Shown here: positions 1 through 64,000 of the stretch, piece by piece
Layout of the letters: each line of letters starts with the position of its first letter
Numbering within the stretch: position 1 is the first letter of the stretch
Source of the DNA: Patescibacteria group bacterium
GTDB lineage: Bacteria > Patescibacteriota > Patescibacteriia > Magasanikbacterales > GWA2-37-8
Length of the DNA: 64,000 nucleotides
Assembly (NCBI GenBank): GCA_041649475.1
Contig: JBAZNA010000001.1
Coordinates: 878,594-942,593 of the forward strand
Reading direction: 5' to 3'
The notes under the pieces: generated by a model
The model's input: only the letters and a program-made list of their open reading frames with translations
Database searches by the model: none
Told to the model about the DNA's origin: nothing
Translations under genes and position numbers: made by a program

Positions 1-199
1 ACACCCATGGCGGACAAATTCGCCTGCCTTTTGTTGGTCCGCTGGGAAGCGCACCGACTGACTTGCCTAAAAATTTTTATAAAGGTTTGAATTATTATCA
101 TTCAATTCCGGTATTTACTTCTGTCGGAGCTGGAGAATCAGGCGGACCGATCAGATTTTTAGATCCGCCGGAGATTTCAGTGATTGAACTGGTCCCCTG

Positions 200-238
200 A
201 AAAAAAAAGGTGCCCGACGCGAACGTTCGCGCCGGGCC
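200..238 (-). terminator. Intrinsic terminator of the GC-rich unit (minus strand): GGGCCCGGCGCGAACGUUCGCGUCGGGCACC followed by a U9 run
   Basis: Reverse complement of 209-238 gives a perfect 11-13 bp GC stem around an ACGU loop, immediately followed by T9 (A9 on the plus strand at 200-208). Confidence 0.6.
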
Positions 239-752
239 CGGACTTCTGCGAGTGGGCGGACTTGTCGCGTGCGATGGTGGTCGCGAGCGAACACGTCACT
301 CCCTGCTTCTCTCGTCTCTCCCGGTACCCCCGGGATCTTGTAACCCCCTCGCGCCGAAGCGCGAGGGGATGACGTGCCGATCAGCTTGTGGCCGTCGGCT
401 GACCCAGCTCCTCGCAGATGGAGATGGGCTATGTTGTGTCTGAACGGGTTCCGCCGTCCGCGGGTTGATGCTGCGTTCGCTGTCAGATCAGTTCCGTCGG
501 CGTAGTTGCCGGCGACGAACTTCTGACAGTGCAACTTGGGGGCCTGGCCGGCGCCGCTTGCTGTGCTGGCGCTAGCCGCCGAGGTCCCCGGCGCCGAGGT
601 GCGCGGCGACGTCGTCGTTGCCGCCCGCGCTGTCGTCGCCGATGTTGCCGATGCCCGATGTCATGGTCGTGAAGCCGTGGCTCACCCGTACTCCTCTCGT
701 CGCATGGCGTCCCTCCTGGTCGTCGTCGCATAGAAACGCAGACAACTTCGTT
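200..752 (-). other. GC-rich (~62% GC) promoter-to-terminator unit; candidate structured RNA and/or small-peptide gene (AGGAGG-N6-ATG 7-codon ORF, then a 30-codon Gly/Asp-rich ORF)
   Basis: Consensus promoter at 759-787 (minus) and terminator at 200-238 (minus) bracket about 550 nt with no convincing long ORF. The minus-strand RNA contains a C(UUCG)G-capped 9 bp stem (344-371), the long helix ctgtcaga...tctgacag (480-530) and CAUCGG direct repeats. Confidence 0.45.
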
Positions 753-758
753 GGGCAC

Positions 759-787
759 ATAATAGCACAAAATGATGAGTTTGTCAA
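759..787 (-). promoter_or_regulatory. Sigma70-like promoter TTGACA-17-TATTAT driving the GC-rich unit leftward
   Basis: Reverse complement of 782-787 is TTGACA; reverse complement of 759-764 is TATTAT; spacer is exactly 17 bp. A near-identical 30-mer occurs at 57221-57253. Confidence 0.6.
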
Positions 788-855
788 TAGTTTGGGCCTA
801 TAAAATACAAAAAAATCGCTTATTTTAGCGATTTTTTTATCAGATACTAATAATT

Positions 856-2148
856 TTATGGTTTCAACCTGCCAATAGTCCTCGGAAACGGGATACATTC
901 ACGAATATGTTCCACGCCCGTTATCCAGCGCACCGTGCGCTCCAAACCAATACCAAACCCCGAATGCGGCACACTGCCATATTTTCGCAAATCAGTATAC
1001 CACTGGTAGTCCGCTTCACTTAAGCCCTCGTCTTTGATGCGTTCATACAACAATTCATGATCATCCTCACGCTGGCTGCCGCCGATTAATTCTCCGGCTC
1101 CCTCAATTGCGATCAAATCGTCATTTAAAACCAGTTCCTGATTACTCGGATCGCGCTTCATGTAAAACGGTTTAATGCTTTTCGGCCATTTTTCTATAAA
1201 GACCGGCACCTCCGAATCTTTTGTCAGTAACACCTCATCATCATTGCCTAAATCCTCGCCGTATTTAATATCCGAACCAAGCTCATTTAATTTTTTAATT
1301 GCTTCATCATAAGTCAAACGCGTAAACGGCTGATCGGCCTTCTGTAGCGGTTCAACGTTTCTTTCCAAAATTTCCAATTCTTCTTTACAATTATTTAAAC
1401 AATAACGCACTATGTATCTAACCAATCCTTCCTGAATTTTTAGATTTTCTTCATGCTCCACAAAAGCCGCTTCCGCGTCCATCATCCAAAATTCGGTTAA
1501 ATGCCGTTTAGTTTTGCTCTTCTCGGCTCTAAAAACCGGTCCAAAATCATAACATCGTCCCACCGAAGCAATTGCCGCCTCAATATATAGCTGACCGGAT
1601 TGAGATAAGTAGGCAGTGCCCAAATCAAAATACGGAACCGGAAACAAGGTGGTCGTGCCTTCGCAGGCATTGGGCGTAAAAATTGGCGAGTCAACTTTTA
1701 TAAAATTTTCCTTATGCAGATACTCGTTGATGGCCGTAATAATCGCATCGCGCACGCGCAAAATCGCCCACTGCCTTTTGCTCCTAAGCCACAGATGGCG
1801 AAGATCCATCAAAAAATCAGGACCGTGCTCTTTTTTGCTAATCGGATAATCTTGCGCGTGCTGAATAATTTCCAAATTTTTTATCTGCAATTCATAAACA
1901 TTTTCTTTTTTGGGATGCTTGGTCACTGTGCCGGTAATTATCACCGATGATTCCTGCGACACATCCTCCACCCGAGTCCATGTCTCCTCGCTTAACTGGG
2001 CTTTGACAGCCACGGCCTGTATCCAGCCCGTACCATCCCGCAGTTCCAAGAACCCAATCGGCCCGGATGACCGCTTGTTATACAGCCAGCCCTTTATTGT
2101 AACCTCCTGCCCTACGTATTCGGATATATTCTTGATGAATGTGGACAT
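856..2148 (-). CDS. asnS: Asparaginyl-tRNA synthetase
   Basis: 430 aa; class II motifs [21 protein letters not shown] and [21 protein letters not shown] (PHSG is typical of AsnRS rather than AspRS). Confidence 0.85.
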
Positions 2149-2152
2149 ATTT

Positions 2153-2722
2153 TTAAATTATTCCTAAACTTTTGGCATTTTTAATAAAATCCGGAAGCGG
2201 CCTGCCGTTATGCACCTGCACAAATTTATCTATTATTACAAACAACTGCTCCGCCGGCAGCTTGACAAACCTCTCCAACTCCTCCCCATAGCCAAACAAA
2301 CTCCACAATTTCAAAAGATAATTATTGATTATATTTAAAGGGCTTTTTACCGGCTCGGTATTCAAAAAATGTAAAAAATTTAAAAGTAAATTAAAAATTT
2401 TTTCATCTTTCTCTTCGGTTAAGGTAAACTCATCCAAAACGCGCACAGCATAACCGGCCAAAAAACTTTTGGTTAAGTCGCGCCTAATGTTACCATACAT
2501 TTCCAGCGCTTGTACTTTTGTTAAATGATCAAATTCCTTGCCTTCGGCCACTTCAATTTCCGAGAACGTCGGCCTCTCCAGCCCGGCCGCATTTTTACTG
2601 GTCATTTTTTTAATTCCCTTGGCCAAAAGATTCAATTTGCCGCGCTCAAACGTATAAAGAGAAACCACCTGATCAAATTCTTTTAAATCACGTCTTCCTA
2701 AAGCAATGGCCAGCATAATCAT
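2153..2722 (-). CDS. recO: DNA repair protein RecO-like (short form)
   Basis: 189 aa; N-terminal OB-fold-like pattern ([21 protein letters not shown]) in the typical position between the YqgF/Era region genes. Confidence 0.6.
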
Positions 2723-3099
2723 TTTTTGTTTTTATAACTCTCCAAAATCACCATGGCCGCTTTTTCATCACGGCTAACGCCTCCGCCCATCTGATCGGCC
2801 TGTTGCGAAGAAAACATTTCATTTACATAATCAATTTTGACATCAGTGCGGTTTTGGAATAGTTCCGCAAAATTTCTAATCTGCTTTGTATGTCCATTTT
2901 CCGTTCCGTCCAGATTAAAGGGCAAGCCAAAAACGACTTCGTCAATTTTTTCTTTTTTAACCAAATCGGTTAATTTAGCCAGTGCGTCAGATTCACTTTC
3001 ATTTAAAATTATTCCAAACGGCAAAACCACATCCAAGCCGGTATCCATCCAGGCCAGGCCAATTCTTTTTTCGCCATAGTCAACACCCAAAATGTTCAT
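2719..3099 (-). CDS. ruvX: Holliday-junction resolvase-like RuvX/YqgF
   Basis: 126 aa; N-terminal ILGVDYGEKRIGLAW motif; 4 nt overlap with recO. Confidence 0.85.
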   Translation of the reverse strand: MNILGVDYGEKRIGLAWMDTGLDVVLPFGIILNESESDALAKLTDLVKKEKIDEVVFGLPFNLDGTENGHTKQIRNFAELFQNRTDVKIDYVNEMFSSQQADQMGGGVSRDEKAAMVILESYKNKK

Positions 3100-3100
3100 A

Positions 3101-3910
3101 CTAAAAATTTTCTTCCTTCTCCTTCGGCCTTCTGGTTAAAACTTCGTGACCATTTTTGGTCACTACCAAAGTGTGTTCAAAGTGAGCGCACAAAGACCTG
3201 TCAGCCATTTCAATTGTCCAGCCGTCTTTGGCGGTTCTGACGTTATAATTACCCAAAGCAATCATTGGTTCTATGGCAATAACCATGCCTGGTCTTAATT
3301 TATAACGTTCCATTGACTGATCATAAAAATTTGGAATTGGCGGATCTTCGTGCACGGCAGTTCCAACTCCATGCCCGACCAAGTCCCTGATAATACTGTA
3401 TTTTCCTTGTGATTTTACGTATTCTTCTATGGCCAAACCGATATCTGCCACTGTGTTACCCGGCTTTACCGCCTTCATACCCACCTCAAGCGCCTCACGC
3501 GTAACCCCAAGTAATTTTTTAATCTTTGGCGACACTTCGCCTATGGGAACTGTGATGGCTGTATCTGTGTAATAACCGTGTCCGCCTTTAGCGGGCCATT
3601 CCATGCCGATATCAATGCTAAAAATATCGCCGTTTTTTAAAATTCTATTTTTATGCGGAACCCCGTGCACCAATTCATGGTTTAAGGAGGCGCAAATAGT
3701 TCCGGGGAAAGGAATCTCGCCGGCACGGCTGGCGTAATCTTTAAAAGACGGCTTGCCGCCGGCCTCTATAATCATTTTTTCCGCGGCCAAATCAACCGCC
3801 AAAGTAGAAATCCCGGGCCGACACACTTTTTTAAGTTCAGCTAAAATGCGGCTGATGATCTGGCCGCCTTTTTTAATTTGGGCAATTTCCTTGGCGCTTT
3901 TTATTAACAT
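3101..3910 (-). CDS. map: Methionine aminopeptidase type I
   Basis: 269 aa; metal-ligand motifs such as HGVGTAVHEDP and a C-terminal E. Confidence 0.9.
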   Translation of the reverse strand: MLIKSAKEIAQIKKGGQIISRILAELKKVCRPGISTLAVDLAAEKMIIEAGGKPSFKDYASRAGEIPFPGTICASLNHELVHGVPHKNRILKNGDIFSIDIGMEWPAKGGHGYYTDTAITVPIGEVSPKIKKLLGVTREALEVGMKAVKPGNTVADIGLAIEEYVKSQGKYSIIRDLVGHGVGTAVHEDPPIPNFYDQSMERYKLRPGMVIAIEPMIALGNYNVRTAKDGWTIEMADRSLCAHFEHTLVVTKNGHEVLTRRPKEKEENF

Positions 3911-3911
3911 A

Positions 3912-4499
3912 CTATTTGCGACCGGCTAAAATCTTATCAATGCTTTTTTCCACTTCGGCAATACTGGGACTGCCGTCAACCTCCGCGAGCAAACCCTTGT
4001 CTTTATAAAAATTTAAAATCGGCGCCAGCGCTTTGGTTCCCTGGGTTTTCACTCTCTCCTCTACGACTTTTTGTTCATCATCTTGTCTGTTCTCAAGCAA
4101 TTTACGCTTTGCCAGCCGCGCAAAAATTTCTTTGTCCGTTAAGGAAACATGGAATACAAGCACGCTAAGTTTGTTTTCTTGAAAAAACTTTTGAAAATCT
4201 CCGGCTTGTTTTAAATTTCTAATCGCTCCGTCAAGCACGACGCCGTCTTTATTTTTTAAATCTTTAATAATCTGGGCAAAAGTTAACCGGTAAATCAAAT
4301 CATCCGGAGCCAACTCGCCTTCTTTTAAAACTTCATCCAAAATATTTTTTTCCTTTAGAGAAATCTCCGGGCTTTTGTATAAACTCCTTAACAAATCACC
4401 GGTGGAGATGTGCTCGTAATTATATTTCTCGGCTATTTTTTTGGCTTGCGTGCCCTTGCCTGACCCCGGCGGGCCAATCATTATAATAACTTTTTCCAT
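3912..4499 (-). CDS. adk: Adenylate kinase
   Basis: 195 aa; P-loop IGPPGSGKGTQA; lies in the SecY-Adk-Map order. Confidence 0.9.
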   Translation of the reverse strand: MEKVIIMIGPPGSGKGTQAKKIAEKYNYEHISTGDLLRSLYKSPEISLKEKNILDEVLKEGELAPDDLIYRLTFAQIIKDLKNKDGVVLDGAIRNLKQAGDFQKFFQENKLSVLVFHVSLTDKEIFARLAKRKLLENRQDDEQKVVEERVKTQGTKALAPILNFYKDKGLLAEVDGSPSIAEVEKSIDKILAGRK

Positions 4500-4576
4500 G
4501 TTGTATTGTGTTTTAATTAAAAAAAGGCTTTTTAAGCCCCTTTAGTTTATCATGTGTCTATATTTATTTCAATATG

Positions 4577-5851
4577 CTAGATCTGGTCGTAAGCATGCAT
4601 GGTCAGCTGTGCTTCTATTTGTTTAGCCGTCTCAATTGCCACTGAAACCACGATTAACAAACTGGTACCGCCGATGGCCAAGCTGTTTGTGCCCATGAAG
4701 CCCTGAACTATCAAAGGTAAAATGGCAATTATGCCCAAAAATAAAGCGCCAATTAAATTTATGCGATTCATGGTTTCGCCCAGATATTTTTCGGTCTCTT
4801 TGCCCGGTCTTATGCCCGGAATAAAACCGCCTTGTTTTTGCAAATTTTCAGCAATTTTTTGCGGATGGAAAATAACGGCCGTATAAAAATAGGTAAAGCC
4901 GAAAACCAACACAAAATACATTATGGCATAAAAAATCTGGTTCTGAAAAATGGCTATGGTGTGAGTCGCGAAGTTGGCAATCCAGGCGGTTTTGGCTTGG
5001 GCAAAAAATTGAGCGATAAGCGGCGGAAACAGGATCAAAGAGATGGCAAAGATAATCGGAATAACTCCGGCCATATTCACGCGCAAAGGCAAATGAGAGG
5101 TACTGCCTCCATACATACGGTTGCCGCGCACCTGTTTGGCGTAATTTACCGGAATATTGCGCTGGCCTTCATTTATGAACACCACCCCGACGATGGTTAA
5201 AAGGGCAATGCCGGCAAATAAAATCATTGTATAAAAATCGGCCGAGCTATAATTTAAAGACATGGTTCTTATCGCTCCGGGCAAAGAAGCCACAATGCCG
5301 GAAAATATCAGCAGAGAAATTCCATTGCCGATTTTTTGTTCGGTAATAAGTTCACCGAGCCACATCAAAAACATGGTACCACCGGTTATGGTGATCATAA
5401 TGGTGAAAAGGCGAAAAGGATTGATGTCGGTTATGATGGGTAAAGCCGAATTGCTAAGCAGTTTAATCATGGCGTAGGATTGTAAAAACGCCAAAGGAAC
5501 GGTAAGCAAACGCGTATAATTATTAATCTTCTGCTGGCCGGCTTCGCCTTCTTTGGTCATCTCTTCAAGCTTAGGCACGATCATGCTAAGCAACTGGAAA
5601 ATGATTGAAGCGGTGATATAAGGACCGACGCCAAGCATGACTATGGAAAAATTTTTCATTGTTCCGCCGGAAAAAACGTCCAATAAGCCAAAGACCTGAT
5701 TGCCGGCTAGAAACTGCCTTAAATTTTCCAAATTTATACCCGGGATTGGAATGTGGGCAACCAATCTGAAAACAACCAAAAGCGCAAGCACAAACAAAAC
5801 CTTGTTTCTGATGTCTTTAATTTTCCAGACCTGCTGGATTTTATCCCACAT
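4577..5851 (-). CDS. secY: Preprotein translocase SecY
   Basis: 424 aa polytopic membrane protein in the canonical position after L15. Confidence 0.95.
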   Translation of the reverse strand: MWDKIQQVWKIKDIRNKVLFVLALLVVFRLVAHIPIPGINLENLRQFLAGNQVFGLLDVFSGGTMKNFSIVMLGVGPYITASIIFQLLSMIVPKLEEMTKEGEAGQQKINNYTRLLTVPLAFLQSYAMIKLLSNSALPIITDINPFRLFTIMITITGGTMFLMWLGELITEQKIGNGISLLIFSGIVASLPGAIRTMSLNYSSADFYTMILFAGIALLTIVGVVFINEGQRNIPVNYAKQVRGNRMYGGSTSHLPLRVNMAGVIPIIFAISLILFPPLIAQFFAQAKTAWIANFATHTIAIFQNQIFYAIMYFVLVFGFTYFYTAVIFHPQKIAENLQKQGGFIPGIRPGKETEKYLGETMNRINLIGALFLGIIAILPLIVQGFMGTNSLAIGGTSLLIVVSVAIETAKQIEAQLTMHAYDQI

Positions 5852-5866
5852 AATATAAGGGAATGA

Positions 5867-6307
5867 TTATTTGATTTCTCCGCCAACGCTTTTTATTTTT
5901 TCGGCGGCTTTGGGGGTGCAAATGATGCCTTCCAAGGTTAATTTTTTGGCCAGATCGCCCTTAAACACAACTTTGGCGGCTTTGGCGTTATTGTTAATTA
6001 TATTCTTCTCTTTCAAAGAAGACAAATTCACAACCTCGCCTTCGTTATATTTTCTATCTAAATCGCTAAGATACACCTCGGCCGGTTTTATTTTTAAACT
6101 GTGAAAACCGCGCAATTTTTTAGTTGATGCCATTAAATATTTAAAGCCCTTCAGGTTTAATCCGCGGCTTCCGCCCGAACGGGCGGTCTGGCCTTTGCCG
6201 CCTCTGGTAGAATAATTACCGTGGCCGGAGGCATTGCCTCGGCCAAGTATTTTGCGCTTGCGTTTTGAACCACGGGCCGGCTTAATTGTGTTTGGTTGTA
6301 ACATCAT
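5867..6307 (-). CDS. rplO: Ribosomal protein L15
   Basis: 146 aa; Gly/Arg-rich N-terminus (GRGNASGHGNYSTRGGKGQ). Confidence 0.9.
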   Translation of the reverse strand: MMLQPNTIKPARGSKRKRKILGRGNASGHGNYSTRGGKGQTARSGGSRGLNLKGFKYLMASTKKLRGFHSLKIKPAEVYLSDLDRKYNEGEVVNLSSLKEKNIINNNAKAAKVVFKGDLAKKLTLEGIICTPKAAEKIKSVGGEIK

Positions 6308-6312
6308 ATTTA

Positions 6313-6792
6313 TTACTGTTTTGCTTTAAACAATTGCAGGGCCTCAAAAGCGGCCTTCAAGATTGTCACCTTATTTTTTGTTTTGCCTAAAATTTTTGAG
6401 GAAACATTCGGTATGCCGGCCAATTCCAACAGCGAACGCACAGCGCCGCCGGCGATAATTCCAGATCCCTTTGGGGCCGGTTTGAGCATAATGGTAGCGG
6501 CCTTAAATTTATAATAAATGGGGTGCGGAATGGTTTCATTGACAATTGGCACGTGAATCATATTCTTTTTGGCCTGATGAACGGCCTTCTCAACTCCCAA
6601 CTGCACATCCTTGCCTTTGGCCAAACCAAAACCGACTTTGCCGTGCCGGTCGCCCAAAATAACGCAAGCGCGAAAACTCAAATGCTTGCCGCCTTTAGTA
6701 ACTCTGGTAACGCGGCTCAAATCAAGAATATATTGATCATATTCGCTTTTTTCGCGCGGTTTGTCGCCTCTTCTGTTTGATGGTCTATTCAT
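6313..6792 (-). CDS. rpsE: Ribosomal protein S5 (directly followed by L15; no L30 gene)
   Basis: 159 aa S5 fold; only a 5 nt gap to rplO, so there is no room for rpmD. Confidence 0.9.
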   Translation of the reverse strand: MNRPSNRRGDKPREKSEYDQYILDLSRVTRVTKGGKHLSFRACVILGDRHGKVGFGLAKGKDVQLGVEKAVHQAKKNMIHVPIVNETIPHPIYYKFKAATIMLKPAPKGSGIIAGGAVRSLLELAGIPNVSSKILGKTKNKVTILKAAFEALQLFKAKQ

Positions 6793-6807
6793 ATATCAAT
6801 TTTATCT

Positions 6808-7182
6808 TTAGAACACTAATCCGCCTTCTCTGGCGCCTTCAGCCAGCGCTTTCACCCGGCCATGATATTTATATCCGGCTCTGTCAAAAACAACCTTGGT
6901 TATTTTTTTGGCCTTGGCCTTTTCCGCCAATAATTTTCCAACCATATAAGCAGTGCCAATCTTGCCGGCATATTTTTCGGCTTTCTGTTTGACAACTTCT
7001 TTGGCGCTGACATAGCACAAGGTCTGGCCCTTATCATCATTGATCAATTGGGCGGTAACAGATCTTAAGCCCCTAAATATGGATAATCTCGGCTTTAGGG
7101 CTGTGCCTACTATCGTGGCTCTGACTCTGGCGTGCCTCACCTGGCGCAGCTTATTTTTATTTTTTTTGAATAATCTTTTCAT
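6808..7182 (-). CDS. rplR: Ribosomal protein L18
   Basis: 124 aa; conserved order between S5 and L6. Confidence 0.9.
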   Translation of the reverse strand: MKRLFKKNKNKLRQVRHARVRATIVGTALKPRLSIFRGLRSVTAQLINDDKGQTLCYVSAKEVVKQKAEKYAGKIGTAYMVGKLLAEKAKAKKITKVVFDRAGYKYHGRVKALAEGAREGGLVF

Positions 7183-7196
7183 ATAAATTTATCATT

Positions 7197-7745
7197 TTAA
7201 GCGGCGGCCTTGGTGGCGGTCTTGCCGGCTTTGCGTCTTATCACCTCGTCAATATATCTTATACCCTTGCCCTTGTATGGCTCGGGTTTTTTGACGCGTC
7301 TAATCTGCGCGGCTATTTCGCCAACCACCTGTTTATCAAAACCTTCCACGGTTATTAAATTTTTTTCAACGGCAAATTTTATTCCCTGTGGCGGTACAAC
7401 CTCAACCGGATGGGAAAAACCCACTTCCAACATTAAATTTGCGCCTTTCATCGCGGCTTTAAAACCAACGCCGTTTATTTCCAGCTGTTTTTTAAATCCC
7501 TCGGTTACGCCTTTCACCATATTCAAAATCAAACTGGCAAAAGTCCCCCAAAGCGCCCTGTCCTGTTTATTATTCGGACTGACTACGCTCAAACTAAAAC
7601 CGTCCGCTTCTTTGGCAACCGTAACGTGCGGATGTAATTTCTGCCGTAACTCGCCTTTTGGACCCTTAACTACAACTTCATCCTTTTGAATCTCTAAGGT
7701 GACGCCCGACGGTAAAGTAATTTTCTTTTTGCCTATTCTAGACAT
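7197..7745 (-). CDS. rplF: Ribosomal protein L6
   Basis: 182 aa; two-domain L6 pattern. Confidence 0.9.
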   Translation of the reverse strand: MSRIGKKKITLPSGVTLEIQKDEVVVKGPKGELRQKLHPHVTVAKEADGFSLSVVSPNNKQDRALWGTFASLILNMVKGVTEGFKKQLEINGVGFKAAMKGANLMLEVGFSHPVEVVPPQGIKFAVEKNLITVEGFDKQVVGEIAAQIRRVKKPEPYKGKGIRYIDEVIRRKAGKTATKAAA

Positions 7746-7750
7746 ATAAT

Positions 7751-8140
7751 TTAGAACACTTCACAAATTAATTCACCGCCAAGGTGCATATTTCTGGCCT
7801 CAACGTTGGTTAATAATCCTTTTGGCGTAGATAAAATGGCCAAACCAAAACCGCTTAACACGGTCTGAATTTCCTCATTCTTAACATAGCGGCGATGTCC
7901 GGGCTTGCTGATTCTTTTGACATTGTTAATAGCCGGTTGACCGTTATAATACTTCAGGGTCAGCATAATTTGCGGATGAGTTTCTTTTACTTCTTCGGCC
8001 TTAATTAAATAGCCGTTCTTAACCAAAATATCAGCAATGGCCATTTTCAATTTTGAGTATGGCACAACAACCTCTTTCTTATGAACGTTAGAGGCGTTTC
8101 GTATTCTGGTTAGCATGTCAGCTATAGGGTCCGTCATCAT
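7751..8140 (-). CDS. rpsH: Ribosomal protein S8 (start moved to the internal Met before DPIADMLTRIRNA)
   Basis: DPIADMLTRIRN signature; the track ORF 7751-8164 overlaps S14, and the internal Met removes that overlap. Confidence 0.85.
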   Translation of the reverse strand: MMTDPIADMLTRIRNASNVHKKEVVVPYSKLKMAIADILVKNGYLIKAEEVKETHPQIMLTLKYYNGQPAINNVKRISKPGHRRYVKNEEIQTVLSGFGLAILSTPKGLLTNVEARNMHLGGELICEVF

Positions 8141-8157
8141 AAATGTTATCTTATTAA

Positions 8158-8343
8158 TTACCAACTTGATTTTCTAATTCCCGGAATCTTTCCTTGATTG
8201 GCCAATTCTCTAAAACAAATACGGCACAACCCGAACTTACCCATGTAACCATGCACGCGTCCGCATTTCCAGCAGCGTCTGACTTTTCTGGTTGAAAATT
8301 TGGGTTTTCGGTTTGATTTTGCGATTTGCGATTGAGTAGCCAT
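8158..8343 (-). CDS. rpsN: Ribosomal protein S14, zinc-binding type Z
   Basis: 61 aa; CWKCGRVHGYMGKFGLCRICFRE CxxC...CxxC motif. Confidence 0.9.
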   Translation of the reverse strand: MATQSQIAKSNRKPKFSTRKVRRCWKCGRVHGYMGKFGLCRICFRELANQGKIPGIRKSSW

Positions 8344-8346
8344 ATA

Positions 8347-8889
8347 TTACTTAACAAAAGGAATTCCTAAATGAGTTAATAGCGATTTGCCTTCTTCTTT
8401 GTTTTTAGCCGTCGTATTGATAATTATCTGCAAACCGTGCATTTTTTCAATATCTTCCGATTTAATTTCCGGAAAAGACAAGTTTTCTTTAAAACCAATC
8501 GTATAATTTCCATTGTGATCAAAACTTTTTGCTGACACGCCTCTAAAGTCGCGGACGCGCGGCAAGGTAATGGAAACTAACTTTTCTAAAAACTGGTACA
8601 TTCTCGGTCCGCGCAAAGTAACCATCACGCCGATATCCATGCCTTCTCTGATTTTAAAGTTGGAAATAGATTTTTTGGCTTTGGTTCTGACCGGTTTCTG
8701 GCCGGAAATCTTGGTCAGCGTGCTTTCCACATTTTCTATAAAATGCGGCTCTTTAATAAAGCGGCCCACCCCGGCATTAATAATTATTTTGGCCACCCTT
8801 GGCGTTTGCATAATATTTTTGTAGCCAAATTCCGCCTTCATCGCCGGCACAACTTCCTTTTTGTATTTTTCGTATAAATTCACTTTCAT
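8347..8889 (-). CDS. rplE: Ribosomal protein L5 (start set at MKVNLYEKY to avoid overlap with L24)
   Basis: L5 N-terminal pattern; the track ORF 8347-8961 overlaps rplX. Confidence 0.85.
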
Positions 8890-8893
8890 ATTG

Positions 8894-9202
8894 TTATTCA
8901 ATGACTTCGTTGCATTTTTTACACTGTCGCTTTTTGACATTCGCTTCTGTTTTATAGCCAACCCTGGTTTCCTTGCTGCATTTTGGACAAATCAGGACTA
9001 CATTGCTGGCATGAATCGGTCCGGCCAATTCTATGGTCTGGCCCTTCTCGCCTTTGCGCTGGGTCTTCATGTGTTTTTTTATCATATTCGCGCCTTCCAC
9101 TACCACTCTTTCTCTCTTTGGAAAAACCTGAAGTACCTTGCCGGTCTTACCCTTGTCTTTTCCGGTGATAATTTTTACCTGATCGTTGGTTTTTATTTTC
9201 AT
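8894..9202 (-). CDS. rplX: Ribosomal protein L24 with a C-terminal CxxC...CxxC zinc-ribbon extension
   Basis: 102 aa; KOW motif [10 protein letters not shown] plus CPKCSKE...CKKCNE at the C-terminus. Confidence 0.85.
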
Positions 9203-9210
9203 ATGAGATT

Positions 9211-9582
9211 TTACAAAACTTCAGGCGCTAAAGAAATAATTTTCTGAAAACCTTTTGTTCGCAATTCTCTGGCTACCGGACCCAAAATACGCGTGCCTTT
9301 CGGTTCTTTTGTTTTCCTGTCAATTAACACGGCCGCGTTGTCGTCAAAACGAATATAAGTGCCGTCCGGTCTTCGTCTTTCTTTATGTTGTCTGACAATC
9401 ACCACATGCACAACCTCGCCTTTTTTGACCAAGCCATGCGGAGCGGCTTCTTTTACCGCGCAAGTGACAACATCCCCAAGCTGGGCGTATCTTTTTTTAT
9501 AGCCGCCAAGCACGCGGATGCACTGCAATCTTTTTGCTCCGGAATTGTCTGCAACCACCAGAATTGTTCTATGTTGAATCAT
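9211..9582 (-). CDS. rplN: Ribosomal protein L14
   Basis: 123 aa; [17 protein letters not shown]. Confidence 0.95.
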
Positions 9583-9589
9583 ATACGGC

Positions 9590-9850
9590 TTAAGTATTTT
9601 TCTTTAAAACTTCAACCAATCTCCATCTTTTGGTTTTTGATAAGGGGCGGCATTCCACAAAACTGACAATATCCCCGAGTTTAGCTTCGCTCTTTTCATC
9701 ATGAACCAAATATTTACGGCTGACCTTATAGGACTTGTTGTATTTCTCATGCAGTTTCATGGCATCAACACGCACGGCAATGGTTTTTTTCATAGCCGCG
9801 GAAACGACCTGGCCTTCAAATTTTCTCGGATTGATTTGTTTTTTCTCCAT
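9590..9850 (-). CDS. rpsQ: Ribosomal protein S17
   Basis: 86 aa; conserved position. Confidence 0.9.
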
Positions 9851-9854
9851 ATAT

Positions 9855-10049
9855 TTATTTCTTTTTTGCCATTTGTTTTAAAAGCATGGAAATACGGGCA
9901 ATCGTTTTCTTAACCAAATTAATTTTATGAACCTGCTTTAATTGCCGGTTGTGCGCCTGAAAAGCAAGATTCTGCAAGTCCTGTCTTTGCAAATTCAATA
10001 ATTCTTTTAATTCCGCTTCGCTTCTGCTTTTAAGATCAGCAAACTCCAT
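9855..10049 (-). CDS. rpmC: Ribosomal protein L29
   Basis: 64 aa helical protein; conserved position. Confidence 0.85.
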   Translation of the reverse strand: MEFADLKSRSEAELKELLNLQRQDLQNLAFQAHNRQLKQVHKINLVKKTIARISMLLKQMAKKK

Positions 10050-10050
10050 A

Positions 10051-10464
10051 TTATTGTTTGATTACAAATTTTGTCTTAACGCCGATTTTAAACGCGGCCA
10101 TTCTGATCGCGTCTTTGGCTACAGTTTCCGGCACGCCGCCCATTTCAAACATCACTGTGCCGGGTTTGACAACCGCCACATAATGATCCGGCGACCCTTT
10201 GCCTCCGCCCATTGGGGTTTCGTTTCCTTTTTTTGTAACCGGCTTATCCGGAAAAACTCTAATCCAAATTTTTCCGCCCTTTCTGACATATCGGGTTAAA
10301 ACTCTTCGGGCCGCTTCAATCTGCCGGCTGTCTATCCAGCCATGTTCCAAACATTTCATACCGAATTCACCAAAATCTACCCTGGTTGTTCTGGTAGCCA
10401 CTCCCAAGCTTCTCTTTCTGCCTTTATGCCATTTTCTATGTAAAACTTTCTTTGGATATAACAT
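10051..10464 (-). CDS. rplP: Ribosomal protein L16
   Basis: 137 aa; [16 protein letters not shown]. Confidence 0.95.
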
Positions 10465-10472
10465 ATGCTTGA

Positions 10473-11171
10473 TTATGATTTCTTTTCTTCCTTACCGGAT
10501 TTGGCTTCTTCTTTACCGGCAAATTTATCCCGTCTGCCAAAGGCCTCACCTTTATAAATCCAAACCTTAATGCCGATTTTTCCATAAAGGGTATGGGCCT
10601 CCGCAAAAGCGTAATCAACATCGCTGCGCAAAGTGATCAGCGACATTTTTCCGGCAGCCAATTTTTCGGTTCTGGCAATTTCCACGCCGTTTAAACGTCC
10701 GCCCATGGCAATTTTTACTCCTTGGGCGCCGGCGCTCATGACTTTTTCAATAATTTGTTTCATTACTCTTCTAAACGGCAAACGTCTGACAATGTCATTG
10801 GCGGCTGTGGTCGCTATAATTTGCGCGGAAAGCGCCGGCTGCCTGACCTCCTGCACGTTTAATTTCACTTTCAGTTTCATCTGTACGATTTTTCTTTCAA
10901 TTTGTTTGCGTAAATCCTCCAAACCCTGGCCGCCGCGGCCGATAATCATACCCGGCTTGGCGGTTAAAATGGTTATGGACATATCCTTTGGCGTTCTTTC
11001 AATACTGATGGCATCCACCAAAGATTCTTTTAATTTTTCTTGTAATAATTTTCTAATGGCAACTTCTTGTTTTAAAAACAAAGGCATCTGGCCGTTTCTG
11101 GCAAACCATTTTGAGTCCCAGGTATAAATGGTTGGGATTCTATAAATTTTCGGATGTACTTTGTGGCCCAT
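10473..11171 (-). CDS. rpsC: Ribosomal protein S3 (Lys/Glu-rich C-terminal tail)
   Basis: 232 aa; KH plus S3-C domains. Confidence 0.9.
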
Positions 11172-11172
11172 A

Positions 11173-11535
11173 TTATTTCTTTTCTTCTATGTTAGCTACG
11201 TTAGCGCTTAAAACTAAATTAATATGCGAGGTTCGCTCTCGTACCGGCGTGGCCCGGCCATGCGCTTTCGGCATCCATCTCTTGAGTGAGGCGCCGCCGT
11301 CAACTGTTATCTTTTCAACCTTCAAATTTTCTACTGCCAAGGAATGATTGTGTTTGGCGTTGGCAACCGCTGATTGTAAAAGTTTTAAAACCGGTCTGGC
11401 CGCGCGCTTGGTTGACAATGATAAAATATCCAAAGCCCTGGTCACCTTTTTTCCTCTGATCATATCTACGACTAATCTGACCTTGCGCGGTCCCATTCTC
11501 AAATGATTCAATTTTGCGGTTACCTCTTGTTTCAT
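11173..11535 (-). CDS. rplV: Ribosomal protein L22
   Basis: 120 aa; conserved order. Confidence 0.9.
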   Translation of the reverse strand: MKQEVTAKLNHLRMGPRKVRLVVDMIRGKKVTRALDILSLSTKRAARPVLKLLQSAVANAKHNHSLAVENLKVEKITVDGGASLKRWMPKAHGRATPVRERTSHINLVLSANVANIEEKK

Positions 11536-11544
11536 AATAGTAGT

Positions 11545-11892
11545 TTACTTCTTCTCTTCTTTTTTCGGCGCAGCGGCGGCGGCTGGAGCCGGCGCTCCGG
11601 CGGCGGTGGCGGCCGCTTCCTGTTCTTTAGCCATCTTGCCGCCATGGCGGACAAATTTTCTGGTTGGAGAAAACTCACCCAGGCGATGGCCCACCATATT
11701 TTCATCTACAAAAACCGAAATAAAATCTTTGCCGTTGTGCACCAGGAAAGTCACGCCGACCATTTCCGGAGAAATAACACAAGCTCTGGACCAGGTTTTA
11801 ATTGGCTGTTTTTTTCCTGTATTTTTCATCGTCAGTACCTTGCTTAAAACTCTCGGATCTACAAATGGGCCTTTTTTTAAACTTCTAGACAT
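11545..11892 (-). CDS. rpsS: Ribosomal protein S19 with an Ala/Pro-rich C-terminal extension
   Basis: S19 core [11 protein letters not shown], then the tail [23 protein letters not shown]. Confidence 0.9.
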
Positions 11893-11900
11893 ATATTTAC

Positions 11901-12743
11901 TTAGATTTTATTGCGTCTTGATTTTATGATAAATTTATCACTCCACTTGCCCGGCGTGCGGGTCTTTACGCCTCTGGCCGGTTTGCCATAAACTGTCTGC
12001 GGACCGCGCTTTTGACCAATCGGGCTGTGGCCCTCGCCGCCGCCATGCGGGTGATCAACCGGGTTCATGTTCTTACCGTTTACTCTCGGTCTGATGCCTC
12101 GCATGCGGTTTCTGCCGGCCTTGCCCCAGCGAATTAAGCGGTAATCGGAATTGCCCATAATACCAACGCTGGCCGCGCATTCTTTTAAAACTTTCCTAAC
12201 TTCTCCGGAAGGCAATTTTATCTGCGCATATTTATCTTCCACGCCGATAAACTGGGCCGACATGCCGGCGCCGCGAACCAATTGTCCGCCCTTGCCCGGG
12301 GTTAATTCTATGTTATAGACAAACGTACCAACCGGCATAAATTCTAAAGGCATGCGACAACCGGTTTTCGCTTCAATTGCCTTTTGTGAAAAAACAATCT
12401 TGTCACCAACCTTCAAACCTTCCGGCGCTAAAATGTATGACTTGATATTGTCGGCATATTCCACTAAAGCGATTCTCGGACCGCGGTTCGGATCATATTC
12501 AATAGCCAAAACCGTGGCCGGAGCGTCAAATTTTTCTTGTTTAAAATCAACTATGCGATAAAATTTCTTTACTCCGCCGCCCTGATGCCGAACTGTCAGT
12601 ATTCCCTGATTATTGCGGCCGGATTTTGATTTTAAATATACAACCAAAGATTTCTCCGGTTTGGTTTTGGTGATATCTGAAAAAGCATCCACGCTTGAGT
12701 TGCGGCGGCCATTATTAGTTGGTTTGTATATTTTAATAGGCAT
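11901..12743 (-). CDS. rplB: Ribosomal protein L2
   Basis: 280 aa; the GGG.HP motif region is present. Confidence 0.95.
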
Positions 12744-12753
12744 ATTCTATATC

Positions 12754-13206
12754 TTAAACTCCCACGTGGATATCAATTGATTTGCCCTTTGGCAAAGTTA
12801 CAATCGCTTTTTTAAAATCACTGCGCCGGCCAAAGGTTCTGCCAAAACGCACCCGGCGGCCTTCTACGTTTATAATATTAACACTGGTCGGTTTCACTCC
12901 GTAAACATCCTCAACCGCTTTCTTGATTTGAAATTTGCTTGCCCCGGCCATGACCACAAAACTGTATTTATTTATGCTTTCGGCCACCGCGCTTTTTTCG
13001 GTCACCAGCGGTTTAACTAAAATTTTGTAGGCAATGCTTTCGGCCGGCAATTTTATTTTTTCTTTTTTTACGTCGGTTTCTTTGGTAATGGTGGTGGCTT
13101 CCTCCTTTGCTTTTTTCGGTTCTTTTTTGGCAACCTTAACCTCGCCGGTTTTTTTCAACTGTTCTTTCTTGTTCTTATTCAGCCAATTGTTTAGTAAGCC
13201 AACCAT
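12754..13206 (-). CDS. rplW: Ribosomal protein L23 with a Lys-rich N-terminal extension
   Basis: 150 aa; L23 core after a ~55 aa basic extension. Confidence 0.85.
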   Translation of the reverse strand: MVGLLNNWLNKNKKEQLKKTGEVKVAKKEPKKAKEEATTITKETDVKKEKIKLPAESIAYKILVKPLVTEKSAVAESINKYSFVVMAGASKFQIKKAVEDVYGVKPTSVNIINVEGRRVRFGRTFGRRSDFKKAIVTLPKGKSIDIHVGV

Positions 13207-13208
13207 AT

Positions 13209-13838
13209 TTATTTGTTAAAAGTTTTTTCTAACGTTTCTACTCCGGCTTTGCTGATAATCACGCCCGGTCTGGTTAAAAGTTCCATCACATTTACATCTT
13301 CGGCGCGTACGGTCTTAACTGTCGGCAAATTTTTGGTAATGCGGAGCAAATTTTCATTCTTCCCCGGAGCCAGCACCAAAAAATTTTTAATCTTTGTCGG
13401 CAGCGCTTTTATCAAATTTGCAAAAAGCTTGGTTTTCGGTTCGGAAAAATTAAAATCTTCAACAATCATGAAGGCGCCGCTGTTTACTTTATCGCTCAAA
13501 CACATTTTTAAAGCCAACCGGCGCACTTTGTCATTGATCTTTGTTTTATAGTTTCTAATTGAGAGCGGACCAAAAGTCACGCCGCCGCCTTTCCAGATTG
13601 GTGAACGGATTGATCCGTGTCGGGCGCGTCCGGTGCCTTTTTGCGGCCATGGTTTTTTGCCGCCACCGCTAACTTCGCCTCTATTTTTGGTATCAGCCCA
13701 TGGTTCGCGCTGATTATTCATCTGGGTCACAAAAACTTGGTGCACCACTTCCGGTTTTATTTTAACGCCAAAAACCGCGTCGGAAAGATTCATTTCACCC
13801 GTTTCTTTTCCTTCTAAATTGTAAACTTTTACCTTCAT
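13209..13838 (-). CDS. rplD: Ribosomal protein L4
   Basis: 209 aa; conserved order. Confidence 0.9.
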   Translation of the reverse strand: MKVKVYNLEGKETGEMNLSDAVFGVKIKPEVVHQVFVTQMNNQREPWADTKNRGEVSGGGKKPWPQKGTGRARHGSIRSPIWKGGGVTFGPLSIRNYKTKINDKVRRLALKMCLSDKVNSGAFMIVEDFNFSEPKTKLFANLIKALPTKIKNFLVLAPGKNENLLRITKNLPTVKTVRAEDVNVMELLTRPGVIISKAGVETLEKTFNK

Positions 13839-13842
13839 AAAA

Positions 13843-14532
13843 TTATTCAGCTTTTACTTCTGATTGCGGTTCTGCGGCTGTTTGTTCGGCCACAGCCGAC
13901 TGTTCAATTTTTTTAATTTTTAACTCGCCTTCGCCGCTGATTGCCAAAAATCCGTTTCTGCCTCCCGGTACCGCGCCTTTTATGTAAAGTTCATTAACTT
14001 CCGGATGCACTTCAATTATTTCTAAATTTTTTACCGTGATTCTTTCGCCGCCCATCCGTCCGGCCATACGCAAACCTTTAAAGACCCTCTGGATGCCGCC
14101 GGAACCGATAGCTCCGGGCATGCGCAAATTGTCTTTGTGACCGTGGGATGCCGGGCCGCCGCGGAAATGATGGCGTCTGACAACACCCTCAAAACCCTTA
14201 CCTTTTGACTGGCCGACAACCGTCACTTTATCTCCGGCAGAAAAGGTTTCAACCGTAATGGTGTCGCCTCTATTTATTTCAGCGCTGTCTGTTTTAAAAT
14301 CTTTCAGATGTTTCACTAAATTCAAATCATGAAGATGGCCGCGCTCCGGTTTGCTCAAACTCTTTTCTTTGGCTTCATCAAAACCAATTTGCACGGCTTT
14401 TAGCCCGCCTTTTTCATTCTTAACTTGGACAATCTGACAGGGGCCGGCCTGCACTTTGGTAACAGGAACAACCAGGCCGTTTTCCAGAAAGACCTGTGTC
14501 ATGCCGATTTTTTTGCCCAAAATGAATTTCAT
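13843..14532 (-). CDS. rplC: Ribosomal protein L3 (start at the internal MKFILGKKIGMTQVF; acidic C-terminal extension)
   Basis: L3 N-terminus GKKIGMTQ; the track ORF extends 18 codons further upstream. Confidence 0.85.
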   Translation of the reverse strand: MKFILGKKIGMTQVFLENGLVVPVTKVQAGPCQIVQVKNEKGGLKAVQIGFDEAKEKSLSKPERGHLHDLNLVKHLKDFKTDSAEINRGDTITVETFSAGDKVTVVGQSKGKGFEGVVRRHHFRGGPASHGHKDNLRMPGAIGSGGIQRVFKGLRMAGRMGGERITVKNLEIIEVHPEVNELYIKGAVPGGRNGFLAISGEGELKIKKIEQSAVAEQTAAEPQSEVKAE

Positions 14533-14757
14533 ACTAGAATTAAAGCGTTCTTGTAAACAAAAACTAGAAACAACAGCATTGCCCAAAAAAACCGTAATCT
14601 TCGCAACACTCTTGTTTCTAGCCTTTCAAAACTTGAATGGCTATTTTAATGTTATTTTCAATATTTATTCCTCTTGTTTTTCGCGGCCCGATAAATGTTT
14701 TCTCTATGGATCTTATTTACTAGGCCGTAATAAACTTGTGTATTTGAACTAATCCTA

Positions 14758-15108
14758 CTACATTTTTATTTCAATGTCAACACCGGCCGGAACCTGTAAA
14801 CTCATCAGGGCATCTACGGCTTTTGCCGACGGATTAATGATATCAATCAAACGCTTGTGAACGCGCATTTCAAATTGTTCGCGCGCATCTTTGTGCACAA
14901 AAGTAGAACGGTTAACCGTAAACTTTGTCTTCTCGGTTGGCAGAGGTATCGGGCCGACGACTTGAGCGCCGTTTCTTAAGGCGGTGTCTATGATATTTTT
15001 CGTGGCCTGATCAATAATCTTATTATCATAAGCGCGGATTTTAATTCTAATCCTGCTTATTACCTCTTCGGTTTTCTTTTGTGCGGTTGGATTGGTGGCA
15101 GTTGCCAT
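14758..15108 (-). CDS. rpsJ: Ribosomal protein S10
   Basis: 116 aa; IRIKIRAYD motif. Confidence 0.9.
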
Positions 15109-15166
15109 AAATGTACATTAAAGAGCAAAACAGCCCCTCCGACGTATGTCGGAGGGGCATGTTTAT

Positions 15167-16354
<1,188 letters not shown>

Positions 16355-16540
16355 AATAATTAAACTCTTACGCGGCACTATACCGAGTGGTCGGTACAGA
16401 TTTGTATCCAGCCGACGAAATTTATACTAATTTTAAACAAATTGTAAACTACATTATAACAGAAATAAAAAATTTGGCAAGAGCCAGCTTGTGGATACTA
16501 TATTTTTGCCTAATTTTAGCTATTATTTAGCTACTTTTAG

Positions 16541-16999
16541 CTATTCTATGGGCTCTAAATAAAATTTCTCCTCTTCTTCATCTTCTGAAATATTTTTTAA
16601 ATCTTCTTCCTCAATTTTGGGTATTGCCTGGACTTCTGTTGACGCGGACGGTTCTTCCGCGTCTTTTTCCGCTAATTTTATGAACTTCGCATCATCAGAT
16701 TCAGACGCTGATAAGGCCTCATTTTCTTTTTCATTGTATGATCTCCAGATGGATATGTCTCTATTGATTCGTTCCAACAATTGTTCTTCATTCAGGTCTT
16801 CCAGCGAACTTTGATTGCTTAAAATTTTCTCATAGGCCTCAATATCCATCATTACCATTGCATTGTCCGTTTCATTGTCCAAAATAATCATTTTATCACC
16901 GGTGCGTTTTACCAAATTTAAGACCTTGTTCAGTTGGCTATTTTTCATAGGTTTTGTTAAGATTAACATTAGCCCTTCTTGAAGCTGATTGTATTTCAT
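16541..16999 (-). CDS. Hypothetical acidic protein with a Phd/YefM-antitoxin-like N-terminal domain (no toxin partner seen)
   Basis: QLNKVLNLVKRTGDKMIILDNETDNAMVMMDIEAYEKIL fits the YefM/Phd N-terminal pattern; the C-terminus is poly-acidic. Confidence 0.35.
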   Translation of the reverse strand: MKYNQLQEGLMLILTKPMKNSQLNKVLNLVKRTGDKMIILDNETDNAMVMMDIEAYEKILSNQSSLEDLNEEQLLERINRDISIWRSYNEKENEALSASESDDAKFIKLAEKDAEEPSASTEVQAIPKIEEEDLKNISEDEEEEKFYLEPIE

Positions 17000-17018
17000 T
17001 TATTTAAAGAAGTCAAAT

Positions 17019-18806
17019 ATGACCAAATTTTATCTAAAGACATTTTTGGCGGCCATCTTTGCTGCTATCACGCTATTTTCGGTACAAATACCGGCGTACG
17101 CTGCTCTCGGCAGTTCTTGCCCAACAAACCTAAAACCGGGCGATATGGTCAAAGTCGCCGGAAAACCGGCAATATATCTCATTAACAAAGATTCAAAACT
17201 TTTATATTTCCCCGATGGCGATGTTTTTAAAAGCTGGCATGCCAAATATGGCGGCTATATCTCCATAGACCAGACCTGCCTTGATTCAATTCCCGTGCCA
17301 AACACATACCCAGCCGGTGTTAATTTTAAACCCGGTTCATATATTGTCAGGCAGGAATCTTCCAGCCAATTATATACCATCCCCACCGAAGACACCTTGG
17401 CAAAAATTTCACCGGCGACCGCAGCCGCTTTGTACGGAAGCGGCTACAAGGTCATGGTTATAAAAAACATCTTCTGGCCCAACTATGTCTACAGGGCTCC
17501 GGATATCGCCGAGGTTTCACCGCCTCCGGCGCCATCGCCGGTACCCGCAACCGGCAATATCTATTATGTTTCAACCTCGGGCAAAAATTCTAACTCCGGT
17601 TCGGCAACCAGTCCCTGGGCCAGCCCGGCCTATGGAGCCGATAAACTCAAACCCGGCGATACGCTGATTATAAAATCCGGTACCTATTATTTGAATGACT
17701 ATGGCAATGATATGCTTGTCCCGCCATCCGGAGCTGCTAATAACTACGTAACCATCAAAGGAGAAAGTGCGGCCAACCGACCAATTCTCAAAGCCGGCAA
17801 CAATATGTTTGCGGCCATCAGTATCTCAAACAAAAGCTATGTAAAAATTGCGGACTTGGAAATTACCAGCAATAACGGGCAGGATTTCCGGGACGGGATA
17901 AACGGCGCTGAAGGACCGGCCAATCATATTATTCTGGAAAATTTATACATCCACCACCTTGATGAATATGGTATAAATATTGGCGACACCAATGATCTTA
18001 AAATTACTAACTGCGTAATTTCCTACACCGGTTATGGCGCTATCGGCGGGCCGGCCGGCACAAATGGCGGCTGGAAAAATGTTGTGATATCCGGAACAAC
18101 CATGTCTTATAGCGGCCACTATTATCAGGGCGGACCCGGGCCAAGCCCATATGACAGACCCGATGGATTTGGAATAGAAACATCGGCCGGTCCGATTGAA
18201 ATCGCTAATTCAATATCCGAACACAACAAAGGCGACGGCATTGACTCAAAAGCAGAAAATACCAATGTGCATGACACCGTAATCAGAAACAATTCTTCTG
18301 ATGGCTTGAAGTTGTGGGGCACAGGTAGTAAAGCGACTAATGTCTTAATTTACGGCCGCGGCGACGGTAATTCCAACATCACGCCCTGGGCGTCAATTGT
18401 CCTGCAATCTGATAAAGCGAATGCGGTGTTCACTCTTGACCATGTCACAGTTGATGATTATCTGGGTGGTAATTATCTGATGCACGTGCAATATGACAAT
18501 CAGAACACCCCGACCACTCTTACCATAAAAAATTCTATCTTTTCTTCACGCGGGCCAAACGCCTCGCCGATATTTATAGCTCCGGGCACCAACTTCACCG
18601 TCTCAAACAGCGACTTTTATTTCCCTGGCAGTGACAACGTGCTGGAGCATGGCGATACTGCTTATACTTCTTCGCAAATTAACACCTTCGGATCCGGTAA
18701 TATTTATGGAGATCCAAAATTCGTTTCACCGGCTTGGGGCTCTAATGGAAATTACCGTCTGCAAAGCGGCAGTCCGGCAACCGGAATGGGCACAAATACT
18801 TTTTAA
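17019..18806 (+). CDS. Secreted right-handed parallel beta-helix (pectate-lyase-fold) protein
   Basis: Signal peptide MTKFYLKTFLAAIFAAITLFSVQIPAYA; repeated ...N..I.N..I motifs (ENLYIHHLDEYGINIGDTNDLKITNCVISYTG); inserted between fusA and tuf on the opposite strand. Confidence 0.6.
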   Translation: MTKFYLKTFLAAIFAAITLFSVQIPAYAALGSSCPTNLKPGDMVKVAGKPAIYLINKDSKLLYFPDGDVFKSWHAKYGGYISIDQTCLDSIPVPNTYPAGVNFKPGSYIVRQESSSQLYTIPTEDTLAKISPATAAALYGSGYKVMVIKNIFWPNYVYRAPDIAEVSPPPAPSPVPATGNIYYVSTSGKNSNSGSATSPWASPAYGADKLKPGDTLIIKSGTYYLNDYGNDMLVPPSGAANNYVTIKGESAANRPILKAGNNMFAAISISNKSYVKIADLEITSNNGQDFRDGINGAEGPANHIILENLYIHHLDEYGINIGDTNDLKITNCVISYTGYGAIGGPAGTNGGWKNVVISGTTMSYSGHYYQGGPGPSPYDRPDGFGIETSAGPIEIANSISEHNKGDGIDSKAENTNVHDTVIRNNSSDGLKLWGTGSKATNVLIYGRGDGNSNITPWASIVLQSDKANAVFTLDHVTVDDYLGGNYLMHVQYDNQNTPTTLTIKNSIFSSRGPNASPIFIAPGTNFTVSNSDFYFPGSDNVLEHGDTAYTSSQINTFGSGNIYGDPKFVSPAWGSNGNYRLQSGSPATGMGTNTF

Positions 18807-18814
18807 ATAAAAAA

Positions 18815-19165
18815 AGCCCGGGAGAGAAGAGAGTCGAGGCGAGGAGGCAAATCCATAGTCCGCAAGCGAGGCAGGGGGCCACCTCACATCACAGACGTTT
18901 GCACCTCTTCACTCTTCTTCCCGGGCCGAAGACAGGACAGCCTAGCCGGTAAATTCGCTCTTGGCTCAAGTTACGAACCACGCAAATCCGCACAATAGTG
19001 CACACCCGGTTCCAGCTGAAACCTCCCGCGACTTCAAATCCTACAGGAGTTTCTGCCCGCGAACGGAACAGATCAGGGAACCTTGGGTGAACCGACAAGG
19101 GCATCACGGAGGCTGAATCCACCTTACTACTAAAAACAACCCCTGTCTAGGGGGTTGTTTTTTTG
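18815..19165 (+). ncRNA. Candidate structured ncRNA (~350 nt, GC-rich); identity unresolved
   Basis: ~58% GC island with no plausible ORF; ends in a canonical terminator; 18818-18834 pairs with 18911-18926; shares the CCGCGAACGGAACA core with the R2 repeat. Confidence 0.4.
19128..19165 (+). terminator. Intrinsic terminator AAAAACAACCCCUGUCUAGGGGGUUGUUUUUUU
   Basis: 7 bp GC-rich stem (CAACCCC/GGGGUUG), 7 nt loop, then a U7 run. Confidence 0.6.
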
Positions 19166-19197
19166 AGTTTAAAACGCCTATGAGCGCACAACAAGAA

Positions 19198-21273
19198 CTA
19201 TTTCTGTCTGCCGGCAATAATTTCGGCAGCCACATTGGTCGGCACCTCGGCATAGTGGCCAAATTCCATGGTGGAACTGGCACGGCCCTGTGAAATACTG
19301 CGCAAGGTGGTAGCATAACCAAACATACTCGCAAGCGGTACTATTGCTTTTACGACTTTCATCTGGCCTCTATCAAACATTTCCTGAATCTGTCCGCGTT
19401 TGGAATTCAAATCGCCGATCACATCGCCCATATATTGTTCCGGAGTAACGGCCTCCACTTTCATTATCGGTTCCAAAATCACCGGATGAGCTCTTTTGCA
19501 AGCGGCTTGAAAAGCCATTGAGCCGGCCATCTTGAAAGCCGCTTCAGATGAGTCAACCTCATGGTATGAACCATCATAACAAATAACTTTCACATCAACC
19601 ACCGGGTAACCGGCCTGTATGCCGCGAGTAACCGCATCTTCAACACCTTTTCTGATAGCAGGGATAAATTCTTTAGGAATCACGCCGCCTTTTACCTCAT
19701 CAACAAACTCAACGCCCTTGCCTTGCTCCTGGGGCTCAACCCGAAGCCAGCAATGGCCATACTGACCGCGGCCGCCTGATTGTTTAATGTATTTGCCTTC
19801 GGCCTCGGCAGTCGCTTTAACGGTCTCTTTATAGGCAACCTGCGGCTTGCCGACATTGGCCTCAACCTTAAACTCCCGGCGCATGCGATCAACAATAATA
19901 TCCAAATGCAATTCACCCATGCCTTCAATAATGGTTTGCAAGGTCTCTTCATCGGTATGAACCCTAAAGGTCGGGTCTTCTTCGGTAAGCTTTTGCAGGG
20001 CCATGCCGATTTTTTCCTGATCAGCTTTAGTTTTGGGTTCAATAGCCACCGAGATAACCGGTTCCGGGAAGATAATTTTTTCAAGAACAATCTGATGATT
20101 TTCATCACACAAGGTATCTCCGGTGAACGTGCTCTTTAAACCAATGGCCGCCGCAATTTCTCCGGCATAAACATCAGTCACATCTTCGCGGTGATTGGCG
20201 TGCATACGCACAATTCTGCCCAATCTTTCTTTGGTACCGTTTGAAGAATTATACAAATAACTGCCGGCGCTGACATGTCCGGAATAAACACGGAAAAAGA
20301 TTAATTTTCCCACAAACGGATCAGTGGCAATCTTAAACGCCAAGGCGGAAAACGGTTCGCTGTCATCCGCTTTTCTTAACTCTTCCGCTTCAGTATCCGG
20401 ATTGATACCTTTTACCGGAGGCAAATCGGTCGGCGCCGGTAAATACCAAACTACCGCATCCAACATTTGCTGGACGCCAATATTTCCCAAAGCCGAACCG
20501 CACAGAACAACATAAATCTGGCCTTTAAGAGTCAACGTGCGCAAAGCGCTTCGTATTTCTTCGTTGGTCAAAGCATTACCGTTTAAATATTTACTCATGT
20601 ATTCATCGTTGGCTTCAGCGGCTTTTTCAACCAATTCGGCGCGGTATTTTTTTACCGATTCAACCATATCTTCCGGAATGGGAATTTCAATAACATTTTC
20701 TCCATGTTGACCTTCAAATTTGTATGCTTTTTCCTCTATCAAATCAACTATGCCGGAAAAGGTGCTATCAGCGCCGATTGGCAGTTGAGCCGGATAAGCA
20801 TTTTTGGATAATCTTTCCCGAATTGAAGATAAGCTCATGTAAAAATCGGCGCCAAGCTTATCCATTTTATTTACAAAAGCAACGCGCGCCACATTATATT
20901 TATCGGCCTGATGCCAGACCGTTTCTGATTGAGGTTCAACACCCTGTGAACCGTCAAACACGGCCACAGCTCCGTCAAGCACGCGCAAAGATCGCTCTAC
21001 TTCCACGGTAAAGTCCACATGGCCCGGAGTATCAATTATGTTGATGCGCTTTCCTTTCCAAAAACAAGTGGTGGCGGCTGAAGTGATGGTGATACCACGC
21101 TCTTTTTCCTGTTCCATCCAGTCCATTTCGGCGGCGCCTTCATGCACCTCGCCGATTTTATGTTTCTTACCGGTGTAAAACAAAACACGTTCAGTGGTTG
21201 TGGTTTTACCGGCATCAATATGGGCCATGATACCTATATTTCTGGTATTTTCTAATGTGTATTCACGAGGCAT
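19198..21273 (-). CDS. fusA: Elongation factor G
   Basis: 691 aa; [13 protein letters not shown]1 motif; S12-S7-EF-G order. Confidence 0.95.
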
Positions 21274-21284
21274 ATAAATATAAA

Positions 21285-21761
21285 TTACTTGGCGAAACGG
21301 GCAAAGTGAGCAAAGGCCTTGTTGGCTTCAGCCATTCGGTGCACTTCATCTCTCTTCTTCATGGCATCGCCAACGCCTTGGGCGCTGTCAAGCAACACGG
21401 TTGCCAATTTATCAGCCATTGGCTGGCCTTTTTTGGCCCGGGCCGCGCCGATTATCCATCTAAATGACAAGGCATTTTGTCGGCTGACCGATACCGGCAT
21501 CGGCACCTGGTAGTTGGCGCCGCCCACTCGGCGTGAGCGCACCTCAACCTGGGGCTGAACATTTTTTATGGCCTCTTCAAAAGTTTTCATCGGATCTTTT
21601 TCGGCCGCGGCAATTTTATCAAACGCGGAATAAACAATATCTTGAGCGGTTGATTTTTTGCCCCTCTCCATAATGTGATTTATGAATTTGGCCAAAACAA
21701 CACTGCCGTATTTTGGATCCGGATTGATTATTCTTTTAATTTTTAGTCGTCCACCGCGCAT
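21285..21761 (-). CDS. rpsG: Ribosomal protein S7
   Basis: 158 aa; conserved position. Confidence 0.9.
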
Positions 21762-21795
21762 ATTATTTCAATTTAAATTATTTCAGTTTAAATAA

Positions 21796-22224
21796 TTATT
21801 TCTTGGCCGCTTTCGGTTTCTTGGCTCCATATAAACTTCTGCCGCGTCTCCTGGCTTCAACTCCTTGGGTATCATAAACACCGCGCACAATGTGGTAGCG
21901 CACGCCCGGCAAATCTTTCACGCGGCCGCCGCGAAGCAAAACGATTGAGTGTTCCTGCAAATTGTGGCCCTCGCCCGGAATATAGGCAATGACTTCCATA
22001 CCGTTTGACAGGCGGACTTTAGCGACCTTGCGCAAAGCCGAGTTTGGTTTCTTTGGTGTGGTTGTATAAACTTTTGTGCAAACACCTCTTTTAAAAGAAG
22101 TGCCTTTGGCAAAAACAGTTTTCTTGCGATGAAGAGTATCTAAGGTAAACTGCAAAGCCGGAACTTTGCTCTTTTTTACCTTGCTGTGTCTGCCTTTTCT
22201 AATTAACTGGTTGATTGTAGGCAT
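21796..22224 (-). CDS. rpsL: Ribosomal protein S12
   Basis: [12 protein letters not shown]...[10 protein letters not shown] signature. Confidence 0.95.
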
Positions 22225-22313
22225 AGCCCGATATTAATAAATAATTTTAAAATTTTCTAACAAAAAAGCTGAACGAATTTGCCCAGCCACGAGTTTTACG
22301 ACGTTCTGGCAAT

Positions 22314-22342
22314 ATAATATATGACAACTCAATTAATGTCAA
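22314..22342 (-). promoter_or_regulatory. Putative str-operon promoter TTGACA-17-TATTAT
   Basis: Reverse complement of 22337-22342 is TTGACA; reverse complement of 22314-22319 is TATTAT; ~90 nt upstream of the rpsL start. Confidence 0.5.
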
Positions 22343-22420
22343 GGGCTGGGCTGTGTAAAAAAACAGCCCGCACCGAATGGTCGATGCGAGCGAAACAAAG
22401 AGCACTTGTGGGCATGCATG

Positions 22421-22870
22421 CTACTTGCCCTCCCCGAACCGACGCTGGGGCTCGGTCATCTTCCTGGCCTTGCGCCTGGCACATTTGCGGATGCCCGACA
22501 TCAAGTCGCCATAGGCGGCGGCGAACCTCTTGCTGCTGCGCAGGCCGTCTATGATCTTGGCCAGGATCTCGGTTTCCAGTGAGTACTCCTCCCGGTCTAG
22601 GAAAGCGGCCGAATAGGTCTCCACCAACACATCGTGAAAGTCGTCACTGGCATCAGAACCGACCAAGAAGGAACGCAATAGGCTGGTGAACCAGTTGTCG
22701 TAGAACTTCACGAGCAGGATCGGATTACCGCCCAGCCGGTTGTCCACCAGATACTGCCTGGTCTGCCGGAGGGTCATAATCCCCTCCAGGTACATCAGAT
22801 TGATCTCTGACCCTTCCTTGGTGAAAAGGAGGTTGAGAGGTTGGACTCCTTCTCCTGTCTCCTTGGCCAT
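22421..22870 (-). CDS. Hypothetical 149 aa protein encoded by a GC-rich cassette
   Basis: ~58% GC; own promoter (22899-22927), then GGAGG-N6-ATG; no recognisable domain. Confidence 0.5.
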   Translation of the reverse strand: MAKETGEGVQPLNLLFTKEGSEINLMYLEGIMTLRQTRQYLVDNRLGGNPILLVKFYDNWFTSLLRSFLVGSDASDDFHDVLVETYSAAFLDREEYSLETEILAKIIDGLRSSKRFAAAYGDLMSGIRKCARRKARKMTEPQRRFGEGK

Positions 22871-22898
22871 GACAACCCTCCTAAATTGCCAACATGAT

Positions 22899-22927
22899 TA
22901 TTTACCATTATTTTGGGTATTTGTCAA
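22899..22927 (-). promoter_or_regulatory. Cassette promoter TTGACA-17-TAAATA
   Basis: Reverse complement of 22922-22927 is TTGACA; reverse complement of 22899-22904 is TAAATA; spacer is 17 bp. Confidence 0.55.
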
Positions 22928-22932
22928 TAATA

Positions 22933-22994
22933 AAAAGGAGGGACAAAGTTTTGAGCACTAGTGAAGCTTGGCGAAAAACTTTGTCCCTCCTTTT
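22933..22994. terminator. Bidirectional insulating hairpin (20 bp perfect inverted repeat flanked by A/T runs)
   Basis: aaaaggagggacaaagtttt (22933-22952) and aaaactttgtccctcctttt (22975-22994) are exact reverse complements. Confidence 0.6.
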
Positions 22995-23009
22995 TATTTT
23001 GACTGTCTG

Positions 23010-23852
23010 TTAAGCTATTTCCTGCAATTTTTTAAGTTTTATTTCATCCAACCGCTGATAAATTTCCAAAACCCTCACGGTCTGTTTCAATAATGACAGC
23101 TTCCGCTTAAACAGATCAACTTCCTTTTTTTTCATTTCCCATTCTTTATTTATTTCACTTTTAACATTTTCTATGTTAGCGGCCATTTTTTTCCACGCTT
23201 CCTCTCCTTTTATTTCCGCCTCTCTCCCCTTTTTCTTTTTTACTATTTCATCCAACTCTCTATATTCTTTACTGTATTGCTTTTTCACTCTGGTAAAAAT
23301 ATATTCTTTATCCTTAACCTGTTTTTCAAAATGACCGAATTCGGTTTCAAGTTCTGCAACCGCCTTTAAAAAATCCGCATATCTTTCTTCGGCTAAATTT
23401 CTATATCGCCCGCCTTCTCTTTGAAGCTCCAGCAAAGCATTTATTAATTGCGTTCTTTCTTTTTCTTTATTCTGCACCAACTTCGTCATCTCCACGAGAG
23501 ATTCATCTAAAATTGGTTCTGATGAACGTTTTGATGGCATTTTTGAACTTAGCTCTTTGAAAAAAATAAAAACCTCGGCAAACTGCCTATACACCTCAAG
23601 ACGCTTTGATTTAAATTCTTTAAATCCGCCGGCTAATTTTTCATCAGTATCAAAATAAATATCGGCGGGATTTAAACCGCCATCCTGTTGCTCTATATCG
23701 TTTAAAACCTTGCTTAAAGAAATCTCTTCCGGAGATTGGTCTACAAACATCACATCGTACACACCGGATTCTGCGCCGGAAGTGTCCGGTTTTACCGGTA
23801 TTGGTATGCCCCCTGTTTCGTCGTGACCGTCGTGATTTGATTCCCGAAACAT
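23010..23852 (-). CDS. Hypothetical coiled-coil protein
   Basis: 280 aa, Lys/Glu-rich with heptad-like repeats; no recognisable catalytic motif. Confidence 0.45.
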   Translation of the reverse strand: MFRESNHDGHDETGGIPIPVKPDTSGAESGVYDVMFVDQSPEEISLSKVLNDIEQQDGGLNPADIYFDTDEKLAGGFKEFKSKRLEVYRQFAEVFIFFKELSSKMPSKRSSEPILDESLVEMTKLVQNKEKERTQLINALLELQREGGRYRNLAEERYADFLKAVAELETEFGHFEKQVKDKEYIFTRVKKQYSKEYRELDEIVKKKKGREAEIKGEEAWKKMAANIENVKSEINKEWEMKKKEVDLFKRKLSLLKQTVRVLEIYQRLDEIKLKKLQEIA

Positions 23853-23862
23853 ATTAAATATA

Positions 23863-25884
23863 TTAAAGATCCTCTACACTACGCAAAAAACTACCTGGCT
23901 TTATTCTAAACGGTTTATCGTCTTCTGTAAAGTAGTGTACATCCTCGCTGTCATCATTTAAAACCGTGCTGCTATCCGACAATAACGAATGATCTTCCAA
24001 GAGGTCGGCGCTTATTTCAGATAAAAACAAGCTGGGCGAAGAAGAAGAGTCGCCCCAGCCCCCGCCGGCCATCGGATAGGTTAAAAATAAATGTTTCTTG
24101 GCGCGGGTGATGGCCACATAGAACAATCTCCGTTCTTCTTCAAGCCCACCGGCTTCTCTAAGCGCCCGGTCATTGGGAAACGCGCCGCCCGACAAATTAA
24201 TCAGAAATACCTCTGCCCATTCCAGGCCTTTGGCCTGATGAATTGTGGAAAGAACTATTTTGTCCTGGTTTTTGGAAAACTTTCCCAGCGCGTTTTTATT
24301 AAAACCTTCCTGTAAACTTGACTCGGCCAAAAATTCTTCCAAGTCCTTATATTTATTCGCAAAAATTTTTAACTGTTCTATATCTTCTATTCTGTCTTTA
24401 CTGTCAATATATTCCGCTTCCAAATAATCTTTATACGGAGAAGACATTATTGTTTCAATAAGTTTGACCGGATGTTTGGGAGTTTCCAACATCGCCTCCC
24501 AAATTCTCGTAAAATTATACCAACCCTGTTTGGCGCGTTCGCCTAAAATTTCTGACCCGATATTTTTAATCTCATCAACATCGGCTATCTTCTTTATATA
24601 TTCAACCAATTTGGCTGTGGCTGACGGGCCGATTCCCTCCTCTTTCATCAAAATTCTCATCCAAGCCGCGGTGTCGGCCAAATTATTCATGACTCGCAAA
24701 TACGCCAAAACGTCTTTTATATGCGCGCGTTCAAAAAATCTCAAACCGCCGCGGTAGTCATATGGGATGCCGGCTTTGACCAGTTCCATTTCCAGCATTT
24801 GCGAGTGATGAGCGGCGCGAAACAGCACGGCGATTTCTTTTTCCGGCAGGCCTTGGTCAATGGATTCAGAAATTTTTTGCACAATAAACTGCGCCTCGCT
24901 CTCTGCATCCATTTGCGGATGAAGCGCGGGCTTCAAGCCCGATTGCGACAAGGTTTTTAATTTCTTTTTATACTGTCTTAAATTATTAGCAATCACGCCG
25001 TTGGCCAGATCCAAAATCTCCTGGCTGGAGCGGTAATTGGTTTCCAACTTAAAAATTTTCGCGTTCGGGTAATCCTTTTCAAACTGCAAAATATTTTGAA
25101 TGTCGGCAGCCCGGAAAGAATAAATGCTTTGGGCGTCATCACCCACCACTAAAATATTTTTATGAACTCCGGCTAATTTTTTTATGATTTCGGCCTGAAT
25201 TTTGTTTGTATCCTGATATTCATCAACCAAAATATATTTAAACTGCCCGGCATATTTTTGCCAAACACGTTCAGAATTAAGCAAAAGTAAAAAATTTGTC
25301 AGTAAATCATCAAAATCCATGGCATTCGCCTCTTTTTTCTTTTTATAATAATCACCGGCAATATTTTTTATGACATCCGTGTATGGAAACCATTGTTCAT
25401 AACGCAAACCAATAACTTCCTCAATATTTTTTTCGCAATTGCGGGCGTAACTGATTATTGAACCGATTATTTTGGCTGACGGAAATTTGGTATTTTCGGT
25501 CTTGAGCGGTTTGGCACATAATTTGATTAAGGACTCGCTGTCGTCACTATCCAAAACCGTAAAATTTTCTTTGTAACCCAAAAGCGGCGCGTAGATGCGT
25601 AAAATTTTATAAGCAATATGATGAAAAGTTCCGGACCAGGGCAATTTCTGATCGCTACCGGTGAGTTTTTGCACCCGAGACGACATCTCGTCGGCCGCTT
25701 TGTTGGTAAAAGTCACCAGTAAAATATTTTCCGGACTGACGCCGTTTGCTAATAAATACGCCACGCGATAAGTAATCACGCGCGTCTTGCCACTGCCTGC
25801 TCCGGCTAAAACTAAACACGGGCCGTCGCCGCCATAGACAACAGCCAATTGTTCCTGGTTGAGCTCCGAAGAGAAGTCAATCAT
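23863..25884 (-). CDS. UvrD/PcrA/Rep-family ATP-dependent DNA helicase
   Basis: 673 aa; Walker A AGAGSGKTRVITYR; DEYQDTN motif (helicase motif II). Confidence 0.9.
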   Translation of the reverse strand: MIDFSSELNQEQLAVVYGGDGPCLVLAGAGSGKTRVITYRVAYLLANGVSPENILLVTFTNKAADEMSSRVQKLTGSDQKLPWSGTFHHIAYKILRIYAPLLGYKENFTVLDSDDSESLIKLCAKPLKTENTKFPSAKIIGSIISYARNCEKNIEEVIGLRYEQWFPYTDVIKNIAGDYYKKKKEANAMDFDDLLTNFLLLLNSERVWQKYAGQFKYILVDEYQDTNKIQAEIIKKLAGVHKNILVVGDDAQSIYSFRAADIQNILQFEKDYPNAKIFKLETNYRSSQEILDLANGVIANNLRQYKKKLKTLSQSGLKPALHPQMDAESEAQFIVQKISESIDQGLPEKEIAVLFRAAHHSQMLEMELVKAGIPYDYRGGLRFFERAHIKDVLAYLRVMNNLADTAAWMRILMKEEGIGPSATAKLVEYIKKIADVDEIKNIGSEILGERAKQGWYNFTRIWEAMLETPKHPVKLIETIMSSPYKDYLEAEYIDSKDRIEDIEQLKIFANKYKDLEEFLAESSLQEGFNKNALGKFSKNQDKIVLSTIHQAKGLEWAEVFLINLSGGAFPNDRALREAGGLEEERRLFYVAITRAKKHLFLTYPMAGGGWGDSSSSPSLFLSEISADLLEDHSLLSDSSTVLNDDSEDVHYFTEDDKPFRIKPGSFLRSVEDL

Positions 25885-26411
25885 AAGTTGCCGACTTTGG
25901 TTTTTGCTTTGCCGATCATCTTGTCGTCAAGTTTGTTTGATATTTCTTCCAAAGTCCCGTCTAATTTCATCTGAAACTTTCCTCTATTGGCCTTGGTTTC
26001 AATCCTTGGTCTGACATACATGGTATACTTGTGAGGTTTTCTTGTTTCATTTGGCGTCTGATCAACCAAGTCAGCTTCAAAATCTTTCCCATAAATATTT
26101 GTAATAGCAGTACGTATAAGATTTCTATACGCGGTCGTACCCATTTTTTCCTGCCCTTGAGTTTGTTTGTGTTGGTCGCCTTTGGCAATATCAATCCGAA
26201 TACCGGCGATAGGCGCCCGCCCTTTTTCAGTAACACGCGCGTATTTCACACCATCTTCTTCAAAAATCTCCACATAACCAAGACGAACTTTTTCCCAGCC
26301 ATCACTGTTGTATTCATCTGCCAGAGTACCAACATGCGGGATGTCTTCATCAAGCCGGTATTTATCCTTATAAGTTCCTTTGTATTCAGTTCTTTTAATT
26401 TCTCTTACCAT
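25881..26411 (-). CDS. Hypothetical protein, translationally coupled to the helicase
   Basis: 176 aa; 4 nt ATGA-type overlap with the helicase start. Confidence 0.45.
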   Translation of the reverse strand: MVREIKRTEYKGTYKDKYRLDEDIPHVGTLADEYNSDGWEKVRLGYVEIFEEDGVKYARVTEKGRAPIAGIRIDIAKGDQHKQTQGQEKMGTTAYRNLIRTAITNIYGKDFEADLVDQTPNETRKPHKYTMYVRPRIETKANRGKFQMKLDGTLEEISNKLDDKMIGKAKTKVGNL

Positions 26412-26493
26412 AGTAATTATTTTATGCGTTAAGTTCCCGTATCATAGCAAATCTTGATTTCTCGGTCAAAGAATGTTAAGATGGCTGTTAACT

Positions 26494-27633
26494 ATGTTTT
26501 TTGAACTAACCCACAAAGACAAAAACTGCTATGCCCGGACTGGCGTAATCCACACTGACCATGGGGATATTGCCACCCCTATTTTTATGCCTGTCGGCAC
26601 GCAAGCCAGTGTGAAAACTTTGGACTGCGATGATTTAAAAAACATCAACGCGCAAATTATTTTGGGCAATACTTATCATCTGCATTTACGGCCCGGCGAA
26701 GACACAATTGACCAAATCGGCGGTCTGCATAAATTTATGAACTGGGACAGGCCGATTCTGACCGACTCCGGCGGCTTTCAGGTGTTTAGTTTGGGCGCGC
26801 AAAAAGAAGCCAACTTGGTTTCCATTGACGAAGACGGCGCGACTTTCAAATCACACCTTGACGGCAGTACCCATCGGTTCACTCCGGAGTCCGCAATCCA
26901 AATTCAGCACAAACTCGGCGCTGATATTATTATGGCTTTTGATGAATGCACCCCGGATAATATAGAAGAAAAATATGTCCGCGAGGCCATGACCCGCACC
27001 CATAATTGGGCAAAGCGCTCTTTGGCCGAACATCAAAAAGAAACCAACCGACATGATTACAAACAATTTTTATTTGGTATTATTCAGGGTTCAAATTTCA
27101 AAAATTTAAGGGAGGATTCGGCCCGATTTATTTCTGCGCTTGATTTTGACGGCATTGCCATTGGCGGCGAATCAATCGGCTATAACATGGAAGCGACCAA
27201 AGAAATTTTAGATTGGGTTTATCCGATTATTCCGGAAAATAAACCGCACTATGCCATGGGCGTGGGCTTGTCTCCTCTTGATATGCTGGTTGCGGTTAGC
27301 CATGGCGTTGATATGTTTGATTGCGTGGCGCCAACCCGGCTGGCCCGGCACGGCATGCTGTTTACCCATGAAAAAAATTCGGAAAAATATAGAATTAACA
27401 TTACCAACGCGCAATTCGCGCTTGATCTTGGTCCGATTGACAAAAACTGCGGCTGCCATACCTGCCAAAATTATTCCCGCGCTTACCTTCATCATCTTTT
27501 TAACGCGCAAGAAATTACCGGCATGCGTTTAGCCACCATTCACAATTTATATTTCATGCTGAACCTGATGAAACAGGCGCGCGAAGCGATTAAAGAAGAT
27601 AAGTTTGAAGAACTGTTACAAAAGTGGATTTAG
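26494..27633 (+). CDS. tgt: Queuine tRNA-ribosyltransferase
   Basis: PIFMPVGT, LGNTYHL, DSGGFQV and the Zn site CxCxxC...H (CGCHTC). Confidence 0.9.
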   Translation: MFFELTHKDKNCYARTGVIHTDHGDIATPIFMPVGTQASVKTLDCDDLKNINAQIILGNTYHLHLRPGEDTIDQIGGLHKFMNWDRPILTDSGGFQVFSLGAQKEANLVSIDEDGATFKSHLDGSTHRFTPESAIQIQHKLGADIIMAFDECTPDNIEEKYVREAMTRTHNWAKRSLAEHQKETNRHDYKQFLFGIIQGSNFKNLREDSARFISALDFDGIAIGGESIGYNMEATKEILDWVYPIIPENKPHYAMGVGLSPLDMLVAVSHGVDMFDCVAPTRLARHGMLFTHEKNSEKYRINITNAQFALDLGPIDKNCGCHTCQNYSRAYLHHLFNAQEITGMRLATIHNLYFMLNLMKQAREAIKEDKFEELLQKWI

Positions 27634-27703
27634 TTTTTTCTTCGCTTGTGATGATGTTTAGCGGATGGCCCTGGTTTATATAATTTCGGTTTTTTAATTT
27701 TTT

Positions 27704-28012
27704 CTATTCATGTTCTTCGCTTTCTTCCTCATCTTCATGCAATTCCACTTTTTCACCTCTTAGATCACTTAATAATGCCTTCAAATCTTGCACGTCTAAG
27801 GATTCACCCAACTCTTCGGATATTTCATCCTGAAATATTTCCGCCTGTTTCATATCTTTGGCCGCTTCCCATTTAAGCAATGATTCTCTGATAATGGCAG
27901 TTTTTTCCGGTCCCCAATCCTGACTTAACCATTTTGTGCTAAACTTTTTTGATTCCGGATAATCACTGCTCCCCTTATAATAATCAGGGGGCACGAAGGT
28001 TCTTTCTGGCAT
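27704..28012 (-). CDS. Hypothetical acidic protein
   Basis: 102 aa; poly-Glu C-terminus; no motif. Confidence 0.35.
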   Translation of the reverse strand: MPERTFVPPDYYKGSSDYPESKKFSTKWLSQDWGPEKTAIIRESLLKWEAAKDMKQAEIFQDEISEELGESLDVQDLKALLSDLRGEKVELHEDEEESEEHE

Positions 28013-28094
28013 ATATTTTTATTAAAAATTAATTAAAATTTGATTATACCTATTCTATCTCATCCACATATGCACAGTCAACATCAAAATTTTA

Positions 28095-28123
28095 TTGACA
28101 CGCAACTCGCTATTGCCTACAAT
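28095..28123 (+). promoter_or_regulatory. Cassette promoter TTGACA-17-TACAAT
   Basis: 28095-28100 is TTGACA; 28118-28123 is TACAAT; spacer exactly 17 bp; ~55 nt upstream of the GC-rich prs-like ATG. Confidence 0.6.
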
Positions 28124-28180
28124 GCAGACAAAGTTCGCACCTTTAACAACGCATTTCGCGAAAGCGGAAAGGATATACGG

Positions 28181-29392
28181 ATGTCAGACAACCTTGAGAA
28201 GGTTCTGGGTTCCACTATTCCCTCCTTCATCAGCCGACTGATGCAAGATGCGGCTACATACGTCGCAGAAAAAGTTGGTACTACGACGGTACAGATGCCA
28301 ACGTTTTTCGTGGAGCTGGCCGACACTCTCAAACGGCTGGCCGAACAAGCCAGACATAACCGCAACGGCGGGCTGACCCTGGTGCCCATGCCGGGATTCG
28401 TGGAACTGGCCAGCACCACCAAGAAGCTCATCGAAGAGCACGAGAAAGACACGCCGGTGGACATCGTCGTGCCCGAATTCAACACCCGCAGCAACAAGGA
28501 GCCGGTCGTGCGCCTGAGCAAGGACCACATCGGCGGCCACGACTGCGTCATCCTCACCAGCGGACCTGGCACCTACGAGATGCTCACCCAACTCCAGTTG
28601 GCTCTGGGTTATCTGGTCGGCCGCCGGGCCGCCAGAATCTCAATCGTAACCGGCTATCTGCCCCTAGGCAGATCAGACAAGGACGAGGGGGCGCTTGAAT
28701 TCGCTCTTGCTTCCCACATCGTTCACATGATCGTCTCCGCCTCCTACGGCCATCTGGATCGTATCATCGCTCCGGACCTGCACGCACCCCAGGTGGTCAT
28801 GGCAGCGCAGGTCGGTCTCATCACCGAGGTAACGCTCGCCCGTCGCGTGCTCACAAGGGCGGTCTCGGATGCGCTTGAGAAGTTCAAACGCATCTGCCTG
28901 GTTCTCCCTGACGATGGCGCCTACAAGAAGTTCATGCGCGTCATTGCCGAAGTCGAGAAGAATCTCAACATCAAGCTGCCGGTGGTCTGCGGCCAAAAAC
29001 GCCGCAACAGCGACACCCATTCTGAACTCCTCGGCTTGGCCGGTGACACGAGCGCCTTGAAGGACGCGCTGGCTATTGGCTTTGACGACGAGATCGCCAC
29101 CGGCATCACCACTGTGCACACCGCCGAGGCAGTGCTCCGGCAGTATGACGCAGCCGACTACTGGGCGGCGGCGATCCACGGCGTGCTCTGTGGCGATGCT
29201 CCCAAGATCCTCTCTTCTGAACTCTGCCCGATCACGCGGGTATTTATTACCGACTCCATCCCGCCCAACGGCCGTATTGAGCTGGATCCGCTGCGCGCCA
29301 GCGACCGCCTGAAGGTGGTTTCCTGGGACGAAGATCTGGCTCACCTCATCTACTATCACCACTGGGACAAGTCCATCCGCGAAATGCGCTAG
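28181..29392 (+). CDS. Ribose-phosphate pyrophosphokinase (Prs/PRPP synthetase) homologue with a ~150 aa N-terminal extension, GC-rich cassette
   Basis: IVTGYLPLGRSDKDE aligns with the Prs PYFGYARQDR region; APDLHAPQV with DLHA; FDDEIATGIT with the PRPP-binding DD.DTG; ~58% GC against ~38% flanks. Confidence 0.65.
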   Translation: MSDNLEKVLGSTIPSFISRLMQDAATYVAEKVGTTTVQMPTFFVELADTLKRLAEQARHNRNGGLTLVPMPGFVELASTTKKLIEEHEKDTPVDIVVPEFNTRSNKEPVVRLSKDHIGGHDCVILTSGPGTYEMLTQLQLALGYLVGRRAARISIVTGYLPLGRSDKDEGALEFALASHIVHMIVSASYGHLDRIIAPDLHAPQVVMAAQVGLITEVTLARRVLTRAVSDALEKFKRICLVLPDDGAYKKFMRVIAEVEKNLNIKLPVVCGQKRRNSDTHSELLGLAGDTSALKDALAIGFDDEIATGITTVHTAEAVLRQYDAADYWAAAIHGVLCGDAPKILSSELCPITRVFITDSIPPNGRIELDPLRASDRLKVVSWDEDLAHLIYYHHWDKSIREMR

Positions 29393-29439
29393 CCCTCCGT
29401 AGAAGCCGGCCCAACGGCCATGCTTCTCCCACCCCTCCA

Positions 29440-29470
29440 CAACCCGCACCCGCGGGTTGTCTTCATTTTG
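29440..29470 (+). terminator. Intrinsic terminator CAACCCGC-ACCC-GCGGGUUG plus a U-rich tail
   Basis: 8 bp perfect stem immediately after the prs-like stop. Confidence 0.55.
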
Positions 29471-29520
29471 AGCGCTTGTTAAGCACTTGCCGTTTTGCCG
29501 AAAAAAAGCTATCATATTCC

Positions 29521-29620
29521 CATATATACTCACTCATTTCGCTTATATAAACATATAAGCTCATTCGCTCAAAAATGAAATTATAAATAATTTCATTTTG
29601 TTCACTCATTTCGCTTATGA
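29521..29620 (+). repeat. Copy (a) of the A'-B-hairpin-A leader module; motif A ends in the ATG of the downstream ORF
   Basis: actcactcatttcgcttat (29528-29546), catataagctcattcgctc, 12 bp perfect inverted repeat 29572-29583 / 29588-29599, then ttcactcatttcgcttATG. Confidence 0.6.
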
Positions 29621-30078
29621 AAAGAGGAAAACCAACCCCAGAGGAAATGGCTGAAATAGCTTTTGACCGGACCGCACCCAGCCGTGCAAAGACAGGAGAC
29701 ATAACTTTGCCCAGATCAATTGCTGAACTGAGGTCAAAAATGTCTGTTCCCAAATCCGTATCCGGATCCGAATCCGAAGAAGTCCCTACCATATCCGCAA
29801 TAGCGGCTTGGGATGACTTCAGATTAGAACTGGAAAAAACCGGAAAACTGGAATCAGCAATTAAAACAATGCAAGATTACATAAACGAGATTAGAAATGA
29901 AATTGATAAAAGAAATCTGCTAATGCATTCAGACGCAATGAAACAACCCGGGAGTATGGAATACAACGGGGTAATAAGAAAAATACAAAAATTAACCAAC
30001 CCATCTATCGCCAAAAAATTTTTAAAAATTTATAAAAGAATAATAGAACAAAGAATTCATGAGTTAGAGAGCAGATAA
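29617..30078 (+). CDS. Hypothetical protein (first gene of the trpS operon)
   Basis: 153 aa; its start codon is embedded in motif A; trpS follows 14 nt later. Confidence 0.45.
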   Translation: MKRGKPTPEEMAEIAFDRTAPSRAKTGDITLPRSIAELRSKMSVPKSVSGSESEEVPTISAIAAWDDFRLELEKTGKLESAIKTMQDYINEIRNEIDKRNLLMHSDAMKQPGSMEYNGVIRKIQKLTNPSIAKKFLKIYKRIIEQRIHELESR

Positions 30079-30092
30079 TTATTATAAAAAAT

Positions 30093-31064
30093 ATGAAACG
30101 CATTTTTTCCGGAGTTCAACCGACAAACAACATTCATATCGGCAATTATCTGGGGGCGATAAAAAATTGGGTTGAACTGCAAGACAAATATGAATGTTTT
30201 TTTTGTATTGTTGATCTGCACGCTATTACCGTGGCGCAAAAACCGGAAATTTTGAAAAAAAATATTTTGGATGTCGCCAAAACCTATCTGGCGCTTGGCA
30301 TTGACCCGAAAAAATCCACGATTTTTGTCCAATCCGCCGTTAAGGAGCACACTGAACTGGCCTGGATTTTAAACACCATCACCAAAACCGCCGAACTGGA
30401 GAGGATGACCCAATTCAAAGACAAATCAAAACAACATAAAGAAAACATAAACATGGGCCTGTTTGATTATCCGGTCTTAATGGCCGCGGATATTTTGCTT
30501 TACGACACCGATTTAGTGCCGGTCGGAGACGACCAAGCACAACATGTAGAGCTGACCAGAACCTTGGGCAACAGATTTAATCATCTTTATGGTGAGACCT
30601 TCAAAATTCCGGAAGCCCTGATAAAAAAAGAAGGCGCCAGAATCATGGGCCTTGATGACCCATCCAAAAAAATGAGTAAAAGCGCAATCAGCCCGGCCAA
30701 CTATATTGCTTTGCTTGACTTACCGGAGGTGGCAACCAAAAAAATTATGCGGGCAGTCACCGATTCCGGTTCGGAAATAAAATCAGGCGCGGACAAGCCG
30801 GCGCTCTCCAATCTTCTTTCTGTTTATTCCATGTTTTCCGGCAAACCAATAAAAGAAATAGAAAAAAAATATATTGGCAAGGGTTACGCTGATTTTAAAA
30901 CAGGCCTGGCCGAAGTGGTGGCAAAATTTTTAAAAGATTTTCAGAATAAATTTAACAAAATCAAGGACAGCGAAGTTGAAAGTATTTTAAACAGCGGCGC
31001 CAAGGCGGCGGAAAAAATCGCGATTAAAAAAATAAATACAATTAAAGATAAAATCGGCCTATAA
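30093..31064 (+). CDS. trpS: Tryptophanyl-tRNA synthetase
   Basis: 323 aa; class I HIGN (TNNIHIGNYLGA) and KMSKS motifs. Confidence 0.9.
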   Translation: MKRIFSGVQPTNNIHIGNYLGAIKNWVELQDKYECFFCIVDLHAITVAQKPEILKKNILDVAKTYLALGIDPKKSTIFVQSAVKEHTELAWILNTITKTAELERMTQFKDKSKQHKENINMGLFDYPVLMAADILLYDTDLVPVGDDQAQHVELTRTLGNRFNHLYGETFKIPEALIKKEGARIMGLDDPSKKMSKSAISPANYIALLDLPEVATKKIMRAVTDSGSEIKSGADKPALSNLLSVYSMFSGKPIKEIEKKYIGKGYADFKTGLAEVVAKFLKDFQNKFNKIKDSEVESILNSGAKAAEKIAIKKINTIKDKIGL

Positions 31065-31066
31065 AT

Positions 31067-31516
31067 ATGGATGATTTTGACTTCAAAAAGAAAAAAACTT
31101 TAACATCTCTGCATGGAATATTTGTTGAACGGTGCACCAAAAAATTTAGGTTCTCCACGGCCGACTATGATAAATTGCGGGAAATATCGGCAAAACCTTT
31201 TCCGTCCGACTCCGTCATCCACACCGAACAAGCTATCAGAAAAATATACGCTGAAGCAATTGCAAAAACATTCAACTGTTCCGATGTGCGGGCCAGGGAG
31301 CTAGTTAATGCCGCGGAACTTATACATAAGGAAACAATTTTTATCAACAATCTTTCCAAACGGACAAACAGAGAAACCATCAGTCCGGCAATCGGCGACT
31401 ATGAGGACTTTATGATGGAACACGGACTAACAGGAAACCCGGAATCTGAAACCAAAACAGGAGATCCGGAAAAAAATAATGTAGTTCCTCTTTTCCCGGA
31501 AAGCAATAAGAAATAA
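31067..31516 (+). CDS. Hypothetical protein
   Basis: 149 aa; no motif; tightly packed after trpS. Confidence 0.4.
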   Translation: MDDFDFKKKKTLTSLHGIFVERCTKKFRFSTADYDKLREISAKPFPSDSVIHTEQAIRKIYAEAIAKTFNCSDVRARELVNAAELIHKETIFINNLSKRTNRETISPAIGDYEDFMMEHGLTGNPESETKTGDPEKNNVVPLFPESNKK

Positions 31517-31517
31517 T

Positions 31518-32102
31518 ATGGATAACTTCGCGGAAACAAAATTGGGGACTATCATTGGCAATATTGAGCCAAAAGACGTTCAGTTGGTGTCCAGATATAT
31601 TTCAGCAAACCTTAATTCAAAATTCGTAAAAGATTTTTGTATCAAATATAATTTAAATAAAGATCAATATAATGGCTTATTTCCTATAGCCCTCAATTAC
31701 GACAAAAGAACACCCCAAAAAACTGAAGAGATGATTAATGAGGAACTGAAGAATATGACGATGAACAGAGAAATGGTCGGGGAGTGCCTCCCATATCTAG
31801 CTGAAGAAATTAGAAAAAATAAACTGGTGGAAACTGCAAAAGACGCAGAAACACTTACCCGAGCTCTAATTACATATTTTGAATTTTATAAGCACACTAT
31901 CGGGTCAGTGGAGGGTTTAGACATCTATGTGATTGAATCGGAAAAAGAGTACTCAAAAGGGCCAACCGAAAGAGATTTATTTACAGAAATGGACGCCGAA
32001 AATCATAAAGCCAAACAAGAAAAACCCGAACCCACCAAACCAGAACCCGAAAAAGAGATGGCCAAAGTTTTTGATATTAAAACCGGTAAAAGATTACAAT
32101 AA
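31518..32102 (+). CDS. Hypothetical protein
   Basis: 194 aa; 1 nt gap to the previous gene. Confidence 0.4.
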   Translation: MDNFAETKLGTIIGNIEPKDVQLVSRYISANLNSKFVKDFCIKYNLNKDQYNGLFPIALNYDKRTPQKTEEMINEELKNMTMNREMVGECLPYLAEEIRKNKLVETAKDAETLTRALITYFEFYKHTIGSVEGLDIYVIESEKEYSKGPTERDLFTEMDAENHKAKQEKPEPTKPEPEKEMAKVFDIKTGKRLQ

Positions 32103-32131
32103 AAAAATTTAATAATTTTTAAATACAAACT

Positions 32132-32527
32132 ATGGACCAAACAACAAACCCATCAAGAGGCGTAGTAATTAAAACAATATATTATTATCTTGTTTGTTTT
32201 GTCGCCCTGATGATGGTGGTATTTTCCACGGCAGACGTTATCAACATCGCCCTAAAAACCTGGGTCTTTACCAAGGCGGATGATAATTATTATGGTGGCT
32301 ATATGGCATCCTGTGTGGTCCCGGCTAACGCAAAATTTCAAGACCAAACCACAACAGCGGCCATGCAAGCGGAGTGCGAAAAACAACAGGCCCTAGGTGT
32401 AAAACAGGCGCAAGATAGCGCCGACGCCCAGCGCCAACGCGATGTGGTGCGTGATATTTCCATGATTATAGTTGGTATACCACTATTTCTCTACCACTGG
32501 CGTATCGTAAGAAAAAAAGATATATAA
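32132..32527 (+). CDS. Hypothetical membrane protein
   Basis: 131 aa; two predicted transmembrane helices (N- and C-terminal). Confidence 0.4.
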   Translation: MDQTTNPSRGVVIKTIYYYLVCFVALMMVVFSTADVINIALKTWVFTKADDNYYGGYMASCVVPANAKFQDQTTTAAMQAECEKQQALGVKQAQDSADAQRQRDVVRDISMIIVGIPLFLYHWRIVRKKDI

Positions 32528-33757
32528 TTATTTCTTCAAAACATCTTTGAGCTTAACCATTTCAGCGTCTTTTTGGTTGCGCATTTTAATCTCCACTGAT
32601 TGCTGTGCTAAAGTTTTTTTAGAGACAACCAATCGGGTTGGAATACCAATCAAATCCGCGTCAGCCAATTTCACTCCGGCCGTGGCTTCGCGATCATCAT
32701 AAAGCACTTCCACGCCGTTTTTTATCAGATCTTTATATAATTTTTCAGCCGCTTCTAAAATTTCTTTATCCTGACCCAATGAAACCAAATGGTACTGAAA
32801 CGGCGCGACCGATTCCGGCCAGATAATTCCATCTTTATCATTAAAAACTTCCACCAAAGTGCCCATTATCCTTGACGGACCCATTCCGTAACAGCCCATC
32901 TCCACCGGCTTCTCTTTGCCTTTGTCATCCGTGTACTTAAAACTAAAGGCGCCGGAATATTTTGTGCCCAACTTAAAAATATTTCCCACTTCAATGCCTT
33001 TTTTCTCCAACAAATCAGAATTGCCGCATTCCGGACAGGCATTTTGGTCATTTATAATTTCTTTATTTACCGCCACTTTGCATTTCTCACAAAAATAAAT
33101 AGTGTCCTCGCCGATTTCAGATAAGGTTTGAAATTCATGAGAATATTTGGAAAACATTCCGCCGGAAGCGTAGGTCTTAATGGTGATATTACCTATTCCC
33201 AATCTTTCATAGACCTTAAAATATGCCTCTATCACTTTTTTGTAATATTCATCCAAGTCCTCGGTTGAGGTATGGAAAGAATACATGTCTTTCATGTTGA
33301 ATTCGCGGCCGCGGAGCAGTCCGGATTTGGCGCGCGGTTCATTTCTGAATTTATTTTGAATCTGATAAACCGACACCGGCAGATCGCGGTAGGAAAAAGT
33401 ATATTTTTGCACCAGGGGCGTCACCACTTCTTCGTGGGTTGGGTTTAAAACCAATTTCGCGCCGCCCTCGCCTTCAGTACGGAAAAAAACATCTATGGTA
33501 TTTCGGCCGGTGGTGACATAACTTTCTTCAGAGGTTAAAACCGGCATCAAGACCTCATTTCCGCCCACCGCATTCATTTCCTCGCGGATGATATTTTGAA
33601 TTTTGTTAAGCACGCGAAGCCCTAGTGGCAAATAATTGTAAACTCCGGCCATTTGTTTGGAAATAAATCCACCTTGACTTAACAGTTTGGCGTTTATGCT
33701 ACCCTCATCAGCCGGCTGGCTCTTGCTGGTTTTCCCGAAAAGATTTGAATATTTCAT
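32528..33757 (-). CDS. proS: Prolyl-tRNA synthetase (short form lacking the editing insertion)
   Basis: 409 aa; class II motif 2 FRNEPRAKSGLLRGREFNMKDMYSF; C-terminal anticodon-binding domain. Confidence 0.8.
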   Translation of the reverse strand: MKYSNLFGKTSKSQPADEGSINAKLLSQGGFISKQMAGVYNYLPLGLRVLNKIQNIIREEMNAVGGNEVLMPVLTSEESYVTTGRNTIDVFFRTEGEGGAKLVLNPTHEEVVTPLVQKYTFSYRDLPVSVYQIQNKFRNEPRAKSGLLRGREFNMKDMYSFHTSTEDLDEYYKKVIEAYFKVYERLGIGNITIKTYASGGMFSKYSHEFQTLSEIGEDTIYFCEKCKVAVNKEIINDQNACPECGNSDLLEKKGIEVGNIFKLGTKYSGAFSFKYTDDKGKEKPVEMGCYGMGPSRIMGTLVEVFNDKDGIIWPESVAPFQYHLVSLGQDKEILEAAEKLYKDLIKNGVEVLYDDREATAGVKLADADLIGIPTRLVVSKKTLAQQSVEIKMRNQKDAEMVKLKDVLKK

Positions 33758-33830
33758 AAGCGAAATGAATGAGTGAAATGCGTTGTTTACAACGGCATTT
33801 CCGAATGAATGAGCTTATATGATAATATAG
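33750..33830 (-). repeat. Copy (b) of the B-hairpin-A leader module, immediately upstream of the proS ATG
   Basis: Reverse complement gives ...catataagctcattcattcgg / gaaatgccgttg..caacgcatttc / actcattcatttcgcttATG (the proS start). Confidence 0.55.
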
Positions 33831-33941
33831 GTAGGTGTATCGTAAAAGTATTAGAATTGTTTTAATTTTAGCATTGGTTGAGGTTCTTGGCAACTCGCCC
33901 GGTTGACAAAATGCTAAAAATATTGTATAATTATGAATTAT

Positions 33942-34013
33942 TCTGGGGTAGTTTAATGGTAAAACGCCACGCTGTTAACGTGGTTAGTGTAGGTTCGATT
34001 CCTACCCCCAGAG
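33942..34013 (+). tRNA. tRNA-Asn (anticodon GTT)
   Basis: Folded by hand: acceptor UCUGGGG/CCCCAGA, D-stem GUUU/AAAC, anticodon stem CCACG/CGUGG with loop CUGUUAA, T-arm GUAGG-UUCGAUU-CCUAC, discriminator G; followed by a GGCCC...GGGUC-U6 terminator. Confidence 0.85.
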
Positions 34014-34215
34014 CTATGAAAAAAGGCCCAAAGTTATTCGGGTCTTTTTTCATAATTTTGCGGGAGGAAGCGAACAAAGGGGTGGCGGGGAAAGTATTTC
34101 CCCGCATTGCTGGGGGTGACCGAAGCCGCCAACCACTGTTAGAGTAGAGGCGGCCGAGGGCAAGAGGGGCGGAAGCCCCTATTGAGGAGCGCGCGAGCGA
34201 AGCGAGCGGCGCGAC

Positions 34216-34238
34216 CGATTCCTACCCTACGGAGCTAT
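34216..34238 (+). repeat. Partial duplicate of the tRNA-Asn 3' end (att-like remnant) inside a short GC-rich spacer
   Basis: cgattcctaccctacggagctat compared with the tRNA 3' end cgattcctacccccagagctat (12/12 core identity). Confidence 0.45.
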
Positions 34239-34404
34239 TCGGAACGTGGGGCCATTTCGGCCAAAATTCGGTATCTAGCCGGCTCATTACGCGATGGCTA
34301 GCCAAATATTGATTAAATCGCAAAAAATGTTAAAAAATGAACTTGACACCAATTAATGTATATACTATAATCTAAATATAACAATAATTTGTTAAAAATA
34401 TAAT

Positions 34405-35640
34405 ATGATAACAAAATTAAGGGTCAGCAACTATTATTCCATTGGAGAAGAAATAAAGCTAGACTTCTTAAAAGGTGGTGCAAAAAAGGAGGTGGGATAT
34501 TTTCAGTATAAAAAAAGTGAAAAAATATCACTAATAAACGGGTTTTTTGGTGCGAATGCGAGTGGCAAGAGTAGTATCCTGGGATCTATGGTCAGCCTAA
34601 TTAAAATGATGTACACCATCTCTTCACCACAAAATATATCACTACAGAGCGTTGCCTCTGGTGAGGTTTTGTTGTGCCACCCTAATCTACACAAAAATTT
34701 TAAAGATAAACCTACAAAATTAGGAATTGATTTTTTGTTTGGTAATAATTACTACACTTACGATTTGGAAATTCAAGGTGGAAACAATATAACTGAAGAA
34801 AATTTGTACGTTACCACTCTTGATTTAGCCGCTGCACATCCAAAAAAAATATTCACGAGATCCGGGTCTATTATTAGCTTCGGGCCGGAATACAAAGACT
34901 ACGAAGCTTACTCAACTAATATAAATATTCAAAAATATCAAACTTTTATTTCCCATTTAATAAACATTGGGGCAAAGGCTATGGTTGATTTTGTGAATTA
35001 TAAGAATTCTTTTTTTCTAAAGGTGGATAGGATGGATTTACAGCTCCCTTCTTACGGTAAGATCATAATACGAGCTTTCCAACTCAATTCTCTTGCAGAG
35101 GACAAGAAAAAGGAATTCTTAAAAATTACACAAGACATAATGAGTTGTTTTGATGATTCCATCAATGGTTTAGAAGTTGATACTAAAAATAATACTGTTT
35201 CTATCAAAGTGGGACACAAAAATTTCTTGAATAGCATTGACATTACGGATGAATCGGCCGGCACCAGAGAACTGTTTTGTTATATATATGACATATTAGA
35301 TGCCTTTAAAAAAGGCGGGGTTATTATTTATGACGAAACGAGCAAATACTACCACCCAGATATAGAGCTTGAGTTATTCTCTATTTTCAAAAATGAAGAA
35401 TTTAACACAAAAAATGCACAACTATTCTTCGCTTCACATAATCACGGGACTTTTGACTTACTTGAACTAGACCAGGCCTACATTGTGGAAAAAACAGATT
35501 CCAGCTCTACCATCAACAGGTTATCAGAAGTTGAAGATCTTAAAAAGCGGGACAACCTAAAAAAGAAATATCGCCTCGGCATGCTTGGTGGAGTTCCAGA
35601 CACTACTGCCTTTGACTTTAGGTTGAAACAACTACTATGA
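34405..35640 (+). CDS. ABC-type (AAA_15/AAA_21-like) ATPase, candidate anti-phage system component
   Basis: Walker A GANASGKSS; Walker B IIIYDE; H-loop ASHNHG; ~33% GC island next to tRNA-Asn. Confidence 0.7.
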   Translation: MITKLRVSNYYSIGEEIKLDFLKGGAKKEVGYFQYKKSEKISLINGFFGANASGKSSILGSMVSLIKMMYTISSPQNISLQSVASGEVLLCHPNLHKNFKDKPTKLGIDFLFGNNYYTYDLEIQGGNNITEENLYVTTLDLAAAHPKKIFTRSGSIISFGPEYKDYEAYSTNINIQKYQTFISHLINIGAKAMVDFVNYKNSFFLKVDRMDLQLPSYGKIIIRAFQLNSLAEDKKKEFLKITQDIMSCFDDSINGLEVDTKNNTVSIKVGHKNFLNSIDITDESAGTRELFCYIYDILDAFKKGGVIIYDETSKYYHPDIELELFSIFKNEEFNTKNAQLFFASHNHGTFDLLELDQAYIVEKTDSSSTINRLSEVEDLKKRDNLKKKYRLGMLGGVPDTTAFDFRLKQLL

Positions 35641-36158
35641 AATTACCGCCTGTAATAATTCCTTTCTGCGAGGGTGAAGCGGAAGTGCTTCTTTTTGAAT
35701 TTCTAAAACTTAATTATTCAAATAAAACAATACGGTTTCAAAAACCGAAAAATCTTAAGGGTTTTGAAAATTTAGCTGGATTTAAAAAAAAATATTATAA
35801 GGCCATAAAGGCCCAAGGCCTCAAACCTAAAAAAGATTTTATCAAGGTTCGATTTTTGTTTATATTTGACAATGATTTAGAAGACTCGAAAGAAATAAAA
35901 GAGTTTTTGGAACTAAAAGGACATTTGGTACAGCAATGTGAGCCAAACGTAGAGGGGTTGATACTAGGTATTATAGATCAAAGTCAGGGAGATAATTTAA
36001 AAACAGAGGATTACAGAAAAAAATGTAAAAATAACTTTAAAAAACAATTTGGTTGTGAATCTCATCGTTTAAAAGAGAGAGAATTAAAAAAAATATTTGA
36101 GGACGAAAAACATTTTAAGAATAATCTGCCCATCTTATACAATTTATTTAAAAAATGA
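35637..36158 (+). CDS. Small TOPRIM-like (DUF4276/RloB-like) protein, translationally coupled to the ATPase
   Basis: ATGA overlap with the upstream gene; N-terminal IIPFCEGEAE (TOPRIM Glu) and FLFIFDNDLED (DxD). Confidence 0.55.
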   Translation: MKLPPVIIPFCEGEAEVLLFEFLKLNYSNKTIRFQKPKNLKGFENLAGFKKKYYKAIKAQGLKPKKDFIKVRFLFIFDNDLEDSKEIKEFLELKGHLVQQCEPNVEGLILGIIDQSQGDNLKTEDYRKKCKNNFKKQFGCESHRLKERELKKIFEDEKHFKNNLPILYNLFKK

Positions 36159-36216
36159 CCCACCGAAAAATGTTTATCAAAAAGGTGTGCCCCCCACATC
36201 TACCACCCCGAGCATT

Positions 36217-37194
36217 ATGGATACTCTGTTTCCACCAAACCTTATTTCTGGGAGTGTAAAAACCCAAAAACAACTTGATGCTGCTTTAGCAAAACATTCA
36301 GATCTTTCAATATCCTTTGTCACTATAGCTGTTAATAGACCTGAGACACGAAAGTGGTATGAACACTACTGGCAAAAAATACATAGGTACCTCGATAAAG
36401 ATTTTGCTCAAAAGTTCCGACTTGAAAGCGAACATGAATCTCGTGGATGGGAATTTCACATTGCCTCGGTCTTACTTGATCATGGAGTGAATCTGAAAGA
36501 AAAAACTTGGAATACAGGACCAGATTTTTGTATTCAAACTCCTGAAGGCAGGAACATATGGATTGAAGCAATTTGTTGTACCTCGGGCGAAGTTGACCCT
36601 GTTCCACCAAAACCAGATCTGACAGAGGGTAAAGTTTACATAGGTGGAGGCGGCATAGAGGATTTAAATCGCCCACGCGTATTGCGAATTCTTAATGCTG
36701 TTGGTACTAAATATGAAAAGTTCAAACGGTACGTTGCAGATGGAAAAAGCGGCGTATCAGAAAATGACTGCTTAATTATTGCGATAAGTGGCGCGAATAT
36801 TGAATTCGCGTCCGATTCAGAGGTACTTTTGAAGCGCGCTGTATTTGGGGTTGGTCTTGATACATATTACAAAGATCCGAAAACGAATAAATTGGTTGGG
36901 CCTTTTTATAAACCATCACCAAATATCATTAAGAAGGCAAAGATTGGGGATAAAATCATGCCGGCAAATTTTATGGAGATGGAAGGATTTTCAAACATCA
37001 ATGCCGTGCTCTATTGTGGACATCACGCATATAATTGCGAACGGAATGGTCATAAAGTTGGTGATGATTTTCTCTTTGCTTATCACGTTAATCCAACCAA
37101 CTCACTCCCTGTCAATTTATTTAATTTTGGTCTAGAAATTAGAAAAAACCCTACAGATGCCAGCATTACAACTTTTAATTTAAATACCAATTAA
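36217..37194 (+). CDS. Hypothetical protein (possible third component of the island)
   Basis: Start placed at the internal Met (MDTLFPP), after the previous gene's stop and in the same frame as the track ORF (starts 36097, overlapping that gene); weak PD...E motif (GPDFCIQ...IWIEAIC). Confidence 0.45.
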   Translation: MDTLFPPNLISGSVKTQKQLDAALAKHSDLSISFVTIAVNRPETRKWYEHYWQKIHRYLDKDFAQKFRLESEHESRGWEFHIASVLLDHGVNLKEKTWNTGPDFCIQTPEGRNIWIEAICCTSGEVDPVPPKPDLTEGKVYIGGGGIEDLNRPRVLRILNAVGTKYEKFKRYVADGKSGVSENDCLIIAISGANIEFASDSEVLLKRAVFGVGLDTYYKDPKTNKLVGPFYKPSPNIIKKAKIGDKIMPANFMEMEGFSNINAVLYCGHHAYNCERNGHKVGDDFLFAYHVNPTNSLPVNLFNFGLEIRKNPTDASITTFNLNTN

Positions 37195-37319
37195 AATTTA
37201 ATAAATTTCTAAATTTTTCCCCGACCCATCCCCATCAAAGAAGACCACCAGACAATGCCCAAAAATCCCTCAATGGTCTCACTTTACATAGCTTCTGAAC
37301 CCGTGTCGGGAGCTATAAA

Positions 37320-37348
37320 AAATCACCCTCAAATTAAGGGTGATTTTA
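37320..37348 (+). terminator. Insulating hairpin AAAUCACCCU-caaauua-AGGGUGAUUU upstream of the cassette promoter
   Basis: 10 bp perfect stem with flanking T-run. Confidence 0.5.
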
Positions 37349-37355
37349 ATTTTGA

Positions 37356-37384
37356 TTGACACAAAAATATCATTATTGTATTCT
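37356..37384 (+). promoter_or_regulatory. Cassette promoter TTGACA-17-TATTCT, then AGGAGG
   Basis: 37356-37361 is TTGACA; 37379-37384 is TATTCT; AGGAGG at 37392-37397; ATG at 37406. Confidence 0.6.
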
Positions 37385-37405
37385 CCCTAAAAGGAGGCGC
37401 TAATC

Positions 37406-37615
37406 ATGCCGATCTTTGGCAGTGACGAAGACAGATACACAACTTGGAAATGCCCTTCGTGCCACAACTACTTCGGCAGAAGCGGCAAGTGTTCCGTCTG
37501 CGGCGACACGCTAGTGCAGAGTGCCATCTCCGACGCGGCGGTCAACCGCATCATCTACGCTAGGGACATCGAACGGCCCCGGCAACAAGACCAGAAAAAG
37601 CGCGAAGGAGGATAA
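37406..37615 (+). CDS. Small zinc-ribbon protein (GC-rich cassette)
   Basis: 69 aa; CPSC...17...CSVC; its stop overlaps the RBS of the next ORF. Confidence 0.5.
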   Translation: MPIFGSDEDRYTTWKCPSCHNYFGRSGKCSVCGDTLVQSAISDAAVNRIIYARDIERPRQQDQKKREGG

Positions 37616-37621
37616 GGCGCC

Positions 37622-37909
37622 ATGGCAAAAAAAGTCATAAATGGCCAGGTCATAGACGACCTTGGGATAGATCTCGACAGCTTACCCCTCCCAGCGCAAC
37701 TGCTGGAGGAGCGGCGGCGCAAGGGTCATCCCATCGAGATCCCAAGCTTGGGCGTCATCATCATGCCCGATGGAACCGTGGTGGACAAGGGCCTGCCCCC
37801 GGACGACTACGCTAGGGCCAGCCCGTCCGAAAAGACCGCCACGCTCAAGCGGTACGAGCCAGAGCAGGGTTTCTTCGCCCGCCTGTGGCGGCGGATCTTT
37901 CACAAATGA
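37622..37909 (+). CDS. Hypothetical 95 aa protein (GC-rich cassette)
   Basis: GAAGGAGG RBS then ATG; ~60% GC; followed immediately by repeat R1. Confidence 0.5.
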   Translation: MAKKVINGQVIDDLGIDLDSLPLPAQLLEERRRKGHPIEIPSLGVIIMPDGTVVDKGLPPDDYARASPSEKTATLKRYEPEQGFFARLWRRIFHK

Positions 37910-37915
37910 GTTCGT

Positions 37916-38000
37916 TCATTCCCCAAGGAGGGTGCTCCGCGAACAGCAACAACAGTTCGCACCCCTCAAAAGCAACTCACCAGATGGGTTGTTTTTGTTT
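37916..38000 (+). repeat. R1: ~87 bp 3' module (GCGAAC...GTTCGC hairpin plus T-rich tail), 84/87 identical to R2
   Basis: tcattccccaaggagggtgctccgcgaacagcaacaacagttcgcacccctcaaaagcaactcaccagatgggttgtttttgttt. Confidence 0.6.
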
Positions 38001-38066
38001 AGGTTGGGGTGTCTTTATTTTCCTATATAGCGTATGCTACAGATATTAAGACCTAACACTGAATTT

Positions 38067-38519
38067 ATGATAAAACCACTGCTTATTCTGCCTCTGTTAA
38101 TTTTAGCCGGAGCCGGATGCGCATACGCGCCAGCCACAAATAATCAAACTAACTTAAACTACAGCAACCAAAACCTGACTTCGGCTCCGGCTGGAATTTT
38201 TGATAGAACCGACGCTACCAGTCTTGATCTCTCACACAATAATCTGACTGGAGCCATCCCAGCGGAAATAAGATTTTTACAAAATCTTAAAGTTCTGAAC
38301 TTGAGTAATAATAAAATGACTGGCCTGCCCGCCGAAATCGGCCAATTAAAAAATCTGGAAATTCTTGACGTGTCCAACAACCAACTGACCGGCCTGCCAT
38401 ATGAATTGGGAAATCTAAAAAACTTAAAAACCCTGAATTTGTCTGGCAACGCGTACTCCGAACAAGACCTCCAAATCATCCGCGAGAAAATCCCAAATGC
38501 GAATATTATTACTAAATAA
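38067..38519 (+). CDS. Secreted leucine-rich-repeat protein (native AT-rich composition)
   Basis: Signal peptide MIKPLLILPLLILAGAGCAYA; four LxxLxxLxLSxNxLTGLP repeats. Confidence 0.7.
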   Translation: MIKPLLILPLLILAGAGCAYAPATNNQTNLNYSNQNLTSAPAGIFDRTDATSLDLSHNNLTGAIPAEIRFLQNLKVLNLSNNKMTGLPAEIGQLKNLEILDVSNNQLTGLPYELGNLKNLKTLNLSGNAYSEQDLQIIREKIPNANIITK

Positions 38520-38626
38520 GTGCTTTCAACTGGATCCTTCTTGAACTTAAATAAGAGCTTCATCGAACATTGACGGCTCATCTTTTTTCATATTTAATAT
38601 ACATACCCAAATGAAGGAGGACAGGC

Positions 38627-39442
38627 ATGCGCATTATCTTGTTGAGTTTCGTGCTCGGGATCTGTGTATCAAGTGTGCCCCACCATGGGATCGCCCAAAG
38701 AGATTCGTCAAGACCATCCCTGGCCACACTGGACAAGCAGATCTTCACCCAGAACACGGTGATTGAGGCCGATCGGATCGAGATCCAGAGTGGAGCCAGG
38801 ATCCGCGTCCGCAACGGAGCGGCCTTGAAGCTCAAGGCAGACACCATCGTGATCTTTGGCCCCGCCTTCATCGACGGCCGCGGCGAACCCGGCCACCAAG
38901 GCGCTCCCGGGCAATCGAAGAACGACACCTGGCGGAGCAGCGGTGGCGGCGGGTGGTATAGCTGCGATATCGCCCATCGCGACTGGGTGGCTTCCGGAAG
39001 TGAGGTTGACCGCGGCGGGGATGGTGGACCGGGCGGTCCCGGAGGACCTGGGGCGATCATCATCCTGGAGTACAGGGACCTACAGGGTCCCGCCAACCTG
39101 CAAACCGAATTCCGAGGCGGACCGGGCGGTCCCGGAGGACCTGGTGGAACCGGCAGAATCCTCTGCTGCGGTTGCCACAACAACGAGTGCAAGCGGGGTC
39201 CTTCGGGTAGGTCAGGGCCAAACGGCCAGCCAGGTCCCAATGGACGGGAAGTTCGTCGAAGTCTGACGAGAACCCAATCCATTGATTCCACCAGCATCAC
39301 GCCGCCGCCGGAGCGCATGGAGTCGTGCTACCCCAACCCCTGTCCGTCCGGAATCTGCTGCGAGAACCAAGGCAGAATCTGGTGCTGTTCCGAAGGACAG
39401 TACTGCACCTATTCGCCTGATGGATGCAAGTACCGCAAGTAG
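38627..39442 (+). CDS. Secreted Gly/Pro-rich (GPGGPGGPG), Cys-rich protein (GC-rich cassette)
   Basis: AAGGAGG-N6-ATG; signal peptide MRIILLSFVLGICVSS; two GGPGGPGGPG tracts; 15 Cys in the last 120 aa (CCGCHNNEC, CCENQGRIWCC). Confidence 0.55.
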   Translation: MRIILLSFVLGICVSSVPHHGIAQRDSSRPSLATLDKQIFTQNTVIEADRIEIQSGARIRVRNGAALKLKADTIVIFGPAFIDGRGEPGHQGAPGQSKNDTWRSSGGGGWYSCDIAHRDWVASGSEVDRGGDGGPGGPGGPGAIIILEYRDLQGPANLQTEFRGGPGGPGGPGGTGRILCCGCHNNECKRGPSGRSGPNGQPGPNGREVRRSLTRTQSIDSTSITPPPERMESCYPNPCPSGICCENQGRIWCCSEGQYCTYSPDGCKYRK

Positions 39443-39560
39443 GCCGTCGCTCTTTTCTCCTCCGCCAGTCTGGCCCTTCCAGCTGGCTTCTTTTTTTATC
39501 AAAAATAATTGTATTCCAAATAAAGTCATGTTAAACTGACTGAAAGAGGAGGATGGGACA

Positions 39561-39938
39561 ATGAAAAAATACAAGCACTTCTCGGGTGCAGTGCTGATGA
39601 GAGACGAACTCAAAAAGAAGTTCGGCACGCCGAAGTGGCTCGCCGGCATCGTTGTGATGCACACCGTCCGGTATGGCTACCTCGTGGAAGTACGCGTCTT
39701 CGGCAAGGCCAAGTTCCCCAAGCTACCCAGGTTGCCTCTCTACCTCCGGGATGCCACCAGGGTCCGCTTCCGGCGGGTGAAGAAAACACCGGAAGCGCGA
39801 CTGAAGAGGGCAATCGCCCGGTTTGAAGATCCGGCTTCGCACGTCGCCGACAATGTTGCTCTCTCAGCAACCCTACACGAAGCCGCCGAAGCCCACTCCA
39901 AAATCCTGGGACCACATGGCCGCCTTCGACATTGCTAA
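39561..39938 (+). CDS. Hypothetical basic 125 aa protein (GC-rich cassette)
   Basis: AGAGGAGG RBS; ~58% GC; followed immediately by repeat R2. Confidence 0.5.
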   Translation: MKKYKHFSGAVLMRDELKKKFGTPKWLAGIVVMHTVRYGYLVEVRVFGKAKFPKLPRLPLYLRDATRVRFRRVKKTPEARLKRAIARFEDPASHVADNVALSATLHEAAEAHSKILGPHGRLRHC

Positions 39939-39940
39939 AC

Positions 39941-40027
39941 TCATTCCCCAAGGAGGGTGCTCCGCGAACGGCAACAAAAGTTCGCACCCCTCAAAAGCAA
40001 CTCACCCGATGGGTTGTTTTTGTTTAC
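39941..40027 (+). repeat. R2: second copy of the 87 bp 3' module
   Basis: Differs from R1 at three positions; starts 3 nt after the stop, as R1 does (7 nt after its stop). Confidence 0.6.
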
Positions 40028-40083
40028 AAATGTTGAATTTTGAGGTAAAATTGAATATGAAAAAATAAACGCCTGCAGAAATT

Positions 40084-40395
40084 ATGAAAAAATTTTTATA
40101 TTGGCTGCCTCGCATTCTATCAATCTTACTTATTATTTTTATAAGCTTATTTGCTTTAGATGTTTTTGAAGAACCGCAGTGGTTTTTACCCTTGCTTATC
40201 CACTTAATTCCCAGCTTCATCTTAATCATTTTAACCATCATTGCCTGGAAACATGAAAAATTCGGGGGCTTTGCTTTCATCGTTGCCGGACTTCTCATGC
40301 TGGTTTTTACCAATTTTAAATCGCTTATCATCTCTATTCCAATCGTTATTATCGGCGCACTTTTCTTAAGCAGAAAATATCTATTCAAAACTTAA
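40084..40395 (+). CDS. Small membrane protein
   Basis: 103 aa; three predicted transmembrane helices. Confidence 0.45.
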   Translation: MKKFLYWLPRILSILLIIFISLFALDVFEEPQWFLPLLIHLIPSFILIILTIIAWKHEKFGGFAFIVAGLLMLVFTNFKSLIISIPIVIIGALFLSRKYLFKT

Positions 40396-40461
40396 CCTAC
40401 CTTTATGCAAACCAGACAAAAAAACCAGACGATATATAATTTAACCTTGAACGACCTGATC

Positions 40462-41160
40462 ATGGATAATTTTGACAAAAAATATGTCCTGCGGGTCAAA
40501 GATATGCCCAGCGAAGACCGGCCGCGGGAAAAAATGGTTGAACTCGGCGCGGCGGCTTTAACGTCACAGGAGCTGTTGGCTGTGATGCTCACCACCGGCA
40601 CCAAAAAAGAAGAAGTCATGGCCATGGCCAACCGCATTTTAAAGGACTACGGCGAAAAAGCGATTGCCGCCCAGAAAGATCCCAAGACCGTTGCCAAAGA
40701 ATTTGATTTACCTTTAATAAAGGCCTGCCAAATTGTGGCTTGTTTTGAACTGGGCCGCAGATTTTTCAAAGAGGCAAAAATCGGATTGGCCACCATCCGC
40801 ACGGCCAAACAGGCGTTTGAATATCTAAAAGACATGCGCGAACTGCCCAAAGAACACTTGCGCGGCATTTATTTAAACAGTCACTTCAGAGTTATTCACG
40901 ACGAAACCATTTCCGTAGGCAGTATGACCGCCAATATCGTGCATCCGCGCGAGGTGTTTAAGCCGGCCATTGAGCACGGCGCCGTCGCCTTAATAATTGC
41001 CCACAACCACCCGTCCGGCAGCACCAAACCGACACAATCTGATATTGATATCACCGAACAACTGGTTAAAGCCGGAAAAATCTTGGGCATTGACCTGCTT
41101 GACCATATCATCATCGCCAAAAATAAATTTGCCAGCGTTCCCGCCAGCTATGAATCATAA
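40462..41160 (+). CDS. radC: RadC-family JAB/MPN domain protein
   Basis: HNHPSGSTKPTQSDIDIT motif; N-terminal helix-hairpin-helix region. Confidence 0.8.
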   Translation: MDNFDKKYVLRVKDMPSEDRPREKMVELGAAALTSQELLAVMLTTGTKKEEVMAMANRILKDYGEKAIAAQKDPKTVAKEFDLPLIKACQIVACFELGRRFFKEAKIGLATIRTAKQAFEYLKDMRELPKEHLRGIYLNSHFRVIHDETISVGSMTANIVHPREVFKPAIEHGAVALIIAHNHPSGSTKPTQSDIDITEQLVKAGKILGIDLLDHIIIAKNKFASVPASYES

Positions 41161-41456
41161 AAACAATAAAAAATACGCCATCACCGGCGCGGATCGAATT
41201 TTTTTATTCCATGACATTGATGAAAAAAATCCGCGACCGCAAAGAATCAAGAGAATAAAATTTCATGTTGAACAGGACGACTATTTTGGCACCCTGGCCG
41301 CAATTTTGAATTTGCTCACCGAAGATGAAACCACGCCTAAAAATGCGCCAAACAAAAAACTTTTAGAAAAGCTCGTTGAGGACTTAAATTTTCTTCAGGA
41401 CAATTTTAAGATAATCAAAAAATAAAACCTGCGGTCTGTGCCCGGAGGTTTTTTTA

Positions 41457-42242
41457 TTACCTAAAATCATCCGCGAAGAATTCATAGCCGCCGATTAAAG
41501 TCGGGGTTGAAAGAAAATACCAGATAATCACGTCGTCCAACGGGAAAATCTTTCCAAACAGATTAAAGCTGTAAAAATATTGACCCGGCCACCACCAGCT
41601 GCCAATTTGCAAAGAGATCACTTCATAAATAAAAAACACCACCGCAAAAAACAACGTCGGCAGGATGGTTTTTTTAAGCAATTTAGGATTTTTATAAAAA
41701 ATAAGTATTGACGGGATAATTAAAACCGGCACTGACATCAAAAAATAATTGGCGGTGATTAAATTTTTGTTAAAATAATACAGTCCATAAACAAAAGCCG
41801 ACAACACTATAAATAAACCGATGATATATTTAATATTCTTTGAAATCTTTTTGTTTTTATCTTTATCAACAAAATATTCATAAAAACAAAGTACCCAGAA
41901 AAAATTTAAAAACGCGAACAGCATGTTCTCCAGCGGAACCAACCCGAACGGTCTGCCAAAAATTGACTGCACATCCCAAACATTGGCCAGTCGCGTGGCC
42001 AATTCAATCGGCGGGGCAAAAAGAATCACGGCCAGCAGGGAAAAAAGCAAAACCTTGGTTCGAGAATTTTTCAGCCAGATAAAATTAGCGATGCTGGGAG
42101 GAACCAACACGATCAAAATTGAATAAAGATAATATGGACGGAAAATAAAAACCGCCAGACAAGCCAGCCAAAAATAAACAAATAAATAAATTAATCTTTT
42201 TTTCTTAACGTCAAACACCATAACCCCTAAATTATACCCCAA
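41457..42242 (-). CDS. Polytopic membrane protein
   Basis: 261 aa; at least six hydrophobic helices; function unknown. Confidence 0.45.
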   Translation of the reverse strand: MGYNLGVMVFDVKKKRLIYLFVYFWLACLAVFIFRPYYLYSILIVLVPPSIANFIWLKNSRTKVLLFSLLAVILFAPPIELATRLANVWDVQSIFGRPFGLVPLENMLFAFLNFFWVLCFYEYFVDKDKNKKISKNIKYIIGLFIVLSAFVYGLYYFNKNLITANYFLMSVPVLIIPSILIFYKNPKLLKKTILPTLFFAVVFFIYEVISLQIGSWWWPGQYFYSFNLFGKIFPLDDVIIWYFLSTPTLIGGYEFFADDFR

Positions 42243-42298
42243 AAACTATCCCCGGCATAGTTGACTTAATTTTTCTGCAATGATAAATTATAAAGGTA

Positions 42299-42378
42299 TA
42301 TATAGATATAAACTCATTCGTTCGGAAAAGTTAAAGAAAGCTTTAACTTTTCTCTCACTCATTTCGATTATGAATAAA
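42299..42378 (+). repeat. Copy (c) of the B-hairpin-A leader module; motif A ends in the ATG of a 28-codon ORF
   Basis: agatataaactcattcgttcgg / aaaagttaaag-aaa-gctttaactttt / ctcactcatttcgattATG. Confidence 0.55.
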
Positions 42379-42456
42379 GCAAACAACAACCACTGGTATT
42401 TTATTAAGAATCTGTTCGTCTACGCGAAAAGCGGCGGTGGTTTGTTGTGTGTATAA
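42370..42456 (+). CDS. Possible 28 aa small ORF (MNKANNNHWYFIKNLFVYAKSGGGLLCV) launched from motif A
   Basis: Its start codon sits in the same position relative to motif A as those of proS and the trpS-operon leader gene; it ends ~20 nt before the cassette hairpin. Confidence 0.25.
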   Translation: MNKANNNHWYFIKNLFVYAKSGGGLLCV

Positions 42457-42478
42457 ATGTTCATGAAAACACAGAAAT

Positions 42479-42501
42479 CCCGCCTCGCAGGCGGGGTTTT
42501 T
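42479..42501 (+). terminator. Hairpin CCCGCCUCGCAGGCGGGG plus U5 (insulator in front of the Cys-rich cassette)
   Basis: 7 bp GC stem with a 4 nt loop and a T-run. Confidence 0.5.
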
Positions 42502-42539
42502 AGTTAATATCGCTCTTTCCACATACATGGAGGCCAACC

Positions 42540-43085
42540 ATGAAGTCAGCGGCGGCGGGAATCAAAGTGCGCATGGATGACGGGCACCCGGAATGGGTGG
42601 ATCCCGAAGTCAGCCACACTCAAGAGTTTACGCTCATACCGCCTGCTCTTGAACAGGCGGAGACAAGCCCCAAAACCATCATCCTGTACTGTGAATACTG
42701 TGACAACCTGACTCGGCACCGTGAATTCGATCAGAAGGAGCCGAAGTACAAACCGGTTCGCTGCGGATTCAAGCTGGTGTGGGCACGGGCAACCTGTCTA
42801 AAGTGTGGTTCAATCTACCCGGAGATCTACACTCCGAAGATCGTCCATCTGTACTGCCCCAAGTGCGATCCCGCGGGCGAACGGAAGGTGAAGTATTTCA
42901 AGGTTGAGCCCGGTTATCCCCATCCCCCGCGCACGGAAAGCAATAACTACATCCTGCTTGAACCGAACGCGGTGTGTATGGAGTGCGGATCAGTTGATTA
43001 CAGTTTCACCCAGCTCAAACTGCCGGATGAAAACGTCGTCAGCTTGACCGACCAGATTGACGCCGCCACAGTGCGCAAAATCTGA
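42540..43085 (+). CDS. Cys-rich protein with four CxxC pairs (two predicted zinc ribbons), GC-rich cassette
   Basis: 181 aa; GGAGG-N7-ATG; CEYC, CLKC, CPKC and CMEC motifs. Confidence 0.55.
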   Translation: MKSAAAGIKVRMDDGHPEWVDPEVSHTQEFTLIPPALEQAETSPKTIILYCEYCDNLTRHREFDQKEPKYKPVRCGFKLVWARATCLKCGSIYPEIYTPKIVHLYCPKCDPAGERKVKYFKVEPGYPHPPRTESNNYILLEPNAVCMECGSVDYSFTQLKLPDENVVSLTDQIDAATVRKI

Positions 43086-43124
43086 TGTCTTCAGACAATG
43101 CGCCGAACAGGCCGACAGGCCACA

Positions 43125-43155
43125 GAACACCTACGGGGGAAGGTGTTCTTTTTTT
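43125..43155 (+). terminator. Intrinsic terminator GAACACCU-acggggga-AGGUGUUC plus U7
   Basis: 8 bp perfect stem and T7. Confidence 0.6.
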
Positions 43156-43198
43156 AATATTGACGAAATAAAATAAAGCTATACTATACCTATATAGT

Positions 43199-43564
43199 AT
43201 GATATCAACAAAACTTGCTCAAGCGGTCATAAATCCAAACCAGCCCATACCGACGGACAACCCCGTAGTCACCGGCTTAAACATATTCGGCCTTTTTTCG
43301 GGCCTAGGCACGGCCGATCTGCGGTTGGTCATTGCCAACCTAATTAGATTGGCTTTGGGTTTTATTGGTATAATAATGATGATAATGATTATTTGGGGCG
43401 GATTCTTATGGTTAACCGCCGGCGGCAATGACGACCAAACCGCCAAAGCCAAGGGCACACTGGTCAACGCCATCATCGGCCTCGTCATTATTCTGACCGC
43501 CAACAGTATTGTCATGTATCTTATCAGCGCCTTAACCGTCTCAACCGGCGCGCCGCTTTTATAA
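43199..43564 (+). CDS. Small hydrophobic membrane protein, TrbC/VirB2-pilin-like architecture
   Basis: 121 aa; two long transmembrane helices separated by a GG..NDD loop. Confidence 0.4.
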   Translation: MISTKLAQAVINPNQPIPTDNPVVTGLNIFGLFSGLGTADLRLVIANLIRLALGFIGIIMMIMIIWGGFLWLTAGGNDDQTAKAKGTLVNAIIGLVIILTANSIVMYLISALTVSTGAPLL

Positions 43565-43581
43565 ATATACCCAATAAATAT

Positions 43582-43839
43582 ATGTCCGAAACCTTTAAAC
43601 AAAAAGTTTTAAAAATCGTTTCCAAAATTCCCAGAGGTTCGGTTTTGACATACAAAGAAGTGGCGACTCGTGCCGGTAGCCATAAGGCCTTCCGGGCGGT
43701 TGGAAATATTTTACACGCCAATCATAACCCCAAGATACCCTGCCATCGCGTGATTGGCTCTGATGGCAAAATGCATGGCTTTAATCGCGGTATTAACACC
43801 AAAATCCGACTCTTAAAACAAGAAGGTCTGACATTCTGA
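43582..43839 (+). CDS. MGMT/Ogt C-terminal DNA-binding domain protein (single domain, retains PCHRV Cys)
   Basis: 85 aa; IPCHRVIGSDG active-site motif. Confidence 0.65.
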   Translation: MSETFKQKVLKIVSKIPRGSVLTYKEVATRAGSHKAFRAVGNILHANHNPKIPCHRVIGSDGKMHGFNRGINTKIRLLKQEGLTF

Positions 43840-43957
43840 CGTCTATTGACAAAATTTACCCTATTTTATATACTTGGGGCATAAAAATCTATGTGGGACC
43901 CCGGCCATCCGGGGGTTTGCACCACTAACAGACCCGCTTTAGCGGGAATTACAAATT

Positions 43958-44638
43958 ATGTCTAAAAGAATGGATGCCCTAAGGGCAAAGGTAGACGCGA
44001 ATAAGGTTTATTCAATTGACGAAGCTATTAAATTAGCCAAAGAAACTTCCGGCGTAAAATTTGACGCCACCGTAGAAGTCCATGCCAACCTGGGCATTGA
44101 CACCAAAAAAACCGAACAACAAGTCAGAGCCACCGTGGTTCTGCCCCATGGCACCGGCAAAAGCAAAACGGTAGCCGCCTTTGTGTCCGCTGAAAAAGAA
44201 AAAGAGGCCAAAGAAGCCGGCGCTGATTTTATTTACGGCGAAGAAGAAATTAAAAAAATAAAAGACACCGGCAAAATTGAATTTGAAGTGGCCGTCACCA
44301 CTCCGGACATGATGCCTAAATTGGCTTCCATCGCCAAGGTGCTCGGCCCTAAGGGTTTGATGCCAAACCCAAAAACCGATACCGTTGGCCCAAACATTAA
44401 AAAAATGATTGAGGAACTGAAAAAAGGAAAAGTCACTTTCAAAAACGACGACACCGCCAACATTCACCAGGCAATCGGCAAAGCCAGCTTCTCCGAAGAA
44501 CAGCTTAAGGAAAACTTGAACGCATTTTTAGACGCCCTAAAGAAAGCCAAGCCGGCCACGGCCAAAGGCACGTTTATCAAAAACCTGGTTCTGTCCTCAA
44601 CTATGGGACCGGCGATTAAACTCACCGCCTCTGCCTAG
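43958..44638 (+). CDS. rplA: Ribosomal protein L1
   Basis: 226 aa; the L1 fold pattern is present; stand-alone gene (no L11/L10 alongside). Confidence 0.9.
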   Translation: MSKRMDALRAKVDANKVYSIDEAIKLAKETSGVKFDATVEVHANLGIDTKKTEQQVRATVVLPHGTGKSKTVAAFVSAEKEKEAKEAGADFIYGEEEIKKIKDTGKIEFEVAVTTPDMMPKLASIAKVLGPKGLMPNPKTDTVGPNIKKMIEELKKGKVTFKNDDTANIHQAIGKASFSEEQLKENLNAFLDALKKAKPATAKGTFIKNLVLSSTMGPAIKLTASA

Positions 44639-44682
44639 AATCATCCACCCCTAAAGGGGTGGTTTTTCAAAAATATGGCAAT

Positions 44683-45708
44683 ATGTTCATAATTGCTACC
44701 GTAGAAAAATATCTGCTGACACAAGATCGTATCAAAAAAATGTTACTCGCGGGTGCGGATGTAATCAGATTTAATTTCTCCTACCGGACCATTGAAGAAA
44801 ACATTAATTTTATAGCCATGGCCCAGCAGGCCATTGATGACCTGAACGCTTCCGCCAAAATTTTGATTGATTTTCCCTTAAATAAATTCCGGCTGGGTGA
44901 CTTTGAAGCAAAATTTTTACCGGTAAATGAAAATGATGAAATAATATTCAAATCCGGGACATATGTTGAAAATTGCCAGGACGGCGTTCCGGTCCAGGTG
45001 CCAAATTTAGGCGAAAAATTACAAATCGGTCAGACCATTACCATCGGCGATGGAGAAATTTCGGTTCAGGTTATTGAAATTATAGATAAAGAATCCGCCC
45101 GGGTAAGAGTTCTCAACAAAGGCCTGCTTCAATACATGAAAACATTTCATATTTTTAAAGAAATTGAAGAAGAAAAAATTTTACAAAACTACGCCGACAT
45201 AATCCGGGGCATAAAACATATCAATCCATACTATTTCGCAATTTCATATTTTAATCCGCAACTGCTGGAACGAATAATTGAACTGATATATAAAGAAGAT
45301 ATAAACCCAAAAATTATTTTAAGAATAGAAAACGAGATGGATGAAAACGAACTTGAAAAAATCTGCCAAACCAATAATTTCCACATGATTCTGATTGACC
45401 GGGGCGAACTGGGAGTCAACATGCCGTATTATAAAACCGGCACGCACCAGAAAAAAATTATTGCCATCGCCAAAAAATACAATAAGCCGGTCATCATCTC
45501 CACCCACATTCTGGAGAGCGCCATGAACAATTATATCCCCAACCGCGCCGAAATATTGGACATCACCAATAGTGTGATTGACGGCGTGGAGGGCCTGATG
45601 CTCTGCCGCGAAACCGCCACCAATGTCCGGCCGGCCTACATCATTTCCGTGGCCAAAAAAATCATTGCCGAAGCGGAAAAGTTCAAAAATCAAACCAGCC
45701 AGACCTAA
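44683..45708 (+). CDS. pyk: Pyruvate kinase, barrel domain only (no C-terminal domain)
   Basis: RFNFSY, IMVARGDLG-like MILIDRGELGV, PVIISTHILESAM and MLCRETA motifs; ~340 aa. Confidence 0.65.
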   Translation: MFIIATVEKYLLTQDRIKKMLLAGADVIRFNFSYRTIEENINFIAMAQQAIDDLNASAKILIDFPLNKFRLGDFEAKFLPVNENDEIIFKSGTYVENCQDGVPVQVPNLGEKLQIGQTITIGDGEISVQVIEIIDKESARVRVLNKGLLQYMKTFHIFKEIEEEKILQNYADIIRGIKHINPYYFAISYFNPQLLERIIELIYKEDINPKIILRIENEMDENELEKICQTNNFHMILIDRGELGVNMPYYKTGTHQKKIIAIAKKYNKPVIISTHILESAMNNYIPNRAEILDITNSVIDGVEGLMLCRETATNVRPAYIISVAKKIIAEAEKFKNQTSQT

Positions 45709-45785
45709 GGAAAGCCGCTGTTGCCAAACATCGGCTTTTTTGTTATGCTGAAAAGAGATTTTTACTTCTAAAATAAGCAAAAAAT

Positions 45786-46280
45786 ATGCCGGAAGAAGAA
45801 AAATACATCCGCCCCACCTGGGATGAATATTTTATGGAAATAATGAGGGCGGTTGCCAAAAGATCAACCTGTGATCGGGGTCGGGCCGGTTGTGTAATAG
45901 CCAAAGATAAACAGATACTTGTAACCGGTTATGCCGGTTCGCCCAAGGGTTTACCCCACTGTGATGATGTCGGCCACCAGATGAAAACCACTATTCACGA
46001 AGACGGACACCAAAGTCAACACTGCGTCCGCACTGCCCATGCCGAACAAAACGCCATTGTCCAGGCCGCCAAATTAGGAATTGCCATTGATGGGGGCACA
46101 ATGTATTGCCGAATGACTCCATGCGCGGTGTGCGCCAAAATGATTATAAATGCCGGAATAAAAAGAGTAGTTTGTGAAAAACAATATCATGCCGGAGCTG
46201 AAACTGAAGAAATGTTTAAACAAGTCGGCATTGAATTGGAATTTCTTGAAAAAACCCTAGAAGCTTATGCCAACCAATAA
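45786..46280 (+). CDS. dCMP deaminase
   Basis: Zn motifs HAEQNAI...PCAVCAKMI. Confidence 0.85.
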   Translation: MPEEEKYIRPTWDEYFMEIMRAVAKRSTCDRGRAGCVIAKDKQILVTGYAGSPKGLPHCDDVGHQMKTTIHEDGHQSQHCVRTAHAEQNAIVQAAKLGIAIDGGTMYCRMTPCAVCAKMIINAGIKRVVCEKQYHAGAETEEMFKQVGIELEFLEKTLEAYANQ

Positions 46281-46815
46281 AATAGTTTTTGTATTCTGTG
46301 GCCTAATGGCCAGCGGCAAAGATACGGCCGCCGAATATTTAGAAAAAAAATATAACGCCAGCATTTTCAGTTTCACCACCATGCTCAACGACGCTTTAGA
46401 CAGATTTTATCTTGAACACAATCGCGATAATCTGGTCAAAATGTCCGAAATTATCAGAAACGCATATGGAGAAGATGCGATGGCCAAAACAATGGGTAAA
46501 GATGTGGAAAACGCCGACAGCAATTTTATTGTTATCTCAAATGCCAGGCGTCTGGCTGACATAGAATATTTATCAAAAATGCCTAATTTTGTATTGATAA
46601 AAATAGAAGCTGACATAAAAACCAGGTACCAACGCCTTTCCACACGCAACCAGAAAGCCGACGACCAGACAAAAACATTCGAACAGTTCGTAGCCGACCA
46701 CCAACGATCAACCGAAGTAAGTATCTTGGAAATTATGAAACACGCCACCGTGACCATAAATAACGACGGCGATCTGGATAATTTGTATAAACAACTAGAT
46801 AATTTAATCAAATAA
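46267..46815 (+). CDS. T4 gp1-like deoxynucleoside-monophosphate kinase
   Basis: P-loop [17 protein letters not shown] (G..SGKDT is typical of T4 dNMP kinase). Confidence 0.55.
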
Positions 46816-46825
46816 GTTAAAAGAT

Positions 46826-47755
46826 ATGAAACAATATCTGGACCTTCTACGTCACATCTACAATAATGGCACGGATAAAGATGACCGCACCGGAGTGGGT
46901 ACACGGAGTGTTTTTGGCTATCAAACACGATACAATTTGGCCGACGGTTTCCCCCTCCTTACTACCAAAAAAGTACACCTCAAATCTGTCATTATAGAAC
47001 TCCTGTGGTTTTTGCGCGGTGACACCAATATACAATTTCTGGTGCAAAACGATGTAAAAATCTGGAATGAATGGGCCTACCAAATTTATTTAGAAAAAAA
47101 TAACTTAGTAGATCAACTTCCCCGTTATTCTGAATCTTGGGAGGCAAAAAAAAATGAATTTATCACCCAAATAAAACAAAATGATGAGTTCGCCAAACAG
47201 TGGGGCGAACTTGGGCCAATTTACGGAAAACAATGGCGGTGTTGGGAAGCAAAAGATGGAAAAAAAATTGATCAGGTTAAAGAAGTCCTGGATCTTATTA
47301 AAAATGACCCCACTTCACGCCGTATCATCATCAGCGGCTGGAATGTGGGCGAAATCCAGGAGCTTATACGAAACCACCACCATGCGCCACCTCCATGTCA
47401 TACACTATTTCAATTTATGGTCGTCGGCGACAAATTGTCTTTGCAGATGTATCAACGAAGCGCCGACACTTTCTTGGGGGTACCTTTTAATATCGCTTCT
47501 TACGCTCTGTTTCTAATGATGGTAGCCCAGGTAAGCGGCTTAAAGGTGGGTGAATTTATACATACCATAGGTGATGCACATATATACCGCAATCACTTTA
47601 ACCAAGTAGAGGAACAGTTGGCGCGCGAACCCCGCCAATTACCTCAAATGAAAATCAACCCGGCGATAAAAGACATTTTCGGTTTTAAATATGAAGATTT
47701 TGAAATCATCGGCTACGAACCACACCCGCCCATAAAGGCCCCGATTGCCGTGTAA
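46826..47755 (+). CDS. thyA: Thymidylate synthase ThyA
   Basis: [16 protein letters not shown] and HTIGDAHIY motifs. Confidence 0.9.
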
Positions 47756-48230
47756 TATGTTTTCCATCATCGCCGCCGTGGCCAAAAACAACTGCATCGG
47801 AAAAAACAACAAAATCCCCTGGAGCATCCCCGAGGACTTTCAGTATTTTAAGAAAACTACCTTGGGCAAAACCTGTCTGATGGGGCAAAACACCTTTGAA
47901 TCAATCATGGGGTATTTAAACAAACCCCTGCCGGGAAGAAAAACCGCAGTTGTTACTCTTGATAAAAATTTTAAAGCGCCGGCGGATGTGCGTGTTTTTT
48001 ACTCTTTGGACGAGGCCCTGGAAAAATTGAAAGACGAAGACGTGTTTATCTGCGGCGGCGCCAGCATCTATCGCCAAACGATCAATAAAGCCGACTATTT
48101 GTATATCACCTGGGTCAATCAGGAACCGGATGGCGACGTTTTCTTTCCAACTATAGACCCGCAGATCTGGAAAGAAACCTGGCGGGAAGACCATGAAAAT
48201 TTTTCGTTTACAACATATAGTAAGATCTAA
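47745..48230 (+). CDS. folA: Dihydrofolate reductase
   Basis: [18 protein letters not shown] motif. Confidence 0.85.
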
Positions 48231-48237
48231 CCAAAAT

Positions 48238-48942
48238 ATGTTCATCATGATTGATGGCATTGACGGCAGCGGTAAAAGCACCGTCATCAATACCTGGAAA
48301 GAATACTTAACCTCCCAAGGCAACGCCATTTTTGATCTCAAAGGATACTGGCAGGCCAACCACGAGTATCCTCCCCTGTCAGAATTAAAATCCTATGATT
48401 TTATCTTCAGCTGTGAACCGACTTACGCCGGTGTTGGCCGGGTAATCAGGGAAGAACTGATTAAAAACGGTAATAATTATCCGCCCCGGGCAATTGTGGA
48501 GGCGTTTTCTCTTGACCGGCTGGTGCTTTATGAAAAAATCATCATCCCTTTACTTCACGACAAAAAATTTATAATCCAAGACCGCGGCGTGAGCACATCA
48601 TTGGCCTACCAACACCTTCAGGATGAAAAATTTACCTTTGATTATTTAAGCGACATGCCGGGAAACAAGCTGGCTTTAACAAACCGGCCTGACCACCTGG
48701 TCTTGATGAATCTTTCAGCCGAAGAAGCAATCAAACGATTGCAAACCAGAATGGAAAAAGATGATAATGCCATCTTTGAAAAACTAGAATTTTTAAAAAA
48801 ACTAACCGGCGTGTATCGGTCGCCTGCATATCAGGACCTTTTTACCTCCCGCGGCTGCCAAATAAACAGCTTGAATGCAGAGGTAGAAATTGATATAATG
48901 AAGCAAGAAGCAATTAATTTATTAAAAAGCTTCTTAATTTAA
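48238..48942 (+). CDS. tmk: Thymidylate kinase
   Basis: IMIDGIDGSGKST P-loop. Confidence 0.85.
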   Translation: MFIMIDGIDGSGKSTVINTWKEYLTSQGNAIFDLKGYWQANHEYPPLSELKSYDFIFSCEPTYAGVGRVIREELIKNGNNYPPRAIVEAFSLDRLVLYEKIIIPLLHDKKFIIQDRGVSTSLAYQHLQDEKFTFDYLSDMPGNKLALTNRPDHLVLMNLSAEEAIKRLQTRMEKDDNAIFEKLEFLKKLTGVYRSPAYQDLFTSRGCQINSLNAEVEIDIMKQEAINLLKSFLI

Positions 48943-48946
48943 TAAT

Positions 48947-49705
48947 ATGCTAAAAACAGCCACCGAAATAATCAAAGACAGCTGGTCGGTTTACGCCAGA
49001 TCATTTAAAAAAATCTGGGTATATTTGTTGTTACTGCTCATCCCCACTTTGGCGCTTTCGGCTATTGGCACTCTGTCTCTCTATTTATCCGTCTATCTGC
49101 CTTCTTCAAATTTACCCGGGGAAATTATCACCTTCGTGGTCTTCGCGGCCAGTTTTGTGTTTACCCTCTGGGTTTCCATATCATTCTCCTTTGCCCTGCG
49201 TGATCTGATTTTAGGCCGCGAACCGGCTGATTGGAGAAATAATTTTGGCACATCAAGCAATTTAATCTGGCCGGTAATTTACACCAGCATCCTGGTAACT
49301 TTGATTGTTACCGGTGGCACGCTTTTGCTCGTTATTCCGGGTCTGATCTTCCTGGTCTGGTATAATTTTACTTTCTACAGCATCCTTTTTGAAGGACAAA
49401 AAGGCGTGTCAGCGCTGCGTGCCAGCAAGGCCTTGGTAGTTGGCAGATGGTGGCACATGGCCTGGAGAATTTTGGCGCCATGGATTTTATTCGGGGTTAT
49501 CGCCGGAATTGTCTCTTATATTTTATCAGCGCTGATCCAATATATCCCCCTGACGCCTTTGATCGCGACGATTGTTGAACGTGTTTTAGATACAGTAATT
49601 AACGTTTCCTTAGCGCCGCTCACTGCCGCCGCCACCATCATCTTATATTTCAGCGCCAAAGAAAACCCGGTCGGACAAACAGTGCAGCCGCCAGTCCAAC
49701 CATAA
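48947..49705 (+). CDS. Hypothetical polytopic membrane protein
   Basis: 252 aa; six predicted transmembrane helices. Confidence 0.45.
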   Translation: MLKTATEIIKDSWSVYARSFKKIWVYLLLLLIPTLALSAIGTLSLYLSVYLPSSNLPGEIITFVVFAASFVFTLWVSISFSFALRDLILGREPADWRNNFGTSSNLIWPVIYTSILVTLIVTGGTLLLVIPGLIFLVWYNFTFYSILFEGQKGVSALRASKALVVGRWWHMAWRILAPWILFGVIAGIVSYILSALIQYIPLTPLIATIVERVLDTVINVSLAPLTAAATIILYFSAKENPVGQTVQPPVQP

Positions 49706-49708
49706 CCT

Positions 49709-51229
49709 ATGCCTAAACTTATTCCCGTCATCGGCATGGAAATACATGTTGAGCTCAAGACCAAGAGCAAAATGTTTTGTTCCTGTAAAAACGATCCGGA
49801 CCGAACCGCGCCGAACACAAATGTCTGTGAAATTTGTCTGGCTCACCCGGGCACCCTGCCTGTGCCCAACAAATCGGCAATTGAGTGGACGGTAAAAATC
49901 GCCAAGGCCCTGAATTGTTTTATAAACCGCGACAGCAAGTTTGATCGCAAGCATTATTTTTATCCTGATCTGCCCAAGGCCTACCAGATTTCCCAATATG
50001 ACCAGCCCATTGGCGAGCATGGACACATACAATTAGAACATGAAGTTGGCATTACCCGCGTGCACTTGGAAGAAGATACGGCCAAACTGTCGCATGGCGC
50101 TGACGAAAATACTTTGGTTGATTTTAACCGCGCCGGCGTGCCGCTGGTAGAAATTGTTTCCGAGCCGGATATAGAAAACGCCACCGAAGCTAAGGTTTAT
50201 TGCCAGGAACTGCAAATGATTTTTAGATATTTGGGCGTAAGCGACGCTGATATGGAAAAAGGCCACATGCGCTGTGAGGCCAACATTTCCCTTCAGGAAG
50301 AAGGAAAATTTGAAAAAGACGCCGGCACGATTAAACCGATTGGAAAATATAAATTAAACCCGAAAGTGGAAGTAAAAAACATCAATTCTTTCCGCGCGGT
50401 TGAAAAAGCCATTGAATACGAAATCAAAAGACAAACCGAAATGATTAAAAAAGGCGAAACCTGGAAACAGCAAACCCGCGGCTGGGATGATCCCAAAGGC
50501 GAGACCGTTTTACAACGGGAAAAAGAAACTTCGGCCGACTACAGATACTTCCCGGAACCGGACATTCCCCCATTCCACCCCAATACAATTGCCGGCGACG
50601 TAAAATTGCCGGAATTGCCGCAGGCCAAACGCGCACGCTTTAGAAATGAATACGGATTTTCATTCTCTGACGCTGAAATTTTAACCGCCGACCAACATTG
50701 GGCCGGTTACACTGAAGAAGTCATGAGTGAACTCGTTGATTGGGTGCATAGCTTAAAAGAAAAAACCGATACTGATGAAATTTTACGCGATAAAAAACAG
50801 CAAATGGCACGCCTCGCCGGCGGCTGGCTGACCAGCAAACTGATGGGTATGATGGCCGAGCGAAAAATTGACATCCGAATTTTAAAATTGACTCCGGAAA
50901 ACTTTGCCGAACTTATCGCTTTGATCTACGCCAACAAAATTAATTCCACCAATGCCCAAAAATTACTGGCTGAAATGCTGGATTCCGGAGTGGACATGGA
51001 TCCAACCCATATTATGGAGGAAAAGGGCTACGGACAGATTAGTGATGAAAAAAAATTATCTGAAATTGTTGATGAAGTGATAAAAAATCACCCGGCGCAG
51101 GTTGAACAATATAAAAAAGGCAAAGAGCCGCTTTTACAATTTCTCAAAGGCATGGTAATGAAAGCCACTGAAGGCGGCGCTGATCCGCAGGTGGCGGAAA
51201 AACTTCTAAAGAAAAAATTAAAGAATTAA
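49709..51229 (+). CDS. gatB: Aspartyl/glutamyl-tRNA amidotransferase subunit B
   Basis: IGMEIHVELKT and the GatB_Yqey C-terminal domain. Confidence 0.9.
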   Translation: MPKLIPVIGMEIHVELKTKSKMFCSCKNDPDRTAPNTNVCEICLAHPGTLPVPNKSAIEWTVKIAKALNCFINRDSKFDRKHYFYPDLPKAYQISQYDQPIGEHGHIQLEHEVGITRVHLEEDTAKLSHGADENTLVDFNRAGVPLVEIVSEPDIENATEAKVYCQELQMIFRYLGVSDADMEKGHMRCEANISLQEEGKFEKDAGTIKPIGKYKLNPKVEVKNINSFRAVEKAIEYEIKRQTEMIKKGETWKQQTRGWDDPKGETVLQREKETSADYRYFPEPDIPPFHPNTIAGDVKLPELPQAKRARFRNEYGFSFSDAEILTADQHWAGYTEEVMSELVDWVHSLKEKTDTDEILRDKKQQMARLAGGWLTSKLMGMMAERKIDIRILKLTPENFAELIALIYANKINSTNAQKLLAEMLDSGVDMDPTHIMEEKGYGQISDEKKLSEIVDEVIKNHPAQVEQYKKGKEPLLQFLKGMVMKATEGGADPQVAEKLLKKKLKN

Positions 51230-51256
51230 AACAGACCCCGAGAGGGGTCTGTTTTT

Positions 51257-51829
51257 TTACTTTACCATCTGTAAGGCCTCTTTCATCAACTGTTCACTCG
51301 TCTTCCCCCTGCCGTCAAGCTTCTTGGCCGCCTCTCTGGCCTCGGCCGCGCCATAACCAAGGGCCATTAATCCGGCCACCACATCTCCCAAAATATCACC
51401 CTCGGCAAATTCTTCAACTGTTCCTGACCCAATCACTTTGTTTTTAAGTTCCACCACAATGCGCTCGGCGGTTTTTTTGCCGATACCGCTGACATTGGTC
51501 AAATAACCCACATCCTCGCGCGCAATCGCGGACGAAATTTCATGCACACTGCCCAAAGACAATAAATGCATGGCTGTTTTCGGGCCAATGCCGCTGACTA
51601 GTAGAAATTTGGTAAATAAATCTTTTTCTTCCGGACTGGCAAAACCGTAAAGCTCCATCGCGTTTTCGCGGACCGCCAAGTAAGTCAAAACCTGCACCTC
51701 TGTGCCCACTGTCCAACCCTGGGTGTAGCGCGCGCTCACCATTACTTCATAACCAACTCCGCCGGAAGTCAAAATTGTCACTTGTGAGCCGTTATTTTCC
51801 AAAATTTTTCCCTTCAAAACAGAAATCAT
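51257..51829 (-). CDS. ruvA: Holliday junction helicase subunit RuvA
   Basis: HhH pairs (LLSVSGIGPKTA / LTNVSGIGKKTAERI). Confidence 0.85.
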   Translation of the reverse strand: MISVLKGKILENNGSQVTILTSGGVGYEVMVSARYTQGWTVGTEVQVLTYLAVRENAMELYGFASPEEKDLFTKFLLVSGIGPKTAMHLLSLGSVHEISSAIAREDVGYLTNVSGIGKKTAERIVVELKNKVIGSGTVEEFAEGDILGDVVAGLMALGYGAAEAREAAKKLDGRGKTSEQLMKEALQMVK

Positions 51830-51843
51830 AACTCAATTTACGC

Positions 51844-53595
51844 TTATAATTCAATCGTATAAATATTTATTGGTTCCACCCTGCCTTTGACCGTGGCCGA
51901 GCCCAACGGCTTAAATTTGTAACTGGTTTTTAATTTATTTTTTGTGGTCTCACCGATGATTATATTCGTTTTATACTCCTTATTTAACCCTTCCAACCGG
52001 GAGGCCACATTCACTGTATCACCCATAGCCGTATAATTCAACCGCAACTCCGAGCCGATGTTTCCAACCACGGCCGGTCCGGTATATAACCCAATACCGA
52101 TGTTTATTTCCGGCTTGCCCTCTTGGCGCAACTCCTCATTTAAAACTTTCAGTTTGGCCAGCATGCCAACGGATGCCTTCATTGCCTTATCCGCGGAATC
52201 CGCATCATCAATCGGCGCTCCCCAAAAAGCCATAATCGCGTCGCCGATGTATTTATCCAAAACCCCGCCATATTTTAACACCTCTTCGGTCATTAAAGTA
52301 AAATAGCGATTCAAAATTTTCACCAGTTCCTGCGGTTTGGTGTTTTCCGACAAGGTTGTAAATCCGCGAATATCAGAAAAAAACACAGTAATTTCTTTTT
52401 CCTGTCCGCCCAATTTCACCTTGCCCGGGTCTTTTAGAATTTCTTTAACCACTTCCTTGGACACATATTTGGAAAACACGTTTTTCAATTCCCGTTTTTC
52501 TTTTTCAGCGATAAAATACCGGTAAACAAAAATTACCGCGGTTGGAATCGCCCAGGCCAAAGTTATATGAATAATATTGGTCACAACTCCAAACTCAAAC
52601 AAAACGATAGCCGCCAGCAGATATAAAAATCCCAAAATAATATTGTATAACAATGGCCGGATTGAACGTTTGGAGAAACTAAAGATAATAGCCGGAAGCA
52701 AAGCCGCTAAAAATATCCAAAGCAAAATATTTTGATTGCTTAAATCTGTCAACCGATACCCTTGGAGCAACATGTTGACGATATTGGCCTGAATTTCCAC
52801 GCCCGGCATATCATTTTCTTTGCCAATTGGCACCGGCTTGGCGTCGTGAAGATCAGAAGTAAAAACGCCCAGCAAAACAATTTTATTTTTTAATGAATCC
52901 AACGAATCGCCCTGATATATCTGCCAAAATGGCACCCGACGCACATGGCCCGGCGCGCCGGCAAAAACAATTCTGTTTATGTTTTGCAAATTACTTTCAT
53001 TGGGAATTTGTTCACCGCTGGCTTTGGCAACCTCATAGGCAAAAGCATTAAACACCTGCGCATTGCCGCCGTCAGTAATTATCAAAGGAAACCGGCGCAC
53101 GATTCCGTCTTTATCAGCAATGATATTAGCATGCCCCAAAGATGATTTATCCGGAACATTAAATAAAGATAAAGGAAAGTTAAAATTCAAACCAATGGCG
53201 CTGCCCTTTTTTATGGTTAACTCTGTTGTCTCAACCGGAAAAACAATCGGATAATTGGCATTTTCTATAGCCGTGGCCAAACTTTGATCATCGGCCTCCC
53301 CAAACCGCGAGGGTTCAGAAAAAACAATATCAACCCCCAACACCTTTGGTTTAACGCTGTTTAATTGCTCTAACGCCGAGGCAAAAACCTGCCTTGACCA
53401 TGGCCACTGGCCGATTTTTGAAATTGAAGCGTCATCAATCGTGACAATGACAATATCTTGATTGATTGTTTTGGGTGAAACCAGCAGATCTTCGGCCGCA
53501 TTTTCCAAACCGGAAAAAATTCCCAGTGAATAAGAACCAAAAACCAAACCGCCGGCAACTAGCGAGACCAGAAAATAGACAAACTTTTTGCGCAT
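51844..53595 (-). CDS. CHASE2-sensor class III adenylate/guanylate cyclase
   Basis: Extracytoplasmic domain plus three transmembrane helices, then FFSDIRGFT...GDAIMAFWGAP cyclase motifs. Confidence 0.8.
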   Translation of the reverse strand: MRKKFVYFLVSLVAGGLVFGSYSLGIFSGLENAAEDLLVSPKTINQDIVIVTIDDASISKIGQWPWSRQVFASALEQLNSVKPKVLGVDIVFSEPSRFGEADDQSLATAIENANYPIVFPVETTELTIKKGSAIGLNFNFPLSLFNVPDKSSLGHANIIADKDGIVRRFPLIITDGGNAQVFNAFAYEVAKASGEQIPNESNLQNINRIVFAGAPGHVRRVPFWQIYQGDSLDSLKNKIVLLGVFTSDLHDAKPVPIGKENDMPGVEIQANIVNMLLQGYRLTDLSNQNILLWIFLAALLPAIIFSFSKRSIRPLLYNIILGFLYLLAAIVLFEFGVVTNIIHITLAWAIPTAVIFVYRYFIAEKEKRELKNVFSKYVSKEVVKEILKDPGKVKLGGQEKEITVFFSDIRGFTTLSENTKPQELVKILNRYFTLMTEEVLKYGGVLDKYIGDAIMAFWGAPIDDADSADKAMKASVGMLAKLKVLNEELRQEGKPEINIGIGLYTGPAVVGNIGSELRLNYTAMGDTVNVASRLEGLNKEYKTNIIIGETTKNKLKTSYKFKPLGSATVKGRVEPINIYTIEL

Positions 53596-53599
53596 AGTG

Positions 53600-54559
53600 T
53601 TATTTTACGGTTGGAGTCACACCCAAAAGTTGCAATTGATTTAGTTGCTGTTGGGCTGTAATAAGCTGCTGTTTCATCTCTGGTGTAAGCGACGGATTGG
53701 CCTGTAAAGCTTTTATCTGATCCAATCCCTGCTGAACAGAACTTTGCATTTGTAAAATAAAGGCCTTTAATTGTGCCGGATCCGGAAGATTTGCTTTTAA
53801 ATTCAACATTAAGGCATCAGAGGTCTGCGCTTTTTGTATCCAATCCATATCTTTGACAGTGGCAGGCACAGGTTGCGCGGCCGTTTGCATCATTATTTTT
53901 TTCTCAATCACGCCGGTTACAAAATTATTATCAATCTTCAGATATTTATCCGGACCAACCACCGCCGTGTCGGCTAAAATATTATTTTTTGCATCTTTAA
54001 TCTGCACCGACACATTGTTCTCCGAACCAATAACTTCGGTACTGCCGTCAATTACTTGCACGCCAAAAGCCGTGCCCCGCACCGTGGCCACCGCGTTACT
54101 GCTTTCCACCTGCCAGCTTGAATTTGGCGTAGCCAAGCCCACTATCTTTGACCAGACCTTGCCGATGGAAACAAAAATTTTCACCACCAAGCTTTTATCC
54201 GACTGATCATAACTGGCCGCATCTATAGTAATCTCCGTGTTGGTATCCAAACGCGCCACTGACCCGTCCGGAAAATATATATTGGCAACGCCATTTTCAT
54301 CGGTCTTAATTTTATCCCCCTGGTTGACTTCTTCGCCGGTTTGGAGTTCTTTGGTTGCACCAGTATTATCAACTAAAAATACTGTTGGTCTAACAACTTC
54401 TATCCATGGCAAAGTTACCTTCTCGCTGGTTTGATCAGGTGTTACCGGTGTGTATCCTTGAGGACCGGGTTTTTTATAATTTTTGAAAAAAAACAGCGCG
54501 GCGACAACTGCCAAGACAAATAGCACCACCGCTATCCCCAAAAAAATCCATTTTTTCAT
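53600..54559 (-). CDS. FecR-domain periplasmic protein
   Basis: N-terminal transmembrane helix; ARLDTNTEITID...VRGTAFGV FecR pattern; Gln-rich C-terminal tail. Confidence 0.65.
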   Translation of the reverse strand: MKKWIFLGIAVVLFVLAVVAALFFFKNYKKPGPQGYTPVTPDQTSEKVTLPWIEVVRPTVFLVDNTGATKELQTGEEVNQGDKIKTDENGVANIYFPDGSVARLDTNTEITIDAASYDQSDKSLVVKIFVSIGKVWSKIVGLATPNSSWQVESSNAVATVRGTAFGVQVIDGSTEVIGSENNVSVQIKDAKNNILADTAVVGPDKYLKIDNNFVTGVIEKKIMMQTAAQPVPATVKDMDWIQKAQTSDALMLNLKANLPDPAQLKAFILQMQSSVQQGLDQIKALQANPSLTPEMKQQLITAQQQLNQLQLLGVTPTVK

Positions 54560-54592
54560 AGAAGCAAGTTAGATAATTACTCTATTATTCTA

Positions 54593-55558
54593 TCATTTTT
54601 TCTTGTTTCTTGAAACTCTGGTTAATCCGCTACAAGGCACGATTTCAATGCCTTTCTTTTCAAGCTGATCCAGGAATAAATTCATGCCCAGGGAGTCCGA
54701 AGAAATATGTCCGGCAATAACCACGTTCATATGAAACTCGTTGGCTTTATCCATAGCGTCATCGCGCATGTGCATACCGACAATCGTGCTGATGCCGGCG
54801 CGTGATAACTCTTGATACACTTTATTTGAAGGATTAGTGCCACCGGTCATCTCCACTAAAAATTTACCGACTTTATTTTTCGGATTGCCGGCAAAAATCT
54901 TCGGACCGGCGCCGCGTTTTTTCGCTTCCTGATATTCCGGAATTTCCATTAAGGCCTTTAACAGATCGCTGATTGTTTCCGGTTTCTTTTTAGTCAGATA
55001 TTCATGAAGAAATTTATTAACCAAATTATCGGTAATGGTATGGGTGTTAATCACATCCACTTTAAGCGCCTTGGCCAGATCAATAATCTGATAATGATTG
55101 GCCGGATGCACACTGCGGCCCACTTCTCTGATTCTTTCATCCATTAATTTTTCCGCCACATGCACCGGCATGCCCAAGTGCTCATAAACCTCAACGATCA
55201 TGTCCATCACGCTGTGCAAAGACGCCAAACTGCCGCCAATCGGGTGATGACCAATTACCAAATCAATCGGTTTACCTCTCTCATTTAACTGGCTGGCCAA
55301 TAAAATTTCGCCGGAGCCAATATCAATTCCTGATAAAACCCGTTTAACTTTTTTATCCGGGTTGCCGACATGAATTTTGCTGTCATCATACGGATTCTCC
55401 AGCCGGTCTTTATCAAAATATTTTTTCTCGTCCGGTTTCAAATCCTCATATTCTCTTTTGGTTCGCTCTAAATATTTTTTCACGCCCTTGGCGCCACGCG
55501 GATCGGCGGCCATGCCGATTTTCAGTCCCAAATCAAAAATTTGTTTTGTTGTTAACAT
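54593..55558 (-). CDS. Nif3-family dinuclear-metal protein
   Basis: VIGHHP and IAGHISSD metal-binding motifs. Confidence 0.75.
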   Translation of the reverse strand: MLTTKQIFDLGLKIGMAADPRGAKGVKKYLERTKREYEDLKPDEKKYFDKDRLENPYDDSKIHVGNPDKKVKRVLSGIDIGSGEILLASQLNERGKPIDLVIGHHPIGGSLASLHSVMDMIVEVYEHLGMPVHVAEKLMDERIREVGRSVHPANHYQIIDLAKALKVDVINTHTITDNLVNKFLHEYLTKKKPETISDLLKALMEIPEYQEAKKRGAGPKIFAGNPKNKVGKFLVEMTGGTNPSNKVYQELSRAGISTIVGMHMRDDAMDKANEFHMNVVIAGHISSDSLGMNLFLDQLEKKGIEIVPCSGLTRVSRNKKK

Positions 55559-55630
55559 ATGTAAAATTTTAATGACTTATTAGCCAATCATAGGATAAAA
55601 AAGCCAATATGTCAACCTTGAAAAGGAATT

Positions 55631-55664
55631 AAAAAAGGGCATACGGTGTGAACACCGGATGCCC
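55631..55664 (-). terminator. Intrinsic terminator GGGCAUCCGGUGUUCACACCGUAUGCCC plus U6
   Basis: 6 + 6 bp interrupted stem, then T6 on the minus strand. Confidence 0.6.
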
Positions 55665-56415
55665 AATGGGACCCGAGGATACTCTGGACCTGGGGGTGGT
55701 CGTAAATCCCCGTTTCCCGTGGGGTTCTGCTTCCCCGTGGCTCACCACTACGCAGGTGACTCGACCCATCTGCCTTTCGGCCACCAGGGCGGGTGTAGAT
55801 CTTGGGAGGGCGGCACGGGCGCTTGCATGTCATCAGTCGGGCTGTTAAGCCCTATGTGTGGAACAGCAGCTTCACCTGACGCTCCTTTCTTTTCCTCTGC
55901 GGGTGTTCGACCCCCGGATAGAGGTCGAATACTCGATAAAGGTGGGAAACGAGAGAGTGAACCCCCGCGTTTCCCGTACTGCACTGCTTCCATGCTTTGG
56001 CGCGACCCTGCGAGGTTACGGCCCTTGAGTTGAGAGAATAGTACTTCCCCGAAGGCTTTCCTATCCCGTACAACCTGGGCCTGCATAGTACCCCGAAGTG
56101 ACTTTGCCCTGCTTGGGCGTTGGCTAGGGGTGTGGTCGCCACTTAATTCCACACCTTGCGTTTAACTGCGCACGACACCTCCATCCTTGGGTGGTGTCAC
56201 CCTTGCTTGGCGCGGGAGCTTTGTCGTAATGCTCCGCAGCGCGGGTTTACGGTTTACGTGCGCCTAATGGACGCACGCACGGCGGGATCTACTTCTGTGA
56301 CCCCGAGTTAGAGAAACGGGCCATAACGCATGTGGTCCACTCCTCCACCGAGCCGCCGGCACATAGTCCGAGGGCCTTTCACAGGCCGCTAAATATTAAC
56401 GGACTACGAAAGATA
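55665..56415 (-). ncRNA. Candidate large structured ncRNA (~750 nt, ~60% GC) with its own promoter and terminator
   Basis: No credible ORF in either orientation; multiple GNRA/UUCG-capped helices (GGCCGAAAGGC, GCCUUCGGGG, CACUUCGGGG, GGGAAACG...CGUUUCCC). Confidence 0.45.
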
Positions 56416-56422
56416 ATGGATT

Positions 56423-56451
56423 AGTATAGCAGAAATTGTTCGGTTTGTCAA
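56423..56451 (-). promoter_or_regulatory. Promoter TTGACA-17-TATACT for the GC-rich ncRNA candidate
   Basis: Reverse complement of 56446-56451 is TTGACA; reverse complement of 56423-56428 is TATACT; located in a short AT-rich spacer. Confidence 0.55.
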
Positions 56452-56702
56452 CCTCTCGACCACTTTGGTCAAGAGGCAATTACTTACCACTTCGCTTTAA
56501 TGTCCCCACATAAGTGAGAGTCCAAAGATCAAAATGGAAAGTAATTGGGAGCCGAAGTGTTTGAGCACTGCGGCTGTGCCTCCAGCAATGTTCGCTCGCG
56601 CGAACGATTCGCATGGCCAGCCGCGTGGCACACTAGGGGTGCGGCTGTTAGGGCTGGTGGTCTGCCTCATACCTGATGCGCACGGAACGATCTCCGTTGA
56701 CA

Positions 56703-56918
56703 TCACAGGTCCAGGAGCAAACCCCCTTGTAGACACCCTCTGTCTTCTTGACCTTGGAGAGGTCGCTGATCTGTCGGCCGTCCTTTGACGTTGGAAGCCG
56801 CCTCCGCGAGAACTGCGAGGATGACGATGGCGATGATGACCCAGAAGGTGAACTTGTAGATCCCCTTCTCGTTCAGGTACCAGTCCATGTCGGATATCTT
56901 GTTCCTGATCTTACCCAT
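56703..56918 (-). CDS. Small single-transmembrane protein (71 aa) in a GC-rich unit
   Basis: AAGGAGAGG-N3-ATG; MGKIRNKISDMDWYLNEKGIYKFTFWVIIAIVILAVLAEAAS... Confidence 0.4.
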   Translation of the reverse strand: MGKIRNKISDMDWYLNEKGIYKFTFWVIIAIVILAVLAEAASNVKGRPTDQRPLQGQEDRGCLQGGLLLDL

Positions 56919-57224
56919 GTTCCTCTCCTTATCCTCGAACCACCCACACAAACCAACGCGCATGCGCCAGTCCGGGGCGGCTTCTTTCTCTAAGTTGAAA
57001 TGAACACAGAATGTTTCCATCCTGGACCGAGTGAACGACCCTATAACGTAGATTATTCACTTCGTTCAAAATGACAACGCCCATATTAACACAAAATCCC
57101 TCGTTGAGAGAGATTCTTGTTTGTCGCCCTTGTCAGGGCTAAAATTAGAGTATATTTTACTTGCGCCTAGCTGCACCTCTCTCAAATGCCACTATGCGCC
57201 TATTTTTTGATACTTAAACAAGCA

Positions 57225-57253
57225 AGTATAGCACAAATGAGAGATTTTGTCAA
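57225..57253 (-). promoter_or_regulatory. Promoter TTGACA-17-TATACT (30-mer paralogous to 759-787)
   Basis: Reverse complement of 57248-57253 is TTGACA; reverse complement of 57225-57230 is TATACT; immediately downstream of the ileS stop. Confidence 0.55.
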
Positions 57254-57275
57254 TAGCCCAACGGCTCGTTTCGGC

Positions 57276-60161
57276 TTATTTTGGCCTTTCTACGTTCAAT
57301 TTAACCTTCCCTCCGCCAATTTCAACCTCTTCCCCTTCCGCTCCGACCTCTATTTTTACAGCTAAAACCGACTTTTTGATCTCATCCGCATAATCGCTAA
57401 AAACCGAGCCCAACAAATCATCAGAAGTAGTATATTTAACAACCACCGCGTCATTAATCGTCAACTTCTGGTCTTTGCGCATTTGATTAATGGTCCGCAC
57501 CAGCTCGCGCACAATGCCTTCTTTTTTCAATTCTTCGGTCATCATAATATCCAACCCAACCTTCACGCTGGTATCCTCTTTCACTGTAAAATTTTCATTC
57601 GCTTCAATCCTGCCCATCTCAACTTTTTTAACATTTAATTCATCGGCAATAATCACATACAAGTCCTTGGAAAGCGCTTCGCTCAAAATCAGACGCGACA
57701 ATGGCTGGCGAACCTTGATACCTTTCTCGGCTCTCAAAGCCAAACCGAGCTCAACGACTTTTCTGGCCAAATCCATTTCATCCATTAATTTTTTATTGAT
57801 TAATTTTTCATTCACCTCCGGCCACTTATCCAAATGCACGCTTTCTTTCTCTCCGCCCAAAGCCAAATAAATTTTTTCGGCAATAAACGGGGTAAACGGC
57901 GCCATCACTTTGGATAACTGCAACAAAACATATCCCAAAGTGGTAATCGCTGATTTTTTATCCGCGCCATCATCACCCTTAAAACGATCACGACTGCGGC
58001 GGACATACCACTGTGATAATTCAGTGACAAATTCCAAAATCGGCCGGCTGGCATTTACCAATTCATAATTTTCCATGCCCTTAGTCGCGTCTCTTATAAG
58101 CAACTGCAATTTTGATAATATCCAACTATCTAAAACATTGTCGGCTTTTTTTATTTTATCTTCAACCTTTTGGTCAACCGCGTACATTTTGTAAAATTCC
58201 AAAACATTCCAAGCGGTATTTACAACTTTGTTATACATCTCACGCACGCCAATCTCGGAAAAATTTAAGGACTCGGCCGTCATGACCGGTGAAGTAGCCA
58301 AATAATACCTCATCGCATCCGCGCCGTATTTTTCCAAAACAATATCCGGCTCCGGATAATTTTTCAGACGCTTGCTCATTTTTTTGCCATCTTCTGCTAA
58401 AACAATTCCATTGACAATGACATTTTTAAACGCCGGTTTGTTCTTCAGGGCCGTTGCCAAAACATGCAAGGTATAAAACCAGCCGCGGGTCTGATCCTGG
58501 CCTTCGGCGATGAATTCTGCCGGAAAACCATTTTCAAATTTTTTCTGATTTTCAAACGGATAATGCATTTGGCCATAAGGCATACTGCCGGATTCAAACC
58601 AGACATCCAAAATTTCCGGAATGCGGCGATATTCTTTGCCATCTTTTTTTATCACATATTTATCTATAATATGCTTATGCAAATCAGTCACTTTTTGGCC
58701 GGATAATTCCGTGAGTTCAGCGGCACTGCCAACACAAATCAAATCACCCTCGGCGCTCTCCCAAACCGGCAACGGCGTGCCCCAATAACGGTTGCGTGAA
58801 ATGGCCCAATCACGCGCGCCTTCCAGCCATTTTCCAAACCGGCCTTCTTTAATATGTTCCGGCACCCAATGAATGCCTTTGTTGTTTTTCAGTAGATGGT
58901 CTTTTAATTCGGTAACTTTCACAAACCAACTGCTGGTCGCATAATTTAACAGCGGGGTATCACAACGCCAACAATGCGGATAGCTATGTTCGATTTTTTC
59001 TTTAGCAAATAATTTATTATTATGCGCCAGCCATTTTATCACTTCCACATCGGTGCGAGTTGGATCGTCTTTTGGTTTTACATCCATGTTTGGAAAATCG
59101 GTCACCGCCGGCATAAATTTTCCTTCCATGGTCACATGCTGGACCAAAGGCAGACCCTCTTCTTCGCCAACATTATAATCATCCTCGCCAAAAGCCGGGG
59201 CAATATGGACAACACCGGTGCCGTCTTCAGTGGAAACAAAATTTCCAGCCACCACCCTGAACGCTTTTGGTGTATCGGCAAAATACGGGAAGAGAGGTTC
59301 GTATTCCAAACCGACCAAATCAGAACTTGATAAATTTTTTATAACTGAATATTGTTTGTCTTTTAAAACTGAAGTTGCCCGATCCGCGGCCAAAATATAT
59401 ACACCGACCTCGCCGGCAATTTCCACTACCTGATAGCCGATTTGCGGACCGACTGCCAACAAAACATTTCCCGGTAGAGTCCAGGGGGTGGTTGTCCAAG
59501 CCAAAACATAGACATCACCGTCCAAATCTAACTTTTCCGGATTTTTTAATTTAAATTTAACCGTTGCTGAAATATCTTTTATATCTTTATAGTTCTGGGT
59601 CACCTCAAAATTTGAAAGCGGAGTCACGCAGTGTGGACAAATATGCATCGGCTTATGCCCTTTATAGATCAATTTCTTTTTCCAAAGCTCCTTGAAAACC
59701 CACCAGATGCTTTCCATAAAGGTCGGATCCATGGTTTTATAATCATTCTCCATATCAACCCACCGGCCCATTCGTCTCACCGTACTTTTCCACTCATTGG
59801 CATACATCAAAACCGTGGCCCGGCACTCTTCATTAAATTTATCAACCCCATAATCCTCAATTTCCTTTTTACTGCCCAAATTTAATTTTTGTTCAATCAA
59901 ATTTTCAACCGGCAAACCGTGGCAATCCCAACCCCAACGGCGTTCCACCCGAAAACCGCGCATTGTCCAAAAACGCGGCACCACATCTTTCATGAGCGAT
60001 GCCACCAAATGCCCGTAATGCGGCAAACCCGTGGCAAAAGGAGGCCCGTCATAAAAATGGTAGGGCTTGTTTTCCGGCCGCTCCGAAACGGACTTCTCAA
60101 AACAATGATGTTCGTCCCAATATTTTAGAATTTCTCGTTCTTGTTCGCTGGAGTTATACAT
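57276..60161 (-). CDS. ileS: Isoleucyl-tRNA synthetase (type 2, eukaryote-like KMSKR)
   Basis: 961 aa; HYGH (PHYGHLVAS) and KKMSKRLKNYPEP motifs. Confidence 0.9.
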   Translation of the reverse strand: MYNSSEQEREILKYWDEHHCFEKSVSERPENKPYHFYDGPPFATGLPHYGHLVASLMKDVVPRFWTMRGFRVERRWGWDCHGLPVENLIEQKLNLGSKKEIEDYGVDKFNEECRATVLMYANEWKSTVRRMGRWVDMENDYKTMDPTFMESIWWVFKELWKKKLIYKGHKPMHICPHCVTPLSNFEVTQNYKDIKDISATVKFKLKNPEKLDLDGDVYVLAWTTTPWTLPGNVLLAVGPQIGYQVVEIAGEVGVYILAADRATSVLKDKQYSVIKNLSSSDLVGLEYEPLFPYFADTPKAFRVVAGNFVSTEDGTGVVHIAPAFGEDDYNVGEEEGLPLVQHVTMEGKFMPAVTDFPNMDVKPKDDPTRTDVEVIKWLAHNNKLFAKEKIEHSYPHCWRCDTPLLNYATSSWFVKVTELKDHLLKNNKGIHWVPEHIKEGRFGKWLEGARDWAISRNRYWGTPLPVWESAEGDLICVGSAAELTELSGQKVTDLHKHIIDKYVIKKDGKEYRRIPEILDVWFESGSMPYGQMHYPFENQKKFENGFPAEFIAEGQDQTRGWFYTLHVLATALKNKPAFKNVIVNGIVLAEDGKKMSKRLKNYPEPDIVLEKYGADAMRYYLATSPVMTAESLNFSEIGVREMYNKVVNTAWNVLEFYKMYAVDQKVEDKIKKADNVLDSWILSKLQLLIRDATKGMENYELVNASRPILEFVTELSQWYVRRSRDRFKGDDGADKKSAITTLGYVLLQLSKVMAPFTPFIAEKIYLALGGEKESVHLDKWPEVNEKLINKKLMDEMDLARKVVELGLALRAEKGIKVRQPLSRLILSEALSKDLYVIIADELNVKKVEMGRIEANENFTVKEDTSVKVGLDIMMTEELKKEGIVRELVRTINQMRKDQKLTINDAVVVKYTTSDDLLGSVFSDYADEIKKSVLAVKIEVGAEGEEVEIGGGKVKLNVERPK

Positions 60162-60261
60162 AAAAAGTTGATAACAATAAGTAAATTTTATCTAAAATAC
60201 GGCCATTTGTCAATCAACTATGGATAAAGTATAATATAGTATCAAACTTAACATAAATTTT

Positions 60262-60714
60262 ATGCTTTTTATTGCCTCTGACCATGCCGGATTTCAACTG
60301 AAAAAAGCCCTGGTCACATATATAGAAACCCAGCTTAACCTAAAAGTTAAAGATTTGGGTCCAACCTCCTTTGCAGAGGGGGATGATTTCCCGGATTATG
60401 CCGAACCGGTGGCCAAAGAAGTGACCAAAAGCCCGGAAAATTTGGGTATTTTAATTTGCGGCACCGGACAGGGAATGTGTATCGCGGCCAATAAAGTTAA
60501 AGGCATCAGGGCCATAATCGGCTATAACATAACCGCCACTGAACTGGGTAAACAACATAACAATGCCAACATCCTGTGTCTGGCCGGCCGGGTTATTACC
60601 GAAGATCATGCCAAAGCGATCGTCAAAAAATTTACTACAACCACTTTTGAAAAAGAAGAAAGGTTCGTACGCAGAAATAAAAAAATAGAGGAGCTGGAGA
60701 AAAACAGCGTATGA
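60262..60714 (+). CDS. rpiB: Ribose-5-phosphate isomerase B
   Basis: RpiB/LacAB fold; ICGTGQGMCIAANK. Confidence 0.85.
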   Translation: MLFIASDHAGFQLKKALVTYIETQLNLKVKDLGPTSFAEGDDFPDYAEPVAKEVTKSPENLGILICGTGQGMCIAANKVKGIRAIIGYNITATELGKQHNNANILCLAGRVITEDHAKAIVKKFTTTTFEKEERFVRRNKKIEELEKNSV

Positions 60715-61304
60715 TTGCTCCTGCGATTCTTGTTTCTAACTTCAACGATTTTGAGGATCAGGTTAAACAGCTTGAAGGAATTTTTGAATACGCGCAAATT
60801 GACGTGATGGACGGAATTTTTGTGACCAATAAATCTTTCAGCGAAATTGAAAAAATAAACGGGCTGGGAAGCGCTCTGAAATTTGAACTGCATCTGATGA
60901 CTGAACATCCGCTCCAAGAAATAAAAAAATGGAAGGGTGTGAAAAATGTTTTTCGGGTAATTTTTCATATTGAAGCCAAAGACGACCCAACCGAAACCAT
61001 AAAAACCATCCAGGAAAACGGCTGGCAAACAGGAATCTGTTTAAACCCGGAAACACCTTTGACAGCCATAGAGCCATATTATAAACTTGTAGATACCATA
61101 TTGTTTATGACTGTCCATCCCGGGAAACATGGCGCGCCCTATTTGCCGGAAGTCAGCGAAAAAATAAAAGAATACAGCGGCTGGCCAAACCGGCCAAAGT
61201 GCGCAGTTGACGGCGGTATAGACGAAAAAAATATGGAAGAATTAAAATCAATCGGCGTGGAAATTTTTAATATCGGCAGTAATCGGGCAATTAATTTTGT
61301 TTAA
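60711..61304 (+). CDS. rpe: Ribulose-phosphate 3-epimerase-like
   Basis: IAPAILVSNF...DVMDG TIM-barrel motifs; 4 nt overlap with rpiB. Confidence 0.75.
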   Translation: MIAPAILVSNFNDFEDQVKQLEGIFEYAQIDVMDGIFVTNKSFSEIEKINGLGSALKFELHLMTEHPLQEIKKWKGVKNVFRVIFHIEAKDDPTETIKTIQENGWQTGICLNPETPLTAIEPYYKLVDTILFMTVHPGKHGAPYLPEVSEKIKEYSGWPNRPKCAVDGGIDEKNMEELKSIGVEIFNIGSNRAINFV

Positions 61305-61307
61305 TAT

Positions 61308-62246
61308 ATGTTGGATCTAATAATTATCGGCTCGGCGGCGGCCGGAAGCAGCGCGGCCATTTATGCGGCCAGAAGAAAATTAAATTTCAAGGTTATCACC
61401 TATGATTTGGGCGGTGAAGTCGCCTTATCCGGCGAAGTCAATAACTGGCCGGGAATTTTGAGTATTCAGGGGTATGAATTGGCCCAAAAATTTAATGAAC
61501 ACGTGAAGGCCTATGGGGTTGAAATTGAAGACGGCTGGAAAGTAGAAAAAATTACGCCGGAAAAAAAGTATTATAAGGTTGTTGCCAAAAATGCGCGGGG
61601 TGAAGAAAGGGTTTATGAAACCAAATCCATAATTGTGGCCACTGGCATTCATCCGCGGCATCTGGAAGTGCCGGGTGAAAAAGAATTTTATCAAAAAGGC
61701 GTGACCTATTGCACGGTTTGCGACGGACCGCTGTTTAAAGGCAAGACCACAGCCACAGTCGGCTCCGGAAATAGCGCTTTGGAATCGGCTCTGATGATGA
61801 CTCACATTGCTAAAAAGGTTTATCTTATCAGTAAATTTCCCAATACGCCCGAAACCAACGGCGGCTTCCCCAAGGGTGAGGCAATTTTGATTGAAAAAGT
61901 GAAACAACTGCCGAATGTAGAAATAATCTATGCGGCCCAGACCACCGCAATACTCGGAGACGGCAAAGTTAATGGGTTGAAATATAAAACCGAAGACGGC
62001 CAACAGCAAATTGAGGTTGAGGGTGTAATGGTGCACATCGGCCAAATACCAAATTCACAATTTATTGACGCCAAAAAAAATAAAATCGGCGAACTTATTA
62101 TTGATGAAAAATGCCGCACCAACCTGCCCGGAATCTTTGCCGCCGGCGACGTCACCAACATCCCCTACAAGCAAATCGGCATCTCCACCGGCCAAGGGAT
62201 TATTGCCGCGCTGGCCGTAATAGAGTATATTAACAGGTGGAGCTAG
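61308..62246 (+). CDS. trxB: Thioredoxin reductase
   Basis: GSAAAGSSAAIY FAD motif; CTVCDG redox CxxC; GAGD NADPH site. Confidence 0.85.
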   Translation: MLDLIIIGSAAAGSSAAIYAARRKLNFKVITYDLGGEVALSGEVNNWPGILSIQGYELAQKFNEHVKAYGVEIEDGWKVEKITPEKKYYKVVAKNARGEERVYETKSIIVATGIHPRHLEVPGEKEFYQKGVTYCTVCDGPLFKGKTTATVGSGNSALESALMMTHIAKKVYLISKFPNTPETNGGFPKGEAILIEKVKQLPNVEIIYAAQTTAILGDGKVNGLKYKTEDGQQQIEVEGVMVHIGQIPNSQFIDAKKNKIGELIIDEKCRTNLPGIFAAGDVTNIPYKQIGISTGQGIIAALAVIEYINRWS

Positions 62247-62272
62247 CGAAATAATTCTTAATTTACCCAAAT

Positions 62273-62587
62273 ATGCCTCTTGGTTCAATTTTTCCAACTT
62301 TACCTTGGCCGCTTTTGGACATAATTATGAACGTGGTGGCCGCGCTGGGCGCAATCTTGCTCACCTATGCTATTTTTTTGGAAGCTGAACGCCGGCAAGA
62401 CGCAATTTTTGTAGTCGGTTCCGCTTGTCTTCTGGTTTACGCTTTGTGGATTGGAAATAAAATTTTTTCCGTGGCCATGGCCGGAATCATGCTCGCCAGT
62501 TTTATTGAACTGATTGAAATTATGACCGGCAGACACGTACACAGTGTAGATATGGTTGAATCATATAAAAATCCTAAGGGTAAATGA
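62273..62587 (+). CDS. Small membrane protein
   Basis: 104 aa; three predicted transmembrane helices. Confidence 0.35.
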   Translation: MPLGSIFPTLPWPLLDIIMNVVAALGAILLTYAIFLEAERRQDAIFVVGSACLLVYALWIGNKIFSVAMAGIMLASFIELIEIMTGRHVHSVDMVESYKNPKGK

Positions 62588-62588
62588 T

Positions 62589-63572
62589 ATGTATAATGTC
62601 ATCGCTATTGGGGACGCGGTTTTAGATACGCATGTTTTAATTGACGATGCCTCGGTTGAATGTAATATTGACGGCAAAAATTGCCGTCTTTGTTTGGATT
62701 ATGCCAGTAAAATTCCGATCGCCGACAGCTTTCAGGCGCTGGGTGGAAACGCGGCCAATGTCGCGGTTGGCGCAGCCAAACTGGGGCTTGAAACTGCAAT
62801 TGTGAGCTCTATTGGCAAAGACGGAAATGGAAAAATAATTTTGGATGATTTAAAAAAGAGCGGCGTTATCACCGATTTGATTTATACAGACGAAAAAATA
62901 AAAACCAGATATTCAATTGTTTTAAATTTCAAAGGCGAACGGACGATTTTGTCATACCATCAAAAAAGACAATATGTTTGGCCGGAAGCCGTGCCAAAAA
63001 CCGACTGGGTTTATTACACCAGCTTGAGCGAGGGTTTTGAGCCACTTCAGGAAAAATTGATAAATTTTTTAAACAAACATGAAAGCGTACGTCTGGCCTA
63101 TAATCCGGGCTCATTTCAGTTAAAATATTCCTTGGTTTCCGTTAAAGAAATTCTGCCGCAGGCGCAAATTTTGATTTTAAATCTGGAAGAAGCGGAAACG
63201 GTTTTGAACACAACAATTGAAAAAGAAAAAAGCGTTTCCGCTCTGATACATAAATTACTGCTAACCGGCGCCAAAGAAGTGGCAATTACCGACGGAAAAA
63301 ACGGCGCCTGGGCCGGAGACGAAGAGGATGTTTGGTACTTGAAAAGTTTCCCGGTTGAAGTGATTTCCAAAACCGGAGCCGGAGATGCTTTCTCCGCCGG
63401 ATACCTGGCGGCCAGAATAAATGATCATGATATCAGTACGGCTCTAAGTTGGGGCATTGCCAACAGTTGCAGTGTCATCACCTCGCATGGATCGCAAAAA
63501 ACTCTGCTGGATAAAAACGGCATCAAAAAAATGCTGACCAAATACAGCCAGATAAAATCTAAAACGGTTTAA
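62589..63572 (+). CDS. PfkB-family carbohydrate kinase
   Basis: GGNAANVAVG and GAGDAFSAGYL motifs. Confidence 0.8.
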   Translation: MYNVIAIGDAVLDTHVLIDDASVECNIDGKNCRLCLDYASKIPIADSFQALGGNAANVAVGAAKLGLETAIVSSIGKDGNGKIILDDLKKSGVITDLIYTDEKIKTRYSIVLNFKGERTILSYHQKRQYVWPEAVPKTDWVYYTSLSEGFEPLQEKLINFLNKHESVRLAYNPGSFQLKYSLVSVKEILPQAQILILNLEEAETVLNTTIEKEKSVSALIHKLLLTGAKEVAITDGKNGAWAGDEEDVWYLKSFPVEVISKTGAGDAFSAGYLAARINDHDISTALSWGIANSCSVITSHGSQKTLLDKNGIKKMLTKYSQIKSKTV

Positions 63573-63969
63573 ATCCGGTTTTAAGTAAATTATCTAACGG
63601 TTGAAATAGTGGGCCGGGCAGATTTTCAAATTCAAACCATCCTACTTGTTCAGTCCAATCCGGTTCCATCACTTTAGCTTCACCGGAGTCATATTCTGAA
63701 ACCACAAAAATGGTTACATAATGTTTATCCTCCTTCATATAAACATCGTTGGTAAACGGCCCGATTTTTATATTCTTTATCTTCACTCCCACTTCCTCCA
63801 TTGTTTCCCTAATCGCGCAGTCCTCAATTGATTCGCCAAATTCCAAATGTCCTCCTGCCAAAGCCCAGGTGCCATCTCCGGCCGTTCCTTTTCTTTTTTG
63901 CATTAAAATTTTATTCCCGTTGATAATAAACACACCCACTCCTACTTTGGGTCTTTTTTCTGTATCCAT
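63559..63969 (-). CDS. NUDIX hydrolase
   Basis: Nudix box GHLEFGESIEDCAIRETMEEVG. Confidence 0.8.
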   Translation of the reverse strand: MDTEKRPKVGVGVFIINGNKILMQKRKGTAGDGTWALAGGHLEFGESIEDCAIRETMEEVGVKIKNIKIGPFTNDVYMKEDKHYVTIFVVSEYDSGEAKVMEPDWTEQVGWFEFENLPGPLFQPLDNLLKTGFKPF

Positions 63970-64000
63970 AGAAGTTTAGTTATACAAATCAATTTGCAAC

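Follow-up and report, generated by a model that had tools for sequence, protein, structure and literature searches.

In a 64,000-nucleotide window of a small, AT-rich candidate-phyla-radiation genome (Magasanikbacteria-like, 963 kb), nine GC-rich segments raise the question of whether they form one family of mobilised modules, as the first-pass annotation proposed, or came about separately. That annotation was right to single them out: all nine are outliers, with a GC content of 0.544–0.653 compared with a mean of 0.42 for background windows of the same length, and eight of them exceed every such window. The weakest outlier, 18815-19165, has a GC content of 0.550, which 0.07% of the background windows equal or exceed. 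The units and their features are as follows.

203..787, minus strand: unit I1; promoter 787-759, AGGAGG 717-712, terminator 237-212 followed by T9
705-682, minus strand: I1 uORF, 7 aa, overlapping (GTGA) the start of the 37-aa ORF
685-572, minus strand: I1 Gly/Asp-rich ORF, 37 aa, downstream of AGGAGG
571-238, minus strand: I1 GC-rich non-coding tail, ~330 nt
18807..19165, probably minus strand: segment I0, GC-rich, non-coding, between a 605-aa gene and fusA
19132-19162: bidirectional terminator of I0
22357..22927, minus strand: unit I2; weak promoter 22927-22899, AGGAGG Shine-Dalgarno (SD), terminator 22391-22366
22870-22421, minus strand: I2 orphan ORF, 149 aa, GC3 0.79
28095..29470, plus strand: unit I3; promoter 28095-28123, terminator 29439-29460
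28181-29392, plus strand: I3 divergent PRPP-synthetase-like (Prs-like) gene (TIGR01251, E=1.9e-23, below the curated cut-off)
34017..34227, plus strand: segment I4, ~200 nt, GC-rich, non-coding, directly after tRNA-Asn
37356..38003, plus strand: unit I5; promoter 37356-37384, two SD-led ORFs, then repeat R1
37406-37615, plus strand: I5 zinc-ribbon-like protein, 69 aa, SD-led
37622-37909, plus strand: I5 protein, 95 aa, SD-led
38570..40028, plus strand: unit I6; weak promoter 38570-38598, two proteins, then repeat R2
38627-39442, plus strand: I6 secreted protein, 271 aa, with beta-helix, Gly-rich region and Cys-rich tail
39561-39938, plus strand: I6 basic protein, 125 aa
42261..43156, plus strand: unit I7; weak promoter 42261-42289, SD GGAGG, terminator 43124-43149
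I7 leader, plus strand: 244 nt, AT-rich, with a 28-aa uORF and a hairpin/U-run at 42479-42502
42540-43085, plus strand: I7 zinc-ribbon protein, 181 aa, several CxxC motifs
55630..56451, minus strand: unit I8a; promoter 56451-56423, hairpin and U6 at about 55650-55630
56452..57253, minus strand: unit I8b; promoter 57253-57225 directly after the IleRS stop, 300-nt leader
56918-56703, minus strand: I8b membrane protein, 71 aa, SD-led

Seven of the units code for protein: a PRPP-synthetase-like enzyme, a secreted beta-helix adhesin-like protein, small zinc-ribbon or Cys-rich proteins, a small membrane protein, the 37-aa peptide of I1 and the I2 orphan. Another three or four lack coding sequence and are likely to yield structured RNAs.

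The claimed near-consensus promoters (TTGACA-17-TATNNT) are present at five sites. Those at 787-759(-), 28095-28123(+), 56451-56423(-) and 57253-57225(-) match at 11 of 12 positions, with a TG in I1 and I8b, and that at 37356-37384(+) matches at 10. At 22927-22899(-) the -35 is perfect and the -10 (TAAATA) poor, and 38570-38598 is weak, as had been said of it. The 181-aa gene has no promoter beside its SD and instead follows the AT-rich leader with its uORF and hairpin/U-run. When the first 60 kb of the window were scanned for promoters of at least 11/12, six of the ten best belonged to native units (EF-Tu, tRNA-Asn, AbiLi-like, rpsL, rplA and NIF3). Intrinsic terminators, also as claimed, close units at five sites, 237-212(-) (11 pairs), 22391-22366(-), 29439-29460, 37967-37997 and 43124-43149, and at the R2 copy of the fourth; no canonical terminator separates I8b from I8a. 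The supposed upstream hairpin or insulator is the terminator of the preceding gene. I2, for example, lies between the terminator of the upstream gene and the rpsL promoter (22342-22314), and the NIF3 promoter (55615-55587) comes after I8a. The packaging is thus ordinary for this genome, with promoters of the normal host type.

Initiation of translation is a different matter. Using curated starts, an SD of at least 5 nt precedes all eight island protein genes tested, and one of at least 6 nt precedes six of them. Among 68 native genes, 58 lack even a 4-nt match and just 2 have one of 5 nt. A cruder survey of 20 loci gave the same contrast (Fisher p=2e-5), with an SD of at least 5 nt at 10 of 389 ordinary ORFs. 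The strong SD reported for the cassettes, and its scarcity in native genes, is therefore real. The island protein genes also share a codon dialect distinct from that of native genes. GC3 is 0.67–0.79 in every one of them and 0.41–0.48 in native genes; the two I5 ORFs, each preceded by AAGGAGG, have values of 0.70 and 0.75, and the I8b gene has 0.71, with an NNC fraction of 0.94. Among two-fold pyrimidine codons, the fraction ending in C is 0.70–1.0 in every island gene and 0.26–0.30 in native genes; since it is just 0.42 in EF-Tu, the island bias is not the ordinary expression-linked one. Amino-acid usage is shifted as well (Arg 7.5% against 4.1% in native genes, Lys 6.0% against 9.3%, Asn 2.7% against 4.8%), as a GC-rich origin predicts. 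High GC extends to the 3' UTRs and the non-coding units, so that codon choice by itself does not account for it. The description of the units as discrete, foreign-looking in composition and autonomously packaged for expression is thus supported, and to it we can add the difference in SD use.

Four segments combine a lack of codon periodicity with unusually good folding. I8a, a candidate large structured RNA, gives a GC-rich transcript of ~770-790 nt with no credible ORF and many UUCG- or GNRA-capped hairpins. It lacks codon periodicity, and its fold z-score is lower on the minus strand (-4.3) than on the plus (-2.5). It had no match in Rfam, even at E<10 with the segment alone, and neither 1 Mb of related loci nor the phage collection contained a homologue. 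I0 (GC 0.55, no codon periodicity) likewise folds better on the minus strand (-5.7 against -3.3 on the plus), where it ends in a ~120-nt hairpin and U7; we found no promoter for it, and so infer its strand and boundaries. In I1 (GC 0.65, z-score -4.35, no Rfam match) codon periodicity is confined to about 500-755, and the GC-rich tail of I8b (~230 nt) holds a GTTCGC...GCGAAC hairpin. I4 (GC 0.64) has no codon periodicity and a z-score of only -1.6. Its last 12 nt (34216-34227) repeat the 3' end of tRNA-Asn exactly; this copy, of a 12-mer occurring just twice in the window, looks like an att-type scar. An AbiLi-like defence gene adjoins this copy, and RadC and T4SS pilin genes lie near it.

The compositional contrast alone might suggest that GC-rich reads of another organism had been mis-joined into the contig. 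We regard such an assembly chimera or contamination as hardly credible. I2 and both its AT-rich flanks are identical in an independent Logan assembly from another run (L001), the Prs-like and 181-aa islands recur with unchanged junctions across samples and species, and island boundaries match promoters, SDs and terminators. The independent assemblies and syntenic relatives led us to reject this reading.

Are the units, then, copies of one another, a dispersed family of mobilised cassettes comparable to integron cassettes or MITE-borne modules? Some observations favour this. The repeats R1 (37916-38001) and R2 (39941-40026), 86 nt rather than the 87 first given, are 97% identical, and their three differences are confined to predicted loops. 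R1, a GCGAAC hairpin plus an intrinsic terminator, forms the 3' module of I5, as R2 does of I6. I1, I5, I6 and I8b each carry a GCGAAC-loop-GTTCGC hairpin at the 3' end or close to it. The 6,962 island bases contain 16 copies of GCGAAC/GTTCGC, compared with 4.9 ± 2.3 in dinucleotide shuffles, and the motif ranks joint first among 492 composition-matched hexamers. The enrichment is present, but it is modest: once the double counting of palindromes and R1/R2 is allowed for, some ten independent sites remain, and the motif was picked after the data had been seen. The other proposed signature, a CCGCGAACGG(A/C)AACA core, occurs once. No further similarity among the islands was detected by blastn (word size 7) or nhmmer; R1/R2 exist in only two copies 2 kb apart, for which a local duplication suffices; and the islands of relatives have nothing in common with those of the window. 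Apart from the tRNA scar and R1/R2, we saw no recombinase, integrase, transposase, terminal repeats or target duplications, and inspection revealed no attC-type core sites (GTTRRRY). Integron cassettes, moreover, lack promoters of their own, unlike the units here. Within the window, the single-family model is largely refuted, and we consider it very improbable. With payloads and DNA unrelated, one duplicated hairpin/terminator module and no mobility machinery, these are about ten independent accessory units of different ages, not one mobile family.

The differences in age emerge from the relatives. The Prs-like gene, of a family widespread in CPR, is syntenic in L045, with 79% protein identity, a conserved 51-nt leader and 61.7% GC in ~45% flanks. 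In all seven CPR contexts examined its GC lies above that of the flanks, and in one of them four-fold-site identity is at the random level (0.30 observed, 0.30 expected). The syntenic orthologue of the 181-aa gene in L102 has 69% protein identity and 58% GC in 27-44% flanks, between neighbours that are 88-95% identical; its leader is visibly better conserved than its coding sequence. These two genes, equally GC-rich in the window and in the relatives, are old residents, and the units are not all recent arrivals. The IleRS-NIF3 spacer, in which I8b lies, measures 1,717 nt here and 91-215 nt in L006, L007, L009, L014 and L018; in L008 it holds a different gene, Kelch-like, with 64% GC. At one locus in L003, L006, L010 and L011 there is an SD-led small Cys protein with 56-59% GC, a conserved leader and GGAGG, although IleRS four-fold-site identity among these relatives is 0.41-0.51 (random expectation 0.25). 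Such persistence is to be expected only if the ancestors were very GC-rich and ameliorated slowly, or if some force keeps GC high.

The latter would be at work if the units were an intrinsic class, a minority of GC-rich, structured, SD-dependent transcripts beside AT-rich, SD-independent core genes. The genome would then have two initiation regimes, and high GC would reflect not foreign origin but selection acting on the stability of mRNA, its structure or the regulation of initiation. The persistence of GC and SD at the Prs-like, 181-aa and small-Cys loci agrees with this, as do the seven Prs contexts, the near absence of SDs from ordinary ORFs, the host-type promoters and the GC-richness of UTRs and unusually well-folding non-coding units. 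We think it rather unlikely. The payloads bear no relation to one another, most of them being lineage-specific or orphan (the 149-aa I2 protein matched only itself among 5.8 billion proteins), amino-acid usage is shifted besides codons, one payload has its named homologues in GC-rich Myxococcota, and a literature search yielded no mechanism or precedent for such selection. Nor is the composition at equilibrium: polarised synonymous changes in the Prs-like gene show a net loss of GC (GC to AT against the reverse, 12 to 5 in the lineages of the window and of L045, 28 to 2 in L046/L047), as amelioration of a once GC-richer gene predicts, though parsimony inflates GC-to-AT counts in such GC-rich, near-saturated data.

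As to donors, all named homologues of the beta-helix payload belong to Myxococcales, Polyangiaceae and Deltaproteobacteria, and Myxococcales and Gemmatimonadetes members of the Prs-like family are as close as other Magasanikbacteria. The suggested actinobacterial donor therefore finds no support, and the search for a donor turned up nothing above 41-53% identity. Delivery by a CPR phage or integrative element, whose flanking genes were later lost, would leave units of this kind as morons or remnants. They have moron architecture and atypical composition and are inserted between genes adjacent in relatives; the att-like scar lies beside the defence, RadC and T4SS pilin genes; the Prs-like gene matches a phage PRPP synthetase family (phrog_619, E=2e-13); and the best PDB Foldseek match of the beta-helix protein is a phage tail-fibre adhesin, at a non-significant E=0.3. 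We nevertheless judge a degraded prophage or element improbable. The window holds no phage structural, integrase or replication genes, neither blastn against 50,697 phage records nor three IMG/VR protein scans gave a match, seven of the eight payloads lack a PHROG match, and the units are scattered, unclustered, among ribosomal-protein and tRNA-synthetase genes.

On balance, we lean towards moron-like accessory units acquired horizontally, at different times, from GC-richer, SD-using donors. We count in favour the GC outliers, the codon and amino-acid shifts, the GC-rich UTRs and the SD contrast; the IleRS-NIF3 insertion, the orphan payload, the donor hints and the GC-to-AT decay; and the scar beside the AbiLi-like gene, together with documented horizontal transfer and genomic islands in Patescibacteria, up to 13% of genome length (PMC12455944). 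Against it we count the persistence of GC in relatives and the lack of a close donor, mobility machinery or phage match. An acquired origin is plausible; each unit would have arrived on its own by horizontal transfer, one payload perhaps from a Myxococcota-like donor, and inserted either into the intergenic space separating core genes or into the variable stretch beside tRNA-Asn. The units would now be transcribed from ordinary host-type sigma-70 promoters and closed by their own terminators, the non-coding ones presumably yielding functional RNAs. A strong SD may be needed because SD-independent initiation, which serves the AT-rich native genes, would fail on a 5' coding region that is GC-rich and structured. 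In their promoter-gene-terminator architecture the units resemble the morons of prophages.

The proteins of the window carry NCBI locus tags WC526_045xx to 046xx on a contig of 963,177 bp and derive from a metagenome-assembled genome of the Patescibacteria (CPR), bacteria with very small genomes that probably live on other cells. The nearest species-level relatives in GTDB are Candidatus Magasanikbacteria, with 62–75% identity in the NIF3-like protein. Core genes in the window comprise a ribosomal-protein cluster, EF-Tu, EF-G, rpsG, rpsL, several aminoacyl-tRNA synthetases and one tRNA-Asn. The GC content is 43.7% for the whole window and 42.0% without the nine segments that the first-pass annotation had put forward as GC-rich outliers. 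Comparison of each segment with all same-length windows avoiding the claimed segments bears this out: eight of the nine lie above every background window (GC 0.544–0.653, z-scores 3.6–6.8), and the weakest, 18815–19165, has a GC of 0.550, which is reached by 0.07% of background windows. Nor are the segments assembly artefacts, a point on which a check had been advised. An independent Logan assembly (run SRR8542065) contains island 2 and the AT-rich DNA on either side of it in identical form, and two further islands were found again at the same junctions in other samples and species, which rules out chimeric assembly. The units and their payloads are as follows.

203–787, minus strand: I1, 37-aa protein
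18807–19165, minus strand: I0, GC-rich spacer downstream of fusA
22357–22927, minus strand: I2, 149-aa protein
28095–29470, plus strand: I3, Prs-like protein
34017–34227, plus strand: I4, ORF-free
37356–38003, plus strand: I5, 69-aa and 95-aa proteins
38570–40028, plus strand: I6, 271-aa and 125-aa proteins
42261–43156, plus strand: I7, 181-aa protein
55630–56451, minus strand: I8a, ORF-free part of island 8
56452–57253, minus strand: I8b, 71-aa protein, remainder of island 8

Eight island ORFs have the compositional phasing of genuine genes from a GC-rich background, with a GC3 of 0.67–0.79 and a GC2 of ~0.4; the GC3 of native genes is 0.41–0.48. Preference within the two-fold codon families is inverted with respect to native genes, in every family and every island gene, such that TTC, TAC, AAC, CAC, GAC, ATC, AAG and CTC/CTG are used in the islands and TTT, TAT, AAT, CAT, GAT, ATT, AAA and TTA/TTG in native genes. 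The C-ending fraction is 0.70–1.0 per island gene and 0.26–0.30 in native genes. Since it is only 0.42 in EF-Tu, ordinary expression-linked codon bias is no explanation of the pattern and was rejected, EF-Tu and the ribosomal proteins being without the island dialect. Amino-acid usage is also shifted, with Arg, Pro and Cys up and Lys, Asn and Ile down in island proteins. The islands are thus atypical for this host in both GC and codon usage, as is expected of horizontally acquired genes. The native genes (n = 68) have an unusual split of their own, four-fold sites being fairly GC-rich (0.61) and two-fold (0.34) and three-fold (0.23) sites AT-rich.

The Shine-Dalgarno (SD) sequence, scored as the match to AAGGAGG at curated starts, separates the same two sets. 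All eight island protein genes have a match of at least 5 nt (six of them at least 6 nt), whereas among the 68 native genes a 4-nt match is already missing from 58 and just two extend to 5 nt, so that the earlier description of strong SDs on the islands and their lack on native genes stands. A cruder, automated survey of the window and 19 related loci found an SD in 10/389 ordinary ORFs against 6/18 ORFs of high GC3 (p = 2e-5). Loss of the anti-SD has been described in some Parcubacteria, mainly those lacking uL1, and uL1 tends to accompany anti-SD retention (PMC9297842); the uL1 gene is present in this genome, whose 16S 3' end lies outside the window. GC-richness begins at the SD or leader and continues through the 3' UTR, the promoters sitting in AT-rich DNA. 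Going by this contrast, the GC-rich messages would probably need a strong SD for their translation, and the AT-rich native genes would start without one.

Promoters and terminators were identified as motif matches. Consensus promoter-like sites head I1, I3, I8a and I8b (11/12 each) and I5 (10/12); the sites of I2 and I6 are weaker, and I7 has a weak promoter 244 nt upstream, the AT-rich DNA in between forming a leader that contains a 28-aa uORF and a hairpin/U-run. I1, I2, I3, I5, I6 and I7 are each closed by a strong intrinsic terminator, I8a ends in a hairpin and U6, and I8b is without a canonical terminator. From these motifs, the transcript of each unit would start at a host-type promoter lying in the AT-rich gap and would be ended by the unit's own hairpin/U-run. 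The packaging as expression cassettes proposed for the islands is real to the extent that such promoters and terminators are present, but it is not special to them: in a scan of the first 60 kb, six of the ten best promoters (≥11/12) are native, namely those of EF-Tu, tRNA-Asn, the AbiLi-like gene, rpsL, rplA and NIF3. The hairpins taken for upstream elements of the cassettes are actually the terminators of preceding genes.

When every island was compared with the window and with 1 Mb of related loci by blastn (word size 7) and nhmmer, no similarity was found beyond R1/R2, the repeat closing I5 and I6; the same searches against the GC-rich islands of relatives found none. R1/R2 is a real pair of 86-nt copies (37916–38001 and 39941–40026, 97% identical), whose predicted fold has a GCGAAC-loop-GTTCGC hairpin and, after it, a terminator stem of 13 bp, with all three differences in predicted loops. 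There being no more than two copies, separated by 2 kb, the pair is sufficiently explained by local duplication of a 3' end. The GCGAAC/GTTCGC signature is enriched ~3-fold (16 occurrences where 4.9 ± 2.3 are expected, a rank shared at the top among 492 composition-matched hexamers), a count that reduces to ~10 independent sites of a motif picked after seeing the sequence. The proposed 15-nt core, CCGCGAACGG[AC]AACA, occurs once. A repeat or mobile cassette family was therefore rejected, the islands sharing neither a core nor any nucleotide sequence over their length or ends apart from R1/R2. The first-pass annotation was largely right in what it observed and wrong in its interpretation of a single mobilised family; in this CPR genome the units are further examples of a known phenomenon, accessory genes of foreign composition together with candidate RNAs.

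By its sequence, the I3 gene is a divergent member of a PRPP-synthetase-like (Prs-like) family and its product a putative enzyme. The protein matches TIGR01251 with 82.9 bits (E = 1.9e-23), under the curated cut-off of 113 bits, and Pfam Pribosyltran_N and Pribosyl_synth give sub-threshold matches only. The family has at least 184 members at E ≤ 0.001, the named ones coming from Magasanikbacteria and Yanofskybacteria and also, at a similar ~50% identity, from Myxococcales and Gemmatimonadetes. The 271-aa protein of I6 has a signal-peptide-like N-terminus and a Gly-rich beta-helix domain (residues 30–210) with 143 representative homologues, some of which are fused to patatin or metallophosphoesterase domains. 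Among the 20 best-scoring of the 143, all organism-named records are Myxococcales, Polyangiaceae or 'Deltaproteobacteria', and the named Myxococcota/Deltaproteobacteria homologues are 41–51% identical; for this domain and the Prs-like family alike, most matches bear no taxon name and the comparison is one of sequence identity. Foldseek found no significant match to the 271-aa model in the PDB. The 149-aa protein of I2 has no homologue among 5.8 billion sequences and the 181-aa multi-CxxC protein of I7 has one. The 69-, 95-, 125- and 71-aa proteins gave no match to a family of Pfam, NCBIfam, PHROG or PADLOC, and across all eight payloads the last three libraries left seven without a match. A secreted, adhesin-like beta-helix protein, fast-evolving Cys-rich proteins and a PRPP-synthetase-like enzyme are plausible payloads for host interaction or salvage. 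Residence in a prophage or phage was rejected: there are no phage genes in the window, IMG/VR scans with the 271-aa, 181-aa and Prs-like proteins found no relatives, and none of 50,697 phage records was matched when I1 and I8 were searched by blastn.

The gap between IleRS and the NIF3-like gene, which holds island 8, spans 1,717 nt in the window and 91–215 nt in five relatives (loci L006, L007, L009, L014 and L018). Relatives have GC-rich islands of their own, each with a single gene. In L008 (2395–3498) the same gap holds a secreted Kelch-like protein of 367 aa at 64% GC, and L005 (11737–12558, minus strand) encodes a uracil-phosphoribosyltransferase-like (UPRT-like) protein of 273 aa at 63% GC in a locus of 37.5% GC, both named from reading the sequence. 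A small Cys protein (CxxC...HxxxCP...W..GY) lies upstream of IleRS at 56–59% GC in L003 (5450–5900), L006 (6480–6990), L010 (5700–6200) and L011 (5650–6150); its SD is GGAGG, and both the 5' leader (~90 nt) and the 3' hairpin are conserved. Neither these three nor the other GC-rich genes of relatives were found in the window. The IleRS–NIF3 spacer of L010 (9640–9960), L011 (9530–9800) and L038 (9720–9990) contains a ~230-nt promoter-to-terminator unit with no obvious ORF at a glance and with conserved ends (GCTCATAT... and ...CGCCTATAAAACAGCTTTAA-hairpin), a small-RNA candidate at the hot spot. Elsewhere among the related loci, the SufB of Magasanikbacteria GW2011_GWA2 (L041/L042, 12743–15301) has an intein with Hint and LAGLIDADG domains according to precomputed Pfam matches.

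A second variable site adjoins the tRNA gene. The tRNA-Asn (33942–34014) is followed by ~200 nt of non-coding DNA at 64% GC (I4), closed by an exact copy of 12 nt of the tRNA 3' end, CGATTCCTACCC (33996–34007 and 34216–34227). The repeat looks like the scar of a site-specific integration; it brackets only ~200 nt, and scans of the window found no integrase. Beyond it, 34343–37194 is very AT-rich (28–33% GC), has a 12/12 consensus promoter and codes for three proteins: an AAA ATPase resembling AbiLi (PADLOC E = 4e-55), one of 173 aa, and one resembling PD-T7-5 (E = 2e-7). It looks like an anti-phage defence islet beside the tRNA gene. Taken as a whole, the stretch from 34.3 to 43.9 kb, which holds the AbiLi-like gene and genes for RadC, DUF7670, an LRR protein and T4SS pilins, seems to be variable and mosaic in make-up. 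A dispersed leader element of ~70–90 nt, CTCATTCG..hairpin..TCACTCATTTCGCTTATGAA, was seen at 29530–29621, 33753–33829 (minus strand) and 42297–42374, where it ends on the start codons of the 153-aa gene before TrpRS, of HisRS and of the uORF of the 181-aa unit. Its hairpin arms differ in sequence with complementarity kept; it is absent at the equivalent places in L045 and L102 and has one similar copy in L002. A small 5'-UTR element, either mobile or regulatory, is one possible reading.

Codon periodicity is absent in four segments (55635–56420, 205–500, 34060–34300 and 18815–19130), three of which fold better than dinucleotide shuffles.

55630–56451 (I8a): z = −4.3 on the minus strand, −2.5 on the plus strand
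203–787 (I1, whole unit including the 205–500 tail): z = −4.35 on the minus strand
18807–19165 (I0): z = −5.7 on the minus strand, −3.3 on the plus strand

The fold of I4 (34060–34205) is indistinguishable from shuffles (z = −1.6). In I1, the stop of a 7-aa uORF overlaps the GTG start of the 37-aa Gly/Asp-rich ORF, nearly all codons of which end in G or C. I0 ends in a ~120-nt hairpin with U7, no promoter was found for it, and it could be a 3'-UTR-derived or an independent structured RNA. Searches with Rfam 15 (4,227 families), at gathering thresholds and at permissive E-values, of the whole window and of single islands returned tRNA-Asn as the sole match; I8a and I1 gave nothing significant even at E < 10, and eight related loci gave no match. 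I8a and I1 were not found in the 104 fetched related loci, and GTDB and metagenome scans with the neighbouring NIF3-like protein found no relative above 77% identity. No homologue of these segments was found, and hence no covariation support. They could represent either structured RNAs or imported DNA in decay; the ~790-nt ORF-free unit (I8a) and the ~330-nt segment downstream of fusA are new structured-RNA candidates.

The Prs-like gene and the 181-aa gene are old residents. In L045, a related locus, the Prs-like protein is 79% identical and its gene has the same neighbours (TGT, SPOUT methyltransferase, TrpRS and HisRS), a GC of 61.7% (GC3 0.78) between flanks of ~45%, and an alignable promoter and leader. 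The gene exceeds its flanks in GC by 5–18 percentage points in each of the seven CPR contexts examined, among which there are at least three different neighbourhoods. The 181-aa gene recurs in L102 (69% identical) between the same 254/261-aa gene and rplA, at 58% GC with flanks of 27–44%. Its neighbours there are 88–95% identical and the 181-aa protein therefore evolves fast; its leader is visibly better conserved than its coding sequence. The leader (window 42296–42539; L102 880–1054) has the 28-aa uORF (MNKANNNHWYFIKNLFVYAKSGGGLLCV) and then the hairpin and U-run just before the SD, a layout that resembles an attenuator, and by eye, in these two sequences, it looks nearly unchanged from the uORF on.

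How the units came by their composition can be read in two ways. We favour horizontal acquisition at different times, to which we give a little better than an even chance, over a GC-rich, SD-led gene class maintained by selection. Codons, amino acids and UTRs shift jointly, the distribution is patchy with some orphan payloads, the named homologues of the beta-helix domain are in Myxococcota, and an att-like 12-nt copy of the tRNA-Asn 3' end lies beside an AbiLi-like defence gene. Horizontal transfer and genomic islets and islands are documented in Patescibacteria (PMC12455944). Polarised synonymous changes in the Prs-like gene run GC→AT against AT→GC by 12 to 5 in the window and L045 lineages and by 28 to 2 in L046/L047, counts in which parsimony polarisation of GC-rich, diverged data inflates the GC→AT side; an excess of this direction is what amelioration predicts. 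Maintenance by selection, which we hold to be unlikely, is suggested by the persistence of GC-richness and SD at orthologous loci through substantial synonymous divergence: four-fold identity in IleRS is 0.41–0.51 (0.25 random) among the four relatives sharing the small Cys gene, and that between the Prs of the window and of L043 is 0.30, with 0.30 expected at random. However, by our own rough relaxation estimate, about half of the initial GC3 excess would be left after ~1 synonymous substitution/site between clades, so that decay from an ancestor with GC3 near 0.95 still fits; and synonymous sites between the available relatives are diverged and not fully saturated, and are therefore compatible with decay from a very GC-rich ancestor.

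An extension of the selective reading, which we think more improbable still, is a two-tier expression system in Magasanikbacteria and perhaps other CPR, in which an SD-less AT-rich core would be accompanied by persistent GC-rich, SD-led monocistronic units kept by selection under a distinct regime of translation or stability. Members of the set would be large structured RNAs such as the ~790-nt I8a, secreted or Cys-rich proteins that evolve fast, and the Prs-like enzyme of salvage; the regime might work, for example, by controlling how available the anti-SD is, or by protecting messages from AU-specific RNases while the cell is attached to a host or dormant. Under the favoured reading of acquisition, which genes CPR bacteria import and how they are expressed informs on host adaptation. 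In the window, genes that look imported are found one at a time between highly conserved genes of translation; their promoters are of the host type, yet they retain foreign codon usage and, unlike native genes, a strong SD. That two conserved units have stayed GC-rich poses the question of whether amelioration is unusually slow or GC and SD are actively maintained. The two features worth following up are the ~790-nt ORF-free unit and the clean SD/codon dichotomy.

Several known systems invite comparison. Morons are, reportedly from the work of Hendrix and Juhala, autonomous extra genes in lambdoid and other phages. Like prophage morons, units of the window consist of one gene or a pair with its own sigma-70 promoter and factor-independent terminator (I1, I3, I5 and I8a; I2 and I6 with weak promoters), differ in composition from their neighbours and, at the IleRS–NIF3 gap, are inserted between genes adjacent in relatives. 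Unlike them, they lie in a CPR chromosome among ribosomal-protein and tRNA-synthetase genes with no phage genes nearby, two are conserved across genus-level relatives and several are non-coding. With ameliorating islets and islands (the concept of amelioration of horizontally acquired genes is said to be that of Lawrence and Ochman) they share atypical GC and codons, patchiness among relatives, orphan payloads, a net GC→AT decay in one gene and a tRNA-adjacent variable region with an att-like repeat; in contrast, most are single genes shorter than 1.5 kb that lack integrase and IS elements and stand one by one among core genes, and some have stayed strongly GC-rich through substantial synonymous divergence.

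Integron cassettes and CALIN arrays are similar in being small same-strand units, and two of the window units end in a common imperfect-palindrome 3' element (R1/R2). Identity with integron gene cassettes was rejected, as the units all come with promoters of their own, the 3' element is present in just two copies and contains an intrinsic terminator, there is no attC R''/R' (GTTRRRY) core by inspection, and neither IntI nor any integrase domain was found (Pfam, neighbouring genes). GC-rich structured ncRNAs in AT-rich genomes are the basis of GC-content ncRNA screens. I8a, I0 and the I1 tail are likewise GC-rich, ORF-free and better folded than shuffles (z −4.3 to −5.7), I8a and I1 with their own promoter and terminator, and I4 is GC-rich and ORF-free with a fold not above shuffles; unlike known ncRNAs, the window segments match no Rfam family and have no homologues found. 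Finally, there are SD-poor lineages with a minority of SD-led genes, for example the Bacteroidetes. Here too, native genes almost never have an SD and a small distinct set does; the difference is that in the window the SD-led set coincides with the compositionally foreign genes.

Follow-up and report, generated by a model that had tools for sequence, protein, structure and literature searches.

A candidate structured RNA gene with a probably translated leader downstream of asnS in Candidatus Magasanikbacteria

The window, the whole 64-kb stretch of a Magasanikbacteria (CPR) genome that we analyzed, contains a GC-rich block on the minus strand, 3' of the asparaginyl-tRNA synthetase gene (asnS). 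We refer to the unit in this block as W and to the asnS loci of relatives by L-numbers. GC content is 0.63-0.70 in W versus 0.44 over the whole window. W is an insertion of ~600 nt in a gap that measures 5-106 nt in most relatives with the asnS/Metallophos gene order; this short gap is usually a single bidirectional terminator, and in L175 it is a few bases only. The predicted W transcript of ~550 nt runs from ~752 to ~203 on the minus strand (Table 1). Its promoter matches the consensus at 11 of 12 positions, is the sole promoter-like match within positions 1-1200 and places the predicted transcription start near 752. At the other end, the terminator hairpin (237-212) is followed by a T9 run (208-200), and the corresponding U-run comes right up to the stop codon (198-200) of Metallophos, the convergent gene. 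A preliminary description made from the letters alone had listed both this promoter and this palindromic terminator, and both are present. Near-consensus promoters lie at the equivalent position in all homologues, and homologous GGCCCGGCG...CGCCGGGCAC-T-run terminators occur in L081, L083, L180, L183 and L087, with variants in L082, L178 and L179. Promoter and terminator signals of the W type were found in nine loci, and both are conserved features of the RNA unit. The asnS terminator sequence is also kept at most loci that carry the unit: the ATCGCTAAnnTTAGCGAT hairpin recurs in L082, L083, L180 and L183, and a GCCGCTAA variant in L178 and L085, while the L081 hairpin differs. The suggestion that the 30-mer around the promoter has a paralogue elsewhere in the window did not survive comparison, as its similarity to three other window promoters is 74-87% over 27-30 nt. 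Pieces of it (TTGACAAA and TGTGCTAT, read by eye) recur in promoters of relatives, those of tRNA-Leu included. Since such pieces recur in promoters of both the window and the relatives, they point to a shared promoter consensus and give no evidence of paralogy; we rejected paralogy of W with the window's other GC-rich units, with which the promoters alone match.

Table 1. Features read or predicted in and beside W (positions in the window; strand of the feature).
Feature	Position	Strand	Details
Bidirectional intrinsic terminator of asnS	807..840	-	AAAAAAATCGCTAAAATAAGCGATTTTTTT; 14 pairs, A-run and T-run
Sigma-70-type promoter	759..787	-	TTGACA (787-782), 17 nt, TATTAT (764-759); TG extended -10
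5'-terminal small hairpin	743..753	-	CAAC-GAA-GUUG; from sequence reading and alignment
Shine-Dalgarno (SD) sequence	712..717	-	AGGAGG (717-712), 6 nt before first AUG (705)
Mini-ORF 1	682..705	-	AUG CGA CGA GAG GAG UAC GGG UGA (MRREEYG); stop 684-682
Spacer, UGA stop to second AUG	665..681	-	17 nt; 3' end is the conserved CGACC
ORF 2	572..664	-	30 codons, Gly/Asp-rich, ATG 664 to TAG 574-572; without its own SD
Conserved sequence box across ORF 2 end	547..583	-	CUCGGCGGC...GCCAGC...GGCGCCGGC; anchored alignment of W, L178 and L179
Nested helix, outer strands	480..529	-	CUGUCAGA (529-522)/UCUGACAG (487-480)
Nested helix, inner strands	520-513/499-491	-	GUUCGUCG (520-513)/CGACgGAAC (499-491)
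3' core, four hairpins (hpX, hpA, hpB, hpC), conserved	316..431	-	
hpX	428-420/411-403	-	
hpA	399-395/380-376	-	GCCGA with UCGGC
hpB	368-345	-	CCCCUCGCGC-UUCG-GCGCGAGGGG
hpC	334-320	-	CCCGG-GGGUA-CCGGG
3' element, conserved	245..276	-	AUCGC-ACGCGA-CAAG-CCGCC-CGCAGA; common to W, L178 and L179
Intrinsic terminator	200..237	-	GCCCGGCGCGAACGUUCGCGUCGGGC then U9; 11 pairs, 9 of them G-C

Full-length homologues of W occupy the corresponding site in L178 and L179 (62% identity; nhmmer over nearly the full length, E 2.2e-10 and 1.2e-10, respectively). L085 has a partial homologue, which includes the 5' module; a first round of blastn, tblastn and nhmmer against 160 asnS loci missed it, and it was found by reading the sequence downstream of asnS. 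This close subfamily amounts effectively to two lineages, W and the L178/L179/L085 group. A distant subfamily (L082, L083, L180 and L183) has the four-hairpin 3' core and the terminator in common with W and is without the SD/mini-ORF module, both ORFs being absent or replaced and the 3' helices kept. Members found so far are limited to a subgroup of Candidatus Magasanikbacteria. We found no second copy in the window, and in 1.2 Mb of relatives' asnS loci there were matches at the asnS site only. The asnS site of closer relatives (AsnRS identity 92% and 88%) has no unit, which indicates that the RNA is probably dispensable.

In every member found so far the unit lies immediately 3' of asnS, as would be expected of a cis-acting element, either an insulator or terminator block between convergent asnS and Metallophos or an antisense to transcripts reading through from Metallophos. 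The contact between the terminator U-run and the convergent stop codon fits such a role, as does a plus-strand hairpin (212-237) without a T-run after it, so that Metallophos transcripts may read into the unit. We nevertheless regard a cis-acting role as very unlikely. Most same-order relatives have only the short gap, usually with its single bidirectional terminator; the downstream neighbor varies with the subfamily, being Metallophos in one and a tRNA-Leu gene with its own promoter in the distant one; and a consensus promoter plus 27 conserved base pairs exceed what an insulator needs. The same gap holds unrelated GC-rich protein genes with consensus promoters in L004, L008, L014 and L084, and W could by analogy be what is left of a GC-rich protein gene that was acquired horizontally and is now decaying, still behind its promoter. 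A stretch of ~50 codons has coding-like GC3, and frame m2 is open for ~170 codons. That long frame, however, is without codon periodicity and runs through the terminator, the frames tested have no protein or Pfam homologue, and the 62%-identical homologues keep the helices by compensatory change rather than any reading frame. We therefore give a gene remnant hardly any credence.

The fold z-score of W is -4.8 (-3.6 without the terminator), versus -1.0 to -2.2 for GC-rich coding controls from the window. All of the excess folding energy resides in the 3' part (240-571, z -3.3), and the ORF-bearing 5' part has z 0.1; the earlier characterization of the transcript as highly structured thus applies to the whole and to the 3' part but not to the 5' part. 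The 3' two-thirds contains, in order, the nested helix, hpX, hpA, hpB, hpC, a short conserved element and the terminator. The nested helix, for which ~8+8 bp at 480-530 had been proposed, is present with the outer and inner strands given in Table 1, and its outer part reads CUGCCAG/CUGGCAG in L178 and L179, a compensatory change from U-A to C-G. A UUCG-capped stem had been placed at 344-371 with 9 bp: the hairpin is there, at 370-343, with 10 Watson-Crick pairs instead (12 with U-G and A-U), and its cUUCGg tetraloop falls on the promoter strand. The conserved 3' element is 96% identical between L178 and L179.

In a seven-sequence alignment of the core, 96.4% of cells are paired and 17 of 27 pairs have changed on both sides; slid alignments reach 32-46% pairing, and none of 500 shuffles attains the observed value. 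Because this alignment was made by hand around the hairpins, with hpX and hpB aligned as hairpins and not by sequence, it leans towards structure. MAFFT with RNAalifold, which involves no hand fitting, recovered the nested helix and all four core hairpins (hpX, hpA, hpB and hpC), compensatory pairs included. An alignment-free hairpin test gave z -2.0 to -5.8 for all seven core-bearing sequences, and in all seven the stretches adjoining hpA and hpC, which are conserved in sequence, each form a single hairpin even though the stretches themselves are unrelated in sequence. A covariance model of the core (R1) scored 72.6 bits (E 4.9e-16). Taken at the level of aligned sequences, these results show that the predicted hairpins of the 3' two-thirds have been kept by compensatory substitutions in two subfamilies. 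Since the 3' core is common to all members, it is likely the functional body of the RNA.

None of the 4227 models of Rfam 15, which include OLE, ROOL, GOLLD, raiA, 6S, RNase P, tmRNA, CsrB and amino-acid leaders, matched W, and the sole match at gathering score in the window was tRNA-Asn. With the RNA body (203-752) and E <=10, nothing came near a gathering score (gntR-DTE 14.9 versus 63.6; ryfA 15.5 versus 80; Gl_U1 12.7 versus 100; ncS035 11.3 versus 79), and Rfam matches of the homologues were limited to tRNA or terminator-like chance matches. ARAGORN detected no tmRNA, and the tRNA scan gave only the tRNA-Asn elsewhere in the window. Pfam had no match to any long ORF of W, and the three sense-frame translations, joined, had none among 5.8 billion protein clusters. 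Against plasmids, blastn returned only GC-rich chance matches of 40-53 nt; the exact hairpin pattern was absent from metagenome and viral contigs, and degenerate patterns of the 5' module and hpC matched viral contigs only by chance, as blastn and model R1 confirmed. In the literature we found no such RNA described in Patescibacteria or Magasanikbacteria. Several known classes could be set aside. An RNA borne by a mobile element or phage was rejected on the grounds of a single copy in the window, no true viral or plasmid match and no recombinase gene in the asnS-unit-Metallophos interval. A CsrA sponge of the CsrB/RsmZ type was rejected because no member has a significant excess of GGA over shuffled sequences, five of the eight having no more than expected; W has 10 GGA motifs against 12.1 expected, and GGA-bearing loops are confined to hpC (GAGGA in 6/7; GGGUA in W) and some hpA. 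A type I toxin-antitoxin system or small hydrophobic toxin was rejected in view of the hydrophilic ORF 2 product and the lack of an antisense promoter in 1-1200.

The 5' third differs in character from the core. The SD, first AUG, UGA stop, 17-nt spacer and second AUG are invariant in all four close homologues, and the intervening bases diverge; AGGAGG-N6-ATGCG is identical across W, L085, L178 and L179. The preliminary description had recognized the SD with its 6-nt distance to the ATG, the seven-codon MRREEYG ORF and a 30-codon Gly/Asp-rich ORF with CATCGG direct repeats, and each is in place; the distance from the stop to the second ATG, reported there as 21 nt, measures 17 nt. At the 5' end, the stem of the small hairpin of W encloses a bigger loop in L178, L179 and L085, and the stem itself is invariant and so yields no covariation evidence. 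Mini-ORF 1 has 6-7 codons and reads MREDTG in L178 and L085 and MQEDTG in L179, an in-frame 3-nt indel relative to W, giving the pattern M-[RQ]-(R)-E-[ED]-[YT]-G; GAGGA and GGGUGAG stretches in this region are invariant among the close homologues. The spacer is exactly 17 nt in all four, though only ~8 of its 17 bases are common to W and L178, and in L178, L179 and L085 it forms a GGUCGC-loop-GCGACC hairpin. ORF 2 of W, which includes three CATCGG repeats, encodes MTSGIGNIGDDSAGGNDDVAAHLGAGDLGG, with GC of 0.71/0.52/0.97 at codon positions 1/2/3. Its homologues in L178 and L179 have 29 and 26 codons and GC3 of 0.97 and 0.92, and the partial ORF 2 of L085 has G or C at 13 of 14 third positions (hand count). 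In the AUG2 frame GC3 is thus 0.92-0.97 in W, L178 and L179, versus 0.45 for the genome's genes. Selection of optimal codons as the cause of the GC3 of 0.97 was rejected, given that ribosomal-protein genes have GC3 0.45 and AAC makes up only 0.39 of Asn codons.

These signals could belong to an mRNA for one or two small proteins, the 6-7-aa peptide and/or the hydrophilic one of 26-30 aa, with the 3' 330 nt serving as a stabilizing 3' UTR. The conserved SD, start and stop, the retained residue pattern of mini-ORF 1 and the codon-phase periodicity of ORF 2 favor it, and the ORF 2 frame survives indels (those between L178 and L179 sum to 9 nt, so the frame is kept). The conservation profile runs the other way. 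ORF 2 is the fastest-evolving segment, at 74% identity between L178 and L179 compared with 95% for the core and 95-96% for the non-coding 3' domain, which is the most conserved and is also present in the subfamily without such ORFs. The peptide is hydrophilic and Gly/Asp/Asn-rich in every version, but the W version defies alignment with MSKRNENGTNRNGGVDIRFPAAAKSQHHN and MSKRNNRNEGVGVDTRSSAAKSQRHN, its counterparts, and has no homologue in the protein database; a GAGGGCGTCG nucleotide motif common to L085 and L179 is even read in different frames. A product of 6-7 residues with four or five variable positions (R/Q, extra R, E/D, Y/T) is an unlikely effector. We consider a small-protein mRNA improbable, and the earlier idea of a gene for a small secreted or modified peptide is not supported, in view of the same lack of alignment, rapid change, frame difference and missing protein homologues.

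A stronger competitor, though one we still think unlikely, is a purely non-coding structured RNA, in which AGGAGG, GAGGA and GGGUGAG would be RNA-level elements for protein binding or pairing and the ORFs would be accidental and untranslated. In its favor, the core structure is conserved in the distant subfamily, which either lacks the 5' ORF module or has a different one, the peptide encoded by ORF 2 is not conserved and changes fastest, the shared motif of L085 and L179 shifts frame, and open frames are common at 65% GC, where one of 30 codons is not improbable. ORF 2 also fits an unconstrained linker, with triplet periodicity arising from slippage of CATCGG, GGC and GAC repeats. On the other hand, an exact-consensus SD at the optimal distance from an AUG, a stop in frame with that AUG and a spacer of precisely 17 nt persist where neighboring bases diverge, the 5' part has no excess structure to explain its conservation, and high GC3 stays in the AUG2 phase in W, L178 and L179 and in the partial ORF of L085. 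Conservation of ORFs against that of helices in relatives had been proposed as the means of telling a peptide gene from an ncRNA, and the outcome is mixed: the distant subfamily points to an ncRNA core, and the close subfamily keeps the seven-codon ORF. The suggestion of an sRNA that merely happens to carry an SD accordingly stands for the sRNA, whose helices show compensatory changes in two subfamilies, but not for the word happens, as the layout from SD to second AUG is conserved.

Regulation of a downstream gene by a leader peptide or attenuator, which had also been envisaged, is not borne out. The strong terminator of W abuts the stop codon of the convergent gene, and no gene in the same orientation follows, leaving nothing for W to attenuate; in the distant subfamily the tRNA-Leu gene that comes next is served by a promoter of its own. 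By hand count, Asn accounts for 5/29 codons of ORF 2 in L178, 4/26 in L179 and 2/30 in W. In addition, ~330 nt of conserved hairpins separate ORF 2 from the terminator, and no antiterminator alternative to the W terminator was identified. The end of mini-ORF 1 resembles the +1 frameshift site of prfB (RF2) in having an SD-like GAGGAG/GAGGAC 3-4 nt before the last sense codon, followed by UGA, the mini-ORF 1 stop in all four close homologues. A prfB-like +1 frameshift was rejected: the +1 frame has 66 open codons in W and 93 in L178, whereas in L179 it closes after 11, and the resulting products bear no relation to one another.

We lean, by a modest balance, towards W being an independently transcribed, ~550-nt structured RNA gene of a non-Rfam family, with a probably translated leader and a regulatory role. 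In the window's subfamily, the 5' third would be this leader: the consensus SD would drive the 6-7-codon mini-ORF ending in UGA, the terminating ribosome would sit on the hairpin-forming 17-nt spacer, and it could restart at the SD-less second AUG. The restarted ribosome would read the 26-30 codons of ORF 2, a sequence apparently free to vary while its codon phase is kept. Since the sequence varies and the phase is kept, the act of translating ORF 2, rather than its peptide, is likely what matters. Such translation may, for example, determine how the RNA domain downstream folds, how stable it is or how accessible. It cannot be essential to the function of the core, as the distant subfamily is without the SD/mini-ORF module. 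The RNA itself would act in trans, in a regulatory or protein-binding capacity; its architecture resembles that of dual-function sRNAs such as RNAIII. A more specific proposal, which we offer as speculation and think will probably turn out wrong, is that W is a translation-gated riboregulator in which leader translation switches the fold, and thus the activity or stability, of the four-hairpin core. Ribosomes would load at the SD, read the mini-ORF, restart 17 nt on and cross the hypervariable ORF 2 into the 583-547 box, and the trans-acting RNA would report the translational state of the cell, for example the supply of Asn-tRNA or RF2, candidates suggested by the position beside asnS and the invariant UGA stop.

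Dual-function sRNAs include Staphylococcus aureus RNAIII (514 nt, encoding the 26-aa delta-haemolysin), SgrS/SgrT and SR1/SR1P. Judged from sequence signals and covariation only, W has the putative promoter and terminator of its own and the conserved structured domain that would place it among them. As with these sRNAs, the transcript would stand alone, starting at its own promoter and ending at its own intrinsic terminator (both predicted for W); it would be ~550 nt long, with a 26-30-codon ORF near the 5' end, a multi-hairpin 3' domain and an RNA body better conserved than the peptide. By contrast, W has no sequence or Rfam relationship to them, places a 6-7-codon mini-ORF with the only SD ahead of the longer ORF, its peptide is not conserved at all, and neither C-rich anti-SD loops nor targets were identified; it also comes from uncultivated CPR bacteria. 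Short regulatory leader ORFs with translational coupling, such as the erm and cat leader peptides and termination-reinitiation pairs, are similar in that a strong SD serves a tiny ORF, and a hairpin and a start codon devoid of an SD come next, a fixed short distance away, so that a ribosome ending the first ORF would open the second start codon. In W, however, the second ORF encodes neither a resistance determinant nor an enzyme but is a variable one of 26-30 codons inside a structured RNA, W controls no gene downstream, and there is no known stalling motif. The large structured ncRNAs OLE, ROOL, GOLLD and raiA were discovered via GC-rich intergenic regions (PMC6429828, PMC11109978). The W family shares with them an extended intergenic island of high GC in a genome richer in AT, many conserved covarying hairpins, a patchy distribution and, in some members, an adjoining tRNA gene. 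It differs in matching no Rfam family (E up to 10), in not being found on viral contigs and in having conserved translation signals, a much narrower phylogenetic range and a subfamily-specific 5' domain.

In this lineage the asnS 3' gap has repeatedly received GC-rich cargo, which bears on gene acquisition in these small genomes. To our knowledge, regulatory RNAs of CPR bacteria (Patescibacteria), which are uncultivated and have reduced genomes, are almost unknown. An RNA of ~550 nt with a predicted strong promoter, clear covariation and a narrow, patchy range would give a concrete new family to model and to look for in metagenomes and metatranscriptomes. The combination of conserved translation signals with a hypervariable, codon-phased ORF makes it a tractable case for asking whether translation can matter without the peptide mattering. 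If the translation-gated riboregulator were true, it would represent a sensing design undescribed for bacterial sRNAs, in CPR bacteria.

The GC-rich unit downstream of asnS is a real feature, and every element that the preliminary description had named in the interval 200-787 was found on the minus strand, with details corrected. The promoter, the Shine-Dalgarno sequence ahead of a 7-codon ORF (mini-ORF 1), the 30-codon ORF (ORF 2), the nested helix and the terminator are all present, and the promoter is the sole promoter-like site within positions 1-1200 of the window. The UUCG-capped stem is likewise there, with 10 Watson-Crick pairs plus a further 2 rather than the 9 bp originally counted, and the gap between the first stop and the second ATG measures 17 nt, not 21 nt. 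The block has a GC content of 0.63-0.70, versus 0.44 for the window. The promoter 30-mer, previously called paralogous to the one at 57221-57253, resembles 57227-57253 and two further sites. The likeness reflects a shared consensus, and the pieces TTGACAAA and TGTGCTAT recur in the promoters of relatives.

Coordinates of features in the window and at the asnS loci of relatives
Feature	Position	Strand	Basis or remark
Promoter TTGACA-17-TATTAT, TG extended -10	787-759	minus	sequence
Shine-Dalgarno AGGAGG	717-712	minus	6 nt before ATG 705
Mini-ORF 1, 7 codons, MRREEYG	ATG 705, TGA 684-682	minus	translation
ORF 2, 30 codons, three CATCGG repeats	ATG 664, TAG 574-572	minus	translation
Nested helix	outer strands 529-522/487-480; inner 520-513/499-491	minus
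UUCG-capped hairpin	370-343	minus
Terminator, then T9	237-212	minus
Second GC-rich unit, 0.58 GC, ~780 nt	55640-56451	minus	promoter and terminator-like hairpin
GC-richer unit, promoter 57253-57225	56480-57253	minus	ORF 56703-57020 with transmembrane-like helix
GC-rich protein genes in asnS 3' gap	L004 5357-6050; L008 5401-5883; L014 2130-2690; L084 4530-5410
ACGYAAYAC stem motif	L081 ~4215-4260; L082 ~4412-4455, ~4545-4590; L083 ~2285-2330; L180 ~3428-3470; L183 ~3575-3620

First-pass blastn, tblastn and nhmmer searches against 160 asnS loci returned no homologue, and no match to the unit came from plasmids or viral contigs, from scanning metagenomes for the exact pattern or from 5.8 billion protein clusters. 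Inspection of the sequence downstream of asnS in the nearest relatives then exposed a truncated homologue at locus L085, and cluster members of its AsnRS led to two full-length homologues, L178 and L179, with the same layout as the window (asnS, unit, convergent Metallophos gene). Homology between these and the window's unit extends over almost the entire length (nhmmer, E 1e-10), with 62% identity to the window and 91% to each other. A more distant subfamily (L082, L083, L180, L183 and a reduced form, L081), whose units sit between asnS and a tRNA-Leu gene, has in common with the window's unit the promoter, a 3' core of four hairpins, the GGCCCGGCG...CGCCGGGCAC terminator and, except in L081, the upstream asnS terminator. 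A motif of the form ACGYAAYAC, a 5-6-bp stem with loop UCGAG or UCAAG, and GCUNGUGCG, with compensatory stem changes, was also seen in this distant subfamily, always within a short ORF (e.g., ...RNTRFETAARA*); it is missing from the window's RNA.

No dinucleotide shuffle folds as well as the whole unit (z -4.8; -3.6 without the terminator), and GC-rich coding sequences of this window, used as controls, reach z -1.0 to -2.2. As a correction to the "highly structured transcript" of the preliminary description, all of the excess structure sits in the 3' part (240-571, z -3.3), and the ORF-bearing 5' part shows none (z 0.1). Without hand fitting, MAFFT and RNAalifold recovered from the window, L178 and L179 the outer nested helix and the four core hairpins hpX, hpA, hpB and hpC, with compensatory changes in the nested helix (U-A to C-G), hpA (G-C to A-U) and hpC (A-U to G-C). 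In a seven-sequence core alignment, made by hand around the hairpins and thus biased towards structure, paired cells amount to 96.4% and 17 of 27 pairs are altered on both sides. No shuffle out of 500 reached this pairing level, and slid controls pair at 32-46%. As an alignment-free check, two stretches were folded separately, one lying between hpA and hpC, which are conserved in sequence, and the other upstream of hpA; each gave one hairpin in all seven sequences (z -2.0 to -5.8), although both stretches differ wholly in sequence from lineage to lineage. R1, a covariance model of the core, scores 72.6 bits on the window (316-431), and its hits in 1.2 Mb of asnS loci are confined to the seven known loci; neither the rest of the window nor viral contigs gave a further one. 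No Rfam family matches the unit or any homologue.

In the close subfamily the spacer is always exactly 17 nt long, and AGGAGG-N6-AUG, GAGGA, GGGUGAG, the stop UGA and CGACC-AUG are identical amid diverging bases; mini-ORF 1 reads MRREEYG, MREDTG or MQEDTG, with an in-frame indel between versions. In L178, L179 and L085 the spacer forms a hairpin whose 3' strand adjoins the start codon of ORF 2, which lacks its own Shine-Dalgarno sequence. ORF 2 is open in every version (30, 29 and 26 codons), and its third-position G+C is 0.92-0.97 in the window, L178 and L179 (13/14 by hand count in the partial L085 ORF), compared with 0.45-0.71 at positions 1 and 2 and a GC3 of 0.45 for the genome's genes, ribosomal proteins included. 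Ribosomes probably read the ORF region, judging from this codon-phase signal, the conserved translation signals and a 5' part free of excess structure; alternatively, the periodicity could have arisen by triplet-repeat slippage. The peptide-gene option of the preliminary description is not supported, in that ORF 2 peptides cannot be aligned among versions and the ORF 2 body is the fastest-evolving segment of the RNA (L178 versus L179, 74% identity plus 9 indel nucleotides; core, 95-96%). A GAGGGCGTCG motif common to L085 and L179 is read in different frames. Because the peptide is not conserved, it is itself unlikely to be the product of importance. The proposed comparison of ORFs with helices in relatives gave a mixed answer: the close subfamily keeps mini-ORF 1, and the distant subfamily keeps the core with other 5' modules, so the core does not need the ORFs for its function.

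In the window, asnS (856-2148) is followed by recO, ruvX and a ribosomal-protein cluster, and plus-strand positions 1-200 hold the 3' end of the convergent Metallophos phosphoesterase gene (stop, 198-200). By its flanking genes the window belongs to Candidatus Magasanikbacteria, within Patescibacteria/CPR. Most relatives that share this gene order have only 5-106 nt in the same gap, usually with one bidirectional terminator, and the unit therefore amounts to a ~600-nt insertion. At L004, L008, L014 and L084 the gap is filled, in either orientation, by unrelated GC-rich protein genes that lie behind near-perfect sigma-70 promoters; it is a recurrent insertion hotspot in Magasanikbacteria. The unit is absent from this site in L175 and L176 (AsnRS 92% and 88% identical) and in L001, L088 and L181. 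At L087 (~1630-1720), a relative that lacks this RNA, the upstream terminator of asnS is reduced to one half (AAATCGCTAACCTTA) and joined straight to a unit-type terminator (GGCCCGGCGC...GCGCCGGGCAC plus T-run), which looks like the deletion scar of a whole RNA gene. This patchy distribution is most simply explained by repeated loss of an ancestral RNA gene, which is therefore probably dispensable.

Elsewhere in the window, the unit at 55640-56451 (promoter TTGACA-N17-TATACT, 56451-56425; hairpin and T-run near 55650) has several UUCG-type hairpins and a fold z of -2.8, versus -1.7 for its antisense strand, with no convincing ORF and no Rfam or R1 match; it is a candidate further ncRNA. In the neighboring ORF 56703-57020, plausible protein goes on in another frame near 56790 (KVKKTEGVYKGVCSWTCDVNGDRSVRIRYEADHQP), which suggests a frameshift, pseudogene or assembly error. 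Between 37407 and 39938 lies a cluster of GC-rich small genes (0.58-0.63; genome, 0.44), each with a consensus promoter and AGGAGG; none of four tested matched Pfam, and the product of one (38627-39442), which has GGPGGPGGPG repeats and a C terminus rich in Cys, appears to be secreted. Two GC-rich small genes (37622-37909 and 39561-39938) are each followed by a copy of an 86-nt direct repeat (37916-38001 and 39941-40026; 97% identical). With its hairpin and T-rich tail, the repeat resembles a terminator cassette or 3' module common to the two genes. Inverted repeats of ~85 nt (29544-29630 and 33752-33829; 77-86% complementary) bound a 4.1-kb segment that ends beside tRNA-Asn (33942-34014) and may be invertible or mobile.

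Several other readings of the asnS-linked unit were considered. A leader-peptide or attenuator role was rejected because no gene lies downstream in the same orientation. A decaying protein gene was not supported; nor was a CsrA sponge, as GGA is not enriched, or a prfB-like +1 frameshift, as the +1 frame shuts after 11 codons in L179. The sRNA option, the third in the preliminary description, is supported and is refined by the conserved core and translation signals. In the leader, mini-ORF 1 would be coupled to the variable ORF 2 by termination-reinitiation. In architecture the unit is like dual-function sRNAs such as RNAIII of S. aureus, but it belongs to no known RNA family. These sequences are best read as genes for an independently transcribed, structured RNA of a new family, with the conserved 3' core as its functional body and, in the window's subfamily, a probably translated leader ahead of it.

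Follow-up and report, generated by a model that had tools for sequence, protein, structure and literature searches.

The gap downstream of fusA in this genome is best explained as holding the gene of a structured non-coding RNA (ncRNA) of ~300 nt, predicted to run from roughly 19114 to 18809 on the minus strand, and we put the probability of this reading at about 0.55. That the element is a genuine functional RNA encoded on this strand appears on the whole probable, and it probably represents a lineage-restricted, independently transcribed structured ncRNA, of which two full sequences are available. An earlier note, made from the letters alone, had proposed a structured RNA in a GC-rich island here without naming its family; this proposal is upheld by a strand-specific fold, a syntenic homologue, compensatory changes and the lack of a conserved open reading frame (ORF).

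Within the window, by which we mean the whole 64,000-nt stretch of DNA analysed, the str operon lies on the minus strand in the order rpsL, rpsG, fusA, the studied gap, a plus-strand beta-helix gene, p152, tuf and rpsJ, with the following coordinates:

21796-22224, minus strand: rpsL
21285-21761, minus strand: rpsG
19198-21273, minus strand: fusA, encoding EF-G
18807-19197: the studied gap between fusA and the beta-helix gene
17019-18806, plus strand: secreted right-handed beta-helix gene (Pfam Beta_helix), stop codon at 18804-18806
16541-16999, minus strand: p152, a 152-aa gene
15167-16378, in the minus-strand str operon: tuf

A protein search with the window EF-G returned a 100% identical protein from a Patescibacteria metagenome-assembled genome, on a 963-kb contig of which the window covers about 7%, and Magasanikbacteria and Patescibacteria metagenome-assembled genomes as the next best matches; the genome is that of a member of the Patescibacteria (candidate phyla radiation, CPR) akin to Magasanikbacteria. 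Separate exact-protein look-ups with EF-G, S12 and S7 of the window gave no match. The gap between fusA and the plus-strand beta-helix gene is real and ORF-poor, as had been described. Its GC content was overestimated at ~58%: we measured 55.0% for 18815-19165 against a window mean of 43.7%, so that the GC-rich island stands while the surrounding "AT-rich genome" is only moderately AT-rich.

The other two occupants of the fusA-tuf interval are p152 and the beta-helix gene. The earlier note had regarded p152 as an orphan Phd/YefM-like ORF. Its Phd/YefM match lies below the Pfam cut-off (24.7 vs 29.8 bits), and about two dozen loci of related Patescibacteria carry a homologue in the fusA-tuf spacer; p152 is therefore a normal occupant of this spacer and not an orphan of one genome, apparently a conserved str-region gene of this clade as opposed to an orphan antitoxin. 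The beta-helix gene (Pel9A-like), by contrast, interrupts the fusA-p152-tuf layout, on the opposite strand, in only three closely related lineages. Its horizontal acquisition is suggested by homologues in unrelated bacterial phyla and in archaea, whose proteins are 50-59% identical to its C-terminal 420 residues. For the start of this gene the ORF list gives TTG at 16989, and comparison with a related contig (L081, see below) supports ATG at 17019.

Comparison of the spacer with related genomes revealed a homologous element at the same position in the nearest relative. Two contigs, L081 (from JGI 3300014839) and L082 (from ENA ERZ27248448), encode an EF-G 90% identical to that of the window, are identical to each other in the element region and share the order fusA, a 490-nt gap, an opposite-strand beta-helix gene (68% identical), a p152-like gene and tuf. 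The same gene order with a 428-nt gap occurs on the P0006 contig (JGI 3300075153, 21,029 nt, gap at 2411-2837; EF-G 87% identical), which is known from its gene layout only; across these syntenic layouts and the window the gap measures 390-490 nt. A further contig, L116, is 97% identical to P0006 and ends 136 nt past fusA, and L117 ends within fusA. The comparative set accordingly consists of two independent full-length sequences and 37 nt of a third.

Within and next to the gap we delineated these features:

19132-19162, both strands: bidirectional intrinsic terminator of fusA (terminator scan)
19121-19149, minus strand: putative weak promoter, with -35 TAGACA (19149-19144), a 17-nt spacer and -10 TAAGGT (19126-19121)
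18934-19108, minus strand: domain 1, the conserved core, a full-length match of the L081-derived covariance model R1
19099-19091 (5' strand, CUUGUCGGU) and 18950-18942 (3' strand, ACCGGCUAG), minus strand: helix H1, 9 bp
19089-19003, minus strand: stem A with two hairpins
19057-19070, minus strand: UGUUCCGUUCGCGG, the minus-strand reading of the motif CCGCGAACGGAACA singled out by the earlier note
19002-18989, minus strand: hairpin B
18989-18951, minus strand: hairpin C
18940-18952, minus strand: invariant 13-nt block UUACCGGCUAGGC, which includes the H1 3' strand
18816-18926, minus strand: domain 2, a 111-nt irregular hairpin (folding)
18809-18815, minus strand: U7 tract directly after domain 2 (sequence)

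Strand-specific thermodynamic stability, as expected of a structured ncRNA, was found in both species. The whole element folds with -155.7 kcal/mol on the minus strand (z = -6.96) and -124.4 kcal/mol on the plus strand (z = -3.28). For the 5' domain alone, without either terminator, the minus strand reached z = -2.99 (1 of 200 shuffles as good) and the plus strand z = -0.43 (68 of 200 shuffles as good), while the homologous domain of L081 gave z = -4.85 on the fusA strand vs -1.77 on the other. The predicted structures moreover contain G-U pairs (7 of 31 pairs in the window, 11 of 55 in L081) that would be C-A mismatches on the opposite strand. Because of these z-scores and pair counts, the folded RNA is predicted to lie on the minus strand, the same as fusA, and not on the plus strand implied by the boundaries originally drawn.

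The source of that strand assignment is the hairpin at 19132-19162. Its 13-bp stem (AAAAACAACCCC...GGGGUUGUUUUU) begins 35 nt past the fusA stop codon and is symmetric, with A-runs and T-runs flanking both sides; because of this symmetry and position, it is the bidirectional terminator of fusA, and equivalent hairpins directly follow fusA in L081 and L116. The hairpin and T-run reported by the earlier note thus exist, but they form the upstream boundary of the RNA gene and not its end; having been taken for the 3' end of the element, they led to the wrong strand.

The opposite end of the element is formed by domain 2. The long-range complementarity between 18818-18834 and 18911-18926 that had been noticed is real and constitutes the basal stem of this 111-nt hairpin, with a purine-rich and a pyrimidine-rich strand (GCCCGGGAAGAAGAG... 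/ ...CUCUUCUCUCCCGGGC). Together with the U7 tract, domain 2 forms a minus-strand intrinsic terminator ending 2 nt before the beta-helix stop codon, and folding identifies it as the predicted stem of the RNA's own terminator; the plus strand lacks a T-run after the hairpin. Intrinsic terminators are therefore found on both sides of the element, at 19132-19162 by the scan on both strands and at the domain 2 stem with U7 by folding on the minus strand, the latter being absent from the scan because the hairpin exceeds its stem and loop limits. In L081, domain 2 measures 147 nt and has nearly the same basal stem, with the shared blocks AAACG and UGCGGACU. Its interior is not alignable to that of the window (111 vs 147 nt), and a covariance model of L081 domain 2 (R2) aligned only the basal stem when run against the window, at a non-significant score. 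In L081 the hairpin gives way to CUUUCUU, to a 21-nt sequence present twice in tandem directly after domain 2 (CCGGGCACTTTCTTAAACAAA, L081:6349-6390), which repeats the basal stem's 3' end plus the tract after it, and finally to a separate bidirectional terminator.

Homology of the two 5' domains was supported by model R1, a covariance model built from the L081 5' domain alone (162 positions, 55 pairs). It recovered 18934-19108 of the window on the minus strand over its full length with 18.5 bits and E of about 0.002, the top match in the 128 kb searched; the E-values rest on a shortened calibration and are rough, and the best spurious match elsewhere, at 14.8 bits, is not far below. An nhmmer search of the window with the L081 sequence found nothing. 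Alignment of the minus strand with L081 by MAFFT revealed five colinear identical blocks (GUAAGGU, GUCGGUUC, UUACCGGCUAGGC, UGCGGACU and CUUCUCU), outside of which the two elements have diverged. The longest identical stretches are UUACCGGCUAGGC and GUCGGUUC (19096-19089). Between the window and L081, identity at the four-fold degenerate sites of fusA amounts to only 48%, so that neutral sequence should be near saturation at this distance.

Both species share one architecture. The L081 5' domain folds as a four-way junction closed by H1 (CUAGUCGGU / ACCGGCUAG), in which stem A leads to a terminal three-way junction bearing two hairpins, hairpin B is 5 bp long, and hairpin C comprises 8 + 7 bp, an internal bulge on the 3' side and a GUAA loop. 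The minimum free energy fold of window domain 1, begun at the predicted 5' end, is the same: a leader of about 15-25 nt precedes H1, which encloses stem A, hairpin B and hairpin C. Stabilising tetraloops occur in both, UUCG in the window and GAAA and GUAA in L081. Within stem A of the window, UGUUCCGUUCGCGG makes up the upper part of a hairpin capped by C(UUCG)G; L081 has a similar string, GUUCGGUUUGCGG, as the 5' strand of its stem A.

In the R1-based alignment, 98.8% of pair cells were paired, as opposed to 31-45% with slid partners, and 8 pairs had changed on both sides, where slid-partner controls gave 1-4. RNAalifold predicted 34 pairs, 9 of them compensatory. Compensated pairs, as expected of a structured ncRNA, therefore number 8 or 9; these counts are small, coming from two sequences in an alignment (A5) fitted to the model structure. 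The double changes fall in hairpin C, hairpin B and the base of stem A (with RNAalifold mostly in hairpin C and the stem A base), the interior of stem A not being alignable between the window and L081. H1 never varies: its core (GUCGGU / ACCGGC) is invariant between the two species, and H1 alone was held constant in sequence while every other helix drifted.

A candidate promoter lies immediately upstream of the fold. The putative -35 hexamer TAGACA is located within the loop of the fusA terminator, and transcription is predicted to start near 19114/19113 on the minus strand. The pair scores 8 of 12 against the sigma-70 consensus, which is under the threshold of the promoter scan and explains its absence from the scan. 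The same layout recurs in L081 (TTGACT-18-TAAGGT) and L116 (TTGATT-16-TAGGGT), so that three species have in common a -35-like hexamer, a spacer of 16-18 nt and TA(A/G)GGT downstream of the fusA terminator. From this conserved layout we infer that the RNA probably has its own promoter and is transcribed independently, though it may instead be a processed product of read-through from fusA.

The gap lacks coding potential, in agreement with the earlier note. Its only long ORF (77 aa, 18889-19122, minus strand) has no Pfam match and is not conserved in L081, where every frame of the homologous region contains 5-9 stops; no peptide similarity to L081 was found in any frame, and gene callers left the gap empty on three contigs (L081, L082 and the P0006 contig). 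No second copy of the element exists within the window. The motif CCGCGAACGGAACA, said to be shared with "R2", has a single exact occurrence in the window. Allowing 2 mismatches adds only one further match, and this match count is also reached by 8 of 100 shuffles. "R2" is probably the following repeat:

37916-38001 and 39941-40026, plus strand: 86-nt direct repeat, copies 97% identical

Each copy combines a GC-rich hairpin (GGGTGC...GCACCC) with a second, terminator-like one that has a T-run, and the two copies follow different small genes. The repeat shares with the element only the 10-mer CCGCGAACGG; by our estimate, chance would produce about 40 exact matches of 10 nt between the window and an element of 350 nt. 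We therefore attribute the shared motif to chance, and reject a repeat or mobile element as the identity of the gap sequence.

The GC-rich stretch 37195-39940 (52-62% GC vs 43.7% for the window) encodes small ORFs (a 69-aa Cys-rich one and one of 95 aa), a leucine-rich-repeat protein and a glycine/proline-rich protein with GGPGGPGGPG repeats, and looks like a compositionally foreign island. Further GC-rich ORFs of the window are located at 151-898, 28040-29392 and 55748-56702.

The known distribution of the element is narrow. Three relatives with an EF-G 86-87% identical carry other genes right after fusA with gaps of 42-244 nt, and the element is absent there; L118 has a different context with a real 112-aa gene downstream. 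A sequence search of 80 species-representative fusA loci (EF-G ≤82% identical) returned no similarity to the element, fusA being followed in these loci by p152-tuf, other genes, tRNAs or 16S rRNA. Searching 864 kb from 89 related or beta-helix-containing loci with R1 gave no credible further copy. A metagenome scan with the beta-helix protein yielded 29 paralogous loci in other contexts, none of which (0/29) had the RNA, and pattern scans of viral contigs gave 0 matches and then 2 chance matches that the model rejected. The RNA family is thus either very narrow or located elsewhere in the genomes that lack the element after fusA.

Two further observations concern the region after fusA in this group. 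In the closest species-representative genome (L078, EF-G 82%), a 770-nt gap follows fusA and holds, at L078:8400-8770 (plus strand), a near-consensus promoter (TTGACA-17-TATACT, about 8402-8432) and then a strongly folding region of ~320 nt (z = -6.4) with a terminator at its end. Rfam gave no match for this region, and neither MAFFT nor nhmmer nor R1 could align it to the window element; the site may hold a different ncRNA here, unrelated to that of the window. In some relatives, stable RNA genes take the place of tuf within ~1.2 kb after fusA, namely two tRNAs (L003:9297-9461) and 16S rRNA (L006:5336-6418), which leads us to conclude that the str operon is often broken after fusA in this group.

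Taken together, the element would operate as follows. Transcription of rpsL-rpsG-fusA would stop at the bidirectional terminator 19162-19132, and the weak promoter overlapping it (TAGACA-17-TAAGGT) would start the RNA. The transcript would fold into two domains, the compact four-way junction closed by H1 and the long irregular hairpin, whose base together with U7 would terminate it just short of the convergent beta-helix gene. H1 and its flanks may be the part that is recognised or carries the function; a structural role would fall to helices A, B and C and to domain 2, since they are free to vary while pairing is kept.

As for its role, the RNA could be a stable, trans-acting, protein-bound scaffold and not a cis-regulator; we put this forward tentatively, as a possibility rather than an expectation. 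Three points favour it: no same-strand gene follows, a terminator or insulator would not require so elaborate a fold, and one helix is constant in sequence, like a recognition or active site. The next minus-strand gene beyond the element is p152, 1.8 kb away and past an opposite-strand gene, and a riboswitch or cis-regulatory leader was rejected for lack of a regulated same-strand ORF directly downstream. A prediction of RNA-mRNA duplexes against all start regions was discarded: the duplexes had unrealistically long loops, and the neighbouring genes gave no signal.

Instead of acting in trans, the element could sense in cis and control antisense transcription, with domain 1 as an aptamer for a ligand or protein and domain 2 with U7 as the expression platform; failed termination would send antisense transcription into the convergent beta-helix gene and lower its expression, in the manner of riboswitch-controlled antisense RNAs. 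The arrangement of a structured domain followed by a terminator hairpin fits this idea, as do the window terminator abutting the beta-helix stop codon and the presence of the element in exactly the three lineages with the beta-helix gene at this site and its absence from three without it. In L081, however, the second strong bidirectional terminator between domain 2 and the beta-helix gene argues against useful read-through. Reading the sequence by eye, we saw no way for domain 1 to pair alternatively with the terminator stem, no known aptamer matches, and the 29 other loci with beta-helix homologues do without the element. We therefore consider a sensor improbable.

No better placed is the idea that the element is a structured 3' extension of the fusA transcript, serving as spacer or insulator between convergent units and having no trans function. 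It would be made by read-through of the first terminator and perhaps be processed, its hairpins protecting the mRNA end and blocking colliding polymerases. The element does sit between two convergent genes with terminators on both ends, and in the window the fusA terminator and the fold lie so close together that a promoter hardly fits between them, the proposed -10 being weak. Yet an insulator needs hairpins only, and not a four-way junction, an invariant helix and compensation in three helices; three species have kept the -35/-10-like pair past a strong terminator; and relatives manage with 40-250 nt after fusA.

Slightly weaker still is the view of the gap as a non-functional remnant, a decayed gene or mobile-element fragment that arrived with the beta-helix gene and whose GC content and foldability are incidental. 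The beta-helix gene, with its 50-59% identical homologues in unrelated phyla and archaea, was inserted into the compact fusA-p152-tuf layout, the window contains other GC-rich stretches, and the distribution is narrow, all of which would suit such an origin. Near-saturated divergence, however, should have erased the colinear blocks, the compensatory pairs and the strand-specific fold that both species retain. The lack of peptide similarity between species in any frame, of a repeat of the element in the window and of such an element beside other beta-helix homologues likewise speaks against decay.

Scans for known RNA families placed the element in none of them. Of the 4227 families of Rfam 15, which include raiA, OLE, ROOL, GOLLD and HEARO, only tRNA-Asn reached the gathering score in the whole window. 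At E ≤ 10 with permissive filters, 18700-19300 gave terminator look-alikes and other chance-level matches (best E = 1.7), and L081 5950-6450 likewise gave chance-level matches only. ARAGORN reported tRNA-Asn (33942-34014) alone in the window and no tmRNA, standard or permuted. The earlier note had suggested RNase P RNA or tmRNA, to be checked along with 6S and SRP RNA by these scans, and none of these families was found. The case that it named against its own reading, no Rfam match and no conservation in relatives, holds in its first half only: Rfam gives nothing, but the element is conserved in the nearest relative, L081.

RNase P RNA (type A or B, archaeal or type T) was rejected on structure as well as on the absence of any match at the gathering score or at E ≤ 10 in the window or L081. 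The P4 helix formed by CR-I (GAGGAAAGUCCGGGC) and CR-V (ACAGAAnCCGGCUUA) is missing, as the earlier note had found, save for a partial likeness in GUCGGU / ACCGGCUAG, and the flanking strings GGAAAG and ACAGAA are absent from the window and L081. There is no P1-P3, the ends being unpaired and the 3' part a self-contained hairpin (111 nt in the window, 147 nt in L081), and the 123-136 nt between the H1 strands are too few for a P5-P18 core. tmRNA was rejected in the absence of an acceptor, T-arm and tag reading frame, which the earlier note had also reported missing, and with ARAGORN and Rfam negative. 6S and SRP RNA had no model match in the window or L081, and the conserved domain is a four-way junction.

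P4 of Escherichia coli RNase P RNA reads AAGUCCGGG / CCCGGCUU, and we take H1, with UAGUCGGU / ACCGGCUA, to resemble it, as a lead only. The RNA could be the core of a new ribonucleoprotein or ribozyme confined to the Magasanikbacteria-like lineage, in the boldest form a drastically minimised and rearranged RNase P-like RNA with H1 as P4; we regard this as very improbable. A divergent RNase P RNA or tmRNA proper is the least probable of all: its roughly right size of ~300 nt, the P4-like H1 and the GNRA loop of L081 hairpin C, reminiscent of P18, are outweighed by the negative scans and missing parts set out above.

The genomes of Patescibacteria (the candidate phyla radiation) are tiny and hardly contain spare DNA, so that a 300-nt region kept as a complex, compensating fold likely does something. 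The element is a real feature and, on comparative support from two species, a credible new RNA family. Our literature search found no description of such an RNA and no papers on Patescibacteria non-coding RNAs. If confirmed, it would add a family absent from Rfam 15 in a lineage that still cannot be grown alone, and its four-way junction, closed by an invariant helix, would give metatranscriptomics and structure probing a defined target; for now, the narrow known distribution and the two sequences limit its value.

Among known systems, RNase P RNA (RF00010/RF00011) is comparable in length and likewise has a conserved long-range helix closing a multi-helix core. H1 is P4-like in sequence (AGUC(C)GG / CCGGCU), and the GNRA-capped hairpin C of L081 adjoins the H1 3' strand as P18 does; unlike RNase P RNA, the element has no covariance match, no P1-P3, no CR-I to CR-V and no specificity domain, and its 3' end is a long hairpin terminator instead of a strand pairing with the 5' end. 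With tmRNA (RF00023 and permuted forms) it shares a similar size and a stand-alone gene with an intrinsic terminator, but not the acceptor, T-arm or tag ORF. 6S RNA (RF00013) is also the product of a stand-alone stable RNA gene and a long irregular hairpin, like domain 2, whereas the core of the element is a four-way junction and not a rod with a central bubble, and does not match the 6S model. Riboswitch-controlled antisense RNAs, of which the B12 riboswitch-AspocR arrangement in Listeria is an example, resemble it in having a structured domain followed by a terminator and pointing antisense into a neighbouring gene; they differ in that the element has no known aptamer, a second terminator in L081 and no alternative pairing that we could see.

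The last comparison is with orphan structured ncRNAs, which come from long GC-rich intergenic regions of AT-rich bacterial genomes (GC-IGR/DIMPL, PMC8723152; Weinberg et al. 2017, PMC5737381). The element differs from these RNAs in matching 0 of the 4227 Rfam 15 families and in being sequenced from two species, with probably a third. Like them, it occupies a GC-rich island with no ORF in a context that gives no function, and it combines a multi-helix fold and compensatory changes with a terminator of its own.

Follow-up and report, generated by a model that had tools for sequence, protein, structure and literature searches.

A dispersed, strand-specific leader repeat that reaches the start codon in Magasanikbacteria-type Patescibacteria

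Why should a tRNA synthetase gene, the gene cluster of a second synthetase and a very short open reading frame be preceded by what appears to be the same leader? The question is raised by a 64,000-nucleotide stretch of DNA from a Patescibacteria group bacterium, here called the window. A preliminary description had noticed three look-alike leaders in it, upstream of a 153-aa ORF that precedes trpS (copy a), of proS (copy b) and of a 28-codon ORF (copy c), each made of two conserved boxes, B and A, around a hairpin of changing sequence. The leaders were interpreted as a cis-regulatory RNA or operator, with a possible link to aminoacyl-tRNA synthetases (aaRS). All three were located correctly, and a covariance model of the family finds the same three full copies plus one hairpin-less remnant in the window and nothing more.

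Copy (a) occupies positions 29542–29619 of the plus strand. It consists of an AT-rich hairpin, P1 (CTTATAT / AAAC / ATATAAG, 29542–29559), a linker, L1 (CTCATTCGCTC, 29560–29570), which is the core of box B, a second hairpin, P2 (AAAATGAAATTA / TAAA / TAATTTCATTTT, 29572–29599; 12 bp, perfect), and a second linker, L2 (GTTCACTCATTTCGCTT), which together with the ATG covers 29600–29619. The ATG at 29617 opens the 153-aa ORF (29617–30078, plus strand), downstream of which lies trpS (30093–31064, Pfam tRNA-synt_1b). Copy (b) is found on the minus strand at 33755–33829, with P1 TATAT / TATC / ATATA (33816–33829), L1 CTCATTCATTC (33803–33813), a P2 of 11 bp with one bulged C in the 5´ arm (GAAATGCCGTTG / TAAA / CAACGCATTTC, 33775–33801) and L2 ACTCATTCATTTCGCTT, which with the ATG of proS spans 33755–33774. 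The proS gene (32528–33757, minus strand, ATG at 33757) encodes ProRS with the Pfam domains tRNA-synt_2b and HGTP_anticodon. Copy (c) lies on the plus strand at 42297–42372 and contains P1 TATAT/ATAG/ATATA (42297–42310), L1 (42313–42323), a perfect 12 bp P2 (GAAAAGTTAAAG/AAAG/CTTTAACTTTTC, 42325–42352) and L2 (42353–42369), directly followed by the ATG (42370–42372) of the 28-codon ORF (42370–42456). An intrinsic-terminator-like hairpin with a T run (hairpin 42482–42497, whole feature to 42505, plus strand) follows this ORF, and a sigma70-like promoter (TTGACT-17-TAAATT, 42261–42289, plus strand) precedes copy (c); promoter, module, ORF and terminator are a short self-contained transcription unit.

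The hairpins are thus as had been described, and each full copy ends exactly at its ATG (29617 and 42370 on the plus strand, 33757 on the minus strand). The shared boxes exist as well, but their proposed consensus was inexact: copy (b) has a 4-nt insert in each of them (CTCATTCATTCGG; CTCATTCATTTCG). Overlooked was P1, the upstream AT-rich hairpin (TATAT-N4-ATATA); box B contains its 3´ arm as CATATAA. P1 is weak in all three window copies, being built from AU pairs only; single-sequence folding gave z-scores of –5.9, –3.7 and –2.9 for the three window hairpins. The proposed neighbourhood of copies (a) and (c) to GC-rich cassettes did not hold up. The gene upstream of (a), with 57% GC and PRPP-synthetase-like, is a conserved native gene that relatives have at this position whether or not they carry the module, and the terminator stands between copy (c) and the GC-rich ORF at 42540.

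The interval 29521–29620 turned out to be a tandem, since copy (a) is preceded by a degenerate unit without P2, CATATATA-CTCACTCATTTCG-CTTATAT (29521–29548, plus strand). A search with the A-box pattern CTCATTTCGMTTATG, allowing up to two mismatches, found four matches in the window where 0.41 are expected, and none of 100 shuffles reached four; the fourth match is the additional box of this remnant at 29527–29547.

The pattern CTCATTC-N30-50-TCATTTCGNTTAT was used to scan 185,579 genomes, one per species, and returned at least 120 loci. True copies are present in 64 of the loci listed; about half of the listed loci are chance matches in unrelated taxa, lacking hairpin and flanks, which is roughly the number expected by chance. 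A covariance model (R1) built from 66 copies finds 86 copies in the 446 kb of these 64 loci, so that the genome-wide search suggested in the preliminary description did reveal many further copies among the matches listed. The search pattern itself accounts for part of the conservation of CTCATTC and TCATTTCGNTTAT; in copies that the model alone detected these stretches do vary, for instance CTTATTCG, CTCGTTCG and CATTTCAATTAT.

All carriers are MAGs of Magasanikbacteria-type Patescibacteria, and in the collections sampled the family is, among the matches listed, confined to this group of CPR bacteria. ProRS and TrpRS of the window are 68–75% identical to proteins of Candidatus Magasanikbacteria MAGs. 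Genomes can contain several copies (among the matches listed at least eight loci in CAZUFD01 and five each in MFRA01 and JBAZUP01). Some TPA MAGs carrying the repeat are labelled "Gammaproteobacteria", "Udaeobacter" or "Saccharibacteria", with genes that are AT-rich and CPR-type like those of the others. IMG/VR phage sequences gave 14 pattern matches, all of them false (no more than 22 bits), which rejects a phage origin or phage use of the repeat. Rfam and full-text literature searches, among them one for the motif strings, yielded no description of it.

The alignment shows a unit of about 72 nt in the order P1, L1, P2, L2 and TTAT, and the G that follows completes the start codon. The AT-rich hairpin P1 is conserved at its base (TTATAT...ATATAA) and varies at its top, which can be for instance GGGCTAAAGCCC, GGGCTTCGCCAC or CGATTGTAAACAATCG and is reduced to a 4-nt loop in the window copies. 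L1 is a pyrimidine-rich linker, x-CTCATTCGYTC; L2 reads CTCACTCATTTCG-x´ and is followed by TTAT. P2, between the linkers, is a stem of 10–13 bp with a conserved base (GRAAAT...ATTTY), a variable top and usually a tetraloop (stem length and tetraloop each in 69 of 81 distinct hairpins). For P1, a hairpin is predicted in 58 of 85 copies; its tops are of many kinds, and the mean z-score is –2.0.

The preliminary description had argued that compensatory variation in the hairpin points to selection on structure, and the larger sample agrees with it: in 66 aligned copies all 11 P2 pairs show compensatory changes, and the element is conserved and strand-specific. P2 cells are paired in 91% of cases, compared to 76% in shuffles and 40–52% in slid registers, and none of 500 shuffles reached the observed value. 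G-U pairs show no excess in the sense strand (22 sense, 19 antisense), which gives no sign that selection acts on the hairpins as RNA rather than as DNA. Single-base bulges in P2 occur 26 times in the 5´ arm and never in the 3´ arm.

Units can be joined in tandem. L091 has three of them upstream of ftsA with a 72-nt period, and L008, L075, L089 and L108 have two each; the TTATAT after L2 of one unit is then the 5´ arm of P1 of the next. Spacings of 68, 71, 72, 78 and 82 nt are mostly not multiples of three, which rejects a repeat that is coding or encodes a leader peptide; an ORF that traverses the L091 array is incidental. Complementarity between the bases preceding L1 (x) and following L2 (x´) is found in 48 of 66 copies, compared to 27 expected, with all four Watson-Crick types present, in a count that ignores kinship among the copies. 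This complementarity could reflect P1 pairing in an ancestral tandem form, pairing of the unit ends or an alternative helix covering the AUG. Identical P2 variants, among them AAATATTTTAGCAAGCTAAATATTT and GTGATCAAGCAAGCTTGTCAC, are shared by several loci and by several genomes, and at orthologous sites that both carry the module (rplX, rsmI, DUF167) P1 and P2 differ.

With dozens of copies at hand, the link to aaRS can be examined directly. Of 79 terminal units, 61 (77%) end exactly in an ATG, and 57 of these 61 are followed by an ORF of at least 50 codons. The N-termini encoded there look native (enolase, MKIKTIIAREVLDSRGNPTVEA; L24, RRF, Adk and TrmD). The 57 downstream proteins match 103 Pfam families and are encoded by genes such as truB, dnaG, trmD, rplX, rpmE, eno, frr, adk, ftsA and uvrD; glycosyltransferases are the commonest (4), and L24, DUF167 and TP_methylase occur twice each. 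The element is tied to no gene function. The only aaRS among the 57 proteins are ProRS and one TyrRS/TrpRS-class enzyme, and this survey rejects the suggested enrichment for aaRS or translation genes.

Orthologous loci were located through ProRS and TrpRS homologues. Close relatives (71–90% protein identity) have proS and the trpS cluster without the module, behind the same sigma70-type promoter and early 5´ UTR. At proS it is absent in six relatives (L122, L123, L124, L126, L145 and L146; 71–85% protein identity), including L145 and L146, the closest relatives with the same tRNA-Asn neighbour. L145, L146 and L122 share the proS promoter of the window (TTGCCA-17-TAGAAT/TAAAAT) and the first ~15 nt of the 5´ UTR, and then have the ATG. 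The leader of L145 ends in cccaacatTATAT followed by ATG, and in the window cacctaccTATAT is followed by TATC-ATATAAG-L1-P2-L2-CTT and then ATG; the 5´ arm of P1 of copy (b) aligns with the native sequence that directly precedes the ATG in L145. Site (a) is empty in L122 and L130, with the same promoter and then an AT-rich leader of 21–26 nt. In L128, the closest relative (TrpRS 90% identical), the degenerate unit alone abuts the ATG (ATATATA-CCTACTCATTTCGCTTT-ATG), and in the window this remnant is joined by one 72-nt unit with the direct repeat CTCATTTCGCTTAT at its borders. The reverse situation is found at a DUF5671 gene, where the module is present in L122 and its place is taken by an AT-rich spacer of 29 nt in the window, L128 and L124.

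Since promoter and early 5´ UTR are the same in genomes without the module, the module is inserted sequence that lies between promoter and ATG. At each of the three sites compared, the inserted segment has a TTAT/TAT/AT direct repeat on both sides, with A/T repeats blurring the exact breakpoints; the right border is always at the ATG, the left border in or at P1. The element is thus gained and lost as whole units immediately 5´ of the ATG in close relatives, and this turnover between genomes at 80–90% protein identity shows that it is dispensable at any given gene.

These data refute an aaRS-specific attenuator or T-box-like sensor. The idea was suggested by the window, where two of the three copies precede proS and the trpS cluster, and retains hardly any probability after the gene survey and the empty orthologous sites. 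In addition, no terminator/antiterminator pair is present at the window copies, and no terminator lies between module and ATG in any of the three. Rfam at gathering threshold identified only tRNA-Asn in the whole window, and a permissive scan of 29450–29660 found no T-box, the best hit being an unrelated sRNA with 22 bits at a cut-off of 63; permissive scans across the module yielded nothing above threshold. A curated RNA family, a T-box or an attenuator is rejected by these scans.

The element has sense orientation and occupies one of two positions: the stretch from an ordinary sigma70-type promoter to the ATG, or the spacer that separates two genes of the same direction. In 57 of 80 cases the gene upstream points the same way; it is often only 0–30 nt distant, and its stop codon can lie inside P1 or just before it (for instance TAA within the GGGCTAAAGCCC loop); about half of the copies are located in such tight intercistronic spacers. 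Five to six copies are antisense, between genes of the opposite strand. A sigma70-like promoter is detectable upstream of 37 of 79 copies, for example TTGACA-17-TATAAT in L059 and TTGAAA-18-TATAAT in L091. All three window copies have one, which for copy (a) is TTGCCG-17-TATCAT (29487–29515, plus strand), also present in relatives without the module, and for proS TTGCCA-17-TAAAAT (33865–33893, minus strand), conserved in the module-less L122, L145 and L146. The –10 box ends mostly 15–50 nt before CATATAA, which places the predicted transcription start at the foot of P1.

Might the module itself be a promoter and operator acting at the DNA level, with ATATAAx as –10 box and the palindromes as operators of a dimeric repressor? 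Box B contains a TATAAT-like hexamer and P1 of the window copies is palindromic (TATAT-N4-ATATA). However, the hexamer ends mostly in A, its final base co-varying with x´, and no –35 box can be found at a fixed spacing, since the length of P1 varies. Better promoters lie upstream and are conserved in relatives without the module, about half of the copies sit in tight intercistronic spacers, and operators keep their sequence, whereas the hairpin tops vary freely here. We therefore consider this explanation very improbable.

The translational context of the host offers a different clue. Native window genes (GC below 50%) are preceded by AT-rich sequence; only 3 of 54 have a Shine-Dalgarno-like motif, and 49 of 54 have a T at position –1. 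The 3´ end of the 16S rRNA is canonical (GGATCACCTCCTTTCT) in two related genomes. When L1, L2 and the L2 core were compared with 16S rRNA (from L016, 4074–5697), 91–96% of shuffles paired at least as well as the real motif. An alternative anti-Shine-Dalgarno pairing is thereby rejected, the linkers being less complementary than most shuffles to a 16S end that is canonical. The UUAUG at the 3´ end of the module matches the genome-wide start context UAUG. Moreover, AAA follows the start codon in 33 of 61 genes with the module, compared to 9 of 54 native genes (p = 3.7e-5), and at proS and the 153-aa gene this AAA is present only in genomes that carry the module. AAA at this position is favourable for initiation in E. 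coli. The predicted accessibility of the region from –20 to 0 is 0.54 compared to 0.50 in control genes (p = 0.004), and the AUG itself is not more open.

Could the repeat be purely selfish, a MITE-, REP- or PATE-like element without host function? The preliminary description had thought of a MITE in case only the three copies existed; copies are far more numerous than three, but the family does behave like a dispersed repeat, with presence/absence polymorphism at three orthologous sites, P2 subfamilies common to several loci and genomes, tandem arrays with unit-wise gain and loss between direct repeats, and a few (5–6) antisense copies. The short inverted ends (ATATAAx / x´TTATAT, with x and x´ complementary well above expectation), the restriction of bulges to the 5´ arm of P2 and the lack of a G-U strand asymmetry fit as well. 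The conserved linkers and hairpin bases would then be recognition sites of an enzyme acting on DNA hairpins. Insertion would occur next to TTAT/TATAT, the terminal TTAT would regenerate the ATG, and only harmless insertions would survive in streamlined genomes.

Several observations speak against this. No transposase or recombinase gene was found beside any copy, and the neighbours of copies that do not end in an ATG are ordinary (HisRS, HsdM, TraG-like, DUF1189). A tblastn search with IS608 and IS200 TnpA gave nothing below E = 0.1 and no TnpA-like ORF in 1.1 Mb of DNA from these loci, which is weak evidence. The inverted ends are only 6–7 bp long, and TTAT is far too common to account for 77% of terminal units at an ATG. 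The bias for the sense orientation is very strong, the excess of AAA second codons suggests that selection acts on translation, and genomes of about 1 Mb rarely keep useless DNA. On balance, we regard a purely selfish nature as a serious but doubtful alternative.

Another possibility, close in spirit to the idea of the preliminary description, is global post-transcriptional control: L1 and L2 would bind one putative trans-acting RNA-binding protein or small RNA, which would switch translation of all module-bearing genes. Near-invariant single-stranded motifs that recur two to three times between hairpins, with 3 nt separating the final one from the AUG, would suit such a regulon, as would a possible alternative pairing of ATATAAx with x´UUAUG in competition with P1 and the upstream stop codons inside P1. 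The set of module-bearing genes is however not conserved even between close relatives, their functions are unrelated, and a search of both strands of the window revealed no complementary RNA partner. A regulon leader is thus unlikely.

Taken together, the family is a dispersed, modular and strand-specific repeat. It fills the leader as far as the start codon, shows no gene specificity and comes and goes between relatives. We propose that it is a portable, transcribed and generic 5´ leader cassette, and not a sensor, in a lineage whose genes lack Shine-Dalgarno sites, and give this reading a probability of roughly 0.55. The module would be transcribed as part of the mRNA leader, its hairpins would provide a structured 5´ end or an intercistronic stop, and L2, which is poor in G, would form with the UAUG (AAA) context a start region for ribosomes that work without Shine-Dalgarno pairing. 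Such a generic transcribed leader is favoured by where the promoters lie, by the tight fit between cistrons, by a sense orientation with few exceptions, by the agreement of UUAUG with the start context and by the enrichment of AAA. Transcription of the repeat, its start point, processing and effect on expression are what we infer from these features. The proposal is weakened by an accessibility barely above that of control genes, the missing G-U asymmetry and the dispensability of the module at each site examined; furthermore, shared P2 subfamilies, copy-number changes in tandem arrays and 5–6 antisense copies are expected of a selfish repeat. The leader repeat is thus probably a generic start-region or mRNA-stabilising module and possibly purely selfish.

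The strong conservation of L1 and L2 suggests a lineage-specific binding partner, since a linker that merely has to be unstructured would not need a near-invariant sequence. This partner could be an RNA-binding protein or the copying machinery of the element; it is not the 16S rRNA. The repeat may spread by recombination at its TTAT(AT) direct repeats or through a trans-acting enzyme specific for DNA hairpins. A more far-reaching version of the proposal, which we advance tentatively and consider rather unlikely, is that of a copyable translation-start cassette (leader, AUG and often AAA), specific to this lineage, which replaces the Shine-Dalgarno site, with a dedicated factor recognising the invariant CUCAUU(U)CG linkers and a way of spreading that targets the position directly 5´ of start codons and regenerates the ATG. 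A functional ribosome start site would then be the "cargo" of a mobile element.

To our knowledge, almost nothing is known experimentally about transcription and translation of genes in CPR bacteria (Patescibacteria). Here, one conserved leader lies flush with the start codons of dozens of unrelated housekeeping genes and is mobile between the sites of relatives. It thus provides a handle on what makes a start site without Shine-Dalgarno sequence work in CPR bacteria, on the punctuation or stabilisation of polycistronic mRNAs and on how a small repeat can insert at start codons without killing the gene. The covariance model could aid the annotation of start codons in Magasanikbacteria MAGs and serve as a lineage marker, and the repeat is a candidate portable expression leader for future CPR genetic tools. 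Even if it were merely selfish, it would, as far as we know, be the first described dispersed repeat family of its kind in CPR genomes, which is notable in genomes that are otherwise extremely streamlined.

How does the leader repeat relate to known systems? The T-box riboswitch (RF00230) shares with it the position in the 5´ leader and, in two of the three window copies, the location before an aaRS gene. As had been remarked before, the element is too short to be a T-box, with about 75 nt compared to 180–300 nt; it does not match the covariance model, has no specifier loop, T-box sequence or terminator, and is not restricted to amino-acid-related genes. Unlike in a Shine-Dalgarno-like leader, the conserved motifs are not complementary to 16S rRNA above chance.

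Small dispersed repeats that are co-transcribed with neighbouring genes are known as Correia/NEMIS elements in Neisseria and ERIC/IRU elements in enterobacteria, and they can alter mRNA stability or supply expression signals. Like these, the leader repeat is short, non-coding and multi-copy, is present or absent at orthologous sites and places hairpins in mRNAs, near gene starts. Correia/NEMIS and ERIC/IRU elements have long terminal inverted repeats (~26 bp in Correia), duplicate a TA, can be inserted both ways round and have no border at the start codon. The leader repeat, in contrast, has inverted ends of only 6–7 bp and two hairpins between direct-repeat linkers, is near-exclusively in sense orientation and ends in an ATG in 77% of terminal units. 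The same holds for the comparison with MITEs, which are likewise small, non-coding, multi-copy and polymorphic in their presence, but have inverted repeats of about 10 bp or more; here only ATATAAx / x´TTATAT is inverted, and beyond these 6–7 bp the unit ends are direct repeats (CTCATTCG compared to CTCATTTCG).

Modular hairpin subunits in variable tandem number, an intergenic location and the existence of subfamilies are shared with BOX elements of Streptococcus pneumoniae and with REP/BIME of proteobacteria. BOX elements are composed of three distinct subunits (A, B and C) of 45–60 nt. REPs are GC-rich palindromes of 20–40 nt with a 5´ GTAG, lie mostly at the 3´ ends of genes or between convergent genes and occur with RAYT transposases, whereas the hairpins of the leader repeat are AT-rich, have no GTAG and lie 5´ of genes in sense orientation. 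We know of no BOX, REP or BIME element that is AT-rich, located at a start codon or described from CPR bacteria. Integron attC sites, which are located at the 3´ end of promoterless cassettes with intI nearby, differ by their core sites (R''-L''...L'-R', RYYYAAC/GTTRRRY), which the consensus does not contain; the leader units are also arranged back to back without a cassette and lie 5´ of housekeeping genes. Unlike in CRISPR arrays, where unique spacers that are not palindromic alternate with identical repeats, the variable part is itself palindromic and the same "spacer" recurs within and between arrays (units 1 and 3 of L091).

With respect to function, the leader repeat may work like the 5´-terminal stem-loop stabilisers of the ompA leader type or like the intercistronic protein "caps" of the chloroplast PPR10 type, in which hairpins or a bound protein mark the 5´ end or the junction of two cistrons and the start region directly downstream is open. 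Those sites serve single genes and evolved in situ, whereas the leader repeat is copyable and is found with the same sequence at dozens of unrelated genes. The leader repeat fails the defining tests for a T-box, a classical MITE with long inverted ends, a REP, an attC site and a CRISPR array. What distinguishes it is that it abuts start codons to the single nucleotide, that it is built from alternating hairpins and direct-repeat linkers and that it occurs in CPR bacteria.

The native genes of the window (those with a GC content below 50%) very rarely carry a Shine-Dalgarno motif, which was found in just 3 of the 54, and 49 of the 54 have a T at position -1, so that the start codon lies in a UAUG context. 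Related genomes retain the canonical anti-Shine-Dalgarno sequence in their 16S rRNA (L016, 5646-5697; a second 16S 3´ end is present in L061).

In contrast to the rest of the genome, most of the ORFs in the small GC-rich islands of the window (52-62% GC) are preceded by strong Shine-Dalgarno sites of the AGGAGG type. The islands are located at 151-898 (-), 22421-22870 (-), 37406-37909 (+), 38627-39938 (+), 42540-43085 (+) and 55748-57020 (-). None of the island ORFs gave a confident Pfam match, and the search of a phage collection with the 271-aa ORF at 38627 returned no match. The island ORFs resemble foreign or mobile genes that are expressed in another style. The region that contains several of these islands as well as module copy (c) is flanked on one side by an AAA_21/AbiEii-type ATPase (34405-35640) and on the other by a pilin-like protein of type IV secretion (43199-43564; T4SS_pilin, E = 1e-11). 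The window may carry an integrated mobile element that spans roughly 34 to 44 kb.

Copy (c) itself belongs to a self-contained unit of about 240 nucleotides on the plus strand (42261-42505), consisting of a promoter, the module, a putative 28-codon ORF (MNKANNNHWYFIKNLFVYAKSGGGLLCV) and a terminator. This ORF may be a real gene, what is left of a disrupted one or the body of a small RNA. A gene with 57% GC (28040-29392, +) lies upstream of the trpS cluster; it matches a PRPP-synthetase-associated domain weakly and has a strong intrinsic terminator at its end (29439-29460). In the relatives' loci L122, L128 and L130 its counterpart likewise precedes the trpS cluster, so this GC-rich gene is native rather than a cassette tied to the module. 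On the proS side, a tRNA-Asn(GTT) gene (33942-34014, +) is served by a perfect TTGACA-17-TATAAT promoter (33903-33931, +) that is divergent from the proS promoter, and the tRNA-Asn/proS arrangement of the window is retained in two relatives (L145 and L146).

Two copies of the element have a second hairpin, P2, that is enlarged to about 60 nucleotides and contains additional internal structure (L037, 5526-5630; L105, 89-194); both linkers, L1 and L2, are normal in these copies. In the alignment of 66 element copies, the base preceding L1 and the base following L2 (columns 8 and 65) are complementary in 48 copies, far above the 27 expected by chance, and A-U, U-A, G-C and C-G all occur. The corresponding window positions are 29559/29614 in copy (a), 33814/33760 in copy (b) and 42312/42367 in copy (c), the last being among the exceptions with A/A. 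This complementarity may reflect the formation of hairpin P1 in tandem arrays, base pairing between the two ends of the element or a helix in which the AUG is hidden.

A second repeat, unrelated to the module and absent from the window, was seen in several of the CPR loci. It is a GC-rich hairpin with GGAATGACA at its end and occurs in L122 (3955-3985) and L123 (3893-3905) and several times each in L015, L020, L045 and L055; the proS leader of L122 holds the example GGATTCCCGCTTTCGCGGGAATGACA.

Many of the element-bearing contigs come from TPA MAGs labelled as 'uncultured Gammaproteobacteria', 'Candidatus Udaeobacter' or 'Saccharibacteria' (loci L008, L013, L015, L021, L022, L028-L030, L036, L037, L049, L050, L052 and others). 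A TrpRS with the 'Udaeobacter' label is 72% identical to the TrpRS of the window. In all likelihood the MAGs are mislabelled and are Magasanikbacteria-like.
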